Source: Marsupella aquatica (lineage: Eukaryota; Plantae; Marchantiophyta). From it: 64,000 nt of DNA. The DNA is taken from positions 386,917 to 450,916 of the forward strand of contig OZ316892.1 of NCBI GenBank assembly GCA_973895155.1, in the 5' to 3' direction. A program made the position numbers and the translations under genes. Positions 1 through 64,000 of the stretch are shown here, in pieces; positions within the stretch are counted from its first letter, which is position 1; each line of letters starts with the position of its first letter. The notes under the pieces were generated by a model. That model saw only the letters and a list, made by a program, of their open reading frames with translations, did not search any database and had not been told where the DNA came from.

Positions 1-1095
1 CTCCGTTTCTGTGCCGGGAATTGAGAACTTAATGGCACGGGAATCGAGAGCTTAATGGTACAGCTGAGAACAATATGATACCTGTTTGACAAACGTTCAA
101 ATCAGTCTAAGTAGTGCAATCTTGCAAACCCCTCACATAAGGAAAGAAAATTCACTTGGCGAAGGCTCGGTCCGGGCAGAGGAATCTCAACTCAACGTAA
201 CAGTTGGAAAAACCCCTAGAAACATAGGAGTAGCAGTTCTTCTCCAGGATCACTTCGTCCTGCATCAGGAATTGCTGTACTCTTTTAAGAATCATCCCAG
301 CTTTGCCATCCAAACTTCAGAATCAAAACTACAAGTTTTTAGAGTAAAAAGTAAGAGAATGTCTTCCTTCCAAATCCCAAAGCAACCACCGTCATACCTG
401 CATATTGCCCTCTGAAAAACGATGGCGCATGTGCTCTTGTTTATCGCCCTCCAAGACAGAACCCTTCAATCGAACTGTCCTGCATACCAAACAAAAAATT
501 GACGATATTTCTTCAAAGGACTTGAACAAGTGATATGCAGACCGTGTACGTAGCAGATTGGGCAGGCACGACAATTCTTTCAGAACAACAAGTTGGAGCA
601 AATGGTAACAAAATTGATCTAGATTGTGATGGGCAATAAGAGAAGCTCATAAACGGAGATATCCTTTTTAAGTTTGACGTGCGTTTAAAAAAAAGGGAAA
701 TGCACACAATTGCAGGCAGCAGGAGACGTGATCCAAGAATTGAGCAGGACTTGAACCAGGATGGGGGCCGAAAAGTATCCCGGGCTGGAAAAGAGATTCT
801 GTCTCGCTTCCTTGGGCACTGACAGTTGAGAAGTATTGTTGCCCAGCAATTTAGGGTTGAAACGCAGAAGAACATCGAGTATAGCTAGGGCCTTACTAGA
901 TATTCTCTGCCCGAAGGACATCGCGGGAGGCCGTGTAAAAGTGGTAACGCCCACGTACCAGGGATCACTGGATTCGTCAGCATCCGGCTACACACAGCTC
1001 GGTACCAGCTCCTCGAGGAGCAACTACAGCAACATTAAATAATGAGCTACGACGAGTAATTCTTAGCAAATTGTGAATTGTGCAAGCATTGTTAG

Positions 1096-1810
1096 CTTGC
1101 GACAGCCCGGGATTCGGGATATAGGATGCTCATCCTGGAACATGCTTTACTTTTTGTCTACTTTTTGTCTTGTAGTGATATTAAATGGACAAAAAATATA
1201 AATAAAGTACATGCAATAAAAGCACATAGTGACCAATGGAAAGTACAATTTTATTATACAAAGTTGCTATGAGTTGTACACAATGAAATCAAATAATATA
1301 AATAAAGCACATTGGAATAAAAGCACATAGTGACCAATGGAAAGTACAATTTTATTACACAAAGATCCTACGAGTTGTGCACGTATTTCAGTGTGTCTTA
1401 TTAATGACTCTTATTCAATAAAAACCATAAACTTAGGAAATAAAGCCACAAGGGGAGCTTAAAACAGGATGTGCTGACATTTCTTAGAATCATTCCTTTC
1501 ACTCATGAGTATACTTAAAAGTGATAGAAAATGAAGCTCTTAGTTTCTCTCTAGGACTTAACAAAGTTTACAAATTAAGGGGGCTGCCAAAATAAATTCA
1601 AAACACTATAGAATACCAAAAATTTAAAGGGGTCCAAAAATGAATTAAAAGTCTATGTGATACAAAGGATGCCCCTTGTTAAGGTACATTCAAATAAAAA
1701 TTCATGATACACAAATATGAATAAGACAAAACATGAGAGTTGGATTCACCATATAGCAGCTTCAAAATATGTTTAAACCCTAAACTTGCGACAGCCCGGG
1801 ATTCGGGATA
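1096..1810. repeat. 26-bp exact direct repeat (1096-1121 and 1785-1810) flanking a 663-bp AT-rich segment
   Basis: CTTGCGACAGCCCGGGATTCGGGATA occurs at both positions; the sequence between is much more AT-rich than the flanks. Confidence 0.8.
1195..1382. repeat. imperfect tandem duplication, ~101-bp period, 2 copies
   Basis: AATAAAAGCACATAGTGACCAATGGAAAGTACAATTTTATTA at ~1215 and ~1316. Confidence 0.85.
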
Positions 1811-4546
1811 GACACCGTGGATCTCCTTGGATCATGTGAGATCTGGTGGCGAGGAGGAGGAACCCTGAGAAGCGGCACTGTTAAAACCTGATCGGTCACT
1901 CGTATTTTCTCGCACAGCCCTTGATCTGTCACTTGGAATTCAGCTGGACTGAGCCCAGCTAGGTGAGCCGAACTGCGCCATTCCAAATCCAAGTTGCGAT
2001 TCGACTGGGCATTGCCACTGGTCCTACAACACCTTCCTCACACTAGTTGTGCAGCTGATCCAACTCAGGTGAGGTAAAAGAAGAGATCTGACGGCCCGAT
2101 GATGTCCTGAGGATTCTCAGTAGCCACAACTATGTGCGTCACTCAGAGAACTTAACTCAAAATCAAACTAAGATTCTCTGGTCGTTTTGGAGAATACATC
2201 CACAGTTCACGACTCATATCCCGATGGCAACCCATTCAAAACTTAATGAGAAAAGCCCTAGGAAATAAGTGAAGACCGGTCAGAGGTGGAGTTCGCTTTC
2301 CAGCTCGTGTTAAAATCGAGTATTTCCAAGGTCTTGATTAGCGACTAGCAGTCTTCCCCGGGTTGTGTTTTATGCTGTGGTAAGAATTTTTCTATTTTGG
2401 GGGGGCCTCGAAAGAACCCAATGAATTTAATTCAAAAACCCAGCATACAACAGGGACCCACATAGGGGCAAACACCCAGGGGTCCGAAGCAGACCCGGGG
2501 AAGTAGAAGTGCCCAAAAACCGGGGAGGCCGGCACGAGGAGAGGAGCAAGCCCACAGGCAGCCAAACAAGAAGTTAAACTACTGCAGAAAGAGTGGTGCA
2601 CTCTCAAAGACCGGTCAGTGAAGGGAACCAGCAGGAACCATTGAGTGAATCCATGACACATCTGTCGGTCGGCCCTGCAGTGAAGCTTCCTACTCCTGAC
2701 AACAGAAACGCTTCACGGTGGACGTGGGGGGACTGGTAGGACCTGAATGATGTCCTCATGTATCGCCCATAAACCTAACCAACTATCATAATCCAAGGAC
2801 ATGTGGTTGAACTCTAAAACTCTGCTGAGGCTGCCAGTTTAATTGGAGAGTTTTAGAGTTTCTCTTTTTGAAACCAACACACATATAAGTGTCTAAATAC
2901 GATAGAGAGCAAGATTGCTAGGAACTCAAATACTCACTTTGTTTCCAAACGCCTGCAAAACATCTTTCAAGACCTCCCTCTCGACCGCCTTCTCAGCCTT
3001 TCAAGGACGACTCAAGTCAACAGTTGGTGCATCCCTGAGACATGTCAGTTCCACTCCACTACATCTAGCAAGTTCTGCTTAATATGCAAGAGCCAACTCT
3101 GGCTTGGAAATTTAAAATTTTGGGGTTAAACCCCGATGAATAACATGAAGCGCAACCTTCTTGGCTGCTCGCTCAGCTGCATCAAACGGACCACTACTTG
3201 TAGGGGTCTCACTACATGGGGACCTCCCCATCACCTACGACATTTTTAGGCCTTGGACCCCCTAAAATGTAAGAAAAAAATATTATTTTTTAACCCCTAT
3301 AAAGTTGGAATATTCTTGGAATATTCCAAAAATTGGATTAAAAAGGCCCTAATGTTCTTATAAGTCTCAAAATTGAATTTAAAAGACCCTATTGTTCTTC
3401 TACAAAAATTCTTAAGTCTTCCCTTACAACCAATAAAATGACCCTATCCTTCGTCGCACGTGATATGCCATTTTTGTGGAAGTGAAACCCCCAAGGATTT
3501 TTGGATTCCAACTTAGCCCAACTTTGGCCTGGCGTCTATGCAAGCAACCACTCTGATACCACAAGTGGTGGACCTAGCCACCCGATGCCCTCACCAATCC
3601 CAGTACTTTTGCCTAAGTACCCTTGGTGCCCAAATGCCTACACGGAACTCCACGAGCAAGCAACTTGGTGCCTAACTATCATCGCTTGCTGCAACTCCCA
3701 TAAAAAGCAACATTTGCTCCTTAACACAACCGTTGCTCAACTGGGTGCTCAACCAGGTGCTCAACGGTCCTTATTGTCTGCACATGCAACCAAACACATC
3801 GGTAAGTAACCCATCATAATCTAGGATCCCCAAGACCATTGTCTTGCCTCAAGCTCAACAGTCATTAGTATGTAGGTCAGCGGTCAGGATAGAACCTCCG
3901 CGGCCCGCGTGACCTTTCCATAAGTTGAAGCTAAGGCCAACACCCATTGTTTATCCAAAAAAACCATTGTATTGGGTACCACCCATGCTTCCCCACTTTT
4001 TGTCCGTCACTGGCTGACCGCCATGCCTCCTGGACATGCTCTTGGCCCAAATAGCTAGCTTGTCCCAAAGCTTGTTCCAAAACTTGTTCCAAACACTGGG
4101 ATTAGTTTGGCCCCGACTCTAGCAACCATCTCTAAGGCAGGCTCCAACTCAACTGAGGGACTCAACACCCATGCCTACTCTGTATTTCTTCCCAATGCAA
4201 GCTCCCATGGGAAACTGAACACGACTTGGCTGTTATTTTGACAAGATCTGGCAAGCGGGTGAAAGTGCATCAAACTCATCCCCAGTCCCAACTGAGGGAA
4301 GTGGTGTCTCCCTGGGGGCCAAGGGCGAGCCCAAGTCGTGAGTTGCGGCGGACGCGACACTAAGGAGAAATGTCAAACTGGAACGACTATAATTTCTCAA
4401 CGAGAAGTTCGTTGGAGGACTTCTTGGATTTAGTACTCTAAAGGAGTTCTAAATCCTCTTGAGCCCAGTTGGGTCTAGGGGTGTCATTGGCCGGTTCTTG
4501 GGGTTTTTGGGGCTATCTTGCTTGCTTATCATGCCAAAACAATAGT

Positions 4547-4986
4547 TGTGATGCCTAGCCAGGAATCACTAGGCCAGTTTAAATGGTAAAATCAGGAGTG
4601 TACCCTGGAAACACATTAGTATAGTAACAAAAACAAGGAAAATATAAACAATTAAGGGTGACTATGGAACCCGAGCCGAGGCCGAAAGTAAGGACGTCGA
4701 GAGAGGGAACACAATTAGGGTTAGGGCGCGCTATGTACCAGCGGCTATGGGTAACTAACGGGAAGGAAGACCAGGCGGGGGGTAAGGATCGATCGCAAGG
4801 AATGGTGACTCATTTGCAAGCACAAACTAAGCAGACGACTACGTGAAGCAACTACTGTCAACTGCTTAGGCAAGCACTTGGGGAGGGAGCAAATACCAAC
4901 TATCAATTCAAGGAAGGGTATGAGCAACGTCAATCAGGCTGCTCATTTTTGGGGATGCCTGTTAGAACGGGCAACTGAGTACATTG
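4547..4986 (+). mobile_element. diverged 5' fragment of a Gypsy LTR related to the array family, interrupted by the CACTA insertion
   Basis: Starts TGTGATGCCTAGCCAGGAATCACT and aligns colinearly with the first ~440 bp of the young LTR, including the NYCQLLRQALG and MSNVNQAAHFWGCL-ERATEYI coding stretches. Confidence 0.9.
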
Positions 4987-5700
4987 CACTAGTAGAAAAC
5001 AATGTAATTTATGACCGAAACAATGACTATTAATCAGGTCTTTTTAACAAAACAATGACGCAATTGTTCTCGTCTTTCCAGGCGCGTCACAACGGATATT
5101 TTGGTCACGGTCCTTTTGGACAAATGACGCTAAAAACATGTGGTCATTTCATACTATCCTAAATGACCGTTTTTATGATATGGTCATAAATGCTGAACGG
5201 TCCAAAATGACGACACAAATCACCATCGACGGTCAAATGCCGTTCACCGTCGATGGTCCCCGTACCCAATCACACAATGACATGTGGCAATCAAAAACAA
5301 ATAACATTGGTCATTTTGGACTTGTCTAAAATGACGTACATTATATAACAAATCAAATAGTGACACGTGGTTCAAAGAGGATTCACCATTTGGCAATATA
5401 TTTGTGTCATTTTGGACGTGTCCAAAATGACTACGGTATAAACAAGTCATATTGAGACACGTGGTTCAATTGGGAGGAGACACGTAAAGATACACATTAG
5501 TCATTAATGACATGTCTTGAATGACATAAAGTGAGTCATAGTGAACTTGTTTATGATGACCATGAGAACGGTCATTGTATATGTCATTCTTTGAATCATT
5601 TAGTCTATGTCTTTAATGACCAGAGTTGAGTCATATTGGTCACAAAGATAGTTGTGGATAATGACCATTACATCAGTCATTCTAGCCAGTCATTCAGGTG
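4987..5700. repeat. CACTA terminal inverted repeat (4987-~5000) and subterminal region with dense direct/inverted AATGAC-GTCAT motifs
   Basis: Begins CACTA exactly where homology to the LTR relic stops; many ATGAC/GTCAT copies in both orientations, as expected for TnpA-binding subterminal repeats. Confidence 0.8.
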
Positions 5701-6044
5701 AAGTATTCAATGATTTGGAGAAATTCAAATTTAAGTGATCATGATAGATAAAACTTCATGTCAATCAAAACTCATACATTACAAAGCCATTCAATAGATT
5801 TGCTGAATGAAAACTTAAAGAAACATTCGATATATATCACAAATCCAATTGACATTCATACAAGATATTCATAAGTCTCACGGTAACTATTGAACTCAAT
5901 GCAAATTTATGAAACAAAATTACATTGACATCAATAATATTAGATTGTCAATTGTTACAACCTGACATACCAATCACTGCATGTTTATAGAAAAACAGAG
6001 TTGTCATTCTATCATGTCTATTGTTTCTTGATAGAGTGCTATTT

Positions 6045-9000
6045 CTATGGCTTCTTAAGCAATGTAGAGTTCCATAGGGCATTCATCCCTTTCACATCAG
6101 ATAATTTAGACTGGTTCTCCCCTGCATTGGCAAATGGCAATGCCACATCTACAAACACTTCAATCACACGCACTCGCAAGAAAGGGCTTTCAAAATCTGC
6201 ACAATGAAACTTATCTTCTCCTAGCAGCCCTGTCACCTCACCTTCTGCCACTATCATGGAATTGTCCACAACGCACTTCATCTTCACCAAATCTCCTCTT
6301 GCAAACTGTGAACAACACATTTTGTTAAAAATGCAATAAACAGAAATTGAAAGATAGAAGAACACTCAAATCAAACACACATTTACCTTTGCAATGGGGT
6401 TAGGAGACTACATTGGTTTCTTCTGTGCAGGTGATGCATTTGCTGAGGATGCTTTCTTCCTTTTCTTCTTTCCCTTTCTAGTTGATGGAGTGTCATCCTG
6501 CTCACTTGGAACAGGAGTTTCTTTTGGCAACTCAGATGATTCTGGGGTTACATCTGGTGTCAACTGAGTCGACTTATCCTCTGGCAACTGAAAGGCATCT
6601 GAAATGGCTTCTTTGGGCAACTTAGATGGCAAAAGGTTCACTTCCAATAATTCAGTTTGCTTCAGAGTACTGTTAGCTGTGTCAGTTGGTCTTCCTTGTG
6701 ACACAGGAGGCTCCCCTAAAGATGCTGTCATAAAACACACACAAAAGAAATGCATAAACAAACATGTATACACCAGCAACATATAATCACACTAAAAACA
6801 TGCAAGAACATTATAAACATGCAATGACATATACACATCACAAGAATTACATTGAATGGACAGTGTATACATGATAGAGAATTTTACCTTCATTATCGCC
6901 TGAAAAAGTAAGAGATCGCTTTCTACTACCTTGTTTGGTAGCTGTAGTCAACTTACTGTGACTAGGCACAACTGTTGGAACTTGTGCATTACTGGTTTGA
7001 TGTGCCATCCACGTAGTCATCATGTTTGTCAACTCCCTCACAGTGCCTTTCAACTCAGCGACATCCAATTTCACAGCCCCAATGGAAGTGATCTCTTCTT
7101 TTGAATGTGGGGTCTGTAAATGAACCACAAACCAACACAACATTCTCACTGTCAAACTTACAAACGACACAACACTCTGTCAAATGGAGAATGATGTACA
7201 AATCAAATTGGTATGACAATACTCACAGCTGATCCATGTCTGTATCCTTGCCCCAGTAAGCTAGCACTTTTACCCTCCCCACTTGCCAATGATGGGCTCA
7301 CCTTTGCTCCCACAAAACTACCAGTCTGACCTTCTGCACTTGCCAATGATGGGCTCATTGTCACCTTTGGCAATCAACCCTAACTACCATGGTTTTCTTT
7401 CAGGTCAGATATACCTGAGCTTGATCCTCTCTTCTGCTTCTGTTCAAACACACAATGAATGAGAATCACAGAGTCTGTTTTCATGAAGATTCACAAACAA
7501 GACAGAATTGATAGTGAAAATGATAGACAATTGACCATTCTCTTTGCTGTTGCAGCATGCCCTCCTCTTCCAAAGTGAGAGGTATCTTGCACTCGTGCTC
7601 TTTTATCAGTCATCTGTTTACTCAAAGATATCAATGTTGGACTGGTAAAATGAGATACCAAAGCTGCCCATTTCTTTGGATCAACACCAGATGGCCCAGG
7701 TTTGGTTGGATCCTCATTGCAAACTTTCTTCCAGTAAACATGCATTTTATGGCGCTCTCTCTTCAATATGCCACGACAATGTCTCTGGAATTTGGTCTTA
7801 ATAAATTCCCCACCCACATACTTCCACTCAGCTGCCATGTTATTCCACACTGTGGTTGTATGAACTTGTGGATGATCAGTCCATTTTGGCTTTGATACAT
7901 CAAAGACTCTGAGTACTTTGCCACGAAGTTCCTCCAACCAGTATTGTTTGTTGCCATCAGAATCATCAATATCATTGTCATAAATCTGCATTTCACAAAC
8001 AATGTCAATTTATAACTTTGGAATTTATGCAGAGTCCAGGTTTTATACACACAACAACAGAGAGGATCAGATTTGATCACCCTATTCATTAAAAGTGTAT
8101 TTTATTTTGTTCACTTTTAGTCCTCTAAATGTTCACTTTTTGGTCTCTAAATGTACACTTTTTAAACCCAAAAGGTACACTATGGTATAATACTCTACAC
8201 CTAAATGATCAATTGTAAACTTGAGGTGACAAAAATGATCTTGACTAGAAGAAGTCTCATCCTAGTTCATTTACAAAGGATGAACATGGTGGTACATCTG
8301 ATGGCCATCAACTTTGTTTCTTGCCTAATTGTACACTTTTTGAAGGCCAAATGTACACTTTGTGTTGCCCAAATGTTCATAAATTGAATAATAATTCACT
8401 TTTAATGAATAGATTGATTTTGTCTAAATCTACATTCAAAAAAAGTACAATACTCACTTTAATGTGTTTGGGCAAATCTCCGTGATCCCTTCGTTGTTTG
8501 GCAGTATTATCAAACTGCTTCTTAGCATGCCTTCGTTCCCTGCGCATCTCAGAGGCCCCGCCTGCAATGCACACACATGCATTCAATCAAAAAATATGTA
8601 CATGATTGAAAAGTTGAGCAAATGCTCTTGCATATGCATGACGAGCAGATTGTGTATTACCTGAAGATCCTCTGGAATGTAGTACATCAGATTGACCTGA
8701 TCTGCCTTCAGATGCTGATGGAACCACTAAACAAACACACAACACCAAAGCACTTCAATTAATTTCATTTCCAAGTAGAATATCAACTTCCAAACACACC
8801 TGAAAAGTAGAACAGTACAATCCACTCACTTTCATATAAGAGTCCAGTGTCTGGGTCTTTCCAACATCTCACCAGCCCACCTCCACCAGGCCCAGTCTTC
8901 TTAGGACCACGATTTTGTTTCTGTACCTACATCATGGAAAAATGTAAGCATATCAACATATAATTTGAAAAAGGGACAAGGATCCCTTCCTATTAGGATG

Positions 9001-9570
9001 ATGAAGTTCAAGCATTACCTGTTGTTCACTCTCTGGTTCTGACCCTCCAATGTCAGAGTCCTCAGTGTCATACTCAGAAGGAGAACCATAGCCATCATCA
9101 CCACACTCTGCCATGTTCACCTTGGTAACTTCTGATAGTCTAGAGCTCCTCCTCTTTGGCAATGTTTCAGTTGAAGTACCTTTCACCAAAGTAGGCTTTC
9201 CTCTCTCTCGTTGTACATGTGTGGTTGGGCCTCTAAGGAACAAAGCAATCATCAACATACACCAATGCAGATCAAACATACATGCAAAATGAATCTACAA
9301 CACCGTAACACTAGTACTTATGTACAAGATCCCTACTAGTATGAGACCAATCTGGAATATGAAAACAGAACATGAACCTGACAACTTCATCTACTGAATC
9401 AAATTTGCAACAGACATATTAACACACACATCAGCATGCAGCCTGGCCCCAGTCCTAGATCATGCATAATTTTGACATTATGCTCTATGTTCTGCTTTCG
9501 GGCCTCCTCATAAGGATTCACAGAATGTGACAACCCCTGCAATCTTCCTTTCACAGGCTGCATTCACCAA
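6045..9570 (-). CDS. multi-exon CACTA TnpA-like protein (Transposase_24/Ptta-like middle domain, Tnp1/Transposase_23-like C-terminal domain); exon limits approximate, integrity uncertain
   Basis: Exon 7537-7987 has KWAALVSHFTSP...KRARVQDTSHFGRGG; the last exon has IVAEGEV...LRVRVIEVFVDVALPF...KLSDVKGMNALW; numerous GT-AG bounded short exons lie between. Confidence 0.7.
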
Positions 9571-9653
9571 CTGCACAAATGGGTAAACCATTAGTCTGAT
9601 TTCATATATAGTCCATACATGTAGTCCATCTATGGACTTCACACACCTAAAAC

Positions 9654-12600
9654 CTATTCACTACTTAGGCTTGCCCTTTCTTGCAGATCCCTCTGCATCT
9701 CTACCTCGTTTGGGACCAGTACTTGGTCTTGGATTTGCTCTGGCCTACAGGCCTTAGCCAATTTGATGTGTAATTTGGCATTGTTTTCCATTGTAGCATG
9801 GAAATCAACGTCTGTGTAATCACCTAACACCCTTGTGGACCTGGATTCTTTGTGGAGGATTGTTCTCCATGCTATCCCCTTCTCATTGGGGTGGAAGAAA
9901 ACCTGCTCCACTTGCTTTGGGAAAACGTAATCCATTTTCTTGGACACACCCAGTTCTCTATGGAAATTCACCTGCCAAAGACCAGACTCATAATACCTCA
10001 TACTGGCAGAGGATTTAGGAGTCCATGATGGATCTGCCCATTTCCCTTTGAAAAGAATCACCTCTTTCCTCAAGCTGCCGTAATTCAGTACTAAGATATC
10101 TGTCAAGGCCCCTACATACTGTACAGATTCTTCTCTAGTTGCGCCAGACCTGTCCACTCGCTTCTCAGTGAATGTCGAAGCCATCCCAGAATCAAAAGTG
10201 CTGAATGCACCAGAATCACAATCACTCAAACACCCCAAGGATGGAATAGTCCTCCAGTGATGCCCATAGGCTCTGCATGCCCTATACAGTCGTGCCTTCA
10301 AACTAGGTGGTGTGGAGTATGCAGATAGTAATGACCGCTCAGACTCTGTCTCAAAATTATGGGTATTGACTAATGTTTGAAACCATTCCCTAAAAGGTGG
10401 CAGTTCTTGGCAGTCAAGGGGATATTCCACTGGTTTTCTTTGATTGGCAGGCTTCCTCATCCATTCCTTCCGGAAATCCACTCTTTGTTTGGTAACAGTC
10501 TCATTGGTAGCATCATATATCCTACATGGCAACAACAACACTCAAGACATTAGTGCACGATCCACCATGAATATACAAACACAATGGGGCAGCATAATTA
10601 TGATGCATATGGTACAGGGTTTACATACCTATACCATGGAGCCACTGTCTCTTCATTCTCCAATATATAATGATGCATGGCCATCATTTCAGACCAATTC
10701 AAAGTTATCTCCTTTGCAGCCCCTTCCAAGACAATGCCTGCAACGCCAGCATCCTCCTCCAACTCCCAGGTTCGTTTTCCCTCTCCCTTAGCATCAATCA
10801 TGTATTCAGAAAGGAATCCCAAAGACTCATCTAATACATAGCCTTCAGCCATAGAAGCCTCTGGACGTGCCTTGTTTCGTACATAACCCTTCAAAACCTT
10901 CAGGTTCCTCTCTATTGGGTACATCCATCTGCCTGTAACTGGGCCACACAAGTCTAATTCCTCCACTAGGTGAATCATTAAATGGGTCAGAGAGTGAATG
11001 CAACATCCATCATCAAATTCTCATACATTGAAGGGTCCCACACCTTCGTACAGATCTGGCGATAGATATTGCTCATCCCAGCTATGGCCAAGCGAACCCC
11101 TTCATCAAGTAATCCCATTGTTGCCAGAGGGAGAATCTGTTGCATGAGTTGGTGGAAATCATGTGATTTCAACCCAGAGAGTTTCTTGGATTTTGTAACA
11201 CACTTTGCCAAAGAACTTGAAAAACCAGTGGGCCCTTTCAAGGTCAATAACACCTCCAAGAACCTTGTTCTTTCCTTCTTGCTCAGGCAATATGGGGCTG
11301 GGGGCATCAACAATTTGTCATCCTTACGTTTGGAAGCTGGATTGGGTACAAGCCATAGGTGTTGGCGCACCTGTAAGAGCTTCAGGTCTTCTCGCACAGA
11401 AGGAGTGTCCTTGGTCCCAATGATAGTGTGCACAATGTTGTGTGCAAGATTCTTCTCACAGTGCATGGGATCTAGACAATGGTTAATGAGTAGTTCCTGC
11501 AGTGGACACACAATTCAGAAATTAGGGCATTGAATACAACAATTACAAAATCTGGGCTACAGGAAGTAAACACATTTCAAAGTCATATGAAGAGATTGCA
11601 GAAATTCATTGTAGTAGTATGGAGTCTTACGTTCCAATAGGGTAACTTGTACAGACCAGTAGCCCTCTTCACTCCATGCACCTTTATGGGGCAGCTCTCA
11701 TCCTCAACCTTGGTTCCTCCCTTCTTCAAATATTATGTTGTCTCGTCTCCCCACTTCTTTCTATCAGAGCTTGACATTCTACACGGTGCAGGTCGGCTCT
11801 CAATTGCACCATCAAAGTATTGTGCATTGTCTGGTCTACGAAAAAGATGCCTTGCTGCTAACCATCGACGATGGCCATTGTACTCTAATTTCTGCAAGTG
11901 CTTAGAACCACGTGCCACACATTTTGGCCCACAGATGACACATCCTTTGTATCCAGCGTGTTGTTGTCCAGATATTAAACCATATGCAGGGTAATCATTG
12001 ATTGTCCACAATAGCAAAGCCCTTAGGTTGAAGTGTTGAGACAATCCTAGGCGTGGCAATTTGTCAAAGCAGGGCACTCCTTTTGTCCACAACAGCTCCA
12101 GCTCCTCATAGAATGGGCCCAATATTATGTCCAGTTGTTCCTCTGTTACTGAATCAGGTCCTGGAATCAGCATAGCTAGCATGACAAAGAACTTCTTGGT
12201 GGTAAGCCAAGGAGGTAAATTGTAATTCAACAACAAGATTGGCCAGGTAGACCAAGGTGTGGAATTATTCCCAAAGGGATTCACCCCATCAAGTGCCAAC
12301 CCAAATCGCACATTCCTTGGTTCAACTGCAAATTTTTTATCAATATTTGTATCCACATGCTTCCAAGCCTTGGAATCTGCTGCGTGCCGAACCATGTTGT
12401 CTGTGCTTCTATTCTCATGATGCCAAGTCATGAGTTTAGATGTACCAGTAGTGGCATACAATCTCTTCAACCTGGGAATTATAGGGAAATACCGCACCAC
12501 CTTCCTTGCCTGTAATGAATTCCCCACTGTCTTCATCTTGGGCTGCTGACACACTGAACAGTTTTCTAACTTGGCATTCTCACCCCTAAAGAGCATGCAA

Positions 12601-13490
12601 CCTTTCTCACAGATAGGGATTCTCTCATAATCCAAGCCAAGCTTTCTCAATAGCTGCTTTGCAGCATATAAGTTCTTGGGCAGATTATGCTCTGCAGGCA
12701 TACCATGCTCCCCCATCAAAGACAACAATGCATTCACTCCTTTGTTTGAGAATCCATGGCCATGACAGATGTTCAGCAGAAGCAACATGAATGACACAAC
12801 ATCTATTTTGCTGCCTGGGAACAAAGGTTGCATTGTTGCATCTAAAGATAACTGTGCAGGATCAGTCTCCACAGGAGTTTTGGAGGTTTCAAGGGGGTTT
12901 ACAGGATGGGCACCTCCTTCACTCTCATCATCCCCAAGTACAAAATCCAAGTCAAAATGGTCCTGATCATCTAGCTCATGCTTAGGGGATTCTTCACTGG
13001 TTCTCAGCAACGTTTCTTCCAGTAGAGCCCTGATATGTTCTTCGACATCTACAGTTGGATACTCTGGAACATCCACAGTTGGATACTCTGGAACATCTAC
13101 AAATAAATGTTCTTCAACATCTATAGTTGGCTGTTGTGCACAGGTTGCCTGCTGAAGGTTTGCTACCCCCAATGCCTCAGGGCCATGTTGTGACATGTAG
13201 TCAGCACCCCACTCTTCATCAGAAGAGTCCTGTCCCTCTCCCACCCACACTCGACATGCAGGGTACCGACCATGTTTAATAAGGTGCAGTCTAGCAGTAT
13301 TCTGATTAGTCCTATAATTCCCTTTGCAGTTCACACAAGGGCAGTACATCTTATGGTCCCCACTCTTGTGGTAGGCCTTCTGTTCTCGAACCCACAAAGC
13401 ATCATCACGATGTTGTACTCTAGCTGGATGGAGGAGCGACAACTTTGGAGTTCTACCCACACCTAACATATTATGTGGCAATTGTGCCAT
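9654..13490 (-). pseudogene. CACTA TnpD/Tnp2 transposase (transposase-associated Zn domain, Transposase_21, DUF4218, DUF4216), disrupted
   Basis: YCPCVNC..LHLIKHG; YFPIIPRLKRLY; RNVRFGLALDGVNPF; YNLPPW; WTINDYPAYG; LDPMHCEKN; GLKSHDFHQLMQQILP; WMYPIER. Introns at 11497-11630 and 10522-10628. In-frame TAA at 11733-11735 and a deletion/frameshift near 10987 (the usual LE..FPPSFFD segment is missing). Confidence 0.93.
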
Positions 13491-14090
13491 GCTAGCTTGA
13501 TTGAAATTGTATTCAAACTATGATTTTCAAACTGAATCAGAGTGACATGCATACAAAATTGGGCCTACCGTCACAGTTGTACAACCGATGCCAACCACAG
13601 TCCAATTGCTCAAACCCACAGAGCCCAGTTTCTCAAATCCACTATAGTAGGGCACCTTCTCCTTCTTGCATACAAATAGAGCATCACATATAGTGTCATC
13701 AGAATGATACTATGAAAGTAAATCTCTCTGCCTTCATCATTTCCAGTATTTGTTTACCTATTAGGAATGTGAGCAGACAGGTTTGGAATAAGTAACGTTT
13801 GTGACACCAGTGACAAATTTACAAGTGAAGTTTAGACATCAATATGGAGGAAAGTCACACTCAAAGCACATGCTTGAAAATCGGAATCCTACCCTGGAAA
13901 AGATAATAAAGTTGATTTCTCAAAATTAATTGCCTCAATCCACAATGCACTGTCGTAGAGTGTGTATACATGAGGAGTTCATCAAACTGCATATAAATAG
14001 TCCACATGTTTTAGCACTCTGAAAATTGTTTAAGTCCACGTGAAACCATCAAAAAGCTCTATCTCAAGTTTGTGTTCCATCCAGCCTCAA

Positions 14091-14750
14091 TCAAATCCAA
14101 GATATGTGGCTCCTAGCAGGAGTGCCTAGTGTAGGGTCAATGTCATGGTCAGGACAGTAAAACATCCCCTTCTTGGGCTGCCCATGCGCTGAGTGATCCC
14201 AAATTGTTCGATCATGGGCAAATCCCCTCTGCTGGATAAACAGCAGGCAGTCCTTGTGCCATGCCTTAGGACACCTCATGCACTGAACCAAAAAGCCATT
14301 AGCCCCATCATTGGGCCCCTGTCCACAAGTAAGACAAATATGGAGTCCACATGATGTTGTGCCAGGAACCAAACACTGCCGACAGTAAAACCGGGCACAG
14401 AGAGAGTCTGGACATTTTCTTACCTCTTCACCAATTTTTCCAGACACATGGCACTTAAAGCAAGAATGTTTCTCATTCTTGCAATCAACACAAAGCCATT
14501 CTCCAACATGGCCATCATCGAGGGATATAGTTGGGCATAGCCATTGCTGACCCAAAGGACAGGAAACATTCTTATGGAAATGTCGGTGGCAAGGCCCATC
14601 ACAAACAATGAGATCCCCTCCCTCATCACAAATCGCACATACATGTGGACTATTCTGGTTAATCTCAATGTTTGAATATAAGGACAATTGAGGTGCTTGA
14701 GAGGATTCACCTCTACAACGATTCATGGCCTTCTGCTTATTGCGAGCCAT
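14091..14750 (-). CDS. stand-alone EDM2/NSD-type PHD-finger cluster protein (219 aa from ATG 14750), carried inside the CACTA element
   Basis: CAICDEGGDLIVCDGPCHRHFH..C; CVDCKNEKHSCFKC; CGLHICLTC; QCMRCPKAWHKDCL; FYCPDHDIDPTLGTPARSHISW. The ATG is in ACCATGG context and the frame is uninterrupted. Confidence 0.85.
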   Translation of the reverse strand: MARNKQKAMNRCRGESSQAPQLSLYSNIEINQNSPHVCAICDEGGDLIVCDGPCHRHFHKNVSCPLGQQWLCPTISLDDGHVGEWLCVDCKNEKHSCFKCHVSGKIGEEVRKCPDSLCARFYCRQCLVPGTTSCGLHICLTCGQGPNDGANGFLVQCMRCPKAWHKDCLLFIQQRGFAHDRTIWDHSAHGQPKKGMFYCPDHDIDPTLGTPARSHISWI

Positions 14751-16334
14751 GGTCTTGCACACTCAGACCCTACATCAGATTGTGAAACAAGAAGGAATAA
14801 CAGTGTGCAGCATGACACAAAAGAATGAGGGTGCAACATAAAACATGACATGTAACCACAAGGGTGCAGCATAAACCAATGCTTTATAGATGGCAAAGCA
14901 TTTAGGACTGAGCAGCGCAAATAACCTTGGCCTATGATTGGAAGCAATCACAAATATTGCAACCTGTATGCCTTCGCTTGCTGTACAGCAGTGCTCACTC
15001 ACCCTGCCTTTTTAAAATCTGTAAGGGCAACACAGAACAAATAGCAATTGAGTTTCAGCAAAGCATTCATTTGGCTCTCAAGTTTTAAAATGGACAGAGA
15101 AAACACAACAATGTGCACAACAAAGCACAGAGAGCAACAAAACTCTAGCAAACTGGGACTCAGGCAAGAGATACGAATTTTAGCAGCAAAATCAAATCAA
15201 GATTCGGACCTGTGAGTTCAACATGCAGTGCTCACTCACCCTGCCCTTTTTTTAAATCTGTAAAAATCAAGTTTTATTGTGTGCCTTCTACATCTTAAGC
15301 TGCTGCACACATTTGTTACAGAACCATAAGTTGATTTACTCTCAACAAGCTACTGGTCCACCCACTTTTTCAAAAGCTGCACCGTACTCTATCTTCGTGC
15401 ACAAATGACTATACCGGGCTGCTGTCAGAGACCCTTACGAAGAATTTAAAATTGACCAAGCTGATTTTAGTTTAGTTTCGTCCAGTTTGCAGACCAAAGG
15501 AAATCATGTGGCTGTATTCATGGAGTTGTATTCATTGCTGTGTATGGATGTTGTGTGAACATCAGACAGTTAGCTGTAAATTACCATAGTTGAAGAGCAA
15601 GGCTTGTACAAAAGCCACTAAGGAATTCTCTAAGGTGGCACAGCAGTTGGCAAACCACACACGAAACTCTGAAACTTTTTGGCGACAAAATTCTACAGAG
15701 TCGCTGTTGGAATCAAGTGAGGATTCACCATACATGCCTGCACTTCTCTTCAGTAAAAAAAAGAGAAAAGAAAAGGGCTATGATACAGAGGGATGTCAAA
15801 AGAAGAGTAAGGAAACCAATTCATTGAGGAACATAGACAGACTAAGGAAAACATCATACAATGGAAAACTAAGGACTACATTGTAATAATAAGAGATCAA
15901 GCTCACCTTGCACCACAAAGATTGTCAGATGACAACAAGACAACAAACTGAACTGAACATAGCAGACAAATCCAACAAGTAGCAATCAGAAATCAACAGC
16001 AGACAGACAGAGGACAACTCGGTCAGAACTCGGGCACTTGATTTAGTTGTGGTAAATAGCCGTTCAGGTTCTGGACAAGCAAGAGCAATACGTGAGCAGA
16101 CTCCAGAAAAATCATCTCTTGAGATTGAGGAGAAAGGCATTTCCCAGCCAGCTTACCTATGTCTTGAAAAATGTATCGGACATCGTGGACGCTGGGCCTC
16201 AGCTGCTGGCCGCAAGGGAAGATTTTGCCAAAACAAACAATAAAGCTTGAAGATAGTTAAATTTCTTAGGTCTTTCTAAATGGGGACTGAATTAGCAATT
16301 AGAACCAGTAAACCCTGATCTTGGGCAGGCAGAG

Positions 16335-16490
16335 TGTGATGCCTAGACAGGAATCACTCGGCCGGTTAAGTGGGTAAAGCAGGAAGGCACCCTAGGAACA
16401 CCTTAGTATAGGGACAAAACAAGGAAAATATAAACAATTAGGGGCAACCATGGAACCCGGGCAGAGGCCGGAGGTAAGGCTGAGGGTGAA
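16335..16490 (+). repeat. LTR A, first 156 bp only (remainder lost by deletion)
   Basis: Matches the LTR start, then a 13-bp filler and a jump into pol. Confidence 0.9.
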
Positions 16491-16503
16491 GGATTTCAAG
16501 GAA

Positions 16504-16814
16504 ATCAAGGATTTTGCCAAGCTAGCTTTACCATTAACCAATATGCTCAAGGCAGGAGCAGACTTCGAACCCACACCCGAACGAGTCACAGCGGTGGTAG
16601 AATTAAAGCAGATGTTAGTAGAGGCCCCAGTCATGATAGCACCGGACTGGAACAAAGATTTTCATGTTTTTGTAGATGTCTCGGGCTTCTGTATTGGCTC
16701 AGTACTAAGTCAGTTGGATGAGAAAGGAAGGGACCATCCCATATACTTCGCAAGCCGTCAGCTTGCCGATGCCGAACGGAACTACTCTACCACGGAAAGA
16801 GAAGCATTAGGAGT
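16504..16814 (+). pseudogene. pol: pol fragment (RT connection/RNase H N-terminus)
   Basis: IKDFAKLALPLT...FHVFVDVSGFCIGSVLSQ...NYSTTEREALGV, matching 34645-34955. Confidence 0.92.
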
Positions 16815-17310
16815 TGTGATGCCTAGACAGGAATCACTCGGCCGGTTAAGTGGGTAAAGCAGGAAGGCACCCTAGGAACACCTTAGTATAGTGACAAAAC
16901 AAGGAAAATATAAACAATTAGGGGCAACCATGGAACCCGGGCAGAGGCCGGAGGTAAGGCTGAGGGTGAAAACCCGATTAGGGTTAGGGCGCGTTAAGCG
17001 TCGGCGGCTAGGAAGGATCAACGGGAAGAAGGACCGGCAGAGGAGAGGGGTAAGGAGCGCTTGCAGGAGATGGTGGCTCATTTGCGAGCACGAACTAGGC
17101 AGACGACTACGGGAGGCCAACTACTGTCAGCTGCTTAGGCAAGCACTCGGGGAGAGAGTAGATACCGACGATCGACCTAAGGAGGGTATGAGCAACATCA
17201 ATCAAGCGGCACATTTCTGGGGATGCCTGTTCGAACGGGCAATTGAGTACATCAAGACTTACGAGGACGAGGAATCAGAAAGGGCAGCTCGAGAACGGCA
17301 GGAGCTCGCT
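16815..17310 (+). repeat. LTR B, 5' 496 bp, interrupted by insertion of LTR C
   Basis: TGTGATG start; ends with TCGCT, which recurs after LTR C. Confidence 0.92.
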
Positions 17311-17425
17311 TGTGATGCCTAGACAGGAATCACTCGGCCGGTTAAGTGGGTAAAGCAGGAAGGCACCCTAGGAACACCTTAGTATAGGGACAAAACAAGG
17401 AAAATATAAACAATTAGGGGCAACC

Positions 17426-20400
17426 ATGGAACCCGGGCAGAGGCCGGAGGTAAGGCTGAGGGTGAAAACCCGATTAGGGTTAGGGCGCGTTAAGCGTCGG
17501 CGGCTAGGAAGGATCAACGGGAAGAAGGACCGGCAGAGGGGAGGGGTAAGGAGCGCTTGCAGGAGATGGTGGCTCATTTGCGAGCACAAACTAGGCAGAC
17601 GACTACGGGAGGCCAACTACTGTCAGCTGCTTAGGCAAGCACTCGGGGAGAGAGTAGATACCGACGATCGACCTAAGGAGGGTATGAGCAACGTCAATCA
17701 AGCGGCACATTTCTGGGGATGCCTGTTCGAACGGGCAACTGAGTACATCAAGACTTACGAGGACGAGGAGTCAGAAAGGGCAGCTCGAGAACGGCAGGAG
17801 CTCGCTCGATTGTGGGAGCTGCAGAAGACGGCTTTCTTAGGAGGCGAACTCATCAAGGACGAGTTCCTGTGGACGCCTACTTCCAATCAACTCGACGATC
17901 TTCTGTTTTGCAAAGACAGCGTCGTCGGCATCCGAGAGGCCATCAAGAACTGCAACGACATACACTGGGAATTAAAGGGTAGCACGGAAAGGTGGACCCA
18001 GGCAACGGTGCTAGGAGAAACCTCCACAGCAGCAGAGATGAAGAGGAAGGGGGCCGTCAACGATGAAGCCACCCCGGCAAAAAGAACGAGGTCGGCGGCA
18101 CCAAAGAGGCCAGCCGAGCAGCAGAGCAGGAGGCAGGGAGAAGCCGAAGAGGAGGAGGTCGATCCCATCAAGGCCATTCCAACCAGGGATGACACCTGGA
18201 AGGGCTGGGCGGCAACCCTACCGGTGGAGGTGCAACTACATTTTGCACGGGAGGAGGATGCATGCTTTACGGCCATGCAGACCAAGAAGTACCAAGGCTT
18301 CATGGCCGGATCCGGCTTGGAGGCCTTTGTAAGATTACCATGGCTGAAGCCGGAGGTACCGGAGTCAGACCTATTAGAATTCGTGGGGTCATGGGAACCC
18401 GAGACCAATTGCACGAGGATATATGGGAAGGATTTCTATCTTACTCCCAAGGTAATTGCCGAAGTGTTTGGCTTGCCGATAGGCAATAAGACCAAAGTTG
18501 ATACCAGGAAGACCCTGCCTGACAAGGAGTTCCGGTCATTCCCCGGGCCATCAACGAAGAATGGCTTCTTCCGGAACACCTGCACCAACCCGCACATAGG
18601 AGAGATGATCGACTTCTTGCGGGTGACCATGCATTGTAACTTGCCGAGGGCAGAGATCGGCAAGGCACAGGTCTATCTGGCAGAAAGGCCAGACCCAAGC
18701 CGGGACTACAACGGGTACCTCCTCAACCAATTGAAGAAGATCTTAAAGGAGGAGCAGCAGGTAATCGGCATGGGGAGCGTGTCACGGCTTGGCTATCACA
18801 TGCCGCTGTTGTGCCGGTATGCCAGAGGTCAGACTTTTGCCCCGGTACTTCCCCTGCAGGTAAGGGCACCCGAGGAAGCTCCAACGCCGAGGCCGTTGGC
18901 TGAGAAGCCTCAACCACCTGTTAGTCCTACGATCGAGCAGGTGTTTAGGCCCAGGAAGGAAGACTTGCCGATGCAGCAACCAGGCATGCAGAGTCTGCTG
19001 AAACTACTGGAGAAAGAAAAGAAATCGGCATCGGCAACAACAACGGCAACGGCAACAATGCAGGACACTACTACAGAGGTAGGCCTACACCGGCTCACAA
19101 GAGAAAACCCCTTTGCTGGAGACAAGGAGAGAATCAGGCCAGAATCCAAGCCAGGTGTTCGAATGTACGTGGGAACCTCAAGCTCCGAATCTGAGGCAGA
19201 ATTGCCTGAAGCTCCTACCGACGAAGAGGAGAGGGAGAAGCCGGACGTCCAAGAGGTAGAGGAGGCAGTGGAGGACTGCAGCCATGATAATTCCGGCTAT
19301 GGGTCGGACCATCACGTTCCAGGAGTAAGGACCTGTGGCTGGTTTGTCCCCACACTTCCAAGGGTAGTGCGAGGGGACCCCAACCAGCAGAGTAGCCCTG
19401 AGTCTCCCCCACCAGATGTTGCTCCCCCGAGCTTCGACGGCATAAAACAGACGGTGCAGGAATTTCAGGAGCGAATCAAGCAGGAGGAGGAGGCCGCCCT
19501 GGCTAAGGAAAAGGATTTACCAGGAGGAGATTGGCCGGAGGACATCAGGCGGCTAGCCAAAAAAGGAAGCAAACCTCTAGCCACGATTGAAGAGATCCGC
19601 AGGACGGCTTGGGAGCAGAGGCCGCGATGGGCGATGCCGATCACTTCTACTTACTCCACCTACGCTAAGAATAGAGCCATGGAGTATGGTGAGATGTGTG
19701 GGGAACTTGCGCTCGGCATCTTTGGAGAGGAGTTGGAAGTAGGACCCTTTTTCCATAGGGAGCAGTTGGAGAAGCACCAATTAGAAGAAGCGGTGGCTTT
19801 AGAGAGAAGCAAGAAGGACGAGGTCATTCGGCGGCTTAGGAGGATGGAAGCCGAGATTGAAGATCTAAGGGCGGCCAAGAAAGCCCAAGATGAACTGCGG
19901 ATTAAACGACATAAGCTGAACATCATGCAGGGGCAGTTGGACACCGCGCAGGCTGATAATCAGAATATCAAGGATAAACTGACTCAGACGCAGGAAGAGT
20001 TGGCCGACACGATCAAAGAGAGGGAGAAGTGGAAGCAAGAGCTGAAGAATACAGAGGAGGCCCACATAACAGCCAACAGCCGGGCCATGGCGGAGACCCA
20101 AAGAAAGGAATGGGCGTTGAAAGGGGAGCTCGAGAAAATCCGCGGAGCCCTTGAGCAGAAGGAGGCCGAGTTAGGGAAATCCTATCAAGGGATTATGGCG
20201 CTGCAGCAGGAGCTTGCGTCCCTGACGGCCAGCTTCAAGGCCGACCTAAGGGAGAAGGACGAGATGCTCGAACAGACTTACGCCAAGATGAACCAGATGG
20301 AGTCTGTCATCATTGCAGAGCTCGACAAGGAGCTAAGAGCAACCCAGGAGGAGAGGGCTACCTTGAAGAAGGAATTGGAGGAAGCCCACAGGGAGCAGGA

Positions 20401-21049
20401 GGAGGCCAAAAACGAGCTGGAGGGGGCACGTAAGGACCTGGATGAAACCCAAGAGGAGTTGGAGGAAATCACGAGGAAGATGGAGAACCTACAGCGGCCG
20501 GCCGACAACCAAACAGAGCGGCTGAAGAAACAAGCCGCAGTATTTAAATGCTTAGCTGCAGCAGGTCCATCTCCCGTTGGGACAAACCAGTTACCAGGGG
20601 TGGTAATTGCCGAAGGACAAGCCGCGCCAACTGCACCAGTGCCGGAAGTAAGTGGGAAGGGGAAGGGACCAGCTGCCGAGCCACCAACGAAGAAGAAGCG
20701 GAAACCTTCAGGGTCAAGGAGTAATACGACTTCACAGGCCGTGGTGATCAAGGAGGTAGACCCAGCACCGACCCCAGACAGGGTCACGGCTAAGGATCCA
20801 ACTACCCTAGGGGAAGGGGAGGCCGAAGCCGAGGGAGTGGCTGAAGCCGAAGCCGTGGGAGTGGCTGAGGCCGAAGCCGTGGGTATTGCCGAGGCCGGTG
20901 TCGAGGCTGAACCCGAAGGTGGACCCAGTCAGGCCGATGGAGAGTTGACTCAGTCAAGGGCAGGTAATCTGTCAGAGAATGAACCTACGGCAGTGGCTGA
21001 GGAGGAAGTGTTGGGGGCGTCCATTGAGGATCCACCACCAGTGTCGTGA
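17426..21049 (+). CDS. LTR-encoded 1207-aa accessory protein (basic N-terminus, PMD/Transposase_32-like motif, acidic linker, long coiled coil, acidic tail), intact
   Basis: Open for 3.6 kb from an ACCATGG start at LTR position 116; LLEFVGSWEPETN..YGKDFYLTPKVIAEVFGLPIG; heptad-rich E/K/Q/L region ~19760-20545. Confidence 0.88.
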   Translation: MEPGQRPEVRLRVKTRLGLGRVKRRRLGRINGKKDRQRGGVRSACRRWWLICEHKLGRRLREANYCQLLRQALGERVDTDDRPKEGMSNVNQAAHFWGCLFERATEYIKTYEDEESERAARERQELARLWELQKTAFLGGELIKDEFLWTPTSNQLDDLLFCKDSVVGIREAIKNCNDIHWELKGSTERWTQATVLGETSTAAEMKRKGAVNDEATPAKRTRSAAPKRPAEQQSRRQGEAEEEEVDPIKAIPTRDDTWKGWAATLPVEVQLHFAREEDACFTAMQTKKYQGFMAGSGLEAFVRLPWLKPEVPESDLLEFVGSWEPETNCTRIYGKDFYLTPKVIAEVFGLPIGNKTKVDTRKTLPDKEFRSFPGPSTKNGFFRNTCTNPHIGEMIDFLRVTMHCNLPRAEIGKAQVYLAERPDPSRDYNGYLLNQLKKILKEEQQVIGMGSVSRLGYHMPLLCRYARGQTFAPVLPLQVRAPEEAPTPRPLAEKPQPPVSPTIEQVFRPRKEDLPMQQPGMQSLLKLLEKEKKSASATTTATATMQDTTTEVGLHRLTRENPFAGDKERIRPESKPGVRMYVGTSSSESEAELPEAPTDEEEREKPDVQEVEEAVEDCSHDNSGYGSDHHVPGVRTCGWFVPTLPRVVRGDPNQQSSPESPPPDVAPPSFDGIKQTVQEFQERIKQEEEAALAKEKDLPGGDWPEDIRRLAKKGSKPLATIEEIRRTAWEQRPRWAMPITSTYSTYAKNRAMEYGEMCGELALGIFGEELEVGPFFHREQLEKHQLEEAVALERSKKDEVIRRLRRMEAEIEDLRAAKKAQDELRIKRHKLNIMQGQLDTAQADNQNIKDKLTQTQEELADTIKEREKWKQELKNTEEAHITANSRAMAETQRKEWALKGELEKIRGALEQKEAELGKSYQGIMALQQELASLTASFKADLREKDEMLEQTYAKMNQMESVIIAELDKELRATQEERATLKKELEEAHREQEEAKNELEGARKDLDETQEELEEITRKMENLQRPADNQTERLKKQAAVFKCLAAAGPSPVGTNQLPGVVIAEGQAAPTAPVPEVSGKGKGPAAEPPTKKKRKPSGSRSNTTSQAVVIKEVDPAPTPDRVTAKDPTTLGEGEAEAEGVAEAEAVGVAEAEAVGIAEAGVEAEPEGGPSQADGELTQSRAGNLSENEPTAVAEEEVLGASIEDPPPVS

Positions 21050-21764
21050 CGGTGCAAGGGCGCCGTTCCTTTTAGGGAGGGCGGACGTGGAGGGAGGAGG
21101 CGTGAGTGGGCAGGGCGGGCGCGGATCTCCATGTTTAGGATTAGGATCAGAACCAGGAGCGGCCCTGACACTTAGCTTAGTGGGATTGCGGTCCCACTGG
21201 TAGGAGCAACACTTGTGCTCCTGCCTTGCTGTACATAGGTAGATTCGGGCAAGTAGATTACTGTTAAGTAGATTAGGCTTACGATGCAAAGAATGGCGGA
21301 TCCACTACCAGGATAAGTACCTGGGCAGCGGGGAGCTCAGGGCCTCTTCTTTAGCAAGTTTTTAGTTTGCACCAGCCGGGCTGGGATCAAGTAGTACGAG
21401 AAGCTCTCGGTTAGTCATACAGTGACCCTTGTGTATATTCATGTTTCCTCATGCCTAAGAGCTGAATAGAGTTGGCCTCACGGCTTAGTTCGTAGAACTT
21501 GTGTATGAGATGTACTGTTTGTATGGCAAGTGCATGGTATGACTCAGTCAGAATGAGTCATTTTGCTATTTGTGTGTCGCATTAACTTGTGTGAAGAGTG
21601 CCCACATCAACAGAAGGAAGGAAAGTAAGCAGGGGAGTGAGAGTTGGATGTGTCGAGCTGAGAGAGGTCTTAGCGGCTTAACCAAGCCTATTGGGGATCA
21701 TTCCGGCGGCGGAATCCAAACATACCTAACAAAACGGAGGGGAAGACAGGGGAAGATAGGGGAA

Positions 21765-21779
21765 GGCCTATATTAGGCC
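21765..21779 (+). promoter_or_regulatory. candidate LTR TATA box (TATATTA) within the palindrome GGCCTA-TAT-TAGGCC; present in every LTR 3' part
   Basis: TATA-like motif ~200 bp from the LTR end; the position is inferred, not mapped. Confidence 0.4.
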
Positions 21780-21867
21780 GGCTACGTATCTCATGACCTG
21801 ATGAAGGATCTGTCCAGTATATGTGTGTAAAATGTTAATAGTAGTAGTAGAAGGTTAGCAGCGTCCC

Positions 21868-24800
21868 ATGCCGCTAAGCCGCGGAAACGGCCTCGCCAAG
21901 CACGAAACCTGCGAGAATCGGCTTGAGCTGGGGGGTTTCTTGGGTTTAGGGAGCCATGGGACGCACCACATCGCTCGATTGTGGGAGCTGCAGAAGACGG
22001 CTTTCTTAGGAGGCGAACTCATCAAGGACGAGTTCCTGTGGACGCCTACTTCCAATCAACTCGACGATCTTCTGTTTTTCAAAGACAGCGTCGTCGGCAT
22101 CCGAGAGGCCATCAAGAACTGCAACGACATACACTGGGAATTAAAGGGTAGCACAGAAAGGTGGACCCAGGCAACGGTGCTAGGAGAAACCTCCATGGCA
22201 GCAAAGATGAAGAGGAAGGGAGCCGTCAACGATGAAGCCACCCCGGCAAAAAGAACGAGGTCGGCGACACCAAAGAGGCCAGCCGAGCAGCAGAGCAGGA
22301 GGCAGGGAGAAGCCCAAGAGGAGGAGGTCGATCCTATCAAGGCCATTCCAACCAGGGATGACACCTGGAAGGGCTGGGCGGCAACCCTACCGGTGGAGGT
22401 GCAACTACATTTTGCACGGGAGGAGGATGCATGCTTTACGGCCATGCAGACCAAGAAGTACCAAGGCTTCATGGCCGGATCCGGCTTGGAGGCCTTTGTA
22501 AGATTACCATGGCTGAAGCTGGAGGTACCGGAGTCAGACCTATTAGAATTCGTGGGGTCATGGGAACCCGAGACCAATTGCACGAGGATATATGGGAAGG
22601 ATTTCTATCTTACTCCCAAGGTAATTGTCGAAGTGTTTGGCTTGCCGATAGGCAATAAGACCAAAGTTGATACCAGGAAGACCCTGCCTGACAAGGAGTT
22701 CCGGTCATTCCCCGGGCCATCAACGAAGAATGGCTTCTTCCAGAACACCTGCACCAATCCGCACATAGGAGAGATGATCGACTTCTTGTGGGTGACCATG
22801 CATTGTAACTTGCCGAGGGCAGAGATCGGCAAGGCACAGGTCTATCTGGCAGAAAGGCCAGACCCAAGCCGGGACTACAACGGGTACCTCCTCAACCAAT
22901 TGAAGAAGATCTTAAAGGAGGAGCAGCAGGTAATCGGCATGGGGAGCGTGTCGCGGCTTGGCTATCACATGCCGCTGTTGTGCCGGTATGCCAGAGGTCA
23001 GACTTTTGCCCCGGTACTTCCCCTGCAGGTAAGGGCACCCGAGGAAGCTCCAACGCCGAGGCCGTTGGCTGAGAAGCCTCAACCACCTGTTAGTCCTACG
23101 ATCGAGCAGGTGTTTAGGCCCAGGAAGGAAGACTTGCCGATGCAGCAACCAGGCATGCAGAGTCTGCTGAAACTACTGGAGAAAGAAAAGAAATCGGCAT
23201 CGGCAACAACAACGGCAACGGCAACAATGCAGGACACTACTACAGAGGTAGGCCTACACCGGCTCACAAGAGAAAACCCCTTTGCTGGAGACAAGGAGAG
23301 AATCAGGCCAGAATCCAAGCCAGGTGTTCGAATGTACGTGGGAACCTCAAGCTCCGAATCTGAGGCAGAATTGCCTGAAGCTCCTACCGACGAAGAGGAG
23401 AGGGAGAAGCCGGACGTCCAAGAGGTAGAGGAGGCAGTGGAGGACTGCAGCCATGATAATTCCGGCTATGGGTCGGACCATCACGTTCCAGGAGTAAGGA
23501 CCTGTGGCTGGTTTGTCCCCACACTTCCAAGGGTAGTGCGAGGGGACCCCAACCAGCAGAGTAGCCCTGAGTCTCCCCCACCAGATGTTGCTCCCCCGAG
23601 CTTCGACGGCATAAAACAGACGGTGCAGGAATTTCAGGAGCGAATCAAGCAGGAGGAGGAGGCCGCCCTGGCTAAGGAAAAGGATTTACCAGGAGGAGAT
23701 TGGCCGGAGGACATCAGGCGGCTAGCCAAAAAAGGAAGCAAACCTCTAGCCACGATTGAAGAGATCCGCAGGACGGCTTGGGAGCAGAGGCCGCGATGGG
23801 CGATGCCGATCACTTCTACTTACTCCACCTACGCTAAGAATAGAGCCATGGAGTATGGTGAGATGTGTGGGGAACTTGCGCTCGGCATCTTTGGAGAGGA
23901 GTTGGAAGTAGGACCCTTTTTCCATAGGGAGCAGTTGGAGAAGCACCAATTAGAAGAAGCGGTGGCTTTAGAGAGAAGCAAGAAGGACGAGGTCATTCGG
24001 CGGCTTAGGAGGATGGAAGCCGAGATTGAAGATCTAAGGGCGGCCAAGAAAGCCCAAGATGAACTGCGGATTAAACGACATAAGCTGAACATCATGCAGG
24101 GGCAGTTGGACACCGCGCAGGCTGATAATCAGAATATCAAGGATAAACTGACTCAGACGCAGGAAGAGTTGGCCGACACGATCAAAGAGAGGGAGAAGTG
24201 GAAGCAAGAGCTGAAGAATACAGAGGAGGCCCACATAACAGCCAACAGCCGGGCCATGGCGGAGACCCAAAGAAAGGAATGGGCGTTGAAAGGGGAGCTC
24301 GAGAAAATCCGCGGAGCCCTTGAGCAGAAGGAGGCCGAGTTAGGGAAATCCTATCAAGGGATTATGGCGCTGCAGCAGGAGCTTGCGTCCCTGACGGCCA
24401 GCTTCAAGGCCGACCTAAGGGAGAAGGACGAGATGCTCGAACAGACTTACGCCAAGATGAACCAGATGGAGTCTGTCATCATTGCAGAGCTCGACAAGGA
24501 GCTAAGAGCAACCCAGGAGGAGAGGGCTACCTTGAAGAAGGAATTGGAGGAAGCCCACAGGGAGCAGGAGGAGGCCAAAAACGAGCTGGAGGGGGCACGT
24601 AAGGACCTGGATGAAACCCAAGAGGAGTTGGAGGAAATCACGAGGAAGATGGAGAACCTACAGCGGCAGGCCGACAACCAAACAGAGCGGCTGAAGAAAC
24701 AAGCCGCAGTATTTAAATGCTTAGCTGCAGCAGGTCCATCTCCCGTTGGGACAAACCAGTTACCAGGGGTGGTAATTGCCGAAGGACAAGCCGCGCCAAC

Positions 24801-25218
24801 TGCACCAGTGCCGGAAGTAAGTGGGAAGGGGAAGGGACCAGCTGCCAAGCCACCAACGAAGAAGAAGCGGAAACCTTCAGGGTCAAGGAGTAATACGACT
24901 TCACAGGCCATGGTGATCAAGGAGGTAGACCCAGCACCGACCCCAGACAGGGTCACGGCTAAGGATCCAACTACCCTAGGGGAAGGGGAGGCCGAAGCCG
25001 AGGGAGTGGCTGAAGCCGAAGCCGTGGGAGTGGCTGAGGCCGAAGCCGTGGGTATTGCCGAGGCCGGTGTCGAGGCTGAAGCCGAAGGTGGACCCAGTCA
25101 GGCCGATGGAGAGTTGACTCGGTCAAGGGTAGGTAATCTGTCAGTAGGCGGGCCAACGGCAGTGGCTGAGGAGGAAGTGTTGGGGGCGTCCATTGAGGAT
25201 CCACCACCGGTGTCGTGA
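21868..25218 (+). CDS. junction-fusion version of the LTR protein (1116 aa; U5-derived ATG fused in frame to the truncated ORF)
   Basis: MPLSRG...THHI|ARLWELQ reads across the LTR-end/TCGCT junction; expression unknown. Confidence 0.55.
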   Translation: MPLSRGNGLAKHETCENRLELGGFLGLGSHGTHHIARLWELQKTAFLGGELIKDEFLWTPTSNQLDDLLFFKDSVVGIREAIKNCNDIHWELKGSTERWTQATVLGETSMAAKMKRKGAVNDEATPAKRTRSATPKRPAEQQSRRQGEAQEEEVDPIKAIPTRDDTWKGWAATLPVEVQLHFAREEDACFTAMQTKKYQGFMAGSGLEAFVRLPWLKLEVPESDLLEFVGSWEPETNCTRIYGKDFYLTPKVIVEVFGLPIGNKTKVDTRKTLPDKEFRSFPGPSTKNGFFQNTCTNPHIGEMIDFLWVTMHCNLPRAEIGKAQVYLAERPDPSRDYNGYLLNQLKKILKEEQQVIGMGSVSRLGYHMPLLCRYARGQTFAPVLPLQVRAPEEAPTPRPLAEKPQPPVSPTIEQVFRPRKEDLPMQQPGMQSLLKLLEKEKKSASATTTATATMQDTTTEVGLHRLTRENPFAGDKERIRPESKPGVRMYVGTSSSESEAELPEAPTDEEEREKPDVQEVEEAVEDCSHDNSGYGSDHHVPGVRTCGWFVPTLPRVVRGDPNQQSSPESPPPDVAPPSFDGIKQTVQEFQERIKQEEEAALAKEKDLPGGDWPEDIRRLAKKGSKPLATIEEIRRTAWEQRPRWAMPITSTYSTYAKNRAMEYGEMCGELALGIFGEELEVGPFFHREQLEKHQLEEAVALERSKKDEVIRRLRRMEAEIEDLRAAKKAQDELRIKRHKLNIMQGQLDTAQADNQNIKDKLTQTQEELADTIKEREKWKQELKNTEEAHITANSRAMAETQRKEWALKGELEKIRGALEQKEAELGKSYQGIMALQQELASLTASFKADLREKDEMLEQTYAKMNQMESVIIAELDKELRATQEERATLKKELEEAHREQEEAKNELEGARKDLDETQEELEEITRKMENLQRQADNQTERLKKQAAVFKCLAAAGPSPVGTNQLPGVVIAEGQAAPTAPVPEVSGKGKGPAAKPPTKKKRKPSGSRSNTTSQAMVIKEVDPAPTPDRVTAKDPTTLGEGEAEAEGVAEAEAVGVAEAEAVGIAEAGVEAEAEGGPSQADGELTRSRVGNLSVGGPTAVAEEEVLGASIEDPPPVS

Positions 25219-26139
25219 CGGTGCAAGGGCACCGTTCCTTTTAGGGAAGGCGGACGTGGAGGGAGGAGGCGTGAGTGGGCAGGGCGGGCGCGGATCTCCA
25301 CGTTTAGGATTAGGATCAGAACCAGGAGCGGCCCTGACACTTAGCTTAGTGGGATTGCGGTCCCACTGGTAGGAGCAACACTTGTGCTCCTGCCTTGCTG
25401 TACATAGGTAGATTCGGGCAAGTAGATTACTGTTAAGTAGATTAGGCTTACGATGCAAAGAATGGCTGATCCACTACCAGGATAAGTACCTGGGCAGCGG
25501 GGAGCTCAGGGCCTCTTCTTTAGCAAGTTTTTAGTTTGCACCAGCCGGGCTGGGATCAAGTAGTACGAGAAGCTCTCGGTTAGTCATACAGTGACCCTTG
25601 TGTATATTCATGTTTCCTCATGCCTAAGAGCTGAATAGAGTTGGCCTCACGGCTTAGTTCGTAGAACTTGTGTATGAGATGTACTGTTTGTATGGCAAGT
25701 GCATGGTATGACTCAGTCAGAATGAGTCATTTTGCTATTTGTGTGTCGCATTAACCTATGTGAAGAGTGCCCACATCAATAGAAGGAAGGAAAGTAAGCA
25801 GGGGAGTGAGAGTTGGATGTGTCGAGCTGAGAGAGGTCTTAGCGGCTTAACCAAGCCTATTGGGGATCATTCCGGCGGTGGAATCCAAACATACCTAACA
25901 AAACGGAGGGGAAGACAGGGGAAGACAGGGGAAGGCCTATATTAGGCCGGCTACGTATCTCATGACCTGATGAAGGATCTGTCCAGTATATGTGTGTAAA
26001 ATGTTAATAGTAGTAGTAGAAGGTTAGCAGCGTCCCATGCCGCTAAGCCGCGGAAATGGCCTCGCCAAGCACGAAACCTGCGAGAATCGGCTTGAGCTGG
26101 GGGGTTTCTTGGGTTTAGGGAGCCATGGGACGCACCACA
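21971..26139 (+). repeat. 5'-truncated LTR unit (LTR position 492 to end), 4169 bp, type-A ORF tail
   Basis: Starts TCGCTCGATTG, ends GCACCACA. Confidence 0.93.
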
Positions 26140-29100
26140 TCGCTCGATTGTGGGAGCTGCAGAAGACGGCTTTCTTAGGAGGCGAACTCATCAAGGACGA
26201 GTTCCTGTGGACGCCTACTTCCAATCAACTCGACGATCTTCTGTTTTGCAAAGACAGCGTCGTCGGCATCCGAGAGGCCATCAAGAACTGCAACGACATA
26301 CACTGGGAATTAAAGGGTAGCACAGAAAGGTGGACCCAGGCAACGGTGCTAGGAGAAACCTCCACGGCAGCAGAGATGAAGAGGAAGGGAGCCGTCAACG
26401 ATGAAGCCACCCCGGCAAAAAAAACGAGGTCGGCGGCACCAAAGAGGCCAGCCGAGCAGCAGAGCAGGAGGCAGGGAGAAGCCAAAGAGGAGGAGGTCGA
26501 TCCCATCAAGGCCATTCCAACCAGGGATGACACCTGGAAGGGCTGGGCGGCAACCCTACCGGTGGAGGTGCAACTACATTTTGCACGGGAGGAGGATGCA
26601 TGCTTTACGGCCATGCAGACCAAGAAGTACCAAGGCTTCATGGCCGGATCCGGCTTGGAGGCCTTTGTAAGATTACCATGGCTGAAGCCGGAGGTACCGG
26701 AGTCAGACCTATTAGAATTCGTGGGGTCATGGGAACCCGAGACCAATTGCACGAGGATATATGGGAAGGATTTCTATCTTACTCCCAAGGTAATTGCCGA
26801 AGTGTTTGGCTTGCCGATGGGCAATAAGACCAAAGTTGATACCAGGAAGACCTTGCCTGACAAGGAGTTCCGGTCGTTCCCCGGGCCATCAACGAAGAAT
26901 GGCTTCTTCCGGAACACCTGCACCAACCCGCACATAGGAGAGATGATCGACTTCTTGCGGGTGACCATGCATTGTAACTTGCCGAGGGCAGAGATCGGCA
27001 AGGCACAGGTCTATCTGGCAGAAAGGCCAGACCCAAGCCGGGACTACAACGGGTACCTCCTCAACCAATTGAAGAAGATCTTAAAGGAGGAGCAGCAGGT
27101 AATCGGCATGGGGAGCGTGTCGCGGCTTGGCTATCACATGCCGCTGTTGTGCCGGTATGCCAGAGGTCAGACTTTTGCCCCGGTACTTCCCCTGCAGGTA
27201 AGGGCACCCGAGGAAGCTCCAACACCGAGGCCGTTGGCTGAGAAGCCTCCACCACCTGTTAGTCCTACGATCGAGCAGGTGTTTAGGCCCAGGAAGGAAG
27301 ACTTGCCGATGCAGCAACCAGGCATGCAGAGTCTGCTGAAACTACTGGAGAAAGAAAAGAAATCGGCATCGGCAACAACAACGGCAACGGCAACAATGCA
27401 GGACACTACTACAGAGGTAGGCCTACACCGGCTCACAAGAGAAAACCCCTTTGCTGGAGACAAGGAGAGAATCAGGCCGGAATCCAAGCCAGGTGTTCGA
27501 ATGTACGTGGGAACCTCAAGCTCCGAATCTGAGGCAGAATTGCCTGAAGCTCCTACCGACGAAGAGGAGAGGGAGAAGCCGGACGTCCAAGAAGTAGAGG
27601 AGGCAGTGGAGGATTGCAGCCATGATAATTCCGGCTATGGGTCGGACCATCACATTCCAGGAGTAAGGACCTGTGGCCGGTTTGTCCCCACACTTCCAAG
27701 GGTAGTGCGAGGGGACCCCAACCAGCAGAGTAGCCCTGAGTCTCCCCCACCAGATGTTGCTCCCCCGAGCTTCGACGGCATAAAACAGACGGTGCAGGAA
27801 TTTCAGGAGCGAATCAAGCAGGAGGAGGAGGCCGCCCTGGCTAAGGAAAAGGATTTACCAGGAGGAGATTGGCCGGAGGACATCAGGCGGCTAGCCAAAA
27901 AAGGAAGCAAACCTCTAGCCACGATTGAAGAGATCCGCAGGACGGCTTGGGAGCAGAGGCCGCGATGGGCGATGCCGATCACTTCTACTTACTCCACCTA
28001 CGCTAAGAATAGAGCCATGGAGTATGGTGAGATGTGTGGGGAACTTGCGCTCGGCATCTTTGGAGAGGAGTTGGAAGTAGGACCCTTTTTCCATAGGGAG
28101 CAGTTGGAGAAGCACCAATTAGAAGAAGCGGTGGCTTTAGAGAGAAGCAAGAAGGACGAGGTCATTCGGCGGCTTAGGAGGATGGAAGCCGAGATTGAAG
28201 ATCTAAGGGCGGCCAAGAAAGCCCAAGATGAACTGCGGATTAAACGACATGAGCTGAACATCATGCAGGGGCAGTTGGACACCGCGCAGGCTGATAATCA
28301 GAATATCAAGGATAAACTGACTCAGACGCAGGAAGAGTTGGCCGACACGATCAAAGAGAGGGAGAAGTGGAAGCAAGAGCTGAAGAATACAGAGGAGGCC
28401 CACATAACAGCCAACAGCCGGGCCATGGCGGAGACCCAAAGAAAGGAATGGGCATTGAAAGGGGAGCTCGAGAAAATCCGCGGAGCCCTTGAGCAGAAGG
28501 AGGCCGAGTTAGGGAAATCCTATCAAGGGATTATGGCGCTGCAGCAGGAGCTTGCGTCCCTAACGGCCAGCTTCAAGGCCGACCTAAGGGAGAAGGACGA
28601 GATGCTCGAACAGACTTACGCCAAGATGAACCAGATGGAGTCTGTCATCATTGCAGAGCTCGACAAGGAGCTAAAAGCAACCAAGGAGGAGAGGACTACC
28701 TTGAAACAAGAACGGGAGGAAGCCCAGAAGGAACTAGAGGAGGCACGCAAGGACCTGGATGAGACCCAGGAGGAGTTGGAGGAAATCACGAGGAAGATGG
28801 AGAACCTCCAGCGGCGGGCCGACAACCAAACGGAGCGGCTGAAGAAACAAGCCGCAGTATTTAGGTGCTTGTCTTCATCAGGCCCAACTCCAATTGGGGC
28901 AACCAAGTTACCAGGAGTGGTACTGGCCGAAGAAAAAGCCGCGCCAACTGCACCAGTGCCGGAGGTAAGTGGGAAGGGGAAGGGACCAGCTGCCGAACCA
29001 GAAAAGAAGAAAAAGCGGAAACCTTCAGGGTCAAGGAGTAATCCGACTCCACAAGCCGTGGTGACCAAAGAGGTAGAACCAGCACCATCCTCCGACATGA

Positions 29101-29396
29101 ATACGGCAATAGATCCCGCTATGATCACAGGTAGGGATGGTGCGGCCCAAGCCGAACTACTCAATAAGGAGGCCAGTATTCCAGATCCGCCTCTTGAGCA
29201 GGCCGGGGAGACCGTAGCCGAGGCTGAGGCCGTAACCGATTCTCGAGCCGATGCCGACGCCGATGGTGGACCCAGTCAGGCCGATGGAGAGTTGACTCAG
29301 TCAAGGGCAGGTAATCTGTCAGGGAATGAGCCTACGGCAGTGGCTGAGGAGGAAGCGTTGGGGGCGTCCATTAAGGATCCACCACCGGTGTCGTGA
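26037..29396 (+). CDS. junction-fusion version of the LTR protein (1119 aa, type-B C-terminus)
   Basis: Open frame; tail RCLSSSGPTPIG... differs from type A. Confidence 0.55.
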   Translation: MPLSRGNGLAKHETCENRLELGGFLGLGSHGTHHIARLWELQKTAFLGGELIKDEFLWTPTSNQLDDLLFCKDSVVGIREAIKNCNDIHWELKGSTERWTQATVLGETSTAAEMKRKGAVNDEATPAKKTRSAAPKRPAEQQSRRQGEAKEEEVDPIKAIPTRDDTWKGWAATLPVEVQLHFAREEDACFTAMQTKKYQGFMAGSGLEAFVRLPWLKPEVPESDLLEFVGSWEPETNCTRIYGKDFYLTPKVIAEVFGLPMGNKTKVDTRKTLPDKEFRSFPGPSTKNGFFRNTCTNPHIGEMIDFLRVTMHCNLPRAEIGKAQVYLAERPDPSRDYNGYLLNQLKKILKEEQQVIGMGSVSRLGYHMPLLCRYARGQTFAPVLPLQVRAPEEAPTPRPLAEKPPPPVSPTIEQVFRPRKEDLPMQQPGMQSLLKLLEKEKKSASATTTATATMQDTTTEVGLHRLTRENPFAGDKERIRPESKPGVRMYVGTSSSESEAELPEAPTDEEEREKPDVQEVEEAVEDCSHDNSGYGSDHHIPGVRTCGRFVPTLPRVVRGDPNQQSSPESPPPDVAPPSFDGIKQTVQEFQERIKQEEEAALAKEKDLPGGDWPEDIRRLAKKGSKPLATIEEIRRTAWEQRPRWAMPITSTYSTYAKNRAMEYGEMCGELALGIFGEELEVGPFFHREQLEKHQLEEAVALERSKKDEVIRRLRRMEAEIEDLRAAKKAQDELRIKRHELNIMQGQLDTAQADNQNIKDKLTQTQEELADTIKEREKWKQELKNTEEAHITANSRAMAETQRKEWALKGELEKIRGALEQKEAELGKSYQGIMALQQELASLTASFKADLREKDEMLEQTYAKMNQMESVIIAELDKELKATKEERTTLKQEREEAQKELEEARKDLDETQEELEEITRKMENLQRRADNQTERLKKQAAVFRCLSSSGPTPIGATKLPGVVLAEEKAAPTAPVPEVSGKGKGPAAEPEKKKKRKPSGSRSNPTPQAVVTKEVEPAPSSDMNTAIDPAMITGRDGAAQAELLNKEASIPDPPLEQAGETVAEAEAVTDSRADADADGGPSQADGELTQSRAGNLSGNEPTAVAEEEALGASIKDPPPVS

Positions 29397-30317
29397 CGGT
29401 GCAAGGGCGCCGTTCCTTTTAGGGAGGGCGGACGTGGAGGGAGGAGGCGTGAGTGGGCAGGGCGGGCGCGGATCTCCACGTTTAGGATTAGGATCAGAAC
29501 CAGGAGTGGCCCTGACACTTAGCTTAGTGGGATTGCGGTCCCACTGGTAGGAGCAACACTTGTGCTCCTGCCTTGCTGTACGTAGGTAGATTCGGGCAAG
29601 TAGATTACTGTTAAGTAGATTAGGCTTACGATGCAAAGAATGGCGGATCCACTACCAGGATAAGTACCTGGGCAGCGGGGAGCTCAGGGCCTCTTCTTTA
29701 GCAAGTTTTTAGTTTGCACCAGCCGGGCTGGGATCATGTAGTACGAGAAGCTCTCGGTTAGTCATACAGTGACCCTTGTGTATATTCATGTTTCCTCATG
29801 CCTAAGAGCTGAATAGAGTTGGCCTCACGGCTTAGTTCGCAGAACTTGTGTATGAGATGTACTGTTTGTATGGCAAGTGCATGGTATGACTCAGTCAGAA
29901 TGAGTCATTTTGCTATTTGTGTGTCGCATTAACTTGTGTGAAGAGTGCCCACATCAACAGAAGGAAGGAAAGTAAGCAGGGGAGTGAGAGTTGGATGTGT
30001 CGAGCTAAGAGAGGTCTTAGCGGCTTAACCAAGCCTGTTGGGGATCATTCCGGTGGCGGAATCCAAACATACCTAACAAGACGGAGGGGAAGACAGGGGA
30101 AGACAGGGGAAGGCCTATATTAGGCCGGCTACGTATCTCATGACCCGATGAAGGATCTGTCCAGTATATGTGTGTAAAATGTTAATAGTAGTAGTAGAAG
30201 GTTAGCAGCGTCCCATGCCGCTAAGCCGCGGAAACGGCCTCGCCAAGCACGAAACCTGCGGGAATCGGCTTGAGCTGGGGGGCTTCTTGGGTTTAGGGAG
30301 CCATGGGACGCACCACA
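26140..30317 (+). repeat. 5'-truncated LTR unit, 4178 bp, type-B ORF tail; serves as 5' LTR of internal region 1
   Basis: Same TCGCT junction; followed by the PBS. Confidence 0.93.
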
Positions 30318-30321
30318 TTTT

Positions 30322-30339
30322 TGGCGCTAGATGGAGGGG
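30322..30339 (+). promoter_or_regulatory. primer-binding site, probably tRNA-Asn
   Basis: TGGCGCTAGATGGAGGGG 4 nt after the LTR end; from memory, one mismatch to the complement of the plant tRNA-Asn(GUU) 3' end (TGGCGCTAGAAGGAGGGG). Confidence 0.75.
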
Positions 30340-30386
30340 GCATTTCTTAAGCCGTGAGATATGAAGTTAGAACGGAAGCGTAGGTA

Positions 30387-33300
30387 ATGACTGACCTTAC
30401 GCCGAGGGAAGAAAGAGTGATTCAACGGGAGAGAGCTCGACTGCAGCAGCTCACCGGGTGGCATGATACACAGCGACTGAGAGGGGCAGAAAGAGCTGGT
30501 AGCTCCGAAACTGGAAGTGGCGTCGAAGAAGACATACCAGAAGAAGAGTCGGTAAGGAGAAGTGAGTCTCCAACCGACATGGGGGAACCAGAGGCACGGC
30601 CAGACGAGAGGCCAGGGACCAGATTGAGCCAGCGGTCGCGCATACATTACAAGGCATTTCATGGGAGAGGAGATGAGGATCCGGACGAATGGTTGGATGA
30701 TTTCGAGGGAACCGCTGCAGCAAATGGAGAATTGGCCATCAAGATGCAGATTCTTCCCGGCCTGTTCAAGGGTGAGGCTAGGCCTTGGTACAGAGCATTA
30801 GATGTGGAAGATCAAGCCATCTGGGATATCTTCAAAACACTCTTTGTTAAGGAGTTTCGACCCATTGGAACTTCAGAACTAGCAGTGCTGAAGTTGGGAC
30901 AACTTCGGTTCAAGGAGAACAAATCCTTCAGGAAGTTCTTGCAACGCTTTCAGAAACTGGTAAGACGTACAAAGACCAATGCATCTGAAGGTATGCAACT
31001 TCAATGGTTGGTGAATGCTTTGCCACAGAAGATGAGTTTTGCAATTAGGAAGGAGAACCCGGAGACTTTAGCCGAAGCAATTAAGGATATTCAATTATAC
31101 ATTAATGCAGATATCACAAGCCGGAAGAAACAGCTTAAGTCTGAGAGTTCCTCATCAGAGGAGGGATCACCCCATAAGAAAAAAGATAAGAAGAAGAAAC
31201 ATCCCAAGAAGTCTAGAAGTGATAAGTCAAGCTCGGATAGTGGGAGTAGCAAGAGTGAGTCATCTTCTAGTTCTGAAGAAGAAAAAACTAGGAAAAGGAA
31301 GGGCAGAAGGAGAGGGAAGACGAAAGTCAAGATGGAGGCTAAGCCACCAGATAACATCGTAGCCCTTACCGAGCAACTTAAGGCTATCATTGCAGAGGTA
31401 AAACCAAAGAAGAAGGTAGTACAGGAGGATAGCTCTGTATGGTGTGCCTTATGTTATAAAACCGGACACCATAAAGATGCGTGTCCTAAGCTTAATACTA
31501 ATCATGTTCGGCATGTGGCCGAGATCAGACCATGTCAGGGAGAAGTAGAGTACTTTTTGGGAGATGCCGCTGATAGTGTTTTCGGCATCAGTGAGACTGG
31601 AGCACGAGACCTATCCAACAGACCTGCATCTCTGTGGTCAGGGTTAAGGAACAATCCAGGAGAGATGTATCCTCGGATTATTCAGAACCCGTCAGTACCT
31701 CCTAGGCCGAATGTGCAAAGATTTGCGGCGTGCTATAATTGTGGTCAACCTGGCCATTTTGCTAGAGAATGCCCGAATGCACGCAAACAGGGTGATGGAC
31801 AACCAGCTCAGCTATGTATGGGATGTCGACAGGAAGGTCATATGCTAGGGCAATGTCCTACTTGGTTGGCAGGCCTGGCCGCAAATCATAAGCTTTTGCC
31901 GATCAAGATCTTACCGCCAGGTACTACCCCCGGAGGAGTTCAAATCAACCACATCGAACTAGGATGGCAAGAGGATGCCGAGGCAGAGTTCGTACCATCT
32001 GATGATGAGGCCGAAGCCCTATCAACCTTCTCAGAGGAGGATTTAGATCATGATTGCTACCGGGTCTCTACTCGATCTACCAGAAGGAAGGAAAGGTGGG
32101 ATGGGCTGGCCAAAAATAAAGGGAAGGTTACGGAGGAAAGGATCGACTCTTCGTCAACATCAACAGAAGGAGAAGGGAGGGCTCCGGCAATACAGGTAAG
32201 CCATGAGCCCACCAGTGAAACCAATCCTTCACAAGATAGCGACTTCAATCGAGATCATCCTAAGTTGTTCTACCCCTCTGTTACGGCTAGTGTTAAGGAA
32301 CAACTAAGAGAATTAGAAACCCTGGAGAATACCGAAGCCATTGCCAAGGATGTAAAACGAGCAAAAGCATTGTTTGCTTCGGAAGACCCAACAGCTGTGG
32401 AGACTAGCGTGGCAAAACTGGCCGAATCCAAGACGGAAACACCACCAGAAGAGAAGCCGATTGTTCCCTATGACCTGGCTAAAGATGTACTAGAATCTAG
32501 AGTCTCGGCAACAGTAGGTCAACTATTGAAAAATAGCCCGTACTTCCGGAAGCAATTAAGGAAGGCTATTCTCGGCAAGCCGAGATTACCCAAGGTAGCA
32601 ACCAGATCCGACGTACTAATGATAGAAGAAGATCAAGGAGCCCCAGCATTACCATTAATGATTCAAGGAGAATTATTACTACGGGTACCCATCGATGGAG
32701 GATCAGGGGTATGTATTATGATTGATTCAACAGCAAAAGGGTGGGGTCTAACACCGGAGATGACTGGAAGAGTGTTGAACATGGCCAATGGATATCAGGT
32801 CATTCCGACGGGAGTGTTAACCGGCATCAAGACAGAGATAGGAGGTATCTTCTTTAGCATTAACTATGTAGTAATGAAGCCGGTAAATCCTACGTCATTC
32901 CGGCTATTGATTGGTAGGCCATGGCTGTACCTAGCCGAGGTAATAGAAGATTGGGGTAAAAAGCAGTTCACTTTCGGGACCCCCTCTATCACGGTATCCT
33001 GGGACACTAAGGATGACCATAGGAAAAGCATAAGGGAAGTAGATGGGTACGACAGTGGACTGGAGTCAGCCGATGAAGTACGTTGGTTAGAATGCCTCAC
33101 TAACCTAACCGAAGAAGGTGTCTTTGGACCAGAGGTAGCCCCCAGCGGATTATGGCAAGAACCAATGGAAGGTGACTTGGAAGAAGAAGACGAAGAGGTC
33201 GAGGACTGCTTTACAATAGAATCCACCTTTTTAGCTGCAATTCCGGAGGAAGTAAAGGATGTAGACCAATTGGATGAAACGGCTAAGTGGGGAGCAGTAG

Positions 33301-33464
33301 CAGGGACAGTGGATTTTCTGCAGGCGTTGTGGCAGAGCCGACGGGGTCCACAACGCCATCGATCATCGGCAAGGAATAAATACCAAGGGATCGGCATACA
33401 AGCCGATTACGAGGGCAGAACAAATCGAGGCCCTATTAGAAGCCGAGAGAGCACAGCGGCCTAA
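30387..33464 (+). CDS. gag: Gag-protease ORF, copy 1 (open; the C-terminal ~28 aa arise from a 1-nt deletion near 33377)
   Basis: Retrotrans_gag-like FHGRGDEDPDEWLDDF..GEARPWY; three CX2CX4HX4C knuckles; protease IDGGSG and LLIGRPWL. Confidence 0.92.
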   Translation: MTDLTPREERVIQRERARLQQLTGWHDTQRLRGAERAGSSETGSGVEEDIPEEESVRRSESPTDMGEPEARPDERPGTRLSQRSRIHYKAFHGRGDEDPDEWLDDFEGTAAANGELAIKMQILPGLFKGEARPWYRALDVEDQAIWDIFKTLFVKEFRPIGTSELAVLKLGQLRFKENKSFRKFLQRFQKLVRRTKTNASEGMQLQWLVNALPQKMSFAIRKENPETLAEAIKDIQLYINADITSRKKQLKSESSSSEEGSPHKKKDKKKKHPKKSRSDKSSSDSGSSKSESSSSSEEEKTRKRKGRRRGKTKVKMEAKPPDNIVALTEQLKAIIAEVKPKKKVVQEDSSVWCALCYKTGHHKDACPKLNTNHVRHVAEIRPCQGEVEYFLGDAADSVFGISETGARDLSNRPASLWSGLRNNPGEMYPRIIQNPSVPPRPNVQRFAACYNCGQPGHFARECPNARKQGDGQPAQLCMGCRQEGHMLGQCPTWLAGLAANHKLLPIKILPPGTTPGGVQINHIELGWQEDAEAEFVPSDDEAEALSTFSEEDLDHDCYRVSTRSTRRKERWDGLAKNKGKVTEERIDSSSTSTEGEGRAPAIQVSHEPTSETNPSQDSDFNRDHPKLFYPSVTASVKEQLRELETLENTEAIAKDVKRAKALFASEDPTAVETSVAKLAESKTETPPEEKPIVPYDLAKDVLESRVSATVGQLLKNSPYFRKQLRKAILGKPRLPKVATRSDVLMIEEDQGAPALPLMIQGELLLRVPIDGGSGVCIMIDSTAKGWGLTPEMTGRVLNMANGYQVIPTGVLTGIKTEIGGIFFSINYVVMKPVNPTSFRLLIGRPWLYLAEVIEDWGKKQFTFGTPSITVSWDTKDDHRKSIREVDGYDSGLESADEVRWLECLTNLTEEGVFGPEVAPSGLWQEPMEGDLEEEDEEVEDCFTIESTFLAAIPEEVKDVDQLDETAKWGAVAGTVDFLQALWQSRRGPQRHRSSARNKYQGIGIQADYEGRTNRGPIRSRESTAA
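33311..33370 (+). promoter_or_regulatory. putative -1 frameshift signal, copy 1
   Basis: G_GAT_TTT then GGCGTTGTGG...CCACAACGCC stem. Confidence 0.7.
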
Positions 33465-34955
33465 CTCTCAGGAGCAAGAGGTGGATGAGATGGACAGACA
33501 CGATCTAGAGCCAAGGCAGGAAGGGGAGCCGACCACTAATTCAAAACCGAATAGACCGGTAAGGGGACAATCTATGGACACCAAGGAAGGGACCGACTCG
33601 GCTAGTCCAGCCGAGATCCCAGTTTATGGAGGTATGAGATTAGAGAGACTGGAAGCCGAACTGGACCCGAATTTGAAGAAGCAGATTAATATGATCCAAG
33701 CACGGCAATATCGGAAGCTCGACTTAGGAGAGGGAAGAGAACTGAACTTAGGGAGAAACCTAGCACCTGAGCTCGAGAAAGAGATCAGTGACTTATTGAT
33801 TGAATTTCAGGATGTGTTTGCATGGAGTCACCAAGATCTAAAGGGAGTAGATCCAACACTAGGGGAACATCGAATTGATCTCATGTTAGGAGCCAAATCA
33901 TTTCGACAACCAATTCGAAGGATGAACCCGAAGTATTCCCTGCTGGTCAAAACAGAAATCGACAAACTAGTGGAAGCTGGATTCATCACTCCAGTCCTGC
34001 ATTCAGACTGGGTGTCTCCAATTGTGATAGTTCCCAAGAAAGCTGGACCCGATGGTAAACCCAAGATCCGGGTTTGTCAGGATTACAGGAAGCTGAATGA
34101 AGCAACATTAAAAGACCATTTTCCTTTACCGTTTACTAATATGGTACTAGACATGGTAGCCAGTCATGAACTATATTCATTCATGGATGGATACTCTAGT
34201 TATAACCAAATCAGGATTCGGCAGGAAGACCAAATCAAGACGGCCTTCATCACGGAATGGGGGATCTATGTCTTCAATCGTATGCCGTTTGGACTCTGCA
34301 ACGCACCAGCTATGTTCCAACGATTAATGGTGAACATTTTTCATGATTACTTGAGAAAGTTCATGGAAATCTTCATTGATGACTTTGCAGTATTCGGGAA
34401 GGCATCGAAACATGCTAAATACCTCAGGAAAACCTTCATGAGATGTAGAGAGGTGGGTCTCAAGTTACACCCAGATAAATGTTTTTTTGCAGTAACCGAG
34501 GGGGTGCTACTAGGTCACAAGGTATCAAGGAAGGGCATTGAGATTGACAAAGGTAAGCTAGCAGTATGGCTAGATATCATGCAACCTAAGAACATAAAGG
34601 ATGTAAGATCCTTCTTGGGATGCATTGGTTACTATCGCCGGTTCATCAAGGATTTTGCCAAGCTAGCTTTACCATTAACCAATATGCTCAAGGCAGGAGC
34701 AGACTTCGAACCCACACCCGAACGAGTCACAGCGGTGGTAGAATTAAAGCAGATGTTAGTAGAGGCCCCAGTCATGATAGCACCGGACTGGAACAAAGAT
34801 TTTCATGTTTTTGTAGATGTCTCGGGCTTCTGTATTGGCTCAGTACTAAGTCAGTTGGATGAGAAAGGAAGGGACCATCCCATATACTTCGCAAGCCGTC
34901 AGCTTGCCGATGCCGAACGGAACTACTCTACCACGGAAAGAGAAGCATTAGGAGT
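33379..34955 (+). pseudogene. pol: pol copy 1: RT plus partial RNase H, truncated exactly at the start of LTR D; no integrase or PPT
   Basis: CQDYRKLN, MPFGLCNAP, FIDD; EREALGV joined to TGTGATG; upstream 1-nt deletion breaks the frame after the shift site. Confidence 0.93.
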
Positions 34956-37900
34956 TGTGATGCCTAGACAGGAATCACTCGGCCGGTTAAGTGGGTAAAG
35001 CAGGAAGGCACCCTAGGAACACCTTAGTATAGTGACAAAACAAGGAAAATATAAACAATTAGGGGCAACCATGGAACCCGGGCAGAGGCCGGAGGTAAGG
35101 CTGAGGGTGAAAACCCGATTAGGGTTAGGGCGCGTTAAGCGTCGGCGGCTAGGAAGGATCAACGGGAAGAAGGACCGGCAGAGGAGAGGGGTAAGGAGCG
35201 CTTGCAGGAGATGGTGGCTCATTTGCGAGCACGAACTAGGCAGACGACTACGGGAGGCCAACTACTGTCAGCTGCTTAGGCAAGCACTCGGGGAGAGAGT
35301 AGATACCGACGATCGACCTAAGGAGGGTATGAGCAACGTCAATCAAGCGGCACATTTCTGGGGATGCCTGTTCGAACGGGCAACTGAGTACATCAAGACT
35401 TACGAGGACGAGGAGTCAGAAAGGGCAGCTCGAGAACGGCAGGAGCTCGCTCGATTGTGGGAGCTGCAGAAGACGGCTTTCTTAGGAGGCGAACTCATCA
35501 AGGACGAGTTCCTGTGGACGCCTACTTCCAATCAACTCGACGATCTTCTGTTTTGCAAAGACAGCGTCGTCGGCATCCGAGAGGCCATCAAGAACTGCAA
35601 CGACATACACTGGGAATTAAAGGGTAGCACGGAAAGGTGGACCCAGGCAACGGTGCTAGGAGAAACCTCCACGGCAGTAGAGATGAAGAGGAAGGGAGCC
35701 GTCAACGATGAAGCCTCCCCGGCAAAAAGAACGAGGTCGGCGGCACCAAAGAAGCCAGCCGAGCAGCAGAGCAGGAGGCAGGGAGAAGCCGAAGAGGAGG
35801 AGGTCGATCCCATCAAGGCCATTCCAACCAGGGATGACACCTGGAAGGGCTGGGCGGCAACCCTACCGGTGGAGGTGCAACTACATTTTGCACGGGAGGA
35901 GGATGCATGCTTTACGGCCATGCAGACCAAGAAGTACCAAGGCTTCATGGCCGGATCCGGCTTGGAGGCCTTTGTAAGATTACCATGGCTGAAGCCGGAG
36001 GTACCGGAGTCAGACCTATTAGAATTCGTGGGGTCATGGGAACCCGAGACCAATTGCACGAGGATATATGGGAAGGATTTCTATCTTACTCCCAAGGTAA
36101 TTGCCGAAGTGTTTGGCCTGCCGATAGGCAATAAGACCAAAGTTGATACCAGGAAGACCTTGCCTGACAAGGAGTTCCGGTCGTTCCCCGGGCCATCAAC
36201 GAAGAATGGCTTCTTCCGGAACACCTGCACCAACCCGCACATAGGAGAGATGATCGACTTCTTGCGGGTGACCATGCATTGTAACTTACCGAGGGCAGAG
36301 ATCGGCAAGGCACAGGTCTATCTGGCAGAAAGGCCAGACCCAAGCCGGGACTACAACGGGTACCTCCTCAACCAATTGAAGAAGATCTTAAAGGAGGAGC
36401 AGCAGGTAATCGGCATGGGGAGCGTGTCGCGGCTTGGCTATCACATGCCGCTGTTGTGCCGGTATGCCAGAAGTCAGACTTTTGCCCCGGTACTTCCCCT
36501 GCAGGTAAGGGCACCCGAGGAAGCTCCAACGCCGAGGCCGTTGGCTGAGAAGCCTCAACCACCTGTTAGTCCTACGATCGAGCAGGTGTTTAGGCCCAGG
36601 AAGGAAGACTTGCCGATGCAGCAACCAGGCATGCAGAGTCTGCTGAAACTACTGGAGAAAGAAAAGAAATCGGCATCGGCAACAACAACGGCAACGGCAA
36701 CAATGCAGGACACTACTATAGAGGTAGGCCTACACCGGCTCACAAGAGAAAACCCCTTTGCTGGAGACAAGGAGAGAATCAGGCCAGAATCCAAGCCAGG
36801 TGTTCGAATGTACGTGGGAACCTCAAGCTCCGAATCTGAGGCAGAATTGCCTGAAGCTCCTACCGACGAAGAGGAGAGGGAGAAGCCGGACGTCCAAGAG
36901 GTAGAGGAGGCAGTGGAGGACTGCAACCATGATAATTCCGGCTATGGGTCGGACCATCACGTTCCAGGAGTAAGGACCTGTGGCCGGTTTGTCCCCACAC
37001 TTCCAAGGGTAGTGCGAGGGGACCCCAACCAGCAGAGTAGCCCTGAGTCTCCCCCACCAGATGTTGCTCCCCCGAGCTTCGACGGCATAAAACAGACGGT
37101 GCAGGAATTTCAGGAGCGAATCAAGCAGGAGGAAGAGGCCGCCCTGGCTAAGGAAAAGGATTTACCAGGAGGAGATTGGCCGGAGGACATCAGGCGGCTA
37201 GCCGAAAAAGGAAGCAAACCTCTAGCCACGATTGAAGAGATCCGCAGGACGGCGTGGGAGCAGAGGCCACGATGGCCGATGCCGATCACTTCTACTTACT
37301 CCACCTACGCTAAGAATAGAGCCATGGAGTATGGTGAGATGTGTGGGGAACTTGCGCTCGGCATCTTTGGAGAGGAGTTGGAGGTAGGACCCTTTTTCCA
37401 TAGGGAGCAGTTGGAGAAGCACCAATTAGAAGAAGCGGTGGCTTTAGAGAGAAGCAAGAAGGACGAGGTCATTCGGCGGCTTAGGAGGATGGGAGCCGAG
37501 ATTGAAGATCTAAGGGCGGCCAAGAAAGCCCAAGATGAACTGCGGATTAAACGACATAAGCTGAACATCATGCAGGGGCAGTTGGACGCCGCGCAGGCTG
37601 ATAATCAGAATATCAAGGATAAACTGACTCAGACGCAGGAAGAGTTGGCCGACACGATCAAAGAGAGGGAAAAGTGGAAGCAAGAGCTGAAGAATACAGA
37701 GGAGGCCCACATAACAGCCAACAGCCGGGCCATGGCGGAGACCCAAAGAAAGGAATGGGCGTTGAAAGGGGAGCTCGAGAAAATCCGCGGAGCCCTTGAG
37801 CAGAAGGAGGTCGAGTTAGGGAAATCCTATCAAGGGATTATGGCGCTGCAGCAGGAGCTTGCATCCCTGACGGCCAGCTTCAAGGCCGACCTAAGGGAGA

Positions 37901-39615
37901 AGGACGAGATGCTCGAACAGACTTACGCCAAGATGAACCAGATGGAGTCTGTTATCATTGCAGAGCTCGACAAGGAGCTAAGAGCAACCCAGGAGGAGAG
38001 GGCTACCTTGAAGAAGGAATTGGAGGAAGCCCACAGGGAGCAGGAGGAGGCCAAAAACGAGCTGGAGGGGGCACGTAAGGACCTGGATGAAACCCAAGAG
38101 GAGTTGGAGGAAATCACGAGGAAGATGGAGAACCTACAGCGGCGGGCCGACAACCAAACAGAGCGGCTGAAGAAACAAGCCGCAGTATTTAAATGCTTAG
38201 CTGCAGCAGGTCCATCTCCCGTTGGGACAAACCAGTTACCAGGGGTGGTAATTGCCGAAGGACAAGCCGCATCAACTGCACCAGTGCCGAAAGTAAGTGG
38301 GAAGGGGAAGGGACCAGCTGCCGAGCCACCAACGAAGAAGAAGCGGAAACCTCCAGGGTCAAGGAGTAATACGACTTCACAGGCCGTGGTGATCAAGGAG
38401 GTAGACCCAGCACCGACCCCAGACAGGGTCACGGCTAAGGATCCAACTACCCTAGGGGAAGGGGAGGCCGAAGCCGAGGGAGTGGCTGAAGCCGAAGCCG
38501 TGGGAGTGGCTGAGGCCGAAGCCGTGGGTATTGCCGAGGCCGGTGTCGAGGCTGAAGCCGAAGGTGGACCCAGTCAGGCCGATGGAGAGTTGACTCGGTC
38601 AAGGGCAGGTAATCTGTCAGTAGGCGGGCCAATGGCAGTGGCTGAGGAGGAAGTGTTGGGGGCGTCCATTGAGGATCCACTGCCGGTGTCGTGACGGTGC
38701 AAGGGCGCCGTTCCTTTTAGGGAGGGCGGACGTGGAGGGAGGAGGCGTGAGTGGGCAGGGCGGGCGTGGATCTCCACGTTTAGGATTAGGATCAGAACCA
38801 GGAGCGGCCCTGACACTTAGCTTAGTGGGATTGCGGTCCCACTGGTAGGAGCAACACTTGTGCTCCTGCCTTGCTGTACATAGGTAGATTCGGGCAAGTA
38901 GATTACTGTTAAGTAGATTAGGCTTACGATGCAAAGAATGGCGGATCCACTACCAGGATAAGTACCTAGGCAGCGGGGAGCTCAGGGCCTCTTCTTTAGC
39001 AAGTTTTTAGTTTGCACCAGTCGGGCTGGGATCAAGTAGTACAAGAAGCTCTCGGTTAGTCATACAGTGACCCTTGTGTATATTCATGTTTCCTCATGCC
39101 TAAGAGCTGAATAGAGTTGGCCTCACGGCTTAGTTCGCAGAACTTGTGTATGAGATGTACTGTTTGTATGGCAAGTGCATGGTATGACTCAGTCAGAATG
39201 AGTCATTTTGCTATTTGTGTGTCGCATTAACTTGTGTGAAGAGTGCCCACATCAACAGAAGGAAGGAAAGTAAGCAGGGGAGTGAGAGTTGGATGTGTCG
39301 AGCTGAGAGAGGTCTTAGCGGCTTAACCAAGCCTATTGGGGATCATTCCGGCGGCGGAATCCAAACATACCTAACAAAACGGAGGGGAAGACAGGGGAAG
39401 ACAGGGGAAGGCCTATATTAGGCCGGCTACGTATCTCATGACCCGATGAAGGATCTGTCCAGTATATGTGTGTAAAATGTTAATAGTAGTAGTAGAAGGT
39501 TAGCAGCGTCCCATACCGCTAAGCCGCGGAAACGGCCTCGCCAAGCACGAAACCTGCGGGAATCGGCTTGAGCTGGGGGGTTTCTTGGGTTTAGGGAGCC
39601 ATGGGACGCACCACA
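34956..39615 (+). repeat. complete 4660-bp LTR D, shared between two internal regions
   Basis: TGTGATG...CACCACA followed by TTTT and the PBS. Confidence 0.95.
35071..38694 (+). CDS. LTR-encoded 1207-aa accessory protein, intact copy in LTR D
   Basis: Near-identical to 17426-21049; the GTG at 35032 is polymorphic among copies, so the ATG at 35071 is preferred. Confidence 0.88.
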   Translation: MEPGQRPEVRLRVKTRLGLGRVKRRRLGRINGKKDRQRRGVRSACRRWWLICEHELGRRLREANYCQLLRQALGERVDTDDRPKEGMSNVNQAAHFWGCLFERATEYIKTYEDEESERAARERQELARLWELQKTAFLGGELIKDEFLWTPTSNQLDDLLFCKDSVVGIREAIKNCNDIHWELKGSTERWTQATVLGETSTAVEMKRKGAVNDEASPAKRTRSAAPKKPAEQQSRRQGEAEEEEVDPIKAIPTRDDTWKGWAATLPVEVQLHFAREEDACFTAMQTKKYQGFMAGSGLEAFVRLPWLKPEVPESDLLEFVGSWEPETNCTRIYGKDFYLTPKVIAEVFGLPIGNKTKVDTRKTLPDKEFRSFPGPSTKNGFFRNTCTNPHIGEMIDFLRVTMHCNLPRAEIGKAQVYLAERPDPSRDYNGYLLNQLKKILKEEQQVIGMGSVSRLGYHMPLLCRYARSQTFAPVLPLQVRAPEEAPTPRPLAEKPQPPVSPTIEQVFRPRKEDLPMQQPGMQSLLKLLEKEKKSASATTTATATMQDTTIEVGLHRLTRENPFAGDKERIRPESKPGVRMYVGTSSSESEAELPEAPTDEEEREKPDVQEVEEAVEDCNHDNSGYGSDHHVPGVRTCGRFVPTLPRVVRGDPNQQSSPESPPPDVAPPSFDGIKQTVQEFQERIKQEEEAALAKEKDLPGGDWPEDIRRLAEKGSKPLATIEEIRRTAWEQRPRWPMPITSTYSTYAKNRAMEYGEMCGELALGIFGEELEVGPFFHREQLEKHQLEEAVALERSKKDEVIRRLRRMGAEIEDLRAAKKAQDELRIKRHKLNIMQGQLDAAQADNQNIKDKLTQTQEELADTIKEREKWKQELKNTEEAHITANSRAMAETQRKEWALKGELEKIRGALEQKEVELGKSYQGIMALQQELASLTASFKADLREKDEMLEQTYAKMNQMESVIIAELDKELRATQEERATLKKELEEAHREQEEAKNELEGARKDLDETQEELEEITRKMENLQRRADNQTERLKKQAAVFKCLAAAGPSPVGTNQLPGVVIAEGQAASTAPVPKVSGKGKGPAAEPPTKKKRKPPGSRSNTTSQAVVIKEVDPAPTPDRVTAKDPTTLGEGEAEAEGVAEAEAVGVAEAEAVGIAEAGVEAEAEGGPSQADGELTRSRAGNLSVGGPMAVAEEEVLGASIEDPLPVS

Positions 39616-39619
39616 TTTT

Positions 39620-39637
39620 TGGCGCTAGATGGAGGGG
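39620..39637 (+). promoter_or_regulatory. primer-binding site, copy 2
   Basis: TGGCGCTAGATGGAGGGG after LTR D. Confidence 0.75.
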
Positions 39638-39684
39638 GCATTTCTTAAGCCGTGAGATATGAAGTTAGAACGGAAGCGTAGGTA

Positions 39685-42678
39685 ATGACTGACCTTACGC
39701 CGAGGGAAGAAAGAGTGATTCAACGGGAGAGAGCTCGACTGTAGCAGCTCGCCGGGTGGCATGATACACAACGACTGAGAGGGGCAGAAAGAGCTGGTAG
39801 CTCCGAAACTGGAAGTGGCGTCGAAGAAGACATACCAGAAGAAGAGTCGGTAAGGAGAAGTGAGTCTCCAACCGACATGGGGGAACCAGAGGCACGGCCA
39901 GACGAGAGGCCAGGGACCAGATTGAGCCAGCGGTCGCGCATACATTACAAGGCATTTCATGGGAGAGGAGATGAGGATCCGGACGAATGGTTGGATGATT
40001 TCGAGGGAACCGCTGCAGCAAATGGAGAATCGGCCATCAAGATGCAGATTCTTCCCGGCCTGTTCAAGGGTGAGGCTAGGCCTTGGTACAGAGCATTAGA
40101 TGTGGAAGATCAAGCCATCTGGGATATCTTCAAACCACTCTTTGTTAAGGAGTTTCGACCCATTGGAACTTCATAACTAGCAGTGCTGAAGTTGGGACAA
40201 CTTCGGTTCAAGGAGAACAAATCCTTCAGGAAGTTCTTGCAACGCTTTCAGAAACTGGTAAGACGTACAAAGACCAATGCATCTGAAGGTATGCAACTTC
40301 AATGGTTGGTGAATGCTTTGCCACAGAAGATGAGTTTTGCAATTAGGAAGGAGAACCCGGAGACTTTAGCCGAAGCAATTAAGGATATTCAATTATACAT
40401 TAATGCAGATATCACAAGCCGGAAGAAACAGCTTAAGTCTGAGAGTTCCTCATCAGAGGAGGGATCACCCCATAAGAAAAAAGATAAGAAGAAGAAACAT
40501 CCCAAGAAGTCTAGAAGTGATAAGTCAAGCTCGGATAGTGGGAGTAGCAAGAGTGAGTCATCTTCTAGTTCTGAAGAAGAAAAAACTAGGAAAAGGAAGG
40601 GCAGAAGGAGAGGGAAGACGAAAGTCAAGATGGAGGCTAAGCCACCAAATAACATCGTAGCCCTTACCGAGCAACTTAAGGCTATCATTGTAGAGGTAAA
40701 ACCAAAGAAGAAGGTAGTACAGGAGGATAGCTCTGTATGGTGTGCCTTATGTTATAAAACCGGACACCATAAAGATGCGTGTCCTAAGCTTAATACTAAT
40801 CATGTTCGGCATGTGGCCGAGATCAGACCATGTCAGGGAGAAGTAGAGTACTTTTTGGGAGATGCCGCTGATAGTGTTTTCGGCATCAGTGAGACTGGAG
40901 CACGAGACCTATCCAACAGACCTGCATCTCTGTGGTCAGGATTAAGGAACAATCCAGGAGAGATGTATCCTCGGATTATTCAGAACCCGTCAGTACCTCC
41001 TAGGCCGAATGTGCAAAGATTTGCGGCGTGCTATAATTGTGGTCAACCTGGCCATTTTGCTAGAGAATGCCCGAATGCACGCAAACAGGGTGATGGACAA
41101 CCAGCTCAGCTATGTATGGGATGCCGACAGGAAGGTCATATGCTAGGGCAATGTCCTACTTGGTTGGCAGGCCTGGCCGCAAATCATAAGCTTTTGCCGA
41201 TCAAGATCTTACCGCCAGGTACTACCCCCGGAGGAGTTCAAATCAACCACATCGAACTAGGATGGCAAGAGGATGCCGAGGCAGAGTTCGTACCATCTGA
41301 TGATGAGGCCGAAGCCCTATCAACCTTCTCAGAGGAGGATTTAGATCATGATTGCTACCGGGTCTCTACTCGATCTACCAGAAGGAAGGAAAGGTGGGAT
41401 GGGCTGGCCAAAAATAAAGGGAAGGTTACGGAGGAAAGGATCGACTCTTCGTCAACATCAACAGAAGGAGAAGGGAGGGCTCCGGCAATACAGGTAAGCC
41501 ATGAGCCCACCAGTGAAACCAATCCTTCACAAGATAGCGACTTCAATCGAGATCATCCTAAGTTGTTCTACCCCTCTGTTACGGCTAGTGTTAAGGAACA
41601 ACTAAGAGAATTAGAAACCCTGGAGAATACCGAAGCCATTGCCAAGGATGTAAAACGAGCAAAAGCATTGTTTGCTTCGGAAGACCCAACAGCTGTGGAG
41701 ACTAGCGTGGCAAAACTGGCCGAATCCAAGAGGGAAACACCACCAGAAGAGAAGCCGATTGTTCCCTATGACCTGGCTAAAGATGTACTAGAATCTAGAG
41801 TCTCGGCAACAGTAGGTCAACTATTGAAAAATAGCCCGTACTTCCGGAAGCAATTAAGGAAGGCTATTCTCGGCAAGCCGAGATTACCCAAGGTAGCAAC
41901 CAGATCCGACGTACTAATGATAGAAGAAGATCAAGGAGCCCCAGCATTACCATTAATGATTCAAGGAGAATTATTACTACGGGTACCCATCGATGGAGGA
42001 TCAGGGGTATGTATTATGATTGATTCAACAGCAAAAGGGTGGGGTCTAACACCGGAGATGACTGGAAGAGTGTTGAACATGGCCAATGGATATCAGGTCA
42101 TTCCGACGGGAGTGTTAATCGGCATCAAGACAGAGATAGGAGGTATCTTCTTTAGCATTAACTATGTAGTAATGAAGCCGGTAAATCCTACGTCATTCCG
42201 GCTATTGATTGGTAGGCCATGGCTGTACCTAGCCGAGGTAATAGAAGATTGGGGTAAAAAGCAGTTCACTTTCGGGACCCCCTCTATCACGGTATCCTGG
42301 GACACTAAGGATGACCGTAGGAAAAGCATAAGGGAAGTAGATGGGTACGATAGTGGACTGGAGTCAGCCAATGAAGTACGTTGGTTAGAATGCCTCACTA
42401 ACCTAACCGAAGAAGGTGTCTTTGGACCAGAGGTACCCCCCAGCGGATTATGGCAAGAACCAATGGAAGGTGACTTGGAAGAAGAAGACGAAGAGGTCGA
42501 GGACTGCTTTACAATAGAATCCACCTTTTTAGCTGCAATTCCGGAGGAAGTTAAGGATGTAGACCAATTGGATGAAACGGCTAAGTGGGGAGCAGTAGCA
42601 GGGACAGTGGATTTTCTGCAGGCGTTGTGGCAGAGCCGACGGGGTCCACAACGCCATCGATCATCGGCAAGGAATTAA
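39685..42678 (+). pseudogene. gag: Gag-protease ORF, copy 2, with two nonsense mutations
   Basis: CAG>TAG at 39742-39744 and GAA>TAA at 40174-40176 relative to copy 1; natural stop TAA at 42676-42678. Confidence 0.92.
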
Positions 42679-45600
42679 ATACCAAGGGATCGGCATACAA
42701 GCCGATTACGAGGGCAGAACAAATTGAGGCCCTATTAGAAGCCGAGAGAGCACAGCGGCCTAACTCTCAGGAGCAAGAGGTGGATGAGATGGACAGACAT
42801 GATCTAGAGCCAAGGCAGGAAGGGGAGCCGACCACTAATTCAAAACCAAATAGACCGGTAAGGGGACAATCTATGGACACCAAGGAAGGGACCGACTCGG
42901 CTAGTCCAGCCGAGATCCCAGTTTATGGAGGTATGAGATTAGAGAGACTGGAAGCCGAACTGGACCCGAATTTGAAGAAGCAGATTAATATGATCCAAGC
43001 ACGGCAATATCGGAAGCTCGACTTAGGAGAGGGAAGAGAACTGAACTTAGGGAGAAACCTAGCACCTGAGCTCGAGAAAGAGATCAGTGACTTATTGATT
43101 GAATTTCAGGATGTGTTTGCATGGAGTCACCAAGATCTAAAGGGAGTAGATCCAACACTAGGGGAACATCGAATTGATCTCATGTTAGGAGCCAAATCAT
43201 TTCGACAACCAATTCGAAGGATGAACCCGAAGTATTCCCTGCTGGTCAAAACAGAAATCGACAAACTAGTGGAAGCTGGATTCATCACTCCAGTCCTGCA
43301 TTCAGACTGGGTGTCTCCAATTGTGATAGTTCCCAAGAAAGCTGGACCCGATGGTAAACCCAAGATCCGGGTTTGTCAGGATTACAGGAAGCTGAATGAA
43401 GCAACATTAAAAGACCATTTTCCTTTACCGTTTACTGATATGGTACTAGACATGGTAGCCAGTCATGAACTATATTCATTCATGGATGGATACTCTGGTT
43501 ATAACCAAATCAGGATTCGGCAGGAAGACCAAATCAAGACGGCCTTCATCACGGAATGGGGGATCTATGTCTTCAATCGTATGCCGTTTGGACTCTGCAA
43601 CGCACCAGCTATGTTCCAACGATTAATGGTGAACATTTTTCATGATTACTTGAGAAAGTTCATGGAAATCTTCATTGATGACTTTGCAGTATTCGGGAAG
43701 GCATCGAAACATGCTAAATACCTCAGGAAAACCTTCATGAGATGTAGAGAGGTGGGTCTCAAGTTACACCCAGATAAATGTTTTTTTGCAGTAACCGAGG
43801 GGGTGCTACTAGGTCACAAGGTATCAAGGAAGGGCATTGAGATTGACAAAGGTAAGCTAGCAGTATGGCTAGATATCATGCAACCTAAGAACATAAAGGA
43901 TGTAAGATCCTTCTTGGGATGCATTGGTTACTATCGCCGGTTCATCAAGGATTTTGCCAAGCTGGCTTTACCATTAACCAATATGCTCAAGGCAGGAGCA
44001 GACTTCGAACCCACACCCGAACGAGTCACAGCGGTGGTAGAATTGAAGCAGATGTTAGTAGAGGCCCCAGTCATGATAGCACCGGACTGGAACAAAGATT
44101 TTCATGTTTTTGTAGATGTCTCGGGCTTCTGTATTGGCTCAGTACTAAGTCAGTTGGATGAGAAAGGAAGGGACCATCCCATATACTTCGAAAGCCGTCA
44201 GCTTGCCGATGCCGAACGGAACTACTCTACCACGGAAAGAGAAGCATTAGGAGTCATTTATTCTTGTAAAAAGTTTAGGCATTATTTACTAGGGTACAAG
44301 GTAATCTTTCATACTGATCATGAAAGTTTGAAGTACCTAGTCAATAAGCCGGACCTTACAGGCAGAGTAGCAAGATGGATTTTGCTATTACAGGAGTTTG
44401 ACTATGAGCTGAGGATCAAGCCGGGAAAGTTACATGCCAATGCCGACTTCTTTTCAAGGATCACAGGTAAACCTGCCATGGATTGCATCGATGATCGATT
44501 CCCCGACGAGGAGCTATTCGTTGTGGAAATAGCTGGTACATGGTACCCTGAGATTTTACAATTTCTCAGCACTTCCAGATTACAGCCAGGATTAAGCCGA
44601 GAGCAAGCCGCAGTCTTTGTGCGGAAGGTCAGACAGTATCAGTGCATTAAAGGCATACTGCACAAGCATGGAATCAACGGCACGATTCAAAGGTGTTTGG
44701 AAAAGAGAGAGGTAAAACGAGTCCTACGGGCCATGCATGGAGAGGAGGCCGGAGGACATTTTGCCCCAGTAACCACGTCTAAGAAGATATTAAATGCCGG
44801 TTACTGGTGGCCCACCTTGCACAAAGGTGTCTATCAGTTTATCAAACAATGCGATCCTTGTCAACGAGAGGGAGGACCAAGGGCGTCCACCAGGCATCCA
44901 CTGCACCCTATTCTACCTCTGGCACCATTCGAGAAGTGGGGTATTGATTACATTGGACCTCTGAAACCACTGACCCACCCTCGACGGAACAAGTACATAA
45001 TCCTGGCTACGGATTATGCAACTAAATGGGTAGAGGCCAGACCAACAACGAAGGATGATGCAATTACTACGGCTAGATTCATGTATGAGCAGATCTTCAC
45101 CAGGTATGGAGCACCCCTAGAATTAGTTAGTGATAGAGGAACCCATTTTTTGAATGATATAATTAGTCGTTTAAATGAGCAGTATTTAGTTAAACATAGG
45201 CCTACTACTCCCTACCATCCAAAGGCAAACGGGTTGACAGAACGAGCAAACGGAATCATAGGAAAGATATTGAACAAGACAGTAGCTCAGAACAAACTCG
45301 ATTGGGATGATAAATTGTTTGCTGCTGTTTTTGCTTACAATCTGGCCTATAAATCCACTACCGGTCATACACCCTTCTTCTTAACCTTTGGACAAGAAGC
45401 CCTGGTACCCATGCAACTTGAGATACCGACATTTCAAGTTACAATTGAGGAAAGAGCCTCAGCAGAGGAGAGCCTAAAGGAGCGAGAATATAGGTTAGAA
45501 GCGTTAGAGGAAGCGAGAATGATTTCAGCCGAGAGAGTAGAATATAGACAGAACATCATGAAGCAGCAGTATGATAAAAGGTTAAAAGTAGTTAGTATTC

Positions 45601-45851
45601 ATACCGGTGATCTTGTGCTACTTTATGACAGTAGGTATAGTAGGTTTCCAGGAAAGCTTTACACTCGCTGGTTAGGACCCTTTAGAGTAACCATGATGTT
45701 CCCCAATGGCTCCGTGCAATTGGCCAACATTACGGGAGAGGTATATCCAGTTCGCATCCATTATGACCGCCTCAAGAAATACTATATGGACGAAGATGAA
45801 GTTGTTCGCGAGGACGCTTCACAATTAAGTGGGGAGCTATGTGATGCCTAG
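42585..45851 (+). CDS. pol: Pol RT-RNase H-integrase, intact frame, -1 relative to gag-PR; no chromodomain and no extra archaeal-type RNase H
   Basis: KDHFPLPF, YSFMDGYSGYNQI, FIDD, VDVSG..EREAL..TDH..ADFFSR, FPDEELF, H..GGHF..CDPC, GIDYIGP, SDRGTHF, ERANG, WLGPF; the stop codon lies inside LTR E. Confidence 0.96.
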   Translation: MGSSSRDSGFSAGVVAEPTGSTTPSIIGKELNTKGSAYKPITRAEQIEALLEAERAQRPNSQEQEVDEMDRHDLEPRQEGEPTTNSKPNRPVRGQSMDTKEGTDSASPAEIPVYGGMRLERLEAELDPNLKKQINMIQARQYRKLDLGEGRELNLGRNLAPELEKEISDLLIEFQDVFAWSHQDLKGVDPTLGEHRIDLMLGAKSFRQPIRRMNPKYSLLVKTEIDKLVEAGFITPVLHSDWVSPIVIVPKKAGPDGKPKIRVCQDYRKLNEATLKDHFPLPFTDMVLDMVASHELYSFMDGYSGYNQIRIRQEDQIKTAFITEWGIYVFNRMPFGLCNAPAMFQRLMVNIFHDYLRKFMEIFIDDFAVFGKASKHAKYLRKTFMRCREVGLKLHPDKCFFAVTEGVLLGHKVSRKGIEIDKGKLAVWLDIMQPKNIKDVRSFLGCIGYYRRFIKDFAKLALPLTNMLKAGADFEPTPERVTAVVELKQMLVEAPVMIAPDWNKDFHVFVDVSGFCIGSVLSQLDEKGRDHPIYFESRQLADAERNYSTTEREALGVIYSCKKFRHYLLGYKVIFHTDHESLKYLVNKPDLTGRVARWILLLQEFDYELRIKPGKLHANADFFSRITGKPAMDCIDDRFPDEELFVVEIAGTWYPEILQFLSTSRLQPGLSREQAAVFVRKVRQYQCIKGILHKHGINGTIQRCLEKREVKRVLRAMHGEEAGGHFAPVTTSKKILNAGYWWPTLHKGVYQFIKQCDPCQREGGPRASTRHPLHPILPLAPFEKWGIDYIGPLKPLTHPRRNKYIILATDYATKWVEARPTTKDDAITTARFMYEQIFTRYGAPLELVSDRGTHFLNDIISRLNEQYLVKHRPTTPYHPKANGLTERANGIIGKILNKTVAQNKLDWDDKLFAAVFAYNLAYKSTTGHTPFFLTFGQEALVPMQLEIPTFQVTIEERASAEESLKEREYRLEALEEARMISAERVEYRQNIMKQQYDKRLKVVSIHTGDLVLLYDSRYSRFPGKLYTRWLGPFRVTMMFPNGSVQLANITGEVYPVRIHYDRLKKYYMDEDEVVREDASQLSGELCDA
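42609..42668 (+). promoter_or_regulatory. putative -1 programmed ribosomal frameshift signal (slippery heptamer plus stem-loop/pseudoknot)
   Basis: G_GAT_TTT in gag phase (42609-42615), 5-nt spacer, perfect 10-bp stem 42621-42630/42646-42655, loop GCCGA complementary to TCGGC at 42664-42668. Confidence 0.75.
45827..45836 (+). promoter_or_regulatory. polypurine tract
   Basis: AAGTGGGGAG, 3 nt before the TG of LTR E, within integrase codons. Confidence 0.75.
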
Positions 45852-48800
45852 ACAGGAATCACTCAGCCGGTTAAGTGGGTAAAGCAGGAAGGCACCCTAG
45901 GAACACCTTAGTATAGTGACAAAACAAGGAAAATATAAACAATTAGGGGCAACCATGGAACCCGGGCAGAGGCCGGAGGTAAGGCTGAGGGTGAAAACCC
46001 GATTAGGGTTAGGGCGCGTTAAGCGTCGGCGGCTAGGAAGGATCAACGGGAAGAAGGACCGGCAGAGGAGAGGGGTAAGGAGCGCTTGCAGGAGATGGTG
46101 GCTCATTTGCGAGCACGAACTAGGCAGACGACTACGGGAGGCCAACTACTGTCAGCTGCTTAGGCAAGCACTCGGGGAGAGAGTAGATACCGACGATCGA
46201 CCTAAGGAGGGTATGAGCAACGTCAATCAAGCGGCACATTTCTGGGGATGCCTGTTCGAACGGGCAACTGAGTACATCAAGACTTACGAGGACGAGGAGT
46301 CAGAAAGGGCAGCTCGAGAACGGCAGGAGCTCGCTCGATTGTGGGAGCTGCAGAAGACGGCTTTCTTAGGAGGCGAACTCATCAAGGACGAGTTCCTGTG
46401 GACGCCTACTTCCAATCAACTCGACGATCTTCTGTTTTGCAAAGACAGCGTCGTCGGCATCCGAGAGGCCATCAAGAATTGCAACGACATACACTGGGAA
46501 TTAAAGGGTAGCACGGAAAGGTGGACCCGGGCAACGGTGCTAGGAGAAACCTCCACGGCAGCAGAGATGAAGAGGAAGGGAGCCGTCAACGATGAAGCCA
46601 CCCCGGCAAAAAGAACGAGGTCGGCGGCACCAAAGAAGCCAACCGAGCAGCAGAGCAGGAGGCAGGGAGAAGCCGAAGAGGAGGAGGTCGATCCCATCAA
46701 GGCCATTCCAACCAGGGATGACACCTGGAAGGGCTGGGCGGCAACCCTACCGGTGGAGGTGCAACTACATTTTGCACGGGAGGAGGATGCATGCTTTACG
46801 GCCATGCAGACCAAGAAGTACCAAGGCTTCATGGCCGGATCCGGCTTGGAGGCCTTTGTAAGATTACCATGGCTGAAGCCGGAGGTACCGGAGTCAGACC
46901 TATTAGAATTCGTGGGGTCATGGGAACCCGAGACCAATTGCACAAGGATATATGGGAAGGATTTCTATCTTACTCCCAAGGTAATTGCCGAAGTGTTTGG
47001 CTTGCCGATGGGCAATAAGACCAAAGTTGATACCAGGAAGACCTTGCCTGACAAGGAGTTCCGGTCGTTCCCCGGGCCATCAACGAAGAATGGCTTCTTC
47101 CGGAACACCTGCACCAACCCGCACATAGGAGAGATGATCGACTTCTTGCGGGTGACCATGCATTGTAACTTGCCGAGGGCAGAGATCGGCAAGGCACAGG
47201 TCTATCTGGCAGAAAGGCCAGACCCAAGCCGGGACTACAACGGGTACCTCCTCAACCAATTGAAGAAGATCTTAAAGGAGGAGCAGCAGGTAATCGGCAT
47301 GGGGAGCGTGTCGCGGCTTGGCTATCACATGCCGCTGTTGTGCCGGTATGCCAGAGGTCAGACTTTTGCCCCGGTACTTCCCCTGCAGGTAAGGGCACCC
47401 GAGGAAGCTCCAACACCGAGGCCGTTGGCTGAGAAGCCTCCACCACCTGTTAGTCCTACGATCGAGCAGGTGTTTAGGCCCAGGAAGGAAGACTTGCCGA
47501 TGCAGCAACCAGGCATGCAAAGTCTGCTGAAACTACTGGAGAAAGAAAAGAAATCGGCATCGGGAACAACAACAACAACGGCAACGGCAACAATGCAGGA
47601 CACTACTACAGAGGTAGGCCTACACCGGCTCACAAGAGAAAACCCCTTTGCTGGAGACAAGGAGAGAATCAGGCCGGAATCCAAGCCAGGTGTTCGAATG
47701 TACGTGGGAACCTCAAGCTCCGAATCTGAGGCAGAATTGCCTGAAGCTCCTACCGACGAAGAGGAGAGGGAGAAGCCGGACGTCCAAGAAGTAGAGGAGG
47801 CAGTGGAGGACTGCAGCCATGATAATTCCGGCTATGGGTCGGACCATCACGTTCCAGGAGTAAGGACCTGTGGCCGGTTTGTCCCCACACTTCCAAGGGT
47901 AGTGCGAGGGGACCCCAACCAGCAGAGTAGCCCTGAGTCTCCCCCACCAGATGTTGCTCCCCCGAGCTTCGACGGCATAAAACAGACGGTGCAGGAATTT
48001 CAGGAGCGAATCAAGCAGGAGGAAGAGGCCGCCCTGGCTAAGGAAAAGGATTTACCAGGAGGAGATTGGCCGGAGGACATCAGGCGGCTAGCCGAAAAAG
48101 GAAGCAAACCTCTAGCCACGATTGAAGAGATCCGCAGGACGGCGTGGGAGCAGAGGCCACGATGGGCGATGCCGATCACTTCTACTTACTCCACCTACGC
48201 TAAGAATAGAGCCATGGAGTATGGTGAGATGTGTGGGGAACTTGCGCTCGGCATCTTTGGAGAGGAGTTGGAGGTAGGACCCTTTTTCCATAGGGAGCAG
48301 TTGGAGAAGCACCAATTAGAAGAAGCGGTGGCTTTAGAGAGAAGCAAGAAGGACGAGGTCATTCGGCGGCTTAGGAGGATGGGAGCCGAGATTGAAGATC
48401 TAAGGGCGGCCAAGAAAGCCCAAGATGAACTGCGGATTAAACGACATGAGCTGAACATCATGCAGGGGCAGTTGGACGCCGCGCAGGCTGATAATCAGAA
48501 TATCAAGGATAAACTGACTCAGACGCAGGAAGAGTTGGCCGACACGATCAAAGAGAGGGAGAAGTGGAAGCAAGAGCTGAAGAATACAGAGGAGGCCCAC
48601 ATAACAGCCAATAGCCGGGCCATGGCGGAGACCCAAAGAAAGGAATGGGCGTTGAAAGGGGAGCTCGAGAAAATCCGCGGAGCCCTTGAGCAGAAGGAGG
48701 TCGAGTTAGGGAAATCCTATCAAGGGATTATGGCGCTGCAGCAGGAGCTTGCGTCCCTGACGGCCAGCTTCAAGGCCGACCTAAGGGAGAAGGACGAGAT

Positions 48801-50471
48801 GCTCGACAAACTTACGCCAAGATGAACCAGATGGAGTCTGTCATCATTGCAGAGCTCGACAAGGAGCTAAGAGCAACCCAGGAGGAGAGGGCTACCTTGA
48901 AGAAGGAATTGGAGGAAGCCCACAGGGAGCAGGAGGAGGCCAAAAACGAGCTGGAGGGGGCACGTAAGGACCTGGATGAAACCCAAGAGGAGTTGGAGGA
49001 AATCACGAGGAAGATGGAGAACCTACAGCGGCAGGCCGACAACCAAACAGAGCGGCTGAAGAAACAAGCCGCAGTATTTAAATGCTTAGCTGCAGCAGGT
49101 CCATCTCCCGTTGGGACAAACCAGTTACCAGGGGTGGTAATTGCCGAAGGACAAGCCGCGTCAACTGCACGAGTGCCGGAAGTAAGTGGGAAGGGGAAGG
49201 GACCAGCTCCCGAGCCACCAACGAAGAAGAAGCGGAAACCTCCAGGGTCAAGGAGTAATACGACTTCACAGGCCGTGGTGATCAAGGAGGTAGACCCAGC
49301 ACCGACCCCAGACAGGGTCACGGCTAAGGATCCAACTACCCTAGGGGAAGGGGAGGCCGAAGCCGAGGGAGTGGCTGAAGCTGAAGCCGTGGGTATTGCC
49401 GAGGCCGGTGTCGAGGCTGAAGCCGAAGGTGGACCCAGTCAGGCCGATGGAGAGTTGACTCGGTCAAGGGCAGGTAATTTGTCAGTAGGCGGGCCAACGG
49501 CAGTGGCTGAGGAGGAAGTGTTGGGGGCGTCCATTGAGGATCCACCACCGGTGTCGTGACGGTGCAAGGGCGCCGTTCCTTTTAGGGAAGGCGGACGTGG
49601 AGGGAGGAGGCGTGAGTGGGCAGGGCGGGCGCGGATCTCCACGTTTAGGATTAGGATCAGAACCAGGAGCGGCCCTGACACTTAGCTTAGTGGGATTGCG
49701 GTCCCACTGGTAGGAGCAACACTTGTGCTCCTGCCTTGCTGTACGTAGGTAGATTCGGGCAAGTAGATTACTGTTAAGTAGATTAGGCTTACGATGCAAA
49801 GAATGGCGGATCCACTACCAGGATAAGTACCTGGGCAGCGGGGAGCTCAGGGCCTCTTCTTTAGCAAGTTTTTAGTTTGCACCAGCCGGGCTGGGATCAA
49901 GTAGTACGAGAAGCTCTCGGTTAGTCATACAGTGACCCTTGTGTATATTCATGTTTCCTCATGCCTAAGAGCTGAATAGAGTTGGCCTCACGGCTTAGTT
50001 CGCAGAACTTGTGTATGAGATGTACTGTTTGTATGGCAAGTGCATGGTATGACTCAGTCAGAATGAGTCATTTTGCTATTTGTGTGTCGCATTAACTTGT
50101 GTGAAGAGTGCCCACATCAACAGAAGGAAGGAAAGTAAGCAGGGGAGTGAGAGTTGGATGTGTCGAGCTGAGAGAGGTCTTAGCGGCTTAACCAAGCCTA
50201 TTGGGGATCATTCCGGCGGCGGAATCCAAACATACCTAACAGGAAGACAGGGGAAGACAAGGGAAGGCCTATATTAGGCCGGCTACGTATCTCATGACCC
50301 GATGAAGGATCTGTCCAGTATATGTGTGTAAAATGTTAATAGTAGTAGTAGAAGGTTAGCAGCGTCCCATGCCGCTAAGCCGCGGAAACGGCCTCGCCAA
50401 GCACGAAACCTGCGGGAATCGGCTTGAGCTGGGGGGTTTCTTGGGTTTAGGGAGCCATGGGACGCACCACA
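45840..50471 (+). repeat. complete LTR E (4632 bp), 3' LTR of the full-length element 34956-50471
   Basis: TGTGATG...CACCACA; small indels relative to LTR D. Confidence 0.95.
45955..49559 (+). pseudogene. LTR protein copy with a 1-nt frameshift near 48806
   Basis: GCTCGACAAACTT versus GCTCGAACAGACTT in other copies; split into 969-aa and 245-aa ORFs. Confidence 0.88.
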
Positions 50472-53358
50472 ATCCCATCAAGGCCATTCCAACCAGGGAT
50501 GACACCTGGAAAGGCTGGGCGGCAACCCTACCGGTGGAGGTGCAACTACATTTTGCACGGGAGGAGGATGCATGCTTTATGGCCATGCAGACCAAGAGAT
50601 ACCAAGGCTTCATGGCCGGATCCGGCTTGGAGGCCTTTGTAAGATTACCATGGCTGAAGCCGGAGGTACCGGAGTCAGACCTATTAGAATTTGTGGGGTC
50701 ATGGGAACCCGAGACCAATTGCATGAGGATATATGGGAAGGATTTCTATCTTACTCCCAAGGTAATTGCCGAAGTGTTTGGCCTACTGATAGGCAATAAG
50801 ACCAAAGTTGATACCAGGAAGACCTTGCCTGACAAGGAGTTCCGGTCGTTCCCCGGGCCATCAACGAAGAATGGCTTCTTCTGGAACACCTGCACCAACC
50901 CGCACATAGGAGAGATGATCGACTTCTTGCGGGTGACCATGCATTGTAACTTGCCGAGGGCAGAGATCGGCAAGGCACAGGTCTATCTGGCAGAAAGGCC
51001 AGACCCAAGCCGGGACTACAATGGGTACCTCCTCAACCAATTGAAGAAGATCTTAAAGTAGGAGCAGCAGGTAATCGGCATGGGGAGCGTGTCGCGGCTG
51101 GGCTATCACATGCCGCTGTTGTGCCGGTATGCCAGAGGTCAGACTTTTGCCCCGGTACTTCCCCTGCAGGTAAGGGCACCCGAGGAAGCTCCAACGCCGA
51201 GGCCGTTGGCTGAGAAGCCTCAACCACCTGTTAGTCCTACGATCGAGCAGGTGTTTAGGCCCAGGAAGGAAGACTTGCCGATGCAGCAACCAGGCATGCA
51301 GAGTCTGCTGAAACTACTGGAGAAAGAAAAGAAATCGGCATCGGCAACAACAACAGCAACGGCAACAATGCAGGACACTACTACAGAGGTAGGCCTACAC
51401 CGGCTCACAAGAGAAAACCCCTTTGCTGGAGACAAGGAGAGAATCAGGCCGGAATCCAAGCCAGGTGTTCGAATGTACGTGGGAACCTCAAGCTCCGAAT
51501 CTGAGGCAGAATTGCCTGAAGCTCCTACCGACGAAGAGGAGAGGGAGAAGCCGGACGTCCAAGAGGTAGAGGAGGCAGTGGAGGACTGCAGCCATGATAA
51601 TTCCGGCTATGGGTCGGACCATCACGTTCCAGGAGTAAGGACCTGTGGCTGGTTTGTCCCCACACTTCCAAGGGTAGTGCGAGGGGACCCCAACCAGCAG
51701 AGTAGCCCTGAGTCTCCCCCACCAGATGTTGCTCCCCCGAGCTTCGACGGCATAAAACAGACGGTGCAGGAATTTCAGGAGCGAATCAAGCAGGAGGAGG
51801 AGGCCGCCCTGGCTAAGGAAAAGGATTTACCAGGAGGAGATTGGCCGGAGGACATCAGGCGGCTAGCCAAAAAAGGAAGCAAACCTCTAGCCACGATTGA
51901 AGAGATCCGCAGGACGGCTTGGGAGCAGAGGCCGCGATGGGCGATGCCGATCACTTCTACTTACTCCACCTACGCTAAGAATAGAGCCATGGAGTATGGT
52001 GAGATGTGTGGGGAACTTGCGCTCGGCATCTTTGGAGAGGAGTTGGAAGTAGGACCCTTTTTCCATAGGGAGCAGTTGGAGAAGCACCAATTAGAAGAAG
52101 CGGTGGCTTTAGAGAGAAGCAAGAAGGACGAGGTCATTCGGCGGCTTAGGAGGATGGAACCCGAGATTGAAGATCTAAGGGCGGCCAAGAAAGCCCAAGA
52201 TGAACTGCGGATTAAACGACATGAGCTGAACATCATGCAGGGGCAGTTGGACACCGCGCAGGCTGATAATCAGAATATCAAGGATAAACTGACTCAGACG
52301 CAGGAAGAGTTGGCCGACACGATCAAAGAGAGGGAGAAGTGGAAGCAAGAGCTGAAGAATACAGAGGAGGCCCACATAACTGCCAACAGCCGGGCCATGG
52401 CGGAGACCCAAAGAAAGGAATGGGCGTTGAAAGGGGAGCTCGAGAAAATCCGCGGAGCCCTTGAGCAGAAGGAGGCCGAGTTAGGGAAATCCTATCAAGG
52501 GATTATGGCGCTGCAGCAGGAGCTTGCGTCCCTGACGGCCAGCTTCAAGGCCGACCTAAGGGAGAAGGACGAGATGCTCGAACAGACTTACGCCAAGATG
52601 AACCAGATGGAGTCTGTCATCATTGCAGAGCTCGACAAGGAGCTAAAAGCAACCCAGGAGGAGAGGACTACCTTGAAACAAGAACGGGAGGAAGCCCAGA
52701 AGGAACTAGAGGAGGCACGCAAGGACCTGGATGAGACCCAGGAGGAGTTGGAGGAAATCACGAGGAAGATGGAGAACCTCCAGCGGCGGGCCGACAACCA
52801 AACAGAGCGGCTGAAGAAACAAGCCGCAGTATTTAGGTGCTTGTCTTCATCAGGCCCAACTCCAATTGGGGCAACCAAGTTACCAGGAGTGGTACTGGCC
52901 GAAGAAAAAGCCGCGCCAACTGCACCAGTGTCGGAGGTAAGTGGGAAGGGGAAGGGACCAGCTGCCGAACCAGAAAAGAAGAAAAAACGGAAACCTTCAG
53001 GGTCAAGGAGTAATCCGACTCCACAAGCCGTGGTGACCAAAGAGGTAGAACCAGCACCATCCTCCGACATGAATACGGCAATAGATCCCGCTATGATCAC
53101 AGGTAGGGATGGTGCGGCCCAAGCCGAACTACTCAGTAAGGAGGCCAGTATTCCAGATCCGCCTCTTGAGCAGGCCGGGGAGACCGTAGCCGAGGCTGAG
53201 ATTCTCGAGCCGATGCCGACGCCGATGGTGGACCCAGTCAGGCCGATGGAGAGTTGACTCAGTCAAGGGCAGGTAATCTGTCAGGGAATGAGCCTACGGC
53301 AGTGGCTGAGGAGGAAGCGTTGGGGGCGTCCATTAAGGATCCACCACCGGTGTCGTGA
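50369..53358 (+). pseudogene. junction-fusion LTR protein copy with TAG at 51059-51061 and a 10-nt deletion near 53200
   Basis: 230-aa and 725-aa ORFs in the same frame. Confidence 0.8.
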
Positions 53359-54313
53359 CGGTGCAAGGGCGCCGTTCCTTTTAGGGAGGGCGGACGTGGA
53401 GGGAGGAGGCGTGAGTGGGCAGGGCGGGCGTGGAGGGAGGAGGCGTGAGTGGGCAGGGCGGGCAGGGCGGGCGCGGATCTCCATGTTTAGGATTAGGATC
53501 AGAACCAGGAGCGGCCCTGACACTTAGCTTAGTGGGATTGCGGTCCCACTGGTAGGAGCAACACTTGTGCTCCTGCCTTGCTGTACGTAGGTAGATTCGG
53601 GCAAGTAGATTACTGTTAAGTAGATTAGGCTTACGATGCAAAGAATGGCGGATCCACTACCAGGATAAGTACCTGGGCAGCGGGGAGCTCAGGGCCTCTT
53701 CTTTAGCAAGTTTTTAGTTTGCACCAGCCGGGCTGGGATCAAGTAGTACGAGAAGCTCTCGGTTAGTCATACAGTGACCCTTGTGTATATTCATGTTTCC
53801 TCATGCCTAAGAGCTGAATAGAGTTGGCCTCACGGCTTAGTTCGCAGAACTTGTGTATGAGATGTACTGTTTGTATGGCAAGTGCATGGTATGACTCAGT
53901 CAGAATGAGTCATTTTGCTATTTGTGTGTCGCATTAACTTGTGTGAAGAGTGCCCACATCAACAGAAGGAAGGAAAGTAAGCAGGGGAGTGAGAGTTGGA
54001 TGTGTCGAGCTGAGAGAGGTCTTAGCGGCTTAACCAAGCCTATTGGGGATCATTCCGGCGGCGGAATCCAAACATACCTAACAGGAAGACAGGGGAAGAC
54101 AAGGGAAGGCCTATATTAGGCCGGCTACGTATCTCATGACCCGATGAAGGATCTGTCCAGTATATGTGTGTAAAATGTTAATAGTAGTAGTAGAAGGTTA
54201 GCAGCGTCCCATGCCGCTAAGCCGCGGAAACGGCCTCGCCAAGCACGAAACCTGCGGGAATCGGCTTGAGCTGGGGGGTTTCTTGGGTTTAGGGAGCCAT
54301 GGGACGCACCACA
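50472..54313 (+). repeat. 5'-truncated LTR unit F (LTR position 852 to end), 3842 bp, type-B tail
   Basis: Starts ATCCCATCAAGG directly after CACCACA. Confidence 0.93.
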
Positions 54314-57200
54314 ATCCCATCAAGGCCATTCCAACCAGGGATGACACCTGGAAAGGCTGGGCGGCAACCCTACCGGTGGAGGTGCAACTACATTTTGCAC
54401 GGGAGGAGGATGCATGCTTTATGGCCATGCAGACCAAGAGATACCAAGGCTTCATGGCCGGATCCGGCTTGGAGGCCTTTGTAAGATTACCATGGCTGAA
54501 GCCGGAGGTACCGGAGTCAGACCTATTAGAATTTGTGGGGTCATGGGAACCCGAGACCAATTGCATGAGGATATATGGGAAGGATTTCTATCTTACTCCC
54601 AAGGTAATTGCCGAAGTGTTTGGCCTACTGATAGGCAATAAGACCAAAGTTGATACCAGGAAGACCTTGCCTGACAAGGAGTTCCGGTCGTTCCCCGGGC
54701 CATCAACGAAGAATGGCTTCTTCCGGAACACCTGCACCAACCCGCACATAGGAGAGATGATCGACTTCTTGCGGGTGACCATGCATTGTAACTTGCCGAG
54801 GGCAGAGATCGGCAAGGCACAGGTCTATCTGGCAGAAAGGCCAGACCCAAGCCGGGACTACAATGGGTACCTCCTCAACCAATTGAAGAAGATCTTAAAG
54901 TAGGAGCAGCAGGTAATCGGCATGGGGAGCGTGTCGCGGCTGGGCTATCACATGCCGCTGTTGTGCCGGTATGCCAGAGGTCAGACTTTTGCCCCGGTAC
55001 TTCCCCTGCAGGTAAGGGCACCCGAGGAAGCTCCAACGCCGAGGCCGTTGGCTGAGAAGCCTCAACCACCTGTTAGTCCTACGATCGAGCAGGTGTTTAG
55101 GCCCAGGAAGGAAGACTTGCCGATGCAGCAACCAGGCATGCAGAGTCTGCTGAAACTACTGGAGAAAGAAAAGAAATCGGCATCGGCAACAACAACAGCA
55201 ACGGCAACAATGCAGGACACTACTACAGAGGTAGGCCTACACCGGCTCACAAGAGAAAACCCCTTTGCTGGAGACAAGGAGAGAATCAGGCCGGAATCCA
55301 AGCCAGGTGTTCGAATGTACGTGGGAACCTCAAGCTCCGAATCTGAGGCAGAATTGCCTGAAGCTCCTACCGACGAAGAGGAGAGGGAGAAGCCGGACGT
55401 CCAAGAGGTAGAGGAGGCAGTGGAGGACTGCAGCCATGATAATTCCGGCTATGGGTCGGACCATCACGTTCCAGGAGTAAGGACCTGTGGCTGGTTTGTC
55501 CCCACACTTCCAAGGGTAGTGCAAGGGGACCCCAACCAGCAGAGTAGCCCTGAGTCTCCCCCACCAGATGTTGCTCCCCCGAGCTTCGACGGCATAAAAC
55601 AGACGGTGCAGGAATTTCAGGAGCGAATCAAGCAGGAGGAGGAGGCCGCCCTGGCTAAGGAAAAGGATTTACCAGGAGGAGATTGGCCGGAGGACATCAG
55701 GCGGCTAGCCAAAAAAGGAAGCAAACCTCTAGCCACGATTGAAGAGATCCGCAGGACGGCTTGGGAGCAGAGGCCGCGATGGGCGATGCCGATCACTTCT
55801 ACTTACTCCACCTACGCTAAGAATAGAGCCATGGAGTATGGTGAGATGTGTGGGGAACTTGCGCTCGGCATCTTTGGAGAGGAGTTGGAAGTAGGACCCT
55901 TTTTCCATAGGGAGCAGTTGGAGAAGCACCAATTAGAAGAAGCGGTGGCTTTAGAGAGAAGCAAGAAGGACGAGGTCATTCGGCGGCTTAGGAGGATGGA
56001 ACCCGAGATTGAAGATCTAAGGGCGGCCAAGAAAGCCCAAGATGAACTGCGGATTAAACGACATGAGCTGAACATCATGCAGGGGCAGTTGGACACCGCG
56101 CAGGCTGATAATCAGAATATCAAGGATAAACTGACTCAGACGCAGGAAGAGTTGGCCGACACGATCAAAGAGAGGGAGAAGTGGAAGCAAGAGCTGAAGA
56201 ATACAGAGGAGGCCCACATAACTGCCAACAGCCGGGCCATGGCGGAGACCCAAAGAAAGGAATGGGCGTTGAAAGGGGAGCTCGAGAAAATCCGCGGAGC
56301 CCTTGAGCAGAAGGAGGCCGAGTTAGGGAAATCCTATCAAGGGATTATGGCGCTGCAGCAGGAGCTTGCGTCCCTGACGGCCAGCTTCAAGGCCGACCTA
56401 AGGGAGAAGGACGAGATGCTCGAACAGACTTACGCCAAGATGAACCAGATGGAGTCTGTCATCATTGCAGAGCTCGACAAGGAGCTAAAAGCAACCCAGG
56501 AGGAGAGGACTACCTTGAAACAAGAACGGGAGGAAGCCCAGAAGGAACTAGAGGAGGCACGCAAGGACCTGGATGAGACCCAGGAGGAGTTGGAGGAAAT
56601 CACGAGGAAGATGGAGAACCTCCAGCGGCGGGCCGACAACCAAACAGAGCGGCTGAAGAAACAAGCCGCAGTATTTAGGTGCTTGTCTTCATCAGGCCCA
56701 ACTCCAATTGGGGCAACCAAGTTACCAGGAGTGGTACTGGCCGAAGAAAAAGCCGCGCCAACTGCACCAGTGTCGGAGGTAAGTGGGAAGGGGAAGGGAC
56801 CAGCTGCCGAACCAGAAAAGAAGAAAAAACGGAAACCTTCAGGGTCAAGGAGTAATCCGACTCCACAAGCCGTGGTGACCAAAGAGGTAGAACCAGCACC
56901 ATCCTCCGACATGAATACGGCAATAGATCCCGCTATGATCACAGGTAGGGATGGTGCGGCCCAAGCCGAACTACTCAGTAAGGAGGCCAGTATTCCAGAT
57001 CCGCCTCTTGAGCAGGCCGGGGAGACCGTAGCCGAGGCTGAGATTCTCGAGCCGATGCCGACGCCGATGGTGGACCCAGTCAGGCCGATGGAGAGTTGAC
57101 TCAGTCAAGGGCAGGTAATCTGTCAGGGAATGAGCCTACGGCAGTGGCTGAGGAGGAAGCGTTGGGGGCGTCCATTAAGGATCCACCACCGGTGTCGTGA
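54211..57200 (+). pseudogene. junction-fusion LTR protein copy with the same lesions as in unit F
   Basis: TAG at 54901-54903; 725-aa downstream ORF. Confidence 0.8.
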
Positions 57201-58155
57201 CGGTGCAAGGGCGCCGTTCCTTTTAGGGAGGGCGGACGTGGAGGGAGGAGGCGTGAGTGGGCAGGGCGGGCGTGGAGGGAGGAGGCGTGAGTGGGCAGGG
57301 CGGGCAGGGCGGGCGCGGATCTCCATGTTTAGGATTAGGATCAGAACCAGGAGCGGCCCTGACACTTAGCTTAGTGGGATTGCGGTCCCACTGGTAGGAG
57401 CAACACTTGTGCTCCTGCCTTGCTGTACGTAGGTAGATTCGGGCAAGTAGATTACTGTTAAGTAGATTAGGCTTACGATGCAAAGAATGGCGGATCCACT
57501 ACCAGGATAAGTACCTGGGCAGCGGGGAGCTCAGGGCCTCTTCTTTAGCAAGTTTTTAGTTTGCACCAGCCGGGCTGGGATCAAGTAGTACGAGAAGCTC
57601 TCGGTTAGTCATACAGTGACCCTTGTGTATATTCATGTTTCCTCATGCCTAAGAGCTGAATAGAGTTGGCCTCACGGCTTAGTTCGCAGAACTTGTGTAT
57701 GAGATGTACTGTTTGTATGGCAAGTGCATGGTATGACTCAGTCAGAATGAGTCATTTTGCTATTTGTGTGTCGCATTAACTTGTGTGAAGAGTGCCCACA
57801 TCAATAGAAGGAAGGAAAGTAAGCAGGGGAGTGAGAGTTGGATGTGTCGAGCTGAGAGAGGTCTTAGCGGCTTAACCAAGCCTATTGGGGATCATTCCGG
57901 CGGCGGAATCCAAACATACCTAACAGGAAGACAGGGGAAGACAGGGGAAGGCCTATATTAGGCCGGCTACGTATCTCATGACCTGATGAAGGATCTGTCC
58001 AGTATATGTGTGTAAAATGTTAATAGTAGTAGTAGAAGGTTAGCAGCGTCCCATGCCGCTAAGCCGCGGAAACGGCCTCGCCAAGCACGAAACCTGCGGG
58101 AATCGGCTTGAGCTGGGGGGTTTCTTGGGTTTAGGGAGCCATGGGACGCACCACA
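54314..58155 (+). repeat. 5'-truncated LTR unit G, 3842 bp, tandem copy of F; forms the array's right end
   Basis: Same ATCCC junction, same stop and deletion as F, a few SNPs; followed by TAGAG. Confidence 0.93.
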
Positions 58156-58877
58156 TAGAGAGAGAAGACTCCGGGCCTAATATATACTTATGTCTACCCG
58201 AATTTTACTGGGACATATGAGCTTTGGGATGCCATTGCAAAGCAGAATTTTGTAGCAGTGGAAGGAATCAACATAGATAGCAGTGGAAGGTTGCAGTGGA
58301 GCTAGCATGGTACAGGGAAGGAAATGCAGGCATTGTGCGAGAAAGTGCAATGGCTAGTTCTATGGGATTTCCTTCTCCAATCCATGACAGTGCTGACGAC
58401 ACGCACAACTGCTACAATCAGTGCGCGTCCAGGATGCTCCATCGCATCACGTCAGGGAACTCAACATTCTAGACATTCGAAAACTGCATTCACATTTCTC
58501 TGCAAAGGGAACTCAACATTGTAGACATTCAAAAACTGGTGCAAAACTCAGGCACTTAGAGAGAGAGGGACAGAGAGAGAGCGAGAAAGAGAGAGCAAAT
58601 AGTCTCTTAGCAATCGGAGCTTCTCTGTCATTGCCATAAGCATAGCAGACACTAAGCAACAGAACAAGAAGGCAACATTGGATTCATGGACTGACAGCAC
58701 ATTGGTAGCACATTGGCAAAAGCAAAGCAGAAATGCAGAATGAACAAATGGCCAGAAGGGGAAGAAGCACAAAATTGCACAACTGACCTTCTCGCACCTC
58801 AGCCCAAACTCGCTCCCACAGATATAAGTTCTCGCAACTCCTTGATGGAACCTCCTGTAGGTTCTCGCCGATCGCAA

Positions 58878-59050
58878 CTCCTCACCCACAGCTTCTTGCC
58901 GATTGTAGCTTGCTGCTGATTACAACTCGTCGCTGATTTGCAGCTCGTCCTCCGCTCCTCACCCGCAGCTTATTGCCGATTGTAGGTCATCCTCCGCTCC
59001 TCACCTGTAGCTTATTGCCGATTGCAGCTCATCCTCCGCTCCTCACCCGC
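58878..59050. repeat. degenerate ~42-bp tandem repeat
   Basis: CTCCTCACCCGCAGCTTATTGCCGATTGTAG.TCATCCTCCG-like units, ~4 copies. Confidence 0.7.
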
Positions 59051-59589
59051 AACAATGACAAATGTAAAGAAGCTATTGCCTTGACCCTGCGCAGGGCACT
59101 CCAAAGAAGCGCAGGGCATTCAAAAGAAAGTGTGGAAGCTCCCAAGTCCTACCGAGGTGCTCCGCCGACCGCGCGCAACAAGCTCAAAAACAATTGCAGC
59201 CTGAATGGCTTCGGGTCGGAGCTCCTCCTCTAAACCTTGCAAATGGTCACTAAAACAATGCCACGTCCAACGCTTCACTCAAACAATGCCTCACCCAATG
59301 CTTTGAAGGGTGTCGAAGCTTGGTGGAATGGAGCACAACGCTGCGCAACCCTAAGCCCTTGCAATGTGCACACAAAGGCATGCCAAGAAATGAGCACATC
59401 GAGCATTGCCCTCTCGATGTTTTTTCAGGAAAAAGGGCTCCTGTTGGTACGCAAGAACACTTAGTGGGAAAAACCTAATGCTGGACCCCTAAACCCCGTA
59501 AAGGTAAGGTATTCTGTTGGATGGGGATGGGGATGGTGGATATTGTGGGTCATTAATTAGGGTTATATTCTGACAATATCTCTCACATG

Positions 59590-59772
59590 TCTGGACCCCC
59601 CATAAGGCCCTAGGGAAGTTGAGACTAGGTTAATAACAATGTAAACCCCCCCCATAAGGCCCTAGGGAAATACCGACTATATAGGTTAATAACAAGGTCC
59701 GGACGCCCCCATAAGGCCCTAAGTAGGGAAGGCAAGGTTAATAACTCATAATGTCACGACCCCCCCATAAGG
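59590..59772. repeat. ~55-bp minisatellite, ~3.5 copies
   Basis: CCCCCATAAGGCCCTA...GGTTAATAAC recurs at ~59597, 59649, 59706 and 59762. Confidence 0.75.
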
Positions 59773-59840
59773 TCATGGCTGTTTGTGTAGGTGCCAACAA
59801 GAATGTTAAGGACCAATGTTATATATAAAAAATGATGCTA

Positions 59841-59904
59841 GCGATATAAAAGGTCCGATATATGCCCGCGATATAAAAGGTCCGATATATGCCCGCGATA
59901 TAAA
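59841..59904. repeat. 27-bp tandem repeat, ~2.3 copies
   Basis: GCGATATAAAAGGTCCGATATATGCCC repeated. Confidence 0.85.
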
Positions 59905-60329
59905 CCCATAACCCGCCCCTCATTTAAACAAATTAATCCTTCATGGGAGGTGAGGGTGTTGTGGATTACATTAGTGTAATTAACTATGTACCGGCCATGT
60001 TTTTGGGTGATAGGTTATGTCTACAAAAATATATGCATCCATGAACACCATTTTGGACTACCTTATTGTCTCACCATATGATAGTGATACTCATCCAAAT
60101 ATTAGCATTTAATAGCTCTCCACTCCTGACTCAATTGAGAGAAACCCTCATTCATGACTCAAGCACAATTATAGGGTCCCTTACATGCTACATGACCACT
60201 ACATATGAGGCTATGTTGTCTAAGAGTTTTTGAGAGCATTACACCAAAGCATTAATAAGTGAGCCTTCCCATGACTATATGACCTCCAATATGCCAACAT
60301 TAATGGCTTCCAATATGACAGCGTGAGTG

Positions 60330-63300
60330 ACCCCACGTTTAGTCCTCAGATTGAAGCACCATTTAATTCACAAATGACCCAATGAACTCCCTTGTACCTC
60401 CAAAGAGAACCCCCCAATAGCCTTTGTAAAGACCACATTTCCAGTCATTTGGTACTTCTGACCTCTAGTATGACAACCAAGATTACCCTAATTTGAGGTG
60501 TTTTCATTAATGACACACCATGAGGGACCTCTCTAATGACCACATATGCAGTCAATTGCTCCAAATGACCTCCAACTGACTACCAAAATGACCCTTATTG
60601 TAGTCATTGACATTAATGACACACATTATGTGAAAATGACCCAATGAAGAGTATACTACCTCTCGGAGTGCCCCTTTACAATTCCTTTGGAATTTAATAG
60701 AATATATCCAAAATCCAAATATCGGCACAAACATGACATAGTTATATAGAAGGACATAGTCTTCCACTAGTATTGCACTATATACCTCTTGGAGAGACAA
60801 AAACAATTTTTGTATGCATGCCTTAGGATGGTATGCATGCATGGTGACACTTTTGGCAAATCACTCCAAAGTTGTATGACTTGGGAGTGATTTCCCCAAG
60901 GTTGCATCATCCCTTAAGTAATTGCAAAAACATGGCTCCAAAGTGCTCATGGTGCAACTAGTGGTTGGAGAATAGTGGGTATAGTACCCCGCACCTTGTG
61001 GAGAGGTTGCCACCTTCATGTTAGAGCCCCATGGCACACTAGGGCCACCTTAAGCTCCTAGACCCAAAAGGATCATTTCTGATGGTCCATAATGACACCA
61101 TGAGGGATCTCTATAATGACCCCAATATGGAGTCATTTGACTTATGTGACAGCCCATATGACAGATTTAATGACCCTACTTGTAGTCATTGGTATTTATG
61201 ACACCAATTTTTTCAGAAATGACTCAATGAAGATTACACTACCTTCTTGAGTGCCCCATCACTATTCATTTGCAAAATAGAATATTCCCCATCCAAACAC
61301 CGGCACAAACATGACACAATTACATGGAAGGACAACAGCCTTGCACTACTTCTTGCAGAGACAAAAAAATGGCTTCATTTCCTTTAGATAGGATGGTATG
61401 CATCAATGGTGACACTTTTGGCAAATCACTCCAAAGTCGTACGACTTGGGAGTGATTTCCCCAAGATTATATCATCCCTTAAGTAAACACAAAAACATGG
61501 CTCCAAACTGCTAATGGTGCAACTAGTGGTTGGAGAATAGTAATTATAGTATTTGACACCTAGTGGAGGGATTGCGAGCTCTATGTGGTGCCACATGGCA
61601 CTCTAGGGCCCACCTCCAGCCCTTAGCTCCAAATTGGTCATTCATGCTTGTCTTCAATGACTGCACTAGAGACCCCTCAAATGACAACAAGTCCAGTCAT
61701 TTGAATTATATGACATCCCATATGACCAATTCAATGACCCTACTTGTGGTCATTGGCACTTATGACATGACTTTGTTAAAAAATGACCCAAAGAAGGTCC
61801 TAGTACCGCCAGAGAGAGCCCGCTCTACATTCCTTGCAAAAATGGAATAATCGTATACCCTTAAACATCAGACACATCATAGAGGGAAGCACCACTGCCA
61901 CACCCATTCCATTGGTGTTGCGCTACCTCTTGGAGAGACAAAAAAGGGCTTCATTTGCGTTTGGAACAGTGGTATGCATCCATGGTGACACTTTTGGCAA
62001 ATCACTCCAAAGTCATACAACTTGGGAGTGATTTCCCCAAAGGTGCATCATGCCTTAAGTAAACGCAAAAACATGTGTCCAAAGTGTTTATGTCGCAACT
62101 AGTGGTTGGACAATGATGAGTATAGTGTCCCGCGCGCAGTGGAGGGGTTCTCACCTCTATGTGGGGCCACATGGCACTCTAGGGCCCACCTCCAGCCCCT
62201 AGCCCCAAACTGGTCATTTGTGCTTTTCCTTAATGACTGCATAAGGGACCCCTCAAATGACCACAAATCCAGTCATTAGACTGATATGACTCTCCATATG
62301 ACAGTTTTAATGACCCTGCTTTTAGTCATTGATATTTATGACGGTCCATTGCTCACATATGACCCAATAAAGGCCCTAGTACCTCCAAAGAGAGCCCGCT
62401 TTAGATTCCTTGCAAGGTTGGAATATTCCTATACCCTAAACCCGCACCCACACCATACAGGGAAGCACGACTCCCCTGCCCATTCCATTGGTGCAGCACC
62501 ACCTCTTGGAGAACCCAAAAAAACTTTTATTTGCCTTTGGATGTGATGGTGTGCATGCATGGCAACACTTTAGGCAAATCACTCCAAAGTCATACGACTT
62601 GGGAGTGATTTCCCCAAAGGTGCATCATGCCTTAAGTAAACGCAAAAACATGTGTCCAAAGTGTTTATGTCGCAACTAGTGGTTGGACAATGATGAGTAT
62701 AGTGTCCCGCACCTAGTGAAGAGGTTCTCACCTCTATGTGGGGCCACATGGCACTCTAGGGCCCATCTCCAGCCCCTAGCCCCAAACTGGTCATTTTTGC
62801 TTTTCCTTAATGACTGCACAAGGGACCAGACAAATGACCACAAGTCCAGTCATTACACTTATATGACATCCCATATAACAGTTTTAATGACTCTACTTTT
62901 GGTCATTGGCATTTATGATGGGCCATTGCTCACATATGACCCAATAAAGGCCCTAGTACCTCCAAAGAGAGCCAGCTTTAGATTCCTTGCAAGGTTGGAA
63001 TATTCCTATACCCTAATCCTGCAGCCACACCATGCAGAGAAGCACGACTCCCCTGCCCATTCCATCCGTGCAGCACTACCTCTTGGAGAACCAAAAAACA
63101 GGTTTTATTTGCCTTTGGATGTGATGGTATACATCCATGGTTGCACTTTTGGCAAATCACTCCAAAGTTGTACGACTTGGGAGTGATTTCCCCAAAGGTG
63201 CATCATGCCTTAAGTAAACACAAAAACATGTGTCCAAAGTGTTTATGTCGCAACTAGTGGTTGGACAATGATGAGTATAGTGTCCCGCACGCAGTGGAGG

Positions 63301-64000
63301 GGTTCTCACCTCTATGTGGGGCCCCATGGTACTCTAGGGCCCACCTCAAGCCCCTAGCCCCAAAATGGTCATTTGTGCTTTTCCTTAATGACTGCATTAG
63401 GGACCCCTCAAATGACCACAAATCCAGTCATTAGACTGATATGACTCTCCATATGACAATTTTAATGACCCTACTTTTAGTCATTGGCATTTATGACGGG
63501 CCATTGCTCACATATGACCCAATAAAGGCCCTAGTACCTCCAACTAGAGCCAGCTTTAGATTCCTTCCAAGATTGGAATATTCCTCTTCCCTAATCCCGC
63601 ACCCGCACCATACTGAGAAGCATGACTTCCCTGCCCATTCCATTGGTGCAGCACTACCACTTGGAGAACCAAAAAACAACTTTTATTTGCCTTTGGATGT
63701 GATGGTATGCATGCATTTATTTGCAAATTAAAATATTCCCTGTCCAAACACTTGCACAAACATGACACAATTACAACAAAGGATGACAACCTTCCATTGG
63801 TATTGCCCTACTTCTTGGAGAGACAAAAAGGTTTCATTTGCCCCATGGATACGATAGTATGCGCGCATCTATATATGATGACACTTCTGGAAAATCACTC
63901 CAAAGGTGTATGACTTGGGAGTGATTTCCCCAAAGCTAGGTGCATCATGCCTAAAGTAAATGCAAGACATGTGTTCAAATTGCTAATGCTGCAACCAGTG
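60330..64000. repeat. ~577-bp tandem (satellite-like) repeat, at least 6 diverged units, running off the window
   Basis: GGCAAATCACTCCAAAG..GACTTGGGAGTGATTTCCCCAA at 60855, 61420, 61996, 62573, 63151 and 63889 (spacings 565, 576, 577, 578, 738). Confidence 0.9.

Follow-up and report, generated by a model that had tools for sequence, protein, structure and literature searches.

A stand-alone EDM2-type PHD protein with a histone H3-like N-terminus encoded in a CACTA transposon

The window, i.e. the whole 64-kb stretch of Marsupella aquatica DNA analyzed here, contains an intronless open reading frame (ORF) for a stand-alone EDM2/NSD-type PHD cassette whose N-terminus, by sequence, resembles the tail of histone H3, and which lies inside a CACTA element upstream of the transposase gene TnpD (Table 1). 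The N-terminal motif is conserved in what sequence comparison identifies as an old and diversified protein family; both this family and the likeness to the H3 tail were overlooked by the earlier note on this DNA. The PHD gene is likely to be an old accessory gene of this CACTA lineage. That its product is an old transposon-encoded reader-plus-mimic, which would help the element to stay transcribed against silencing, is offered by analogy as a plausible reading that falls short of probable. Histone readers borne by TEs and accessory genes with which TEs counter silencing are already known kinds, but the combination of a lone EDM2-type cassette and an H3-like tail in a CACTA element appears to be new.

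The PHD gene and its CACTA element

Table 1. Features in and around the CACTA element, in positions of the window
Feature	Position	Strand	Remarks
Left TIR candidate CACTAGTAGAAAA	4987..4999	+	TTG before; 3' with respect to the element's transcription
Subterminal zone, ATGAC/GTCAT-rich	5001..6000	.	26 per kb vs 0–5 in nearly all other bins
TnpA-like spliced exons	5975..9294	-	ORF pieces; by position and resemblance only
TnpD transposase	9654..13490	-	Two GT-AG introns; Transposase_21, DUF4218
Candidate splice acceptor between PHD stop and TnpD	13894..13916	-	Sequence scan only
PHD-cluster ORF	14091..14750	-	Intronless, 219 aa: H3-like tail + linker + EDM2/NSD-type PHD cassette
PHD cassette	14094..14639	-	Residues 38–219; ends with EDM2-type YC..H.I...L.TP.R.H tail
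H3-tail-like N-terminus ARNKQKAMNR	14718..14747	-	5/10 identical to H3 1–10
Candidate splice acceptor, 19 nt before PHD ORF ATG	14770..14790	-	Sequence reading
Two near-identical candidate non-coding micro-exons	15257–15240, 15018–15003	-	Each CAG...GGCAGG then GTGAGT
Ty3/gypsy-type LTR retrotransposon nest	16335..58155	+	Inserted in the element's 5' region; flanks CAGAG / TAGAG, 4/5 letters alike
CACTA 5' region, probable continuation	58156..64000	-	60001–64000 ATGAC/GTCAT-rich, 15–20 per kb

The PHD ORF opens with an ATG at 14750 in the context ACCATGG, its stop codon ends at 14091, its protein ends in FYCPDHDIDPTLGTPARSHISWI, and exactly 600 bp separate its stop from the first TnpD ATG on the same strand. 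The intact, intronless ORF reported in the earlier note was thus confirmed in its coordinates, start, stop and gap. Three NSD-type Pfam models reached their cut-offs – PHDvar_NSD (31.1 bits, cut-off 27), PHD_NSD (30.3, cut-off 23.9) and PHD-1st_NSD (27.2, cut-off 27) – whereas the generic PHD model remained below its own (21.9, cut-off 24); together with the EDM2-type C-terminal tail, this bore out the assignment to the EDM2/NSD type rather than to generic PHD proteins. No DNMT1-RFD or any other non-PHD domain was found in the Pfam scan of the 219 aa, and an Rfam scan gave 0 matches. As only PHD families matched and the ORF has its own start and a conserved stop, the cassette is stand-alone and the other EDM2 domains are absent, as had been proposed.

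A protein Atlas search with the PHD ORF retrieved NSD-type PHD clusters only, and in the PDB the sequence matched NSD3 (E 1.6e-10) and NSD2 (E 2e-7) over residues 39–171 only. The C-terminal tail, common to EDM2-family proteins, lies outside this match, and the PHD ORF in turn has neither the SET nor the PWWP domain. An AlphaFold2 model of residues 23–218 was of fair confidence (mean pLDDT 76, pTM 0.73, 34 sequences), and a fold comparison of the first AlphaFold2 model ranked NSD PHD tandems best. Since the PDB sequence search found no solved structure of an EDM2 cassette, the PHD ORF may show what such a cassette binds.

The placing of the PHD ORF inside a CACTA element, also claimed previously, was upheld by the domains of TnpD (Transposase_21, E 6e-65, and DUF4218, 1e-24, with Transpos_assoc and DUF4216 weaker and under their cut-offs), by the candidate CACTAGTAGAAAA end and by the motif-rich subterminal zones. 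Judged by the CACTA terminus pattern, CACTAGTAGAAAA is a candidate terminus; no right TIR partner occurs within the 64-kb window, whose end is subterminal-like. The ORF pieces between this terminus and TnpD are presumably TnpA, and none of the five scanned (5/5) gave a Pfam match at E <=0.01. The region from 58156 to the end of the window probably belongs to the same element, so that we infer a single CACTA element running from 4987 to beyond 64000 and interrupted upstream of the PHD gene by the LTR nest. Upstream of the PHD ORF, the candidate micro-exons are 16–18 nt long and have strong splice signals. Splicing to the candidate acceptor that precedes TnpD might let transcripts skip the PHD ORF; more speculatively, the element could alternate between a short message for the PHD protein and transcripts that read through into TnpD. 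No TnpD-intron joint was seen among the 15 joints listed of 64 in the sequencing runs, a result that does not bear on expression.

TnpD of the window copy has three real breaks, a premature TAA at 11735–11733 and frameshifts near 10989 and 9743. A different letter stands at 11735 in four of four sequencing runs and an extra base at 9743 in three of the four, so that this stop and the 9743 frameshift look private to the window copy. The earlier note had pointed to a PHD ORF that remains open beside a broken transposase. Both halves of that observation hold, but as evidence of function it is void and was discarded: with three breaks over 3.86 kb, an ORF of 0.66 kb has a probability of ~0.6 of escaping disruption by chance.

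The LTR nest is a 42-kb head-to-tail array of one Ty3/gypsy-type family with units 96–99.7% alike. Besides gag and pol it contains a repeated extra ORF of <=1225 aa, mostly coiled-coil-like, which starts within the LTR and matched no Pfam family above cut-off; several units contain this extra ORF alone and resemble non-autonomous tandem copies. A truncated LTR piece at 4544–4984, ~81% like the nest LTRs, ends exactly at the CACTA terminus, so that the CACTA element probably landed in an older element related to this retrotransposon. At the other end, 60001–64000 consists of ~580-bp tandem units, 79–86% alike, each built around a palindromic core (...GGCAAATCACTCCAAAG...CTTGGGAGTGATTTCCCC...) and motifs as in the left subterminal region; if part of the CACTA element, this would be an unusually long subterminal array.

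A family of stand-alone proteins related to EDM2

The first search yielded three close relatives (81, 71 and 52% identity), and later searches brought the family to 34 clusters besides the window ORF (27 of the 33 matches of one search plus members from another). All are short proteins that stand alone; they come from assemblies of Logan, JGI and ENA, and almost all are unnamed or annotated as “hypothetical”. The 21 near-full members shared a median pairwise identity of 43% (32–91%), as opposed to 29% with 20 host EDM2-like cassettes; for the window ORF, identity to these cassettes was 28–34%. They formed a single clade with an SH-aLRT of 100 in a quick tree (20 rows) and 100/100 in a careful tree (12 rows), the fragments P0125 and P0184–P0187 being assigned to the family by alignment only. 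The Cys/His ligand columns of the cassette were retained in 19–21 of the 21 near-full members, and in 20 of them the stop follows just after the final His. Many other members are frameshifted or truncated, including L001, a metagenome locus seen as DNA, which is intronless and continues for ~65 bases after the stop.

Relatives with flanking sequence were rare in the collections scanned: 0 of 74 pattern matches in metagenome contigs were confirmed, a later scan giving one locus, L001; viral contigs gave 0 and then 0 of 17 confirmed, and prokaryote genomes 0 of 76. CACTA linkage is known for the window's family only. The stand-alone proteins could be an ordinary host gene family, of which this CACTA family alone captured one copy (Pack-CACTA) and spread it, a view favored by the lack of any distant member tied to a transposase, on contigs of only 0.6–13.4 kb, and by the PHD-only host gene of Marchantia (P0025). 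Yet an informative name or a long contig accompanied none of the 27 family matches, whereas host paralogs have them; many members are decayed, as repeat copies are; the two members seen as DNA are both intronless; and several diverged versions occur within one sequencing run (X1), with the variants among the element copies themselves constrained. A host family captured once is on this evidence distinctly unlikely.

A search for longer relatives gave five matches, four of them EDM2-like plant proteins, and the best named long matches were Marchantia Mp1g03210, a Calypogeia protein, Selaginella EDM2 and a Riccia protein. In the careful tree the family fell within the EDM2-family (land-plant-type) branch with 98/95 support, as sister (81/90) to six cassette-terminal liverwort-type paralogs, four of which are named as liverwort proteins. 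Searches and phylogeny place EDM2-family rather than generic PHD proteins nearest among the long relatives, as the likeness to EDM2 seen in the earlier note would require. As the careful tree was built under LG+G4 without a mixture model, the long stem of the family may mislead it, and the first tree, made by a quick method, did not fix the family's position; AU tests rejected neither a joining to full EDM2 (p 0.23) nor one to the NSD-like outgroup (p 0.21), so that descent from EDM2 proper is one possibility among several.

The PHD ORF shares with EDM2 and EDM2-like proteins of the ASI1-AIPP1-EDM2 complex the same atypical PHD repeat, ligand columns and C-terminal tail, but unlike EDM2 it is transposon-borne, has an H3-like tail, lacks introns, the DNMT1-RFD region and the methyltransferase-like ELP domain, and has a long stem branch and a shortened PHD2 with an H-to-C swap (C in place of the host H123). 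In PHD1, D51 is retained in 21/21 members and an aromatic residue stands at 85; these are presumably the contact sites for H3 R2 and A1, respectively. Just before PHD1, Q32 occurs in 21/21 members where hosts commonly have an acidic residue, and H36 is new, so that tail reading may differ from that of EDM2 or be lost. EDM2 itself is described as binding H3K9me2 chromatin, promoting full-length transcripts and suppressing proximal polyadenylation (PMC7529245, PMC9910501, PMC3632883).

Copies of the element and selection

Part of the window was present in 8 of the 10 listed sequencing runs (six studies), none of them recorded as RNA. Four runs aligned to 4700–16500 each covered 30 of 30 bins (run X7, with 8 of 30, was left out), and contigs of three coded organisms covered the PHD ORF. 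In run X1, a contig of depth 701 spans 13650–14853 with 18 differences and no gap, next to depths of 750–890 for TnpD/TnpA contigs, where contig depth is a rough guide rather than a copy number and one run may be the window's own source. Diverged X1 sister contigs, in which similarity is lost near the two ends of the PHD ORF, at its start and stop codons, add more than one diverged version within this single run. The X1 contig through the ORF and these sister contigs place it in sister CACTA copies, as the reading in the earlier note requires. Its presence in most copies of this CACTA family is an extrapolation from these data, given that depth is not copy number and that no contig among those listed bridges the PHD ORF and TnpD.

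Of the 58 variant rows, 40 were listed, 39 of them in the ORF, and two beside an alignment gap were dropped. The remaining 37 comprised 18 synonymous and 19 non-synonymous variants against an expected synonymous fraction of 0.26, giving omega ~0.37 (p 0.002), a value that the 18 further rows could shift. This synonymous excess speaks against neutral evolution of the ORF, which would have refuted the reading in the earlier note, and supports, if indirectly, purifying selection among the element copies. Six differences private to the window copy (two synonymous, four non-synonymous) are compatible with neutrality since its insertion, and one low-depth sister contig lacks one zinc ligand. A functionless passenger fragment would suit this 2:4 ratio as well as the openness of the window copy, which chance explains; but it would account neither for the synonymous excess among copies nor for ligands, start motif and stop retained across 32–91% identity, and the passenger reading, by sequence already largely refuted, is very improbable.

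The CpG observed/expected ratio was 0.25 for the PHD ORF, 0.22 for TnpD and 0.62 for the LTR pol, and a CpG depletion equal to that of TnpD suggests long residence of the PHD ORF in the element. A recent capture of EDM2 exons was considered and rejected, given the ~30% identity, the long stem and this shared CpG loss.

The H3-like N-terminus and its possible role

The window protein begins M-A-R-N-K-Q-K-A, and in a sister subfamily the third residue after Met is T; P0002 is identical to H3 1–10 at seven places. The N-terminus is predicted to be disordered and was unplaced in both AlphaFold2 monomer models (pLDDT <50). Tail statistics covered 33 family N-termini, with three near-duplicates and four N-terminally cut members excluded. 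R-x-K-x-x-A occurred in 21 of the 33, whereas shuffles predicted 0.84; among 153 other proteins, one had it within the first 40 residues. Likeness to H3 reached p <0.05 in 18 of the 33. The strict mimic rule iM-Z-R-X-K (small Z; H3 1–18 peptide), for which PMC8166343 gives 48 qualifying proteins out of 20,996 in human, was fitted by 12 of the 33 members including the window ORF (two via a second in-frame Met) and by 3 of 153 others. These counts reflect conservation and not independent origins, since the members share one ancestor.

The H3-like motif was spotted by eye before its statistical test, the RxK anchors being chosen without reference to H3. At the eight unanchored positions, H3 1–10 fitted the family profile better than expected from linker composition (p 0.0025) or permutations (p 0.016), and only 2 of 428 other xRxK 10-mers scored as high as H3. 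A or S stands at position 7 in 24 of the 26 anchored motifs. The consensus is unlike H3 at position 3 (P in 12/26), position 6 (K in 15/26) and position 10 (no S10); 7 of the 33 members have no RxK anchor, and 14 of the 26 anchored motifs lie 1–7 residues behind the nearest Met and would therefore lack the free A1 amine. Motifs 6–7 residues in fitted the K9 context better, with A-R-K/R in four of the seven listed, all from one subclade. A complex prediction of tail (1–30) and cassette (20–218) without alignments gave a score of 0.02 and a mark of 0.34, and a PDB search with the 20-residue tail gave 0 matches.

The basic N-terminus could be a plain nuclear localization signal with no mimicry involved, in which case the cassette would, in truncated form, compete or cooperate with EDM2-family complexes of the host. 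The tail is indeed K/R-rich and disordered, mostly has P at position 3 and K at position 6, and in the 14 motifs mentioned is away from the free N-terminus; import, however, would not obviously call for A/S/T at position 1, A/S at position 7 or a fixed spacing, the fit to H3 at the unanchored positions goes beyond linker composition, and 12 members follow the strict N-terminal rule, to which few human proteins conform. A reader without mimicry is accordingly considered rather unlikely.

For the preferred reader-plus-mimic reading, a mechanism can be outlined from EDM2 and PHD biology and from H3 mimics. The cassette would bind H3 tails in the element's heterochromatin, and removal of Met before Ala would leave a free A1-R2-x-K4 end that may be methylated or bound like H3. 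This end could be a bait for host readers and writers, or a latch on the protein's own PHD1. The net effect would be relief of silencing or read-through to TnpD/TnpA, like that of EDM2 on genes with heterochromatic introns. The more specific idea of a chromatin adaptor on silenced nucleosomes, of long standing in a plant transposon lineage, in which an EDM2-type reader carries a fake H3 tail as a decoy for H3K4/H3K9 enzymes and readers, is an analogy advanced tentatively and with some doubt. Unlike VANC, the PHD ORF protein has no DNA-binding domain that would provide element specificity.

The cassette might instead be a targeting factor that tethers the TnpA/TnpD complex to chromatin of a given state and in this way directs new insertions to heterochromatin, where they are tolerated. 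Retrotransposon chromodomains are a model for such chromatin-directed insertion, and the window copy adjoins the LTR fragment at 4544–4984 and later received the LTR nest, although one insertion site carries no information on bias. Of the chromatin domains known as fusions with TEs, the most frequent are PHD and chromo readers (10.1101/2021.11.30.470311), and PHD is found in Rehavkus transposases (PMC6446971). The PHD ORF, however, has its own conserved stop and is unfused to the transposase, and targeting leaves the H3-like tail unexplained; this role seems unlikely. The same distinction applies to known TE-borne histone readers as a group, such as those of chromoviruses, Rehavkus and cnidarian PYGO-type PHD fusions, which are joined to a transposase, integrase or RT (10.1101/2021.11.30.470311, PMC6446971), whereas here the EDM2-type cassette is encoded by a gene of its own.

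Returning to the reader-plus-mimic reading, a histone mimic of the virus type is not known to have been described for any transposon. To our knowledge, few plant transposon anti-silencing proteins are known, the best studied being VANC, which acts via DNA motifs. VANC differs from the PHD ORF in belonging to another superfamily, in recognizing DNA motifs and in causing hypomethylation, and no sequence relation was seen; what the PHD ORF has in common with it is that a TE ORF separate from the others is maintained by selection, and this in most copies, as judged roughly from depth. Like the PHD ORF, VANC and KIU of VANDAL MULEs are separate accessory ORFs of a plant DNA transposon, and in KIU a domain captured from the host is maintained by selection (PMC13317346, PMC10398659). 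H3TMs and the influenza NS1 ARSK mimic share with the PHD ORF the fit to iM-Z-R-X-K and a disordered tail (PMC8166343), but the putative mimic here is transposon-encoded and belongs to a polypeptide that also contains a PHD cassette.

Full-text searches, assessed by titles and the starts of abstracts and with Repbase and subscription journals outside their range, turned up no description of a CACTA element with either an EDM2-type PHD gene or an H3 mimic. “PHD” has 0 occurrences in a 2026 review of TE gene capture (PMC13317346), and CACTA/EnSpm has 0 in the main text of a survey of 823 TE–chromatin fusions, whose supplementary table may bear on this (10.1101/2021.11.30.470311). If true, a heterochromatin-type reader and H3 mimic in a CACTA element would represent an anti-silencing route distinct from that of VANC, and transposons would join viruses and host proteins as sources of histone mimics. 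The 219-aa protein, a soluble candidate with clear point mutants, makes the idea directly testable.

Similar starts occur among host proteins. Many long non-seed-plant or unnamed EDM2-like proteins (P0017–P0021, P0026, P0037, P0071, P0084) begin M-A-R, some of them M-A-R-T, whereas MASSDDE is the usual start of EDM2 proteins of the seed-plant type. The host EDM2-like family may thus have possessed a free A1-R2 end from early on. P0025 (Marchantia Mp4g03050), a host protein of 280 aa with no domain beyond the PHD cassette, has PRPKMKASK close to its N-terminus; it is the only R-x-K-x-x-A carrier among the 153 non-family proteins, groups with the liverwort paralogs outside the stand-alone clade, and offers a tractable model for testing the motif. 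Given the MAR starts of long host proteins and the P0025 motif, the family motif may be partly inherited. Among the seed-plant sequences, the short EDM2 paralogs P0098, P0099 and P0123, which are without the methyltransferase-like part, start M-A-R-x-K and are possibly a parallel case.

Follow-up and report, generated by a model that had tools for sequence, protein, structure and literature searches.

The 42-kb block at positions 16335-58155 of the 64,000-nucleotide stretch of Marsupella aquatica contig OZ316892.1 that we analyzed (the window) is a real array, in which a single Ty3/gypsy retrotransposon family stands head-to-tail at one site with all of its units on the plus strand. The array is a base-resolved snapshot of nested insertions turning into a tandem repeat, a transition mostly deduced from satellites that are already mature. 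Self-nesting that leads to tandems is a known route, and the more novel part is the gene for a 1,207-aa protein that lies inside the long terminal repeat (LTR) of the family; we consider this gene to matter more than the array itself.

Architecture of the array

The family LTR is 4,660 bp long and bounded by TG..CA (TGTGATG..CACCACA). Five LTR starts (16335, 16815, 17311, 34956, and 45840) and seven LTR ends (21970, 26139, 30317, 39615, 50471, 54313, and 58155) were mapped on the plus strand and none of either on the minus strand, which bears out the 41.8-kb array of uniformly oriented units described in an earlier note on this DNA. The borders that the note had given, CAGAG (16330..16334) before TGTGATG on the left and TAGAG (58156..58160) after CACCACA on the right, were likewise found; these two target site duplications (TSDs) differ in one of five letters. 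Between them lie seven long LTR copies, two gag-pol regions and a 311-bp RNase H fragment, and no foreign insertion.

At the left end, L0 (16335..16490; LTR 1-156) is a relic of the outermost 5' LTR. It is followed by 13 nt of filler at an internal deletion joint (16491..16503), which resembles the adjacent downstream sequence and is probably an end-joining scar, and by the RNase H fragment (16504..16814), which ends in GGAGT. L1 (16815..17310; LTR 1-496) ends in TCGCT, and the complete, solo-type LTR L2 (17311..21970) contains the LTR-internal ORF (17426..21049), with its ATG at LTR 116 and its stop ending at LTR 3739. L3 (21971..26139) and L4 (26140..30317) both run from LTR 492 to the end. 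The first internal region, I1 (30318..34955), comprises the primer binding site (PBS), gag with a zinc knuckle, reverse transcriptase (RT) and RNase H, within which it is cut at GGAGT; the complete LTR L5 (34956..39615) comes next, with an open 1,207-aa ORF at 35071-38694. I2 (39616..45839) extends through integrase, with a PBS, a gag interrupted by stops, RT-RNase H-integrase and the polypurine tract (PPT) at its end, and its pol stop falls within the first 12 nt of the following LTR. That LTR, L6 (45840..50471), is complete at 4,632 bp and has a frame break in the ORF near LTR 2961, while L7 (50472..54313) and L8 (54314..58155), the latter carrying the outer 3' end, both run from LTR 852 to the end. 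In the 22 kb flanking the array the sole trace of the family is an old, 80%-identical LTR head; no gag or pol of the family was found there. Flanks free of young family copies make the locus unlike a centromeric cluster of the family.

Classification of the element

Pfam matches occur in the order PF03732, PF00098, PF00078, PF17917, PF17921, and PF00665, corresponding to gag, RT, RNase H, and integrase; no Pfam hit was obtained for a protease. Together with the TG..CA LTRs, the PBS TGGCGCTAG after the LTR end and the PPT GGGGAGCTA before the LTR start, these are hallmarks of Ty3/gypsy. The TSD is 5 bp both around the solo LTR and around the array, and the element measures 15.5 kb with its extra ORF. 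In the RT tree it groups with two Calypogeia proteins and one further protein (support 100/99), with liverwort elements and apart from its angiosperm homologs. Its PBS may be of the tRNA-Asn type; Athila elements have a PBS for tRNA-Asp or tRNA-Asn. Likenesses to Athila, as characterized by Neumann et al. (2019; PMC6317226) and Vicient and Casacuberta (2020; PMC7264820), are the 5-bp TSD, LTRs of up to ~5 kb, an additional ORF that follows pol in sense orientation, and a pol with no hit to a chromodomain, an archaeal RNase H or any second RNase H family. Unlike the extra ORFs of Athila, which these papers place in the internal region between pol and the 3' LTR, the ORF here is downstream of the PPT and therefore in both LTRs and in the solo LTR. 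Two other assignments were rejected. Phygy/Selgy elements have a 4-bp TSD (NCGN in Phygy), are short and have no extra ORF, and the Tat clade (Ogre, Retand, TatI-III) needs an archaeal RNase H, of which there is none in the pol ORF at 42585-45851.

Self-junctions

Three types of self-junction, each exactly on an LTR terminus as the earlier note had recognized, punctuate the array. Junction A joins RNase H GGAGT to an LTR start (at 16815 and 34956) and only the 5' half of the site is present. Junction B lies at LTR 492-496 (TCGCT), its left half occurring once (17311) and its right half twice (21971 and 26140). Junction C joins an LTR end to ATCCC at LTR 852 (at 50472 and 54314) and only the 3' half is present. 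Hence the claim that every junction occurs twice stands for A, C, and the right half of B but fails for the left half of B. Both TSD halves are visible at B only, one of the three junctions, where, as had been claimed, they flank the complete 4,660-bp LTR L2; this argues for ordinary intermolecular integration and establishes self-insertion at this site.

The one-sidedness of A and C raises the question of whether they are scars of autointegration. Under this explanation the ends of a cDNA attacked their own molecule, the resulting deletion circles (LTR-to-RNase H for A and LTR 852-end for C) recombined into a resident LTR, and B alone is truly nested. Deletion circles require one-sided, same-strand joints that coincide exactly with an LTR terminus, which A and C are, and circles of Arabidopsis SISYPHUS are reported to comprise a single LTR each, together with the sequence that reaches to the integration site (PMC7197481). 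A reaction in cis would also account for repeated self-hits without targeting. However, such a joint fits A and C but not B, which shows ordinary nesting at this very locus, and nesting followed by one crossover, which accounts for both missing halves, gives the same pattern. Two distinct circles would also need to reach one locus among hundreds of LTRs, the account of SISYPHUS itself calls such circles non-productive for integration (PMC7197481), and the outermost units carry a common haplotype, as a single founder predicts. We therefore regard autointegration as unlikely.

Divergence and recombination among units

The LTR copies differ pairwise by 0.13-4.4%, mostly by transitions, a pattern that argues against an assembly artefact. 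A false duplication of a repeat would fit two observations from four other runs: junction C is missing from the 15 joints listed, and no listed piece bridges junction B; those runs, however, are without the private letters of the array copy and probably represent other individuals. Every unit has substitutions of its own, even the closest pair (L7 and L8) being 5 transitions apart in 3,842 bp with no indel, haplotype switches obey crossover geometry, and the bounding TSD matches, all of which leave an artefact highly improbable. Nearly as improbable is the formation of the compound structure during reverse transcription, by template switching or read-through, with insertion as one unit. The single TSD around the entire block would agree with this, but the divergence implies that the units differ in age, the 5' LTR starts lack junction C, and template switching should retain native PPT-LTR-PBS joints, not LTR termini joined to internal sites with a TSD.

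The middle units are chimeric, which supports unequal recombination, as the earlier note had proposed. L7 tracks its downstream neighbor L8 over LTR 892-3822 (143 of 144 informative sites) and its upstream neighbor L6 over 4301-4489 (3/3 sites). L3 is L2-like from position 1171 and identical to L2 over 2001-3050, and it has a derived letter (676) in common with its downstream neighbor L4, this 5' signal consisting of one informative letter. Both units thus switch haplotype as unequal exchange predicts, and the prediction is supported. The RNase H flanks of the two copies of junction A (16504-16814 and 34645-34955) have 0 differences over 311 bp, and the fragment has 3 differences from the native copy at 43944-44254.

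The 3' part of L4 and L7/L8 have in common a block of >100 substitutions and three indels (~3020-3716), as expected of parts of the predicted founder. Contig depth over this block is about half that of neighboring bins, so many members of the family may carry it, which weakens the argument for a founder. Furthermore, at four sites (1171-1945) the 5' part of L4 agrees with L6 and not with L5, and a 9-bp deletion at 4422 is common to L6, L7, and L8; for both, extra conversion events must be assumed.

Proposed history of the array

We consider it probable that a founder element was hit three times by same-strand copies of its own family and that recombination by the host subsequently deleted some units and duplicated others. 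What can be seen directly is the founder TSD, the junctions at LTR termini, and a solo LTR that retains both halves of its TSD. The founder would have integrated at the CAGAG site, after which one copy would have entered its RNase H (GGAGT) and another its 3' LTR (852-856). A single crossover between the two invaders could then have dropped both missing junction halves together, leaving LTR-I', LTR-I-LTR, and LTR(852-end) in direct succession. The LTR-I' unit may subsequently have been doubled by unequal exchange, and a further copy would have entered positions 492-496 of the duplicated LTR and collapsed to a solo LTR. Unequal exchange would also have doubled the 492-end unit, with the 852-end unit as its most recent duplication, and an end-joining deletion may have removed most of the first unit. 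We leave the exact order of steps loose, because the copies have been mixed by conversion. That the units measure 4 kb and are coding follows from the position of the family's accessory gene, inside U3.

A route of nested insertion and recombination has been described before (PMC5932611, PMC3648361, PMC6911290). McGurk and Barbash (2018; PMC5932611) describe how an insertion gives a direct repeat that unequal exchange expands, LTR elements readily forming tandems, and consider that tail-to-internal junctions are possibly nested insertions. In contrast to the tandems they report, the present array has three base-resolved self-insertions in one element, chimeric units, and a repeat unit that is a 3.8-4.2-kb coding LTR fragment. 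Our search of the same open literature library that was used for the LTR gene (below) found no self-insertion arrays.

How readily such a locus would form by chance depends on the abundance of the family. With assumed inputs and uniform insertion, each genome should contain 4e-5 to 0.03 loci hit three times on the same strand by their own family if the family share is 0.4-2.6%, and about 0.6-3 such loci if it is 6-8%; the low expectation means that some bias or a large burst is still needed. Contig depth, a rough guide to copy number, indicates roughly 100-200 internal regions, with LTR bins several times deeper.

The earlier note had gone further, suggesting that the integrase prefers its own family or its chromatin and that the array is a nascent satellite. 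In its strong form, this view would give the integrase a strong preference for CENH3 chromatin or its own family, perhaps under guidance from the LTR-encoded protein, and would make the locus a centromeric satellite in the making. Three self-hits with zero foreign insertions in 41.8 kb are in line with this, random insertion rarely yields such a locus at an assumed family share near 1%, and run X1 contains an additional, independent self-junction, a same-strand LTR-end joint into LTR position ~1495. Centrophilic nesting of Athila and Athila-derived, CENH3-bound arrays have also been reported (bioRxiv 10.64898/2026.09.17.752431). Yet in four other runs only 1 of 86 LTR-end contigs enters the 1.53-kb LTR target (95% interval 0.03-6%), a rate that fits random insertion or ~tenfold enrichment alike, the remaining 85 running onto mixed sequence outside the window, some of it possibly family DNA. 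The common orientation of all three self-insertions has a chance probability of p=0.125, and unequal exchange can multiply insertions only if they are on the same strand. Centrophilic clusters in the bioRxiv study are on both strands, same-strand repeats being ascribed to host recombination, and the flanks here contain no young family copy. A preference of the integrase is therefore not established, and we hold this explanation to be more doubtful than autointegration.

The term satellite is premature, as the units are of three types and no junction is present in more than two copies. CRM1TR/CRM4TR of maize (PMC3648361) and the Athila-derived arrays of Rosa canina (bioRxiv 10.64898/2026.09.17.752431) resemble the array in being tandems of LTR-retrotransposon sub-sequences for which a nested origin and local conversion are suggested, but they comprise 39-187 monomers or 43-239 kb in or near centromeres. 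A CRM-TR-type satellite, which needs many homogenized monomers, was thus rejected; the present array also differs from these in having its junctions exactly on LTR termini. In the survey of Jedlicka et al. (2019; PMC6911290), Ty3/gypsy families self-nest more often than copia, and LTRs and coding regions are under-targeted, whereas every one of the three hits in the present array fell in the LTR gene or RNase H.

A gene inside the LTR

The ORF fills 78% of the LTR with its 1,207 codons. The earlier count of seven long copies of the LTR gene against two gag-pol regions holds, although only two copies are complete (17426-21049 and 35071-38694); two lack the 5' end but are open, one has a frame break, and two lack the 5' end and contain a stop. 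Among variant sites shared between copies, 58/134 are synonymous where the same change spectrum predicts 36.5 (p 5e-5), as are 35/74 singletons where it predicts 24.4 (p 0.007). As 114 of the 134 shared sites fall within a single haplotype block and do not count as independent, the shared sites outside it were considered separately, and 11/20 are synonymous against 6.1 expected (p 0.019). Judged by these substitutions, the ORF is under purifying selection.

The protein has a conserved core at ~aa 245-460 and, as weak Pfam hits below cut-off suggest, an acidic middle and a coiled-coil-like C-terminal part. A full HMMER search gave 22 hits, of which 18 were kept in the alignment; a bacterial repeat protein (P0141) was dropped and three further hits that match the N-terminal part only were left out. 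There was no match to ORF residues 100-520 in a word-index protein search, no Pfam match to the core above the curated cut-off, including the Transposase_32 and ATHILA ORF-1 families that we had considered, and no PDB sequence match. A fold search with an AlphaFold model of the core also gave no match and is uninformative, as the model is poor (pLDDT 57, pTM 0.26). A Transposase_32/ATHILA-like Atlas lead (scores 0.89 and 0.87) is to be read as a lead only. The product likely acts in the nucleus as an accessory factor similar in kind to Transposase_32/Athila-ORF1, and would be made from spliced or LTR-promoted RNA. A TATA-like word at LTR 95 is kept in the 80%-identical older copy.

Accessory ORFs wholly or partly in the LTR occur in vertebrate retroviruses (sag of MMTV, nef of HIV and bel of foamy viruses) and have a few hundred codons, far from the size and LTR share of the ORF described here, to which we know of no sequence relationship of these U3 ORFs. 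The accessory ORFs of plant retrotransposons, for which no function is known, are sited between the LTRs in reviews (PMC6317226, PMC7264820), and an exact-phrase search of an open literature library found no LTR-internal ORFs in plant gypsy elements, which is no proof of absence. Being in U3, the gene would survive solo-LTR formation, by which the host usually disarms an element.

Relatives and a likely switch of polypurine tract

The nearest contig relative in the RT-RNase H tree, L001 (support 98/94), has the same PPT and LTR-start wording at 6565. Its homologous ORF of 745 aa (hhalign probability 93%, E 3e-7) lies upstream of this tract, and a twin tract is present just after pol, at 3762. 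A switch of the priming site from the tract behind the gene to the twin tract right after pol therefore likely moved the gene into the LTR, a reading drawn from one relative whose assembly is a single wrapped contig. With a sister element that combines the ancestral layout and a twin tract, comparison alone can test this mechanism of capture. At LTR 4020, a weak candidate for a relic tract (chance ~0.05) is not significant by itself.

By extension, a liverwort-type gypsy element that moved a 3.6-kb gene into its LTR by a PPT switch would make each solo LTR a self-contained gene with its own promoter; the protein might steer integration to, or unsilence, its own family, and self-insertion and unequal exchange could feed back into gene-amplifying arrays. 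We offer this full chain as speculation with little probability.

In a screen of 79 loci, L001 and L039 alone matched the core profile at E 0.05, and an LTR-internal ORF was found in none, most loci being too short or too distant to test. L003 was considered as a second case, with an ORF inside a putative 6.2-kb LTR, and rejected, as the end of its repeat is not at the PBS and the ORF is followed by a PPT. In L028 an extra ORF is also upstream of the PPT; it has a PF20167 hit below cut-off and weakly matches the LTR-ORF profile (probability 11%).

A Ty3/gypsy element with a gene inside its LTR

Self-comparison of the window showed the whole of 16335-58155 to be a single repeat family on one strand. 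The repeat unit (4,660 bp) begins TGTGATG and finishes CACCACA; a purine tract lies ahead of it, a PBS comes after it, and one complete copy has TCGCT on both sides, features that together identify it as a genuine LTR. In the internal region, the coding domains follow the Ty3/gypsy order (gag, RT, RNase H, integrase). Among named homologues, liverwort proteins align best over RT-RNase H (those of Calypogeia at 62-64%, those of Riccia at 45-55%), and in an RT-RNase H tree of 35 rows, including 24 homologues picked from 120 listed and 10 of 79 metagenome contig loci, the element groups with two Calypogeia proteins and one further protein (support 100/99). A bryophyte is the probable host.

The part of the array worth following is a selected 1,207-residue gene within the LTR, together with a relative that has a likely earlier layout. 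The pol stop lies within the first 12 nt of the LTR, and a 1,207-codon ORF spans LTR positions 116 to 3739. Selection was examined in six long LTR copies (copies are numbered L0 to L8 along the array), L7 being excluded as near-identical to L8. Synonymous changes account for 58 of 134 shared variant sites, against 36.5 expected, and for 35 of 74 singletons (24.4 expected); 114 of the 134 shared sites come from one haplotype block, outside which 11/20 are synonymous against 6.1 expected. Pairwise dN/dS between independent copies is 0.16-0.28 over positions 857-3040. The ORF core gave 22 matches at E ≤ 0.001 among 1.84 billion proteins, and of the ten examined, the three with a named source were all from Calypogeia fissa. 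It had no match in Pfam or PDB, nor in a fold search for which the search model was poor; the Atlas leads were a Transposase_32 cluster (0.89) and an ATHILA cluster (0.87). We infer that the product is a putative nuclear accessory factor, a role proposed for other extra ORFs (PMC7264820). In sections of the REXdb survey (PMC6317226) and of the extra-ORF review (PMC7264820) such ORFs lie in the internal region only, whereas here the ORF is inside the LTR. A phrase search of the literature found no LTR-internal ORFs in plant gypsy elements. Parallels to an LTR-located gene are MMTV sag, HIV nef and foamy virus bel.

Two haplotypes about 17% apart occur at LTR ~3020-3716 (window 37975-38671), where the ORF encodes a low-complexity C-terminal segment, and three in-frame indels (21, 6 and 24 bp) separate them. 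Other sequencing runs show reduced depth over this segment, so that two or more types may be common.

Probable route of the gene into the LTR

The nearest metagenome contig, L001 (61% in RT-RNase H), has a homologous 745-residue ORF located between pol and a PPT, and the wording of this PPT and the LTR start after it are those of the window element. A second, twin tract lies directly after pol in L001. In the window element, priming takes place at the tract beside the pol end, which puts its ORF in U3. Priming would have switched from the tract behind the ORF to the upstream tract, placing the ORF in the LTR; judged from the sequence of this one relative, such a switch is the simplest account and, by a small margin of confidence, the probable one. 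A possible relic tract is found at LTR 4020 (chance level ~0.05). In the more distant relatives L028 (14701 and 18050) and L039 (9594) a PPT-like tract also lies upstream of the extra ORF, in L028 additional to the tract at the LTR, so that twin tracts may be general in the group. Another contig, L003, carries a 6.2-kb direct repeat (1-6190 and 12557-18746, 99.9%) that takes in the 3′ region together with a 1,267-residue extra ORF; the repeats flank a single 2,014-residue gag-pol, and the contig is either tandem or wrapped.

Structure and growth of the array

From the left, the boundary word CAGAG is followed by L0 (LTR 1-156), a 13-nt filler, 311 bp of RNase H and junction A (RNase H GGAGT to LTR start). 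L1 (LTR 1-496) then runs from junction A to the left half of junction B (TCGCT, LTR 492-496), L2, a complete LTR, lies between the left and right halves of B, and L3 and L4 (each LTR 492-end) are preceded by the B right half and a second B right half, respectively. The internal region I1 runs from L4 up to RNase H and junction A, which is followed by L5, the internal region I2 and L6; L7 (LTR 852-end) is joined to L6 at junction C (LTR end to LTR 852, ATCCC) and L8 (LTR 852-end) to L7 at a second junction C, before the right boundary word TAGAG. All five LTR starts and all seven LTR ends are on the + strand. An earlier note had described these junctions as each occurring twice; their positions are correct, but B has its left half only once, A lacks its right half and C lacks its left half.

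The closest LTR pair, L7 and L8, is 0.13% apart (five transitions, no indels), other copies are up to 4.4% apart, mostly by transitions, and I1 differs from I2 at 25 of 4,638 sites. Because of these copy-specific differences (0.13-4.4% among the LTRs), the sequences argue against false duplication in the assembly.

The self-insertion that the note had proposed is borne out at junction B, where both TSD halves surround the solo LTR L2, as in ordinary nesting. For junctions A and C, one invader would have entered RNase H and another the 3′ LTR, and a single crossover between the two would remove both missing halves. The predicted founder parts, the 3′ part of L4 and L8 with its outer TSD, have in common a block of >100 substitutions and three indels, which favors this single-founder crossover, although the block itself may be widespread in the family; counting against it, some sharing patterns among the LTR copies require extra conversions. 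Autointegration deletion circles, reported from Arabidopsis SISYPHUS (PMC7197481), yield the same one-sided geometry as A and C, and we consider them an unlikely source compared with the crossover. The LTR target sites 492 and 852 (window 21971 and 50472) are in the same codon phase, and the frame is open through the joint, with an ATG near the LTR end out of frame.

Under unequal exchange, a new middle unit would be expected to start as its downstream neighbor and finish as its upstream neighbor. Of the 144 informative sites in LTR 892-3822, L7 is L8-like at 143, and it is L6-like at 3/3 in LTR 4301-4489, while L3 has one derived letter in common with L4, at LTR 676, and is L2-like from position 1171 onward; the unequal recombination suggested in the note is thus upheld in both units. 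L2 and L3 have no difference over LTR 2001-3050 yet differ at both ends, a pattern suggestive of subsequent conversion. At junction A, the RNase H flanks of both copies agree at every one of 311 bp, and A therefore formed once and was then copied.

Targeting and the satellite question

Part of the family was present in 10 sequencing runs, five of them with at least half of its words. Five of 13 listed runs were compared, and joints were counted in four, on a stretch comprising the LTR end and LTR 492-2021. One of 15 joints on this stretch came from an LTR end (run X1, same strand, LTR ~1495), and 85 contigs passed from the LTR end to sequence beyond the stretch (35+16+12+22; PBS-type rows excluded). 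Hence 1/86 LTR-end contigs entered the LTR stretch, against a random expectation of 0.09-0.4 based on assumed copy numbers and genome sizes, and the integrase preference for its own family that the note had inferred finds, at least as a strong preference, no confirmation. The X1 joint (stretch 21970 to 22976) had a depth of 353, the highest among the joints listed with it, and may represent a duplicated junction at another locus. Junction C was missing from the 15 joints and B was unbridged by any listed piece, which carries little weight, as the four runs lack this copy's private letters.

If insertion were uniform, a locus hit three times would seldom arise unless the family made up ~6% of the genome or were ~tenfold enriched (inputs assumed). 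The self-hits could possibly be explained by a regional bias of modest size, by a burst, or by selection acting against insertions at other sites. Autoinsertion in gypsy families (PMC6911290), tandems via insertion plus unequal exchange (PMC5932611) and retrotransposon-derived arrays (PMC3648361; bioRxiv 10.64898/2026.09.17.752431) are already known. We regard the array as a good but expected case of nesting and unequal exchange, in which targeting is unproven; what the note had observed is mostly right, but the array is not yet a satellite.

Other features of the window

The window flanks of the array lack both gag and pol and contain just a single old LTR head. This relative (4547-4984, + strand; 80% identical) ends after ~440 bp and retains a TATA-like word and the first ATG, its frame being broken. 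CACTA/En-Spm transposase fragments (PF02992, PF13963 and a weak DUF4216) lie at 9654-13517 (- strand), with a CACTA (Transposase_21) gene at 11733-13517 (-). Adjoining this gene, an open frame at 14091-14762 (-) encodes NSD-like PHD zinc fingers and is possibly carried by the CACTA element. At 60826-63715 there is a 578-bp tandem repeat of five copies (83% matches), unrelated to the retrotransposon.

Follow-up and report, generated by a model that had tools for sequence, protein, structure and literature searches.

A conserved gene inside the 4.66-kb LTR of a gypsy retrotransposon of Marsupella aquatica, with a predicted VANC21-like product

The 64,000-nucleotide stretch of Marsupella aquatica DNA analyzed here (the window) contains a gypsy retrotransposon whose 4.66-kb repeat is a genuine LTR, with a long ORF lying entirely within it. 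We consider it reasonably probable that this conserved gene entered U3 by a shift of the LTR boundary past an ancestral internal extra ORF, and that its product, for which a VANC21-like fold is predicted, counters silencing. Retroviruses such as MMTV provide the described cases of whole genes in LTRs; the present gene, of more than 3.3 kb, is found inside a plant LTR, together with relatives that hint at the route there, and solo-LTR formation, the usual end of coding capacity, would leave this gene in place. The features are as follows.

4547..4984 (+): older LTR fragment, 80% identical over LTR positions 1-438, truncated by a CACTA-like end
16335..58155 (+): array of a single gypsy family, self-nested and in tandem, 41.8 kb, with ends CAGAG/TAGAG (near-TSD); from self-BLAST and a junction map
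16815..17310 (+): LTR positions 1-496, the left portion of the copy struck by copy C
17311..21970 (+): LTR copy C, full, 4,660 bp; a solo LTR inside another LTR copy, with the 5-bp TSD TCGCT
17403..17409 (+): TATA-like AATATAA (LTR 93-99), candidate promoter of the ORF, unaltered in the 80%-identical old copy
17426..21049 (+): LTR-internal ORF, 1,207 codons counted from the first ATG (LTR 116-3739); it probably begins at Met87 (17684)
18158..18865 (+): globular domain, aa 245-480, Transposase_32-related, predicted VANC21-like fold
19766..20545 (+): segment aa 781-1040, proline-free and Glu/Lys-rich, by composition a likely coiled coil; its ATG16 match is weak and below the cut-off
21971..30317 (+): two partial LTRs in tandem (positions 492-4660), differing in haplotype
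30322..30338 (+): primer-binding site (PBS), with a second copy at 39620; 4-nt spacer after the LTR end
30387..33464 (+): gag ORF, 1,025 aa (Retrotrans_gag, zf-CCHC)
33490-34998 (+): RT-RH ORF, partner of this gag ORF, broken by an LTR junction
34956..39615 (+): LTR copy D, full, opening the complete unit as its 5' LTR; intact ORF at 35071-38694
42789..45851 (+): pol ORF (RT-RH-INT), 1,020 aa, single RNase H, no chromodomain match in the Pfam scan
45805..45839 (+): pre-PPT motif and polypurine tract (PPT), of the type seen in the LTR-adjacent cassette of relatives
45840..50471 (+): LTR copy F, full, 3' LTR; ORF split by a 1-bp deletion (frameshift)
50472..58155 (+): two tandem partial LTRs (positions 852-4660), 5 transitions apart

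The complete unit (LTR–PBS–gag–pol–PPT–LTR) occupies 34956–50471. The LTR ends, TGTGATGC and GCACCACA, form an inverted match at 7 of 8 positions; the start motif (TG) was found at 6 places in the window, with 5 different sequences to its left, and the end motif (CA) at 7, with 4 different sequences to its right, and no host flanks at the LTR start were present in the loose-end tables. The PBS, putatively of the tRNA-Asn type, follows the LTR end; in REXdb, OTA/Athila elements are primed by tRNA-Asp or tRNA-Asn. The purine tract before the 3' LTR spans 45827-45839 and is crossed by the pol ORF, whose stop codon lies 12 nt inside the 3' LTR; the LTR starts right behind the PPT at the end of pol and contains the entire ORF. 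The pre-PPT motif together with the PPT scored 23.1 bits, a value reached by 0 of 60 shuffles, with the motif also being common to other families in four runs. The coordinates and LTR limits proposed in a previous sequence-only reading held when the ends, both PBS copies, the PPT and the TSD were rechecked. The TSD does flank copy C on both sides, but the target, at LTR positions 492-496, belonged to a further copy of this LTR within the self-nested array.

Gag followed by RT-RH-INT between LTRs with a PBS and a PPT identifies the element as a Ty3/gypsy LTR retrotransposon, as that reading had it. The absence of an additional RNase H and of a chromodomain (Pfam scan), as well as the 5-bp TSD (TCGCT; CAGAG/TAGAG around the array), fit OTA/Athila according to the REXdb table, while the internal extra ORF that OTA/Athila elements carry between pol and the 3' LTR was not found here, pol overlapping the PPT and the LTR start. 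The 5-bp TSD also differs from the 4-bp NCGN TSD of Phygy. The closest named relatives are from liverworts, and in the pol tree, from which REXdb references are absent and in which the ambiguous L014 is unlabelled, the element falls in a bryophyte clade made up of liverwort and unnamed rows, and the Athila-like rows from seed plants lie elsewhere. Both trees were quick IQ-TREE runs with SH-aLRT support only, and the aRH-less Tat Z1/Z2 (PMC10508981) lay outside the pol comparison.

The ORF accounts for 78% of the LTR, whereas stop-free frames in 300 Markov-shuffled LTRs reached at most 317 aa. Its intactness in copies C and D, claimed from the sequence alone, was borne out (25 aa differences between both), the third full LTR being frameshifted by 1 bp; the same applies to its survival of solo-LTR formation, as copy C is a TSD-flanked solo LTR. 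Compared with the old copy, the differences at the three codon positions were 17/19/15 upstream of Met87 and 0/0/5 downstream (p 0.004). Because codons 1–86 are without coding signal, the true start is probably Met87, giving a protein of 1,121 aa in place of the 1,207 codons counted previously. Pairwise dN/dS values, from comparisons that share copies and are thus not independent, were mostly 0.15–0.5: copies C vs. E gave 0.16 (p 8e-4) and 0.40 (p 0.0013, with 0.95 and 1.99 in the shifted frames), C vs. D 0.34, C vs. F 0.30, and C vs. B 0.65 (not significant); when the old copy was compared, transition bias alone produced about 0.55-0.6 in each of the three frames. The dN/dS near 1 that the sequence-only reading would have counted as contrary evidence was not seen, and the copies show that the ORF is under purifying selection. 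One of the nine LTR indels listed in four runs fell inside the ORF, and the variants listed were synonymous in only 8 of 21 cases.

The protein had been left without an identity; its globular domain can now be described as Transposase_32-related. In profile-profile comparisons, the ORF matched the extra ORFs of four close relatives with a probability of 94.9% and those of Athila-type elements with a probability of 77.6% (E 1.9e-5). Transposase_32 was matched by 4 of the 18 members of the alignment, and the Atlas matches were Transposase_32 (0.89) and ATHILA (0.87). Above the Pfam cut-off, Transposase_32 (PF20167) was not found in the window protein, and relatives match it below the cut-off. 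By sequence, the ORF is distantly related to the extra ORFs of Transposase_32 type that Athila-like elements carry. A word-index search with the whole ORF gave 0 matches among 7,994 candidates, an alignment search restricted to 1,379-3,935 aa gave no longer homologs, and no relatives were present in viral contigs or in a first metagenome scan.

An AlphaFold model of the globular domain reached a pLDDT of 82.4 (an earlier one, built on a looser alignment, was poor, with a pLDDT of 50). Among 48,161 solved chains, VANC21 of the Arabidopsis element VANDAL21 (PDB 9lnj, 9lnk) was the only one with Z ≥ 5 (Z 8.7-8.8, rmsd 4.3, 209-210 residues aligned, i.e., across the whole domain; runner-up Z 2.0), and it was also the best in further structure comparisons. 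The match is modest by other measures (9% identity, Foldseek E 0.12); the domain had no sequence match in PDB and no sequence-profile match to VANC21, and the pLDDT 82 model matched none of the viral structures. The protein has basic NLS-like motifs and no transmembrane segment (highest 19-residue hydropathy 0.98), unlike env-like membrane proteins. Related folds may already be discussed in the VANC21 structure paper.

The predicted fold suggests a VANC21-like DNA-binding, anti-silencing role, and the protein would therefore likely aid the escape of the element from host silencing. VANC21 is likewise a transposon accessory protein with a coiled coil (PMC13547354). The ORF would be transcribed from its own promoter near the LTR start and begin at Met87, and its product, predicted to be nuclear and to combine a VANC/PMD-type domain with a coiled coil, would bind family DNA and loosen silencing; the same protein made by solo LTRs would act in trans. 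It is also possible, if somewhat doubtful, that the anatomy is the same and the protein serves another purpose, for instance directing integration to copies of its own family, bringing the integration complex into the nucleus, or self-repression. The array has three different self-insertion-type junctions (further ones were listed in other runs), which high copy number by itself would also lead one to expect. VANC, which belongs to a Mutator-like DNA transposon, binds tandem motif arrays (PMC10398659), and such target arrays were absent from the non-coding LTR, where no enriched 6-8-mers were detected and tandem repetition was confined to a 10-bp unit (x2.8), joined in two copies by one of 34 bp (x2.3). 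Moreover, the host protein MAIN, reported to have the VANC21 fold, acts in promoting silencing (PMC13547354). Against these other roles stands the fact that the sole neighbour among solved structures binds DNA and counters silencing.

Athila-type 3' extra ORFs (Transposase_32 PF20167 / ATHILA PF03078) share with the element a homologous globular domain and a coiled coil, and lie in sense orientation 3' of pol. The predicted VANC21-like fold favours DNA binding and chromatin control over an envelope role for these 'env-like' ORFs, and makes their role testable. Only tentatively do we go further and suggest that the LTR of the bryophyte gypsy clade is a self-contained anti-silencing gene, each solo LTR keeping a promoter and a VANC-like trans-activator that sustains the family, and that the shared VANC/PMD fold would also assign a function to the extra ORFs of Athila type, which have long gone unexplained.

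MMTV Sag and HIV-1 Nef are much smaller than the product of this ORF. Passages of one account (PMC12789967) place the entire sag ORF in the MMTV U3 and part of nef in that of HIV-1, i.e., coding sequence in the LTR as here, but in retroviruses and for unrelated proteins, Sag being a membrane protein. In plants, reviews locate extra ORFs in the internal region (PMC7264820, PMC6317226). The Retand/Grande accessory genes (TRP28, gene23) lie 3' of pol as here, are nuclear or predicted to bind DNA, and in Grande have their own promoter; unlike the ORF described here, they are antisense and internal, in elements with LTRs of 315-1,194 bp and an additional RNase H.

A homologous ORF was found 3' of pol in every relative judged. 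The PPT cassette lies downstream of it in 8 of the 12 loci, and the PPT directly follows pol in three (L001, L003, L021). A branch with support 95 sets these three and the window element apart from the rest (1 change, 0/500 shuffles); therefore, the LTR boundary likely moved upstream in a single event. The cassette motif scores of L001 and L021 were reached by 5/60 and 3/60 shuffles, respectively, and as the L001 and L003 sequences stop within the ORF and that of L021 218 bp past it, a downstream cassette is still possible there. In Athila-type elements, the ORF is internal before the PPT and the LTRs measure about 1-1.6 kb (L002, L010, L012, L017). Such short-LTR forms, which the sequence-only reading had named as contrary evidence, were encountered only in other, more distant families, where they likely show the ancestral state. 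During reverse transcription, sequence 3' of the PPT is copied into both LTRs; since in relatives the ORF sits 3' of pol and ahead of a PPT, with L004 having cassettes on both sides of the ORF, plus-strand priming likely switched once to an upstream site in the clade. Athila has two PPTs. No DNA similarity was found between the non-coding LTR and the 79 loci compared.

Entry of the ORF by nested self-insertion and deletion, with no PPT switch, appears rather unlikely. The family does insert into its own LTR, the cassette and first LTR bases at the pol end closely resemble the post-ORF cassette of L002, and the motif model did not reveal remains of another cassette behind the ORF in the window LTR; a hairpin with a purine run just past the ORF stop, picked by eye as an old PPT, was not among its top four sites. 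The order pol, ORF and short non-coding tail, however, is the same as in the relatives, and the two cassettes of L004 argue for the boundary shift.

Judging from the relatives, the ORF would lie in U3. An R/U5 location, where the genomic RNA begins at a promoter near LTR 93 and has the ORF as its first cistron like a 5' extra ORF, is improbable. It would agree with the TATA-like site at LTR 93, which the old copy retains, and with TATA boxes in L001, L003 and L021 about 330-460 bp past the LTR start and 160-310 bp ahead of the ORF. TATA-like sites also occur 150-200 bp upstream of the LTR end, likewise in the short LTR of L002; besides, the position of homologous ORFs 3' of pol speaks against it, and the minus-strand strong-stop DNA would have to reach about 4.5 kb.

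Finally, the idea that the 4.66-kb unit is no LTR but a short LTR joined to internal sequence, multiplied through tandem duplication or an assembly error, is largely refuted and highly improbable: the window is a complex tandem array, and a 6,190-bp repeat with a 1,267-aa ORF in L012 (PPT after the ORF), considered as a second giant LTR, turned out to be a circular overlap, but here the start and end motifs recur, the TSD lies exactly around the unit with PBS and PPT at its limits, the copies differ by substitutions, mainly transitions, and each LTR bin was deeper than each internal bin in two runs (a coarse measure).

The 41.8-kb array at 16335-58155 consists of a single retrotransposon family, with an LTR (L) of 4,660 bp and an internal region (I) of 6,224 bp, whose parts follow each other in this order:
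L1-156
I4329-4639
L1-496
L1-4660 (copy C, 17311-21970)
L492-4660, twice
I1-4639
L1-4660
I1-6224
L1-4660
L852-4660, twice

The LTR starts at six places with five distinct left flanks, the polypurine tract (PPT) among them, and ends at seven places with four distinct right flanks, the PBS being next at two of the seven; its termini show an inverted match at 7/8 positions. The sequence-only reading had proposed an LTR carrying its own ORF, and its limits, the target site duplication TCGCT on both flanks of the copy at 17311-21970, and the ORF at LTR 116-3739 (present in two copies) were all confirmed. As TCGCT is itself LTR 492-496, this copy is a solo LTR within another copy. CAGAG and TAGAG flank the array as a whole. 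Every copy in the array is distinct, the differences being mainly transitions, a pattern that speaks against misassembly. For two public runs, all LTR bins were deeper than all internal bins (median ratio 3.6 and 4.0; the remaining two of the four runs were not clean), a ratio that is no copy number and gives only a hint of an excess of LTRs over internal regions. Three distinct self-insertion-type junctions (LTR end to LTR 492, LTR end to LTR 852, and internal 4639 to LTR start) occur twice each in 16335-58155, and other runs list additional LTR-into-LTR joints; own-copy targeting, autointegration or unequal exchange could account for such junctions.

The LTR-internal ORF is real, the longest stop-free run in 300 shuffled LTRs being 317 codons, and it likely lies in U3. 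Among the LTR copies of the array (designated B to H), dN/dS for C/E was 0.16 across LTR 852-3000 (p 8e-4) and 0.40 across LTR 3001-3500 (p 0.0013; shifted frames 0.95 and 1.99), with 0.34 for C/D, 0.30 for C/F, 0.31 for D/F, 0.21 for E/G and 0.51 for B/D; C/B (0.65) and C/E at LTR 3580-3736 (0.73) were not significant, the pairs are non-independent, and shifted-frame controls cover three comparisons only. The ORF indels of copy E (21, 6 and 24 bp) keep the reading frame, F has a 1-bp deletion and G/H a 10-bp one; in the four runs one of nine LTR indels falls in the ORF among the matches listed (12 of 23 rows), and run variants were synonymous in 8/21, a weak result. Two haplotypes about 15-20% apart (C, B, D, F vs E, G, H) were seen at LTR 3001-3750, a split confined to the 3' end of the ORF in LTRs otherwise about 99% identical and hence mosaic. 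Expression and a function of the ORF are putative.

Differences from an old LTR fragment (4547-4984, 80% identical) fall at codon positions 17/19/15 before Met87 and 0/0/5 after it (p 0.004), and synonymous run variants number 2/10 before and 13/21 after (p 0.054), so codons 1-86 behave unlike the rest of the ORF. The initial Met of a homolog (P0128) is close to the Met87 position. The anatomy proposed from sequence was largely right; the protein length, given there as 1,207 aa, probably comes to 1,121 aa.

Gag (1,025 aa) and RT-RH-INT (1,020 aa) are separate ORFs, and in no copy of the window are both intact. Pol has a single RNase H, lacks a chromodomain, crosses the PPT and stops 12 nt into the LTR; because of this read-through, no extra gene could fit in the internal region. 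The 40-bp cassette formed by a pre-PPT motif and the PPT is common to other families in four runs, the likeness ending 2-6 bases into the LTR. The cassette at 45803-45845 was seen in many otherwise unrelated contigs of these runs, and is therefore conserved across families. The closest named pol matches come from liverworts (Calypogeia 62-64%, Riccia about 52%), compared with about 41% for angiosperm elements, so the host is likely to be a liverwort. An RT-RH tree of 93 rows (24 proteins, 68 of the relatives' 79 loci and the window) places the element with Calypogeia rows (99) and L001/L003 as their sister (joint support 95), separate from the Athila-like rows of seed plants. Its 5-bp TSD and absent additional RNase H fit Athila and do not fit Phygy in the REXdb table, the fit being judged among these two classes; Tat lineages without aRH also exist (PMC10508981).

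A query of aa 40-480 against 1.84 billion representatives gave 21 matches, one of them (P0134) probably spurious; two homologs are from Calypogeia, both the named ones among nine looked up. A profile built from 16/21 matches and two cluster members hits sense ORFs downstream of pol in 5/79 loci (E 6e-4 to 0.12). Twenty loci were examined in detail and 12 judged for cassette position. The cassette follows the extra ORF in eight (L002, L004, L010, L012, L017, L020, L022, L023); those LTRs that could be measured are about 1-1.6 kb long. Trained on these eight, a motif model gave the pol-end cassette of the window 23.1 bits (0/60 shuffles) and placed its top site directly after pol in L003 (0/60), L021 (3/60) and L001 (5/60), where TG, a TATA-like box and the ORF come after the cassette; these three contigs stop in or just past the ORF, their 3' LTR ends lying outside. 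L001 shows an exact nine-base inversion: the stretch that follows its cassette recurs inverted near the LTR end, ahead of the PBS. In L014 the cassette position is ambiguous. The four rows with the cassette before the ORF fill one side of a branch of the RH-INT tree (support 95), giving one change of cassette position (0/500 shuffles). The simplest history would be that the LTR boundary moved upstream once; the motif model found no old cassette remnant in the window's LTR. L004 has cassettes at 3362-3400 and 5330-5360, either side of its internal extra ORF, the upstream one being a second cassette (0/60 shuffles), possibly an intermediate state. The Athila-like L010 (6849-10865) and L012 (1037-4837) have very long internal extra ORFs of 1,339 and 1,267 stop-free codons, in which no transmembrane segment was found.

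Pfam gave only weak coiled-coil matches for the LTR-encoded protein. Its globular domain (aa 245-480) matched relatives' ORFs at 94.9% and Athila-type ORFs at 77.6% in profile-profile comparison, the latter ORFs matching Transposase_32 below cut-off; the Atlas agrees with this link, its scores under 0.9 being leads. AlphaFold2, given 18 sequences, produced a model (pLDDT 82.4, pTM 0.81) for which Foldseek ranked VANC21-DNA first (probability 0.82, E 0.12; next 0.03), with Z 8.8 in VIA-align; among 48,161 chains VANC21 reached Z 8.7 (rmsd 4.3, 210 residues; next chain 2.0). In VANDAL21, tandem motifs are bound by VANC21, which brings about methylation loss specific to that family (PMC10398659). 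VANC-type motif arrays are absent from the element. In PMC13547354, the VANC fold is reported as common to host MAIN, and coiled-coil oligomerisation is predicted for both VANC and the Athila domain. The shared fold establishes no function. The protein may act in anti-silencing, a role to which we give slightly less than an even chance; another nuclear DNA-binding role is somewhat less likely. It has basic NLS-like motifs and no transmembrane segment. No link from Transposase_32 to the VANC fold was found in the literature searched, the VANC21 structure paper being outside that search, and no title or abstract start describing an ORF within a retrotransposon LTR was found in full-text searches covering few subscription journals, with Repbase/REXdb sequences outside them.

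A CACTA-like end at 4987 interrupts the old LTR copy at 4547-4984; no second end was found in the window (region 4987-14750). The first three features below lie downstream of this end.

Neighbouring features of the window
9654-10460, minus strand, DUF4216
11733-13490, minus strand, Transposase_21
14091-14750, NSD-type PHD-finger ORF
60827-63716, tandem repeat, period 578 bp, 5 copies, 83% matches

What the first reader, a model, noticed from the sequence alone, without database searches (positions are those of the whole stretch)
42585..42678. -1 ribosomal frameshift with pseudoknot placed between protease and RT
Seen: gag-PR and RT-RH-INT overlap by 94 nt with pol in the -1 frame. The overlap holds G_GAT_TTT in the correct phase, a 5-nt spacer, a perfect 10-bp stem (GGCGTTGTGG/CCACAACGCC) and loop GCCGA able to pair with downstream TCGGC. 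The signal is identical in copy 1 (33311-33370). Known: G_GAU_UUU is the shift site of dianthoviruses such as RCNMV; most plant Gypsy elements have a single gag-pol ORF, and Ogre separates PR from RT by an intron. Inference: Gag-PR is made in excess over RT/IN by programmed frameshifting.
Basis: partly seen in the sequence, partly recalled or inferred. Interest (0 to 1): 0.75.

Follow-up and report, generated by a model that had tools for sequence, protein, structure and literature searches.

The report
Retrotransposon frameshift between protease and polymerase
In this jumping gene, likely from a liverwort-type plant, the capsid-plus-protease gene overlaps the reverse transcriptase gene one base out of step, with a slippery sequence and a predicted RNA hairpin in the overlap, so ribosomes likely slip back one base there to make a small share of the copying enzymes, much as avian retroviruses do.

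Summary
In this Ty3/gypsy element (nearest named relatives are liverwort elements) Gag and a retroviral-fold protease share one frame ending at 42678. RT-RH-INT lies in the -1 frame and overlaps it by 94 nt. The overlap holds one in-phase G_GAT_TTT, followed 5 nt later by the longest perfect stem (10 bp) in 6.2 kb; 1 of 20,000 shuffles matched this. Family contigs down to 81% identity keep the offset, and variants fall on third codon positions in the gag frame before the site and the pol frame after it. Correction: copy 1 has the same signal, but a one-base indel puts its RT in +1, so it gives no support; both copies are defective. The second (pseudoknot) stem is weak, with 5-19% chance. No RNA data or covariation were available. 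More distant relatives use one ORF or a stop after Gag, so the signal looks family-specific. Verdict: programmed -1 frameshift about 0.78, pseudoknot about 0.45. It works like Rous sarcoma virus Gag-PR/pol. A surveyed table of plant lineages lists the PR|RT split only as an intron or a stop codon.

The parts
34955..39615 (+). 5' LTR of element copy 2 (TG...CA, 4.66 kb; shared as 3' LTR of copy 1); carries a 1225-codon sense ORF at 35017-38694
   Evidence: self-BLAST and ends
39620..39637 (+). primer-binding-site-like TGG stretch 4 nt behind the LTR; primer tRNA not identified
   Evidence: sequence
39685..42678 (+). gag-protease frame (capsid, zinc knuckles, protease, acidic linker); this copy has in-frame stops at 39742 and 40174
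41902..42330 (+). aspartic protease, retroviral fold, in the gag frame (D-G-G-S-G at 41992)
42609..42615 (+). slippery heptamer G_GAT_TTT in gag codon phase
42616..42620 (+). 5-nt spacer
42621..42655 (+). stem 1: perfect 10-bp stem with 15-nt loop; predicted pair probability 0.89-1.0 in 200-700-nt contexts
42635..42668 (+). possible stem 2 of an H-type pseudoknot (42635-42639 with 42664-42668; loops 4, 6 and 8 nt); weakly supported
42676..42678 (+). stop codon of the gag-protease frame, 20 codons after the shift site
42688..42707 (+). second predicted hairpin (7 bp) holding a second TCGGC/GCCGA pair; role unknown
42585..45851 (+). pol ORF in the -1 frame: RT, one RNase H, integrase; no added RNase H, no chromodomain hit
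45827..45836 (+). polypurine-tract-like stretch before the 3' LTR
45840..50471 (+). 3' LTR of copy 2
33311..33377 (+). same signal in copy 1, followed by a one-base indel that puts RT out of -1 register; copy 1 joins RH directly to the LTR at 34955

Best explanation
This is a Ty3/gypsy LTR retrotransposon whose Gag-protease frame overlaps the RT-RH-integrase frame by 94 nt at a -1 offset, and it likely joins them by programmed -1 ribosomal frameshifting at G_GAU_UUU, stimulated by the predicted 10-bp stem 5 nt downstream. Shown: the frames, the protease fold upstream of the site, the heptamer and its phase, the stem, and the family-wide offset. Inferred: a ribosome with GAU in the P site and UUU in the A site pauses at the stem; a minority slip back onto GGA/UUU and go on for 1077 codons to make Gag-PR-RT-RH-IN (about 2050 codons). 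Most stop 20 codons later as Gag-PR (about 1000 codons, counted from the first ATG). Protease would then be as abundant as capsid, while RT and integrase are rare. The stimulator may be a pseudoknot (about 0.45) or a plain stem-loop.
For: (1) The only in-phase heptamer of the overlap sits 5 nt before the strongest hairpin of the 6.2-kb internal region; 1 of 20,000 shuffles matched, and fold z was -2.8 and -3.9. (2) G_GA-type sites are listed for some umbra- and dianthoviruses, G_GAU_UUU for pea enation mosaic virus RNA 2, and 5-9 nt is the usual spacer (PMC5009743 passages). (3), contigs of 4 of 11 listed runs (421, 32, 1179 and 6 laid): all 6 listed indel places lie at 42551-42572 and sum to two in-frame 3-nt losses; none lies in or after the overlap. 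Four shown contigs from 3 runs (81, 88, 90 and 98% identity) bridge the gag stop without gaps. (4) Of the 40 variant places shown (of 212), 22 of 35 upstream fall on gag third positions (19 of 31 in the protease-to-site linker, p 0.0013) and 4 of 5 downstream on pol third positions (p 0.045). (5) One diverged contig end (X2, table 7, compared by eye) keeps all 10 bases of the stem's 3' arm while 5 of 7 bases of the next loop differ. (6) The -1 frame has no stop from 42585 on, and the gag frame closes at once after 42678.
Against: Frameshifting itself was not measured. No compensatory base changes could be counted. Neither copy in the window is intact, and copy 1 is out of -1 register. The signal was not seen in more distant relatives. 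The closest protein, P0063 (71% over RT-RH), is called as one ORF, though its DNA was not seen. Of 14 metagenome loci, 11 hold both PR and the RT start; 9 have them in one frame, and the other 2 (L005, L013) are broken copies. None of 114 PR-bearing proteins ends like this Gag-PR, and a search for its linker found 0 of 31 candidates. The variant rows are a tool-chosen subset, many from a few contigs. Contigs drop rare variants, and one run may be the window's own source. Two low-depth joints skip 86 and 139 nt (not multiples of three; one contig each, letters between unknown), though neither touches the site. Stem 2: a 5-bp match arises in 5-14% of shuffles and in 74-168 of 872 element windows; freeing its bases costs 5.8 kcal/mol against a -6.9 duplex.
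Confidence: 0.78

Rival explanations
1. The frames are joined by splicing, as in Ogre: an intron between PR and RT is removed from some transcripts.
For: Ogre has GAG-PROT and RT ORFs separated by a partly spliced intron (PMC6317226 section 13). No transcript could be examined here.
Against: The frames overlap rather than being separated by non-coding DNA. No donor-like GT[AG][AT][AG] occurs in 42280-42678 (only that stretch and pattern were tested). The linker has 15-20% T and no pyrimidine-rich acceptor among 13 YAG sites. It shows codon-position constraint in the gag frame up to the site. Splicing would leave the heptamer-plus-stem unexplained.
Confidence: 0.06
2. Pol is made on its own from a shorter RNA or by internal initiation at an ATG in the pol frame (first at 42789), with protease supplied by Gag-PR.
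For: The ATG at 42789 has G at -3 and +4. Foamy viruses make Pol from a separate RNA (PMC12789967 passage). The P0004 cluster holds four proteins of 965-968 aa, and P0004 itself starts just before RT without protease.
Against: The pol frame stays open 68 codons upstream of that ATG, right through the heptamer. This reading does not explain the signal's position. Gene callers start any second ORF at a Met.
Confidence: 0.07
3. The offset is an old frameshift mutation in a once single ORF, amplified in a non-autonomous subfamily; heptamer and stem are coincidence.
For: The nearest relative is called as one ORF (P0063). Both window copies are broken, and one differs by an indel right at the junction.
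Against: The offset is kept down to 81% identity, both frames show synonymous bias on their own side of the site, and the coincidence has about 1 in 3,000 to 1 in 20,000 odds.
Confidence: 0.07
4. Polymerase slippage on the short T run adds a base in some RNAs or cDNAs and fuses the frames.
For: Slippage at shift motifs is reported for HIV RT (PMC5737442, search listing and abstract start only).
Against: The run is only four T; no indel at the heptamer is listed among family contigs; a downstream stem at ribosome spacing fits translation.
Confidence: 0.02

Closest known systems
Rous sarcoma virus / avian sarcoma-leukosis virus Gag-PR and pol
   Same: Protease is part of Gag (PMC12789967 passage); pol is reached by a -1 frameshift with a pseudoknot (PMC5009743 passages).
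   Different: A vertebrate retrovirus with env and another heptamer (recalled). This is a plant Ty3/gypsy element, so the likeness is convergence of layout, not membership.
Ogre and Retand (Tat clade) plant Ty3/gypsy elements
   Same: [quoted passage not shown]
   Different: Here the frames overlap at -1 with a slippery site. The element has no added RNase H and groups with liverwort elements.
Umbravirus / dianthovirus G_GAU_UUU frameshift sites
   Same: Same heptamer as pea enation mosaic virus RNA 2; G_GA sites also listed for dianthoviruses, so plant ribosomes can shift on it.
   Different: Their stimulators are bulged stem-loops pairing with a loop kilobases away; here a local 10-bp stem with a possible local second stem. 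The exact RCNMV heptamer is recalled, not seen in a call.
Tcn1, Selgy and some SIRE elements with overlapping gag and pol
   Same: Plant LTR elements with two overlapping ORFs (GAG:o:PROT in 60%, 65% and 25%).
   Different: Their break lies before the protease; the table gives no offset or signal.
MMTV / HTLV pro-pol frameshift
   Same: A -1 shift between protease and RT.
   Different: There it is the second of two shifts, so protease is already rarer than Gag; here Gag and protease are in one frame.

Membership tests
-1 programmed ribosomal frameshift signal | Downstream ORF in the -1 frame overlapping the upstream ORF | tested here: met
   kept in family contigs
-1 programmed ribosomal frameshift signal | X_XXY_YYZ-type heptamer in zero-frame phase inside the overlap | tested here: met
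   G_GAT_TTT, an accepted G_GA variant
-1 programmed ribosomal frameshift signal | Stable 3' structure 5-9 nt from the heptamer | tested here: met
   predicted 10-bp stem at 5 nt
-1 programmed ribosomal frameshift signal | Signal conserved with compensatory changes | tested here: inconclusive
   one contig end keeps the stem arm beside a changed loop; no alignment of diverged signals was obtained
-1 programmed ribosomal frameshift signal | Measured -1 product dependent on heptamer and structure | not testable with these tools
   needs reporter, proteomics or ribosome profiling
H-type pseudoknot stimulator | Loop of stem 1 pairs with a downstream strand with workable loop lengths | tested here: inconclusive
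   5 bp, loops 4/6/8 nt; chance 5-19%; marginal energy; no Rfam family
Ty3/gypsy LTR retrotransposon | LTRs, PBS, PPT and domain order GAG-PR-RT-RH-INT | tested here: met
Tat clade (Ogre, Retand) | Additional RNase H domain | tested here: not met
   only RT_RNaseH families hit, no second RNase H between RH and INT; aRH-less Tat Z groups of liverworts not tested
Phygy | 4-bp NCGN target duplication, 7.7-10 kb, no extra ORF | tested here: not met
   array flanks match 4 of 5 bases as a 5-bp duplication; element about 15.5 kb with a long ORF in the LTR
Phygy | RT phylogeny with reference Phygy elements | not testable with these tools
   no labelled reference sequences available
Athila | RT groups with seed-plant Athila elements | tested here: not met
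   window lies in a separate clade with liverwort and unnamed proteins; the Athila label for the angiosperm rows is recalled

The most novel reading that the evidence does not exclude
A bryophyte retrotransposon family has independently evolved the alpharetrovirus layout, Gag-protease followed by a pseudoknot-driven -1 frameshift into RT, using the same heptamer as plant RNA viruses. Its clade switches freely between recoding modes: one ORF, UGA readthrough after Gag (L002, L003), a second conserved break after the protease (GS[KR]ELK-ending family), and this -1 shift. That makes the clade a natural experiment on how retroelements set Gag:protease:RT ratios.
Probability: 0.4. Interest if true: 0.75.

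Novelty: new variant of a known kind. Interest (0 to 1): 0.6.

Why it matters
How plant LTR retrotransposons make more Gag than Pol is mostly explained by splicing (PMC12786077 passage). A 2016 review, citing a 2003 survey, knew only +1 offsets in plant elements. A classical -1 signal placed after the protease would add a third way of splitting Gag-PR from RT beside the Ogre intron and the Retand stop. It would parallel avian retroviruses, predict protease at capsid levels, and supply a compact 60-nt cassette that is easy to test.

Tried and rejected
No own genome is held, so copies could not be counted genome-wide. No RNA holder was listed; this is no evidence either way. A base-by-base list of family variants inside the signal was not obtained, so covariation stays open. 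That none of the 40 shown variant places lies in 42553-42799 was not used, because the rows are tool-selected. Viral collection: 0 related loci in 3 protein scans; 18 of 18 heptamer-plus-arm pattern hits lacked the 3' arm and any RT match, so they are chance. L005 first looked like a second PR|RT shift but its frame change is inside RT. Of 80 contaminant loci in prokaryote genomes I examined 9: 8 keep the domains they hold in one frame and 1 is broken; 71 were not examined. The junction of L013 was not read in detail, and heptamers were listed for only 8 of the 14 metagenome loci. Rfam gave one chance hit (E 7.7). A PDB sequence search for the protease gave 0 hits; the fold search settled it. 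The ESM Atlas look-up of the LTR ORF gave no answer. Three look-ups of earlier findings returned nothing. Literature: 9 searches (listings only unless a paper is named as read) showed no report of a -1 shift between protease and RT in a plant retrotransposon. The 2003 survey by Gao and co-workers is not held, and subscription papers and element-level supplements I did not see may contain one.

Full report
What the element is. The finding lies in a Ty3/gypsy LTR retrotransposon. Self-comparison and the TG...CA ends define a 4.66-kb LTR (34955-39615 and 45840-50471), a primer-site-like TGG at 39620, and a purine tract before the 3' LTR. Pfam finds retrotransposon Gag and a zinc knuckle in the first frame, and RT, one RNase H and integrase in the second. 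The nearest named proteins are from the liverworts Calypogeia (62-64%) and Riccia. In an RT-RH tree (70 of 108 eligible proteins; the lower-ranked unnamed or unlabelled ones left out) the window groups with two Calypogeia proteins and the unnamed P0063 at support 1.0, apart from the angiosperm rows. A liverwort-type host is therefore inferred, not shown.

The protease is upstream of the break. Pfam gives only a weak aspartyl-protease hit (E 0.066), and a PDB sequence search gave none. The model of 41902-42330, folded with 15 aligned sequences, has pLDDT 86.8 and matches Ddi1 and HIV-1 protease folds (143 matches at E up to 0.001). It is in the gag frame, about 280 nt before the slippery site.

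The signal. The gag frame reads GTG GAT TTT CTG and stops at 42676-42678; the pol frame is open from 42585. G_GAT_TTT (42609-42615) is the only in-phase heptamer of the overlap. Five bases on begins a perfect 10-bp stem with a 15-nt loop. It is the longest of 5 perfect stems of 8 bp or more in the 6.2-kb internal region, and the 4 best of 1237 50-nt windows cover it. Of 19 relaxed heptamers, the next best has a 5-bp stem. In 20,000 shuffles, 1184 had an in-phase heptamer, 6 also a stem of 8 bp or more, and 1 a stem of 10 bp or more (post hoc, relaxed motif). The whole 64-kb window has 12 stems of 10 bp or more, 2 of them this one. Fold z-scores are -2.8 (2 of 200 shuffles as good) and -3.9 (0 of 200), and stem-1 pairs keep probability 0.89-1.0 in contexts of up to 700 nt.

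The pseudoknot is less sure. The loop's GCCGA can pair with TCGGC at 42664-42668, giving loops of 4, 6 and 8 nt. A 7-nt interstem loop is known in Visna-Maedi virus, while the IBV type needs an 11-bp stem 1 (PMC5009743 passages). A 5-bp match arises in 5-14% of shuffles and in 74 to 168 of 872 element windows. Freeing the bases costs 5.8 kcal/mol against a -6.9 duplex, and a second TCGGC/GCCGA hairpin follows at 42688-42707 (the coordinates of that hairpin were off by one and corrected). Rfam has no match.

Correction on copy 1. The signal at 33311-33370 is identical, but the two internal regions differ at only 26 of 4639 columns, so this is no independent test. The single indel among them lies at 33377 and puts copy 1's RT in +1. 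Copy 1 also runs from RH straight into the LTR, and copy 2 has two stops in gag. Which state is the family's had to be settled elsewhere.

Family evidence. Eleven runs were listed, none on record as RNA; four were laid as contigs (421, 32, 1179 and 6). All 6 listed indel places lie at 42551-42572 and add up to two 3-nt losses; none lies in the overlap or after it. Among the 31 pieces shown (1612 not shown), four from three runs bridge the gag stop without gaps at 81, 88, 90 and 98% identity; a fifth ends too close to count. Copy 2's -1 offset is thus the family state. Of 40 variant places shown (172 not shown), 22 of 35 upstream are gag third positions and 22 are synonymous; in the linker alone 19 of 31 (p 0.0013). 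Downstream 4 of 5 are synonymous third positions in the pol frame and 0 of 5 synonymous in the gag frame. One contig end in X2 keeps the 10-base 3' arm of the stem while 5 of 7 following loop bases differ. Limits: contigs hide rare variants, many rows come from a few contigs, one run may be the window's source, and two single-contig joints skip 86 and 139 nt away from the site.

Wider relatives do it differently. P0063 is called as a single Gag-PR-RT-RH ORF. Of 14 metagenome loci, 11 hold PR and the RT start, 9 in one frame; L005 and L013 are broken copies. L002 and L003 have Gag ending in the same five residues and a TGA in frame with PR-RT-RH-INT, followed by a long predicted stem-loop, and many 55%-identity proteins begin shortly before PR: a candidate readthrough group. 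Five of 114 PR-bearing proteins, from three clusters, end in GS[KR]ELK 130-170 residues after the protease, a possible second PR|RT break whose DNA I could not reach. None of the 114 ends like this Gag-PR. The signal is thus known only from this family, which is the main gap.

Mechanism and rivals. The best reading is tandem tRNA slippage at G_GAU_UUU driven by the stem, giving mostly Gag-PR and a minority of Gag-PR-RT-RH-IN (0.78). An Ogre-type intron (0.06) fits badly: no donor-like site in 42280-42678, 15-20% T, and coding constraint through the linker. Separate initiation at the ATG at 42789 (0.07) cannot be excluded without RNA. Decay plus coincidence (0.07) is opposed by the family data. 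Polymerase slippage (0.02) has only four T to work on.

Comparison with what is known. PMC6317226 (passages, sections 9 and 13, supplement file 3) lists prevailing layouts for plant lineages: the GAG-PROT | RT split appears for Ogre (spacer/intron, stop) and Retand (stop), and overlap appears only before the protease (Tcn1, Selgy, SIRE); several non-seed-plant lineages are 'not determined'. PMC5009743 (passages) gives the heptamer precedents and says a 2003 survey found only +1 offsets in plant elements. PMC12789967 (passages) states that RSV/ASLV encode protease as part of Gag. PMC12786077, PMC11963269 and PMC10508981 were seen as passages; none of the passages shown describes such a signal. 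The Ogre splicing papers and the 2003 survey were not read. Nine searches found no report of this layout in a plant element; that is absence in an open-access library only. The element fails the tested features of Tat, Phygy and seed-plant Athila and is best left as an unassigned non-seed-plant, non-chromovirus family.

Verdict. A real, family-conserved and statistically strong -1 frameshift signal at an unusual place; a standard mechanism in a new position for plants; stimulator type and activity untested. New variant of a known kind, interest 0.6.

Noticed in passing
window 35017-38694 (also 17372-21049, 45901-48825 and truncated copies): The 4.66-kb LTR itself carries an intact 1225-codon sense ORF with a long coiled-coil part and no Pfam family above cut-off; its residues 291-437 weakly match (E 1e-4) an ORF 3' of pol in L008. 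A long gene inside an LTR is unusual.
   Followed up: partly
window 16335-58155: One 42-kb tandem array of two internal regions and about eight full or 5'-truncated LTRs, 96-99% alike, flanked by a 5-bp duplication with one mismatch; several LTR ends join straight into the LTR's own ORF, and a 311-nt RT/RH fragment sits at 16504-16814.
   Followed up: partly
L002:3142-3144 and L003:1910-1912: Related elements end Gag with the same five residues and an in-frame TGA before PR-RT-RH-INT, followed 8-9 nt later by a long predicted stem-loop (-32 and -40 kcal/mol over 107 nt): candidate stop-codon readthrough.
   Followed up: partly
proteins P0141, P0146, P0172, P0287, P0288; compare window 42660-42681: Protease-bearing ORFs of three clusters end in GS[KR]ELK, suggesting another conserved break after the protease; the window's pol frame reads IIGKELN across the gag stop. 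Homology or chance is unresolved.
   Followed up: partly
window 45840-45851: The pol ORF runs through the purine tract and stops 12 nt inside the 3' LTR.
   Followed up: no
window 9654-13517 (-), 14091-14762 (-): Remains of a CACTA-type transposon (Transposase_21, DUF4216) and a cysteine-rich, PHD-like ORF fragment (label recalled).
   Followed up: no
window 4544-4984 and 60508-63716: An older 81%-identical piece of the LTR start, and a tandem repeat of about 575 nt with a 10-bp hairpin in each unit.
   Followed up: no
L033-L112: Eighty loci in bacterial and archaeal genome records encode Ty3/gypsy-type RTs, most likely eukaryotic contamination.
   Followed up: partly
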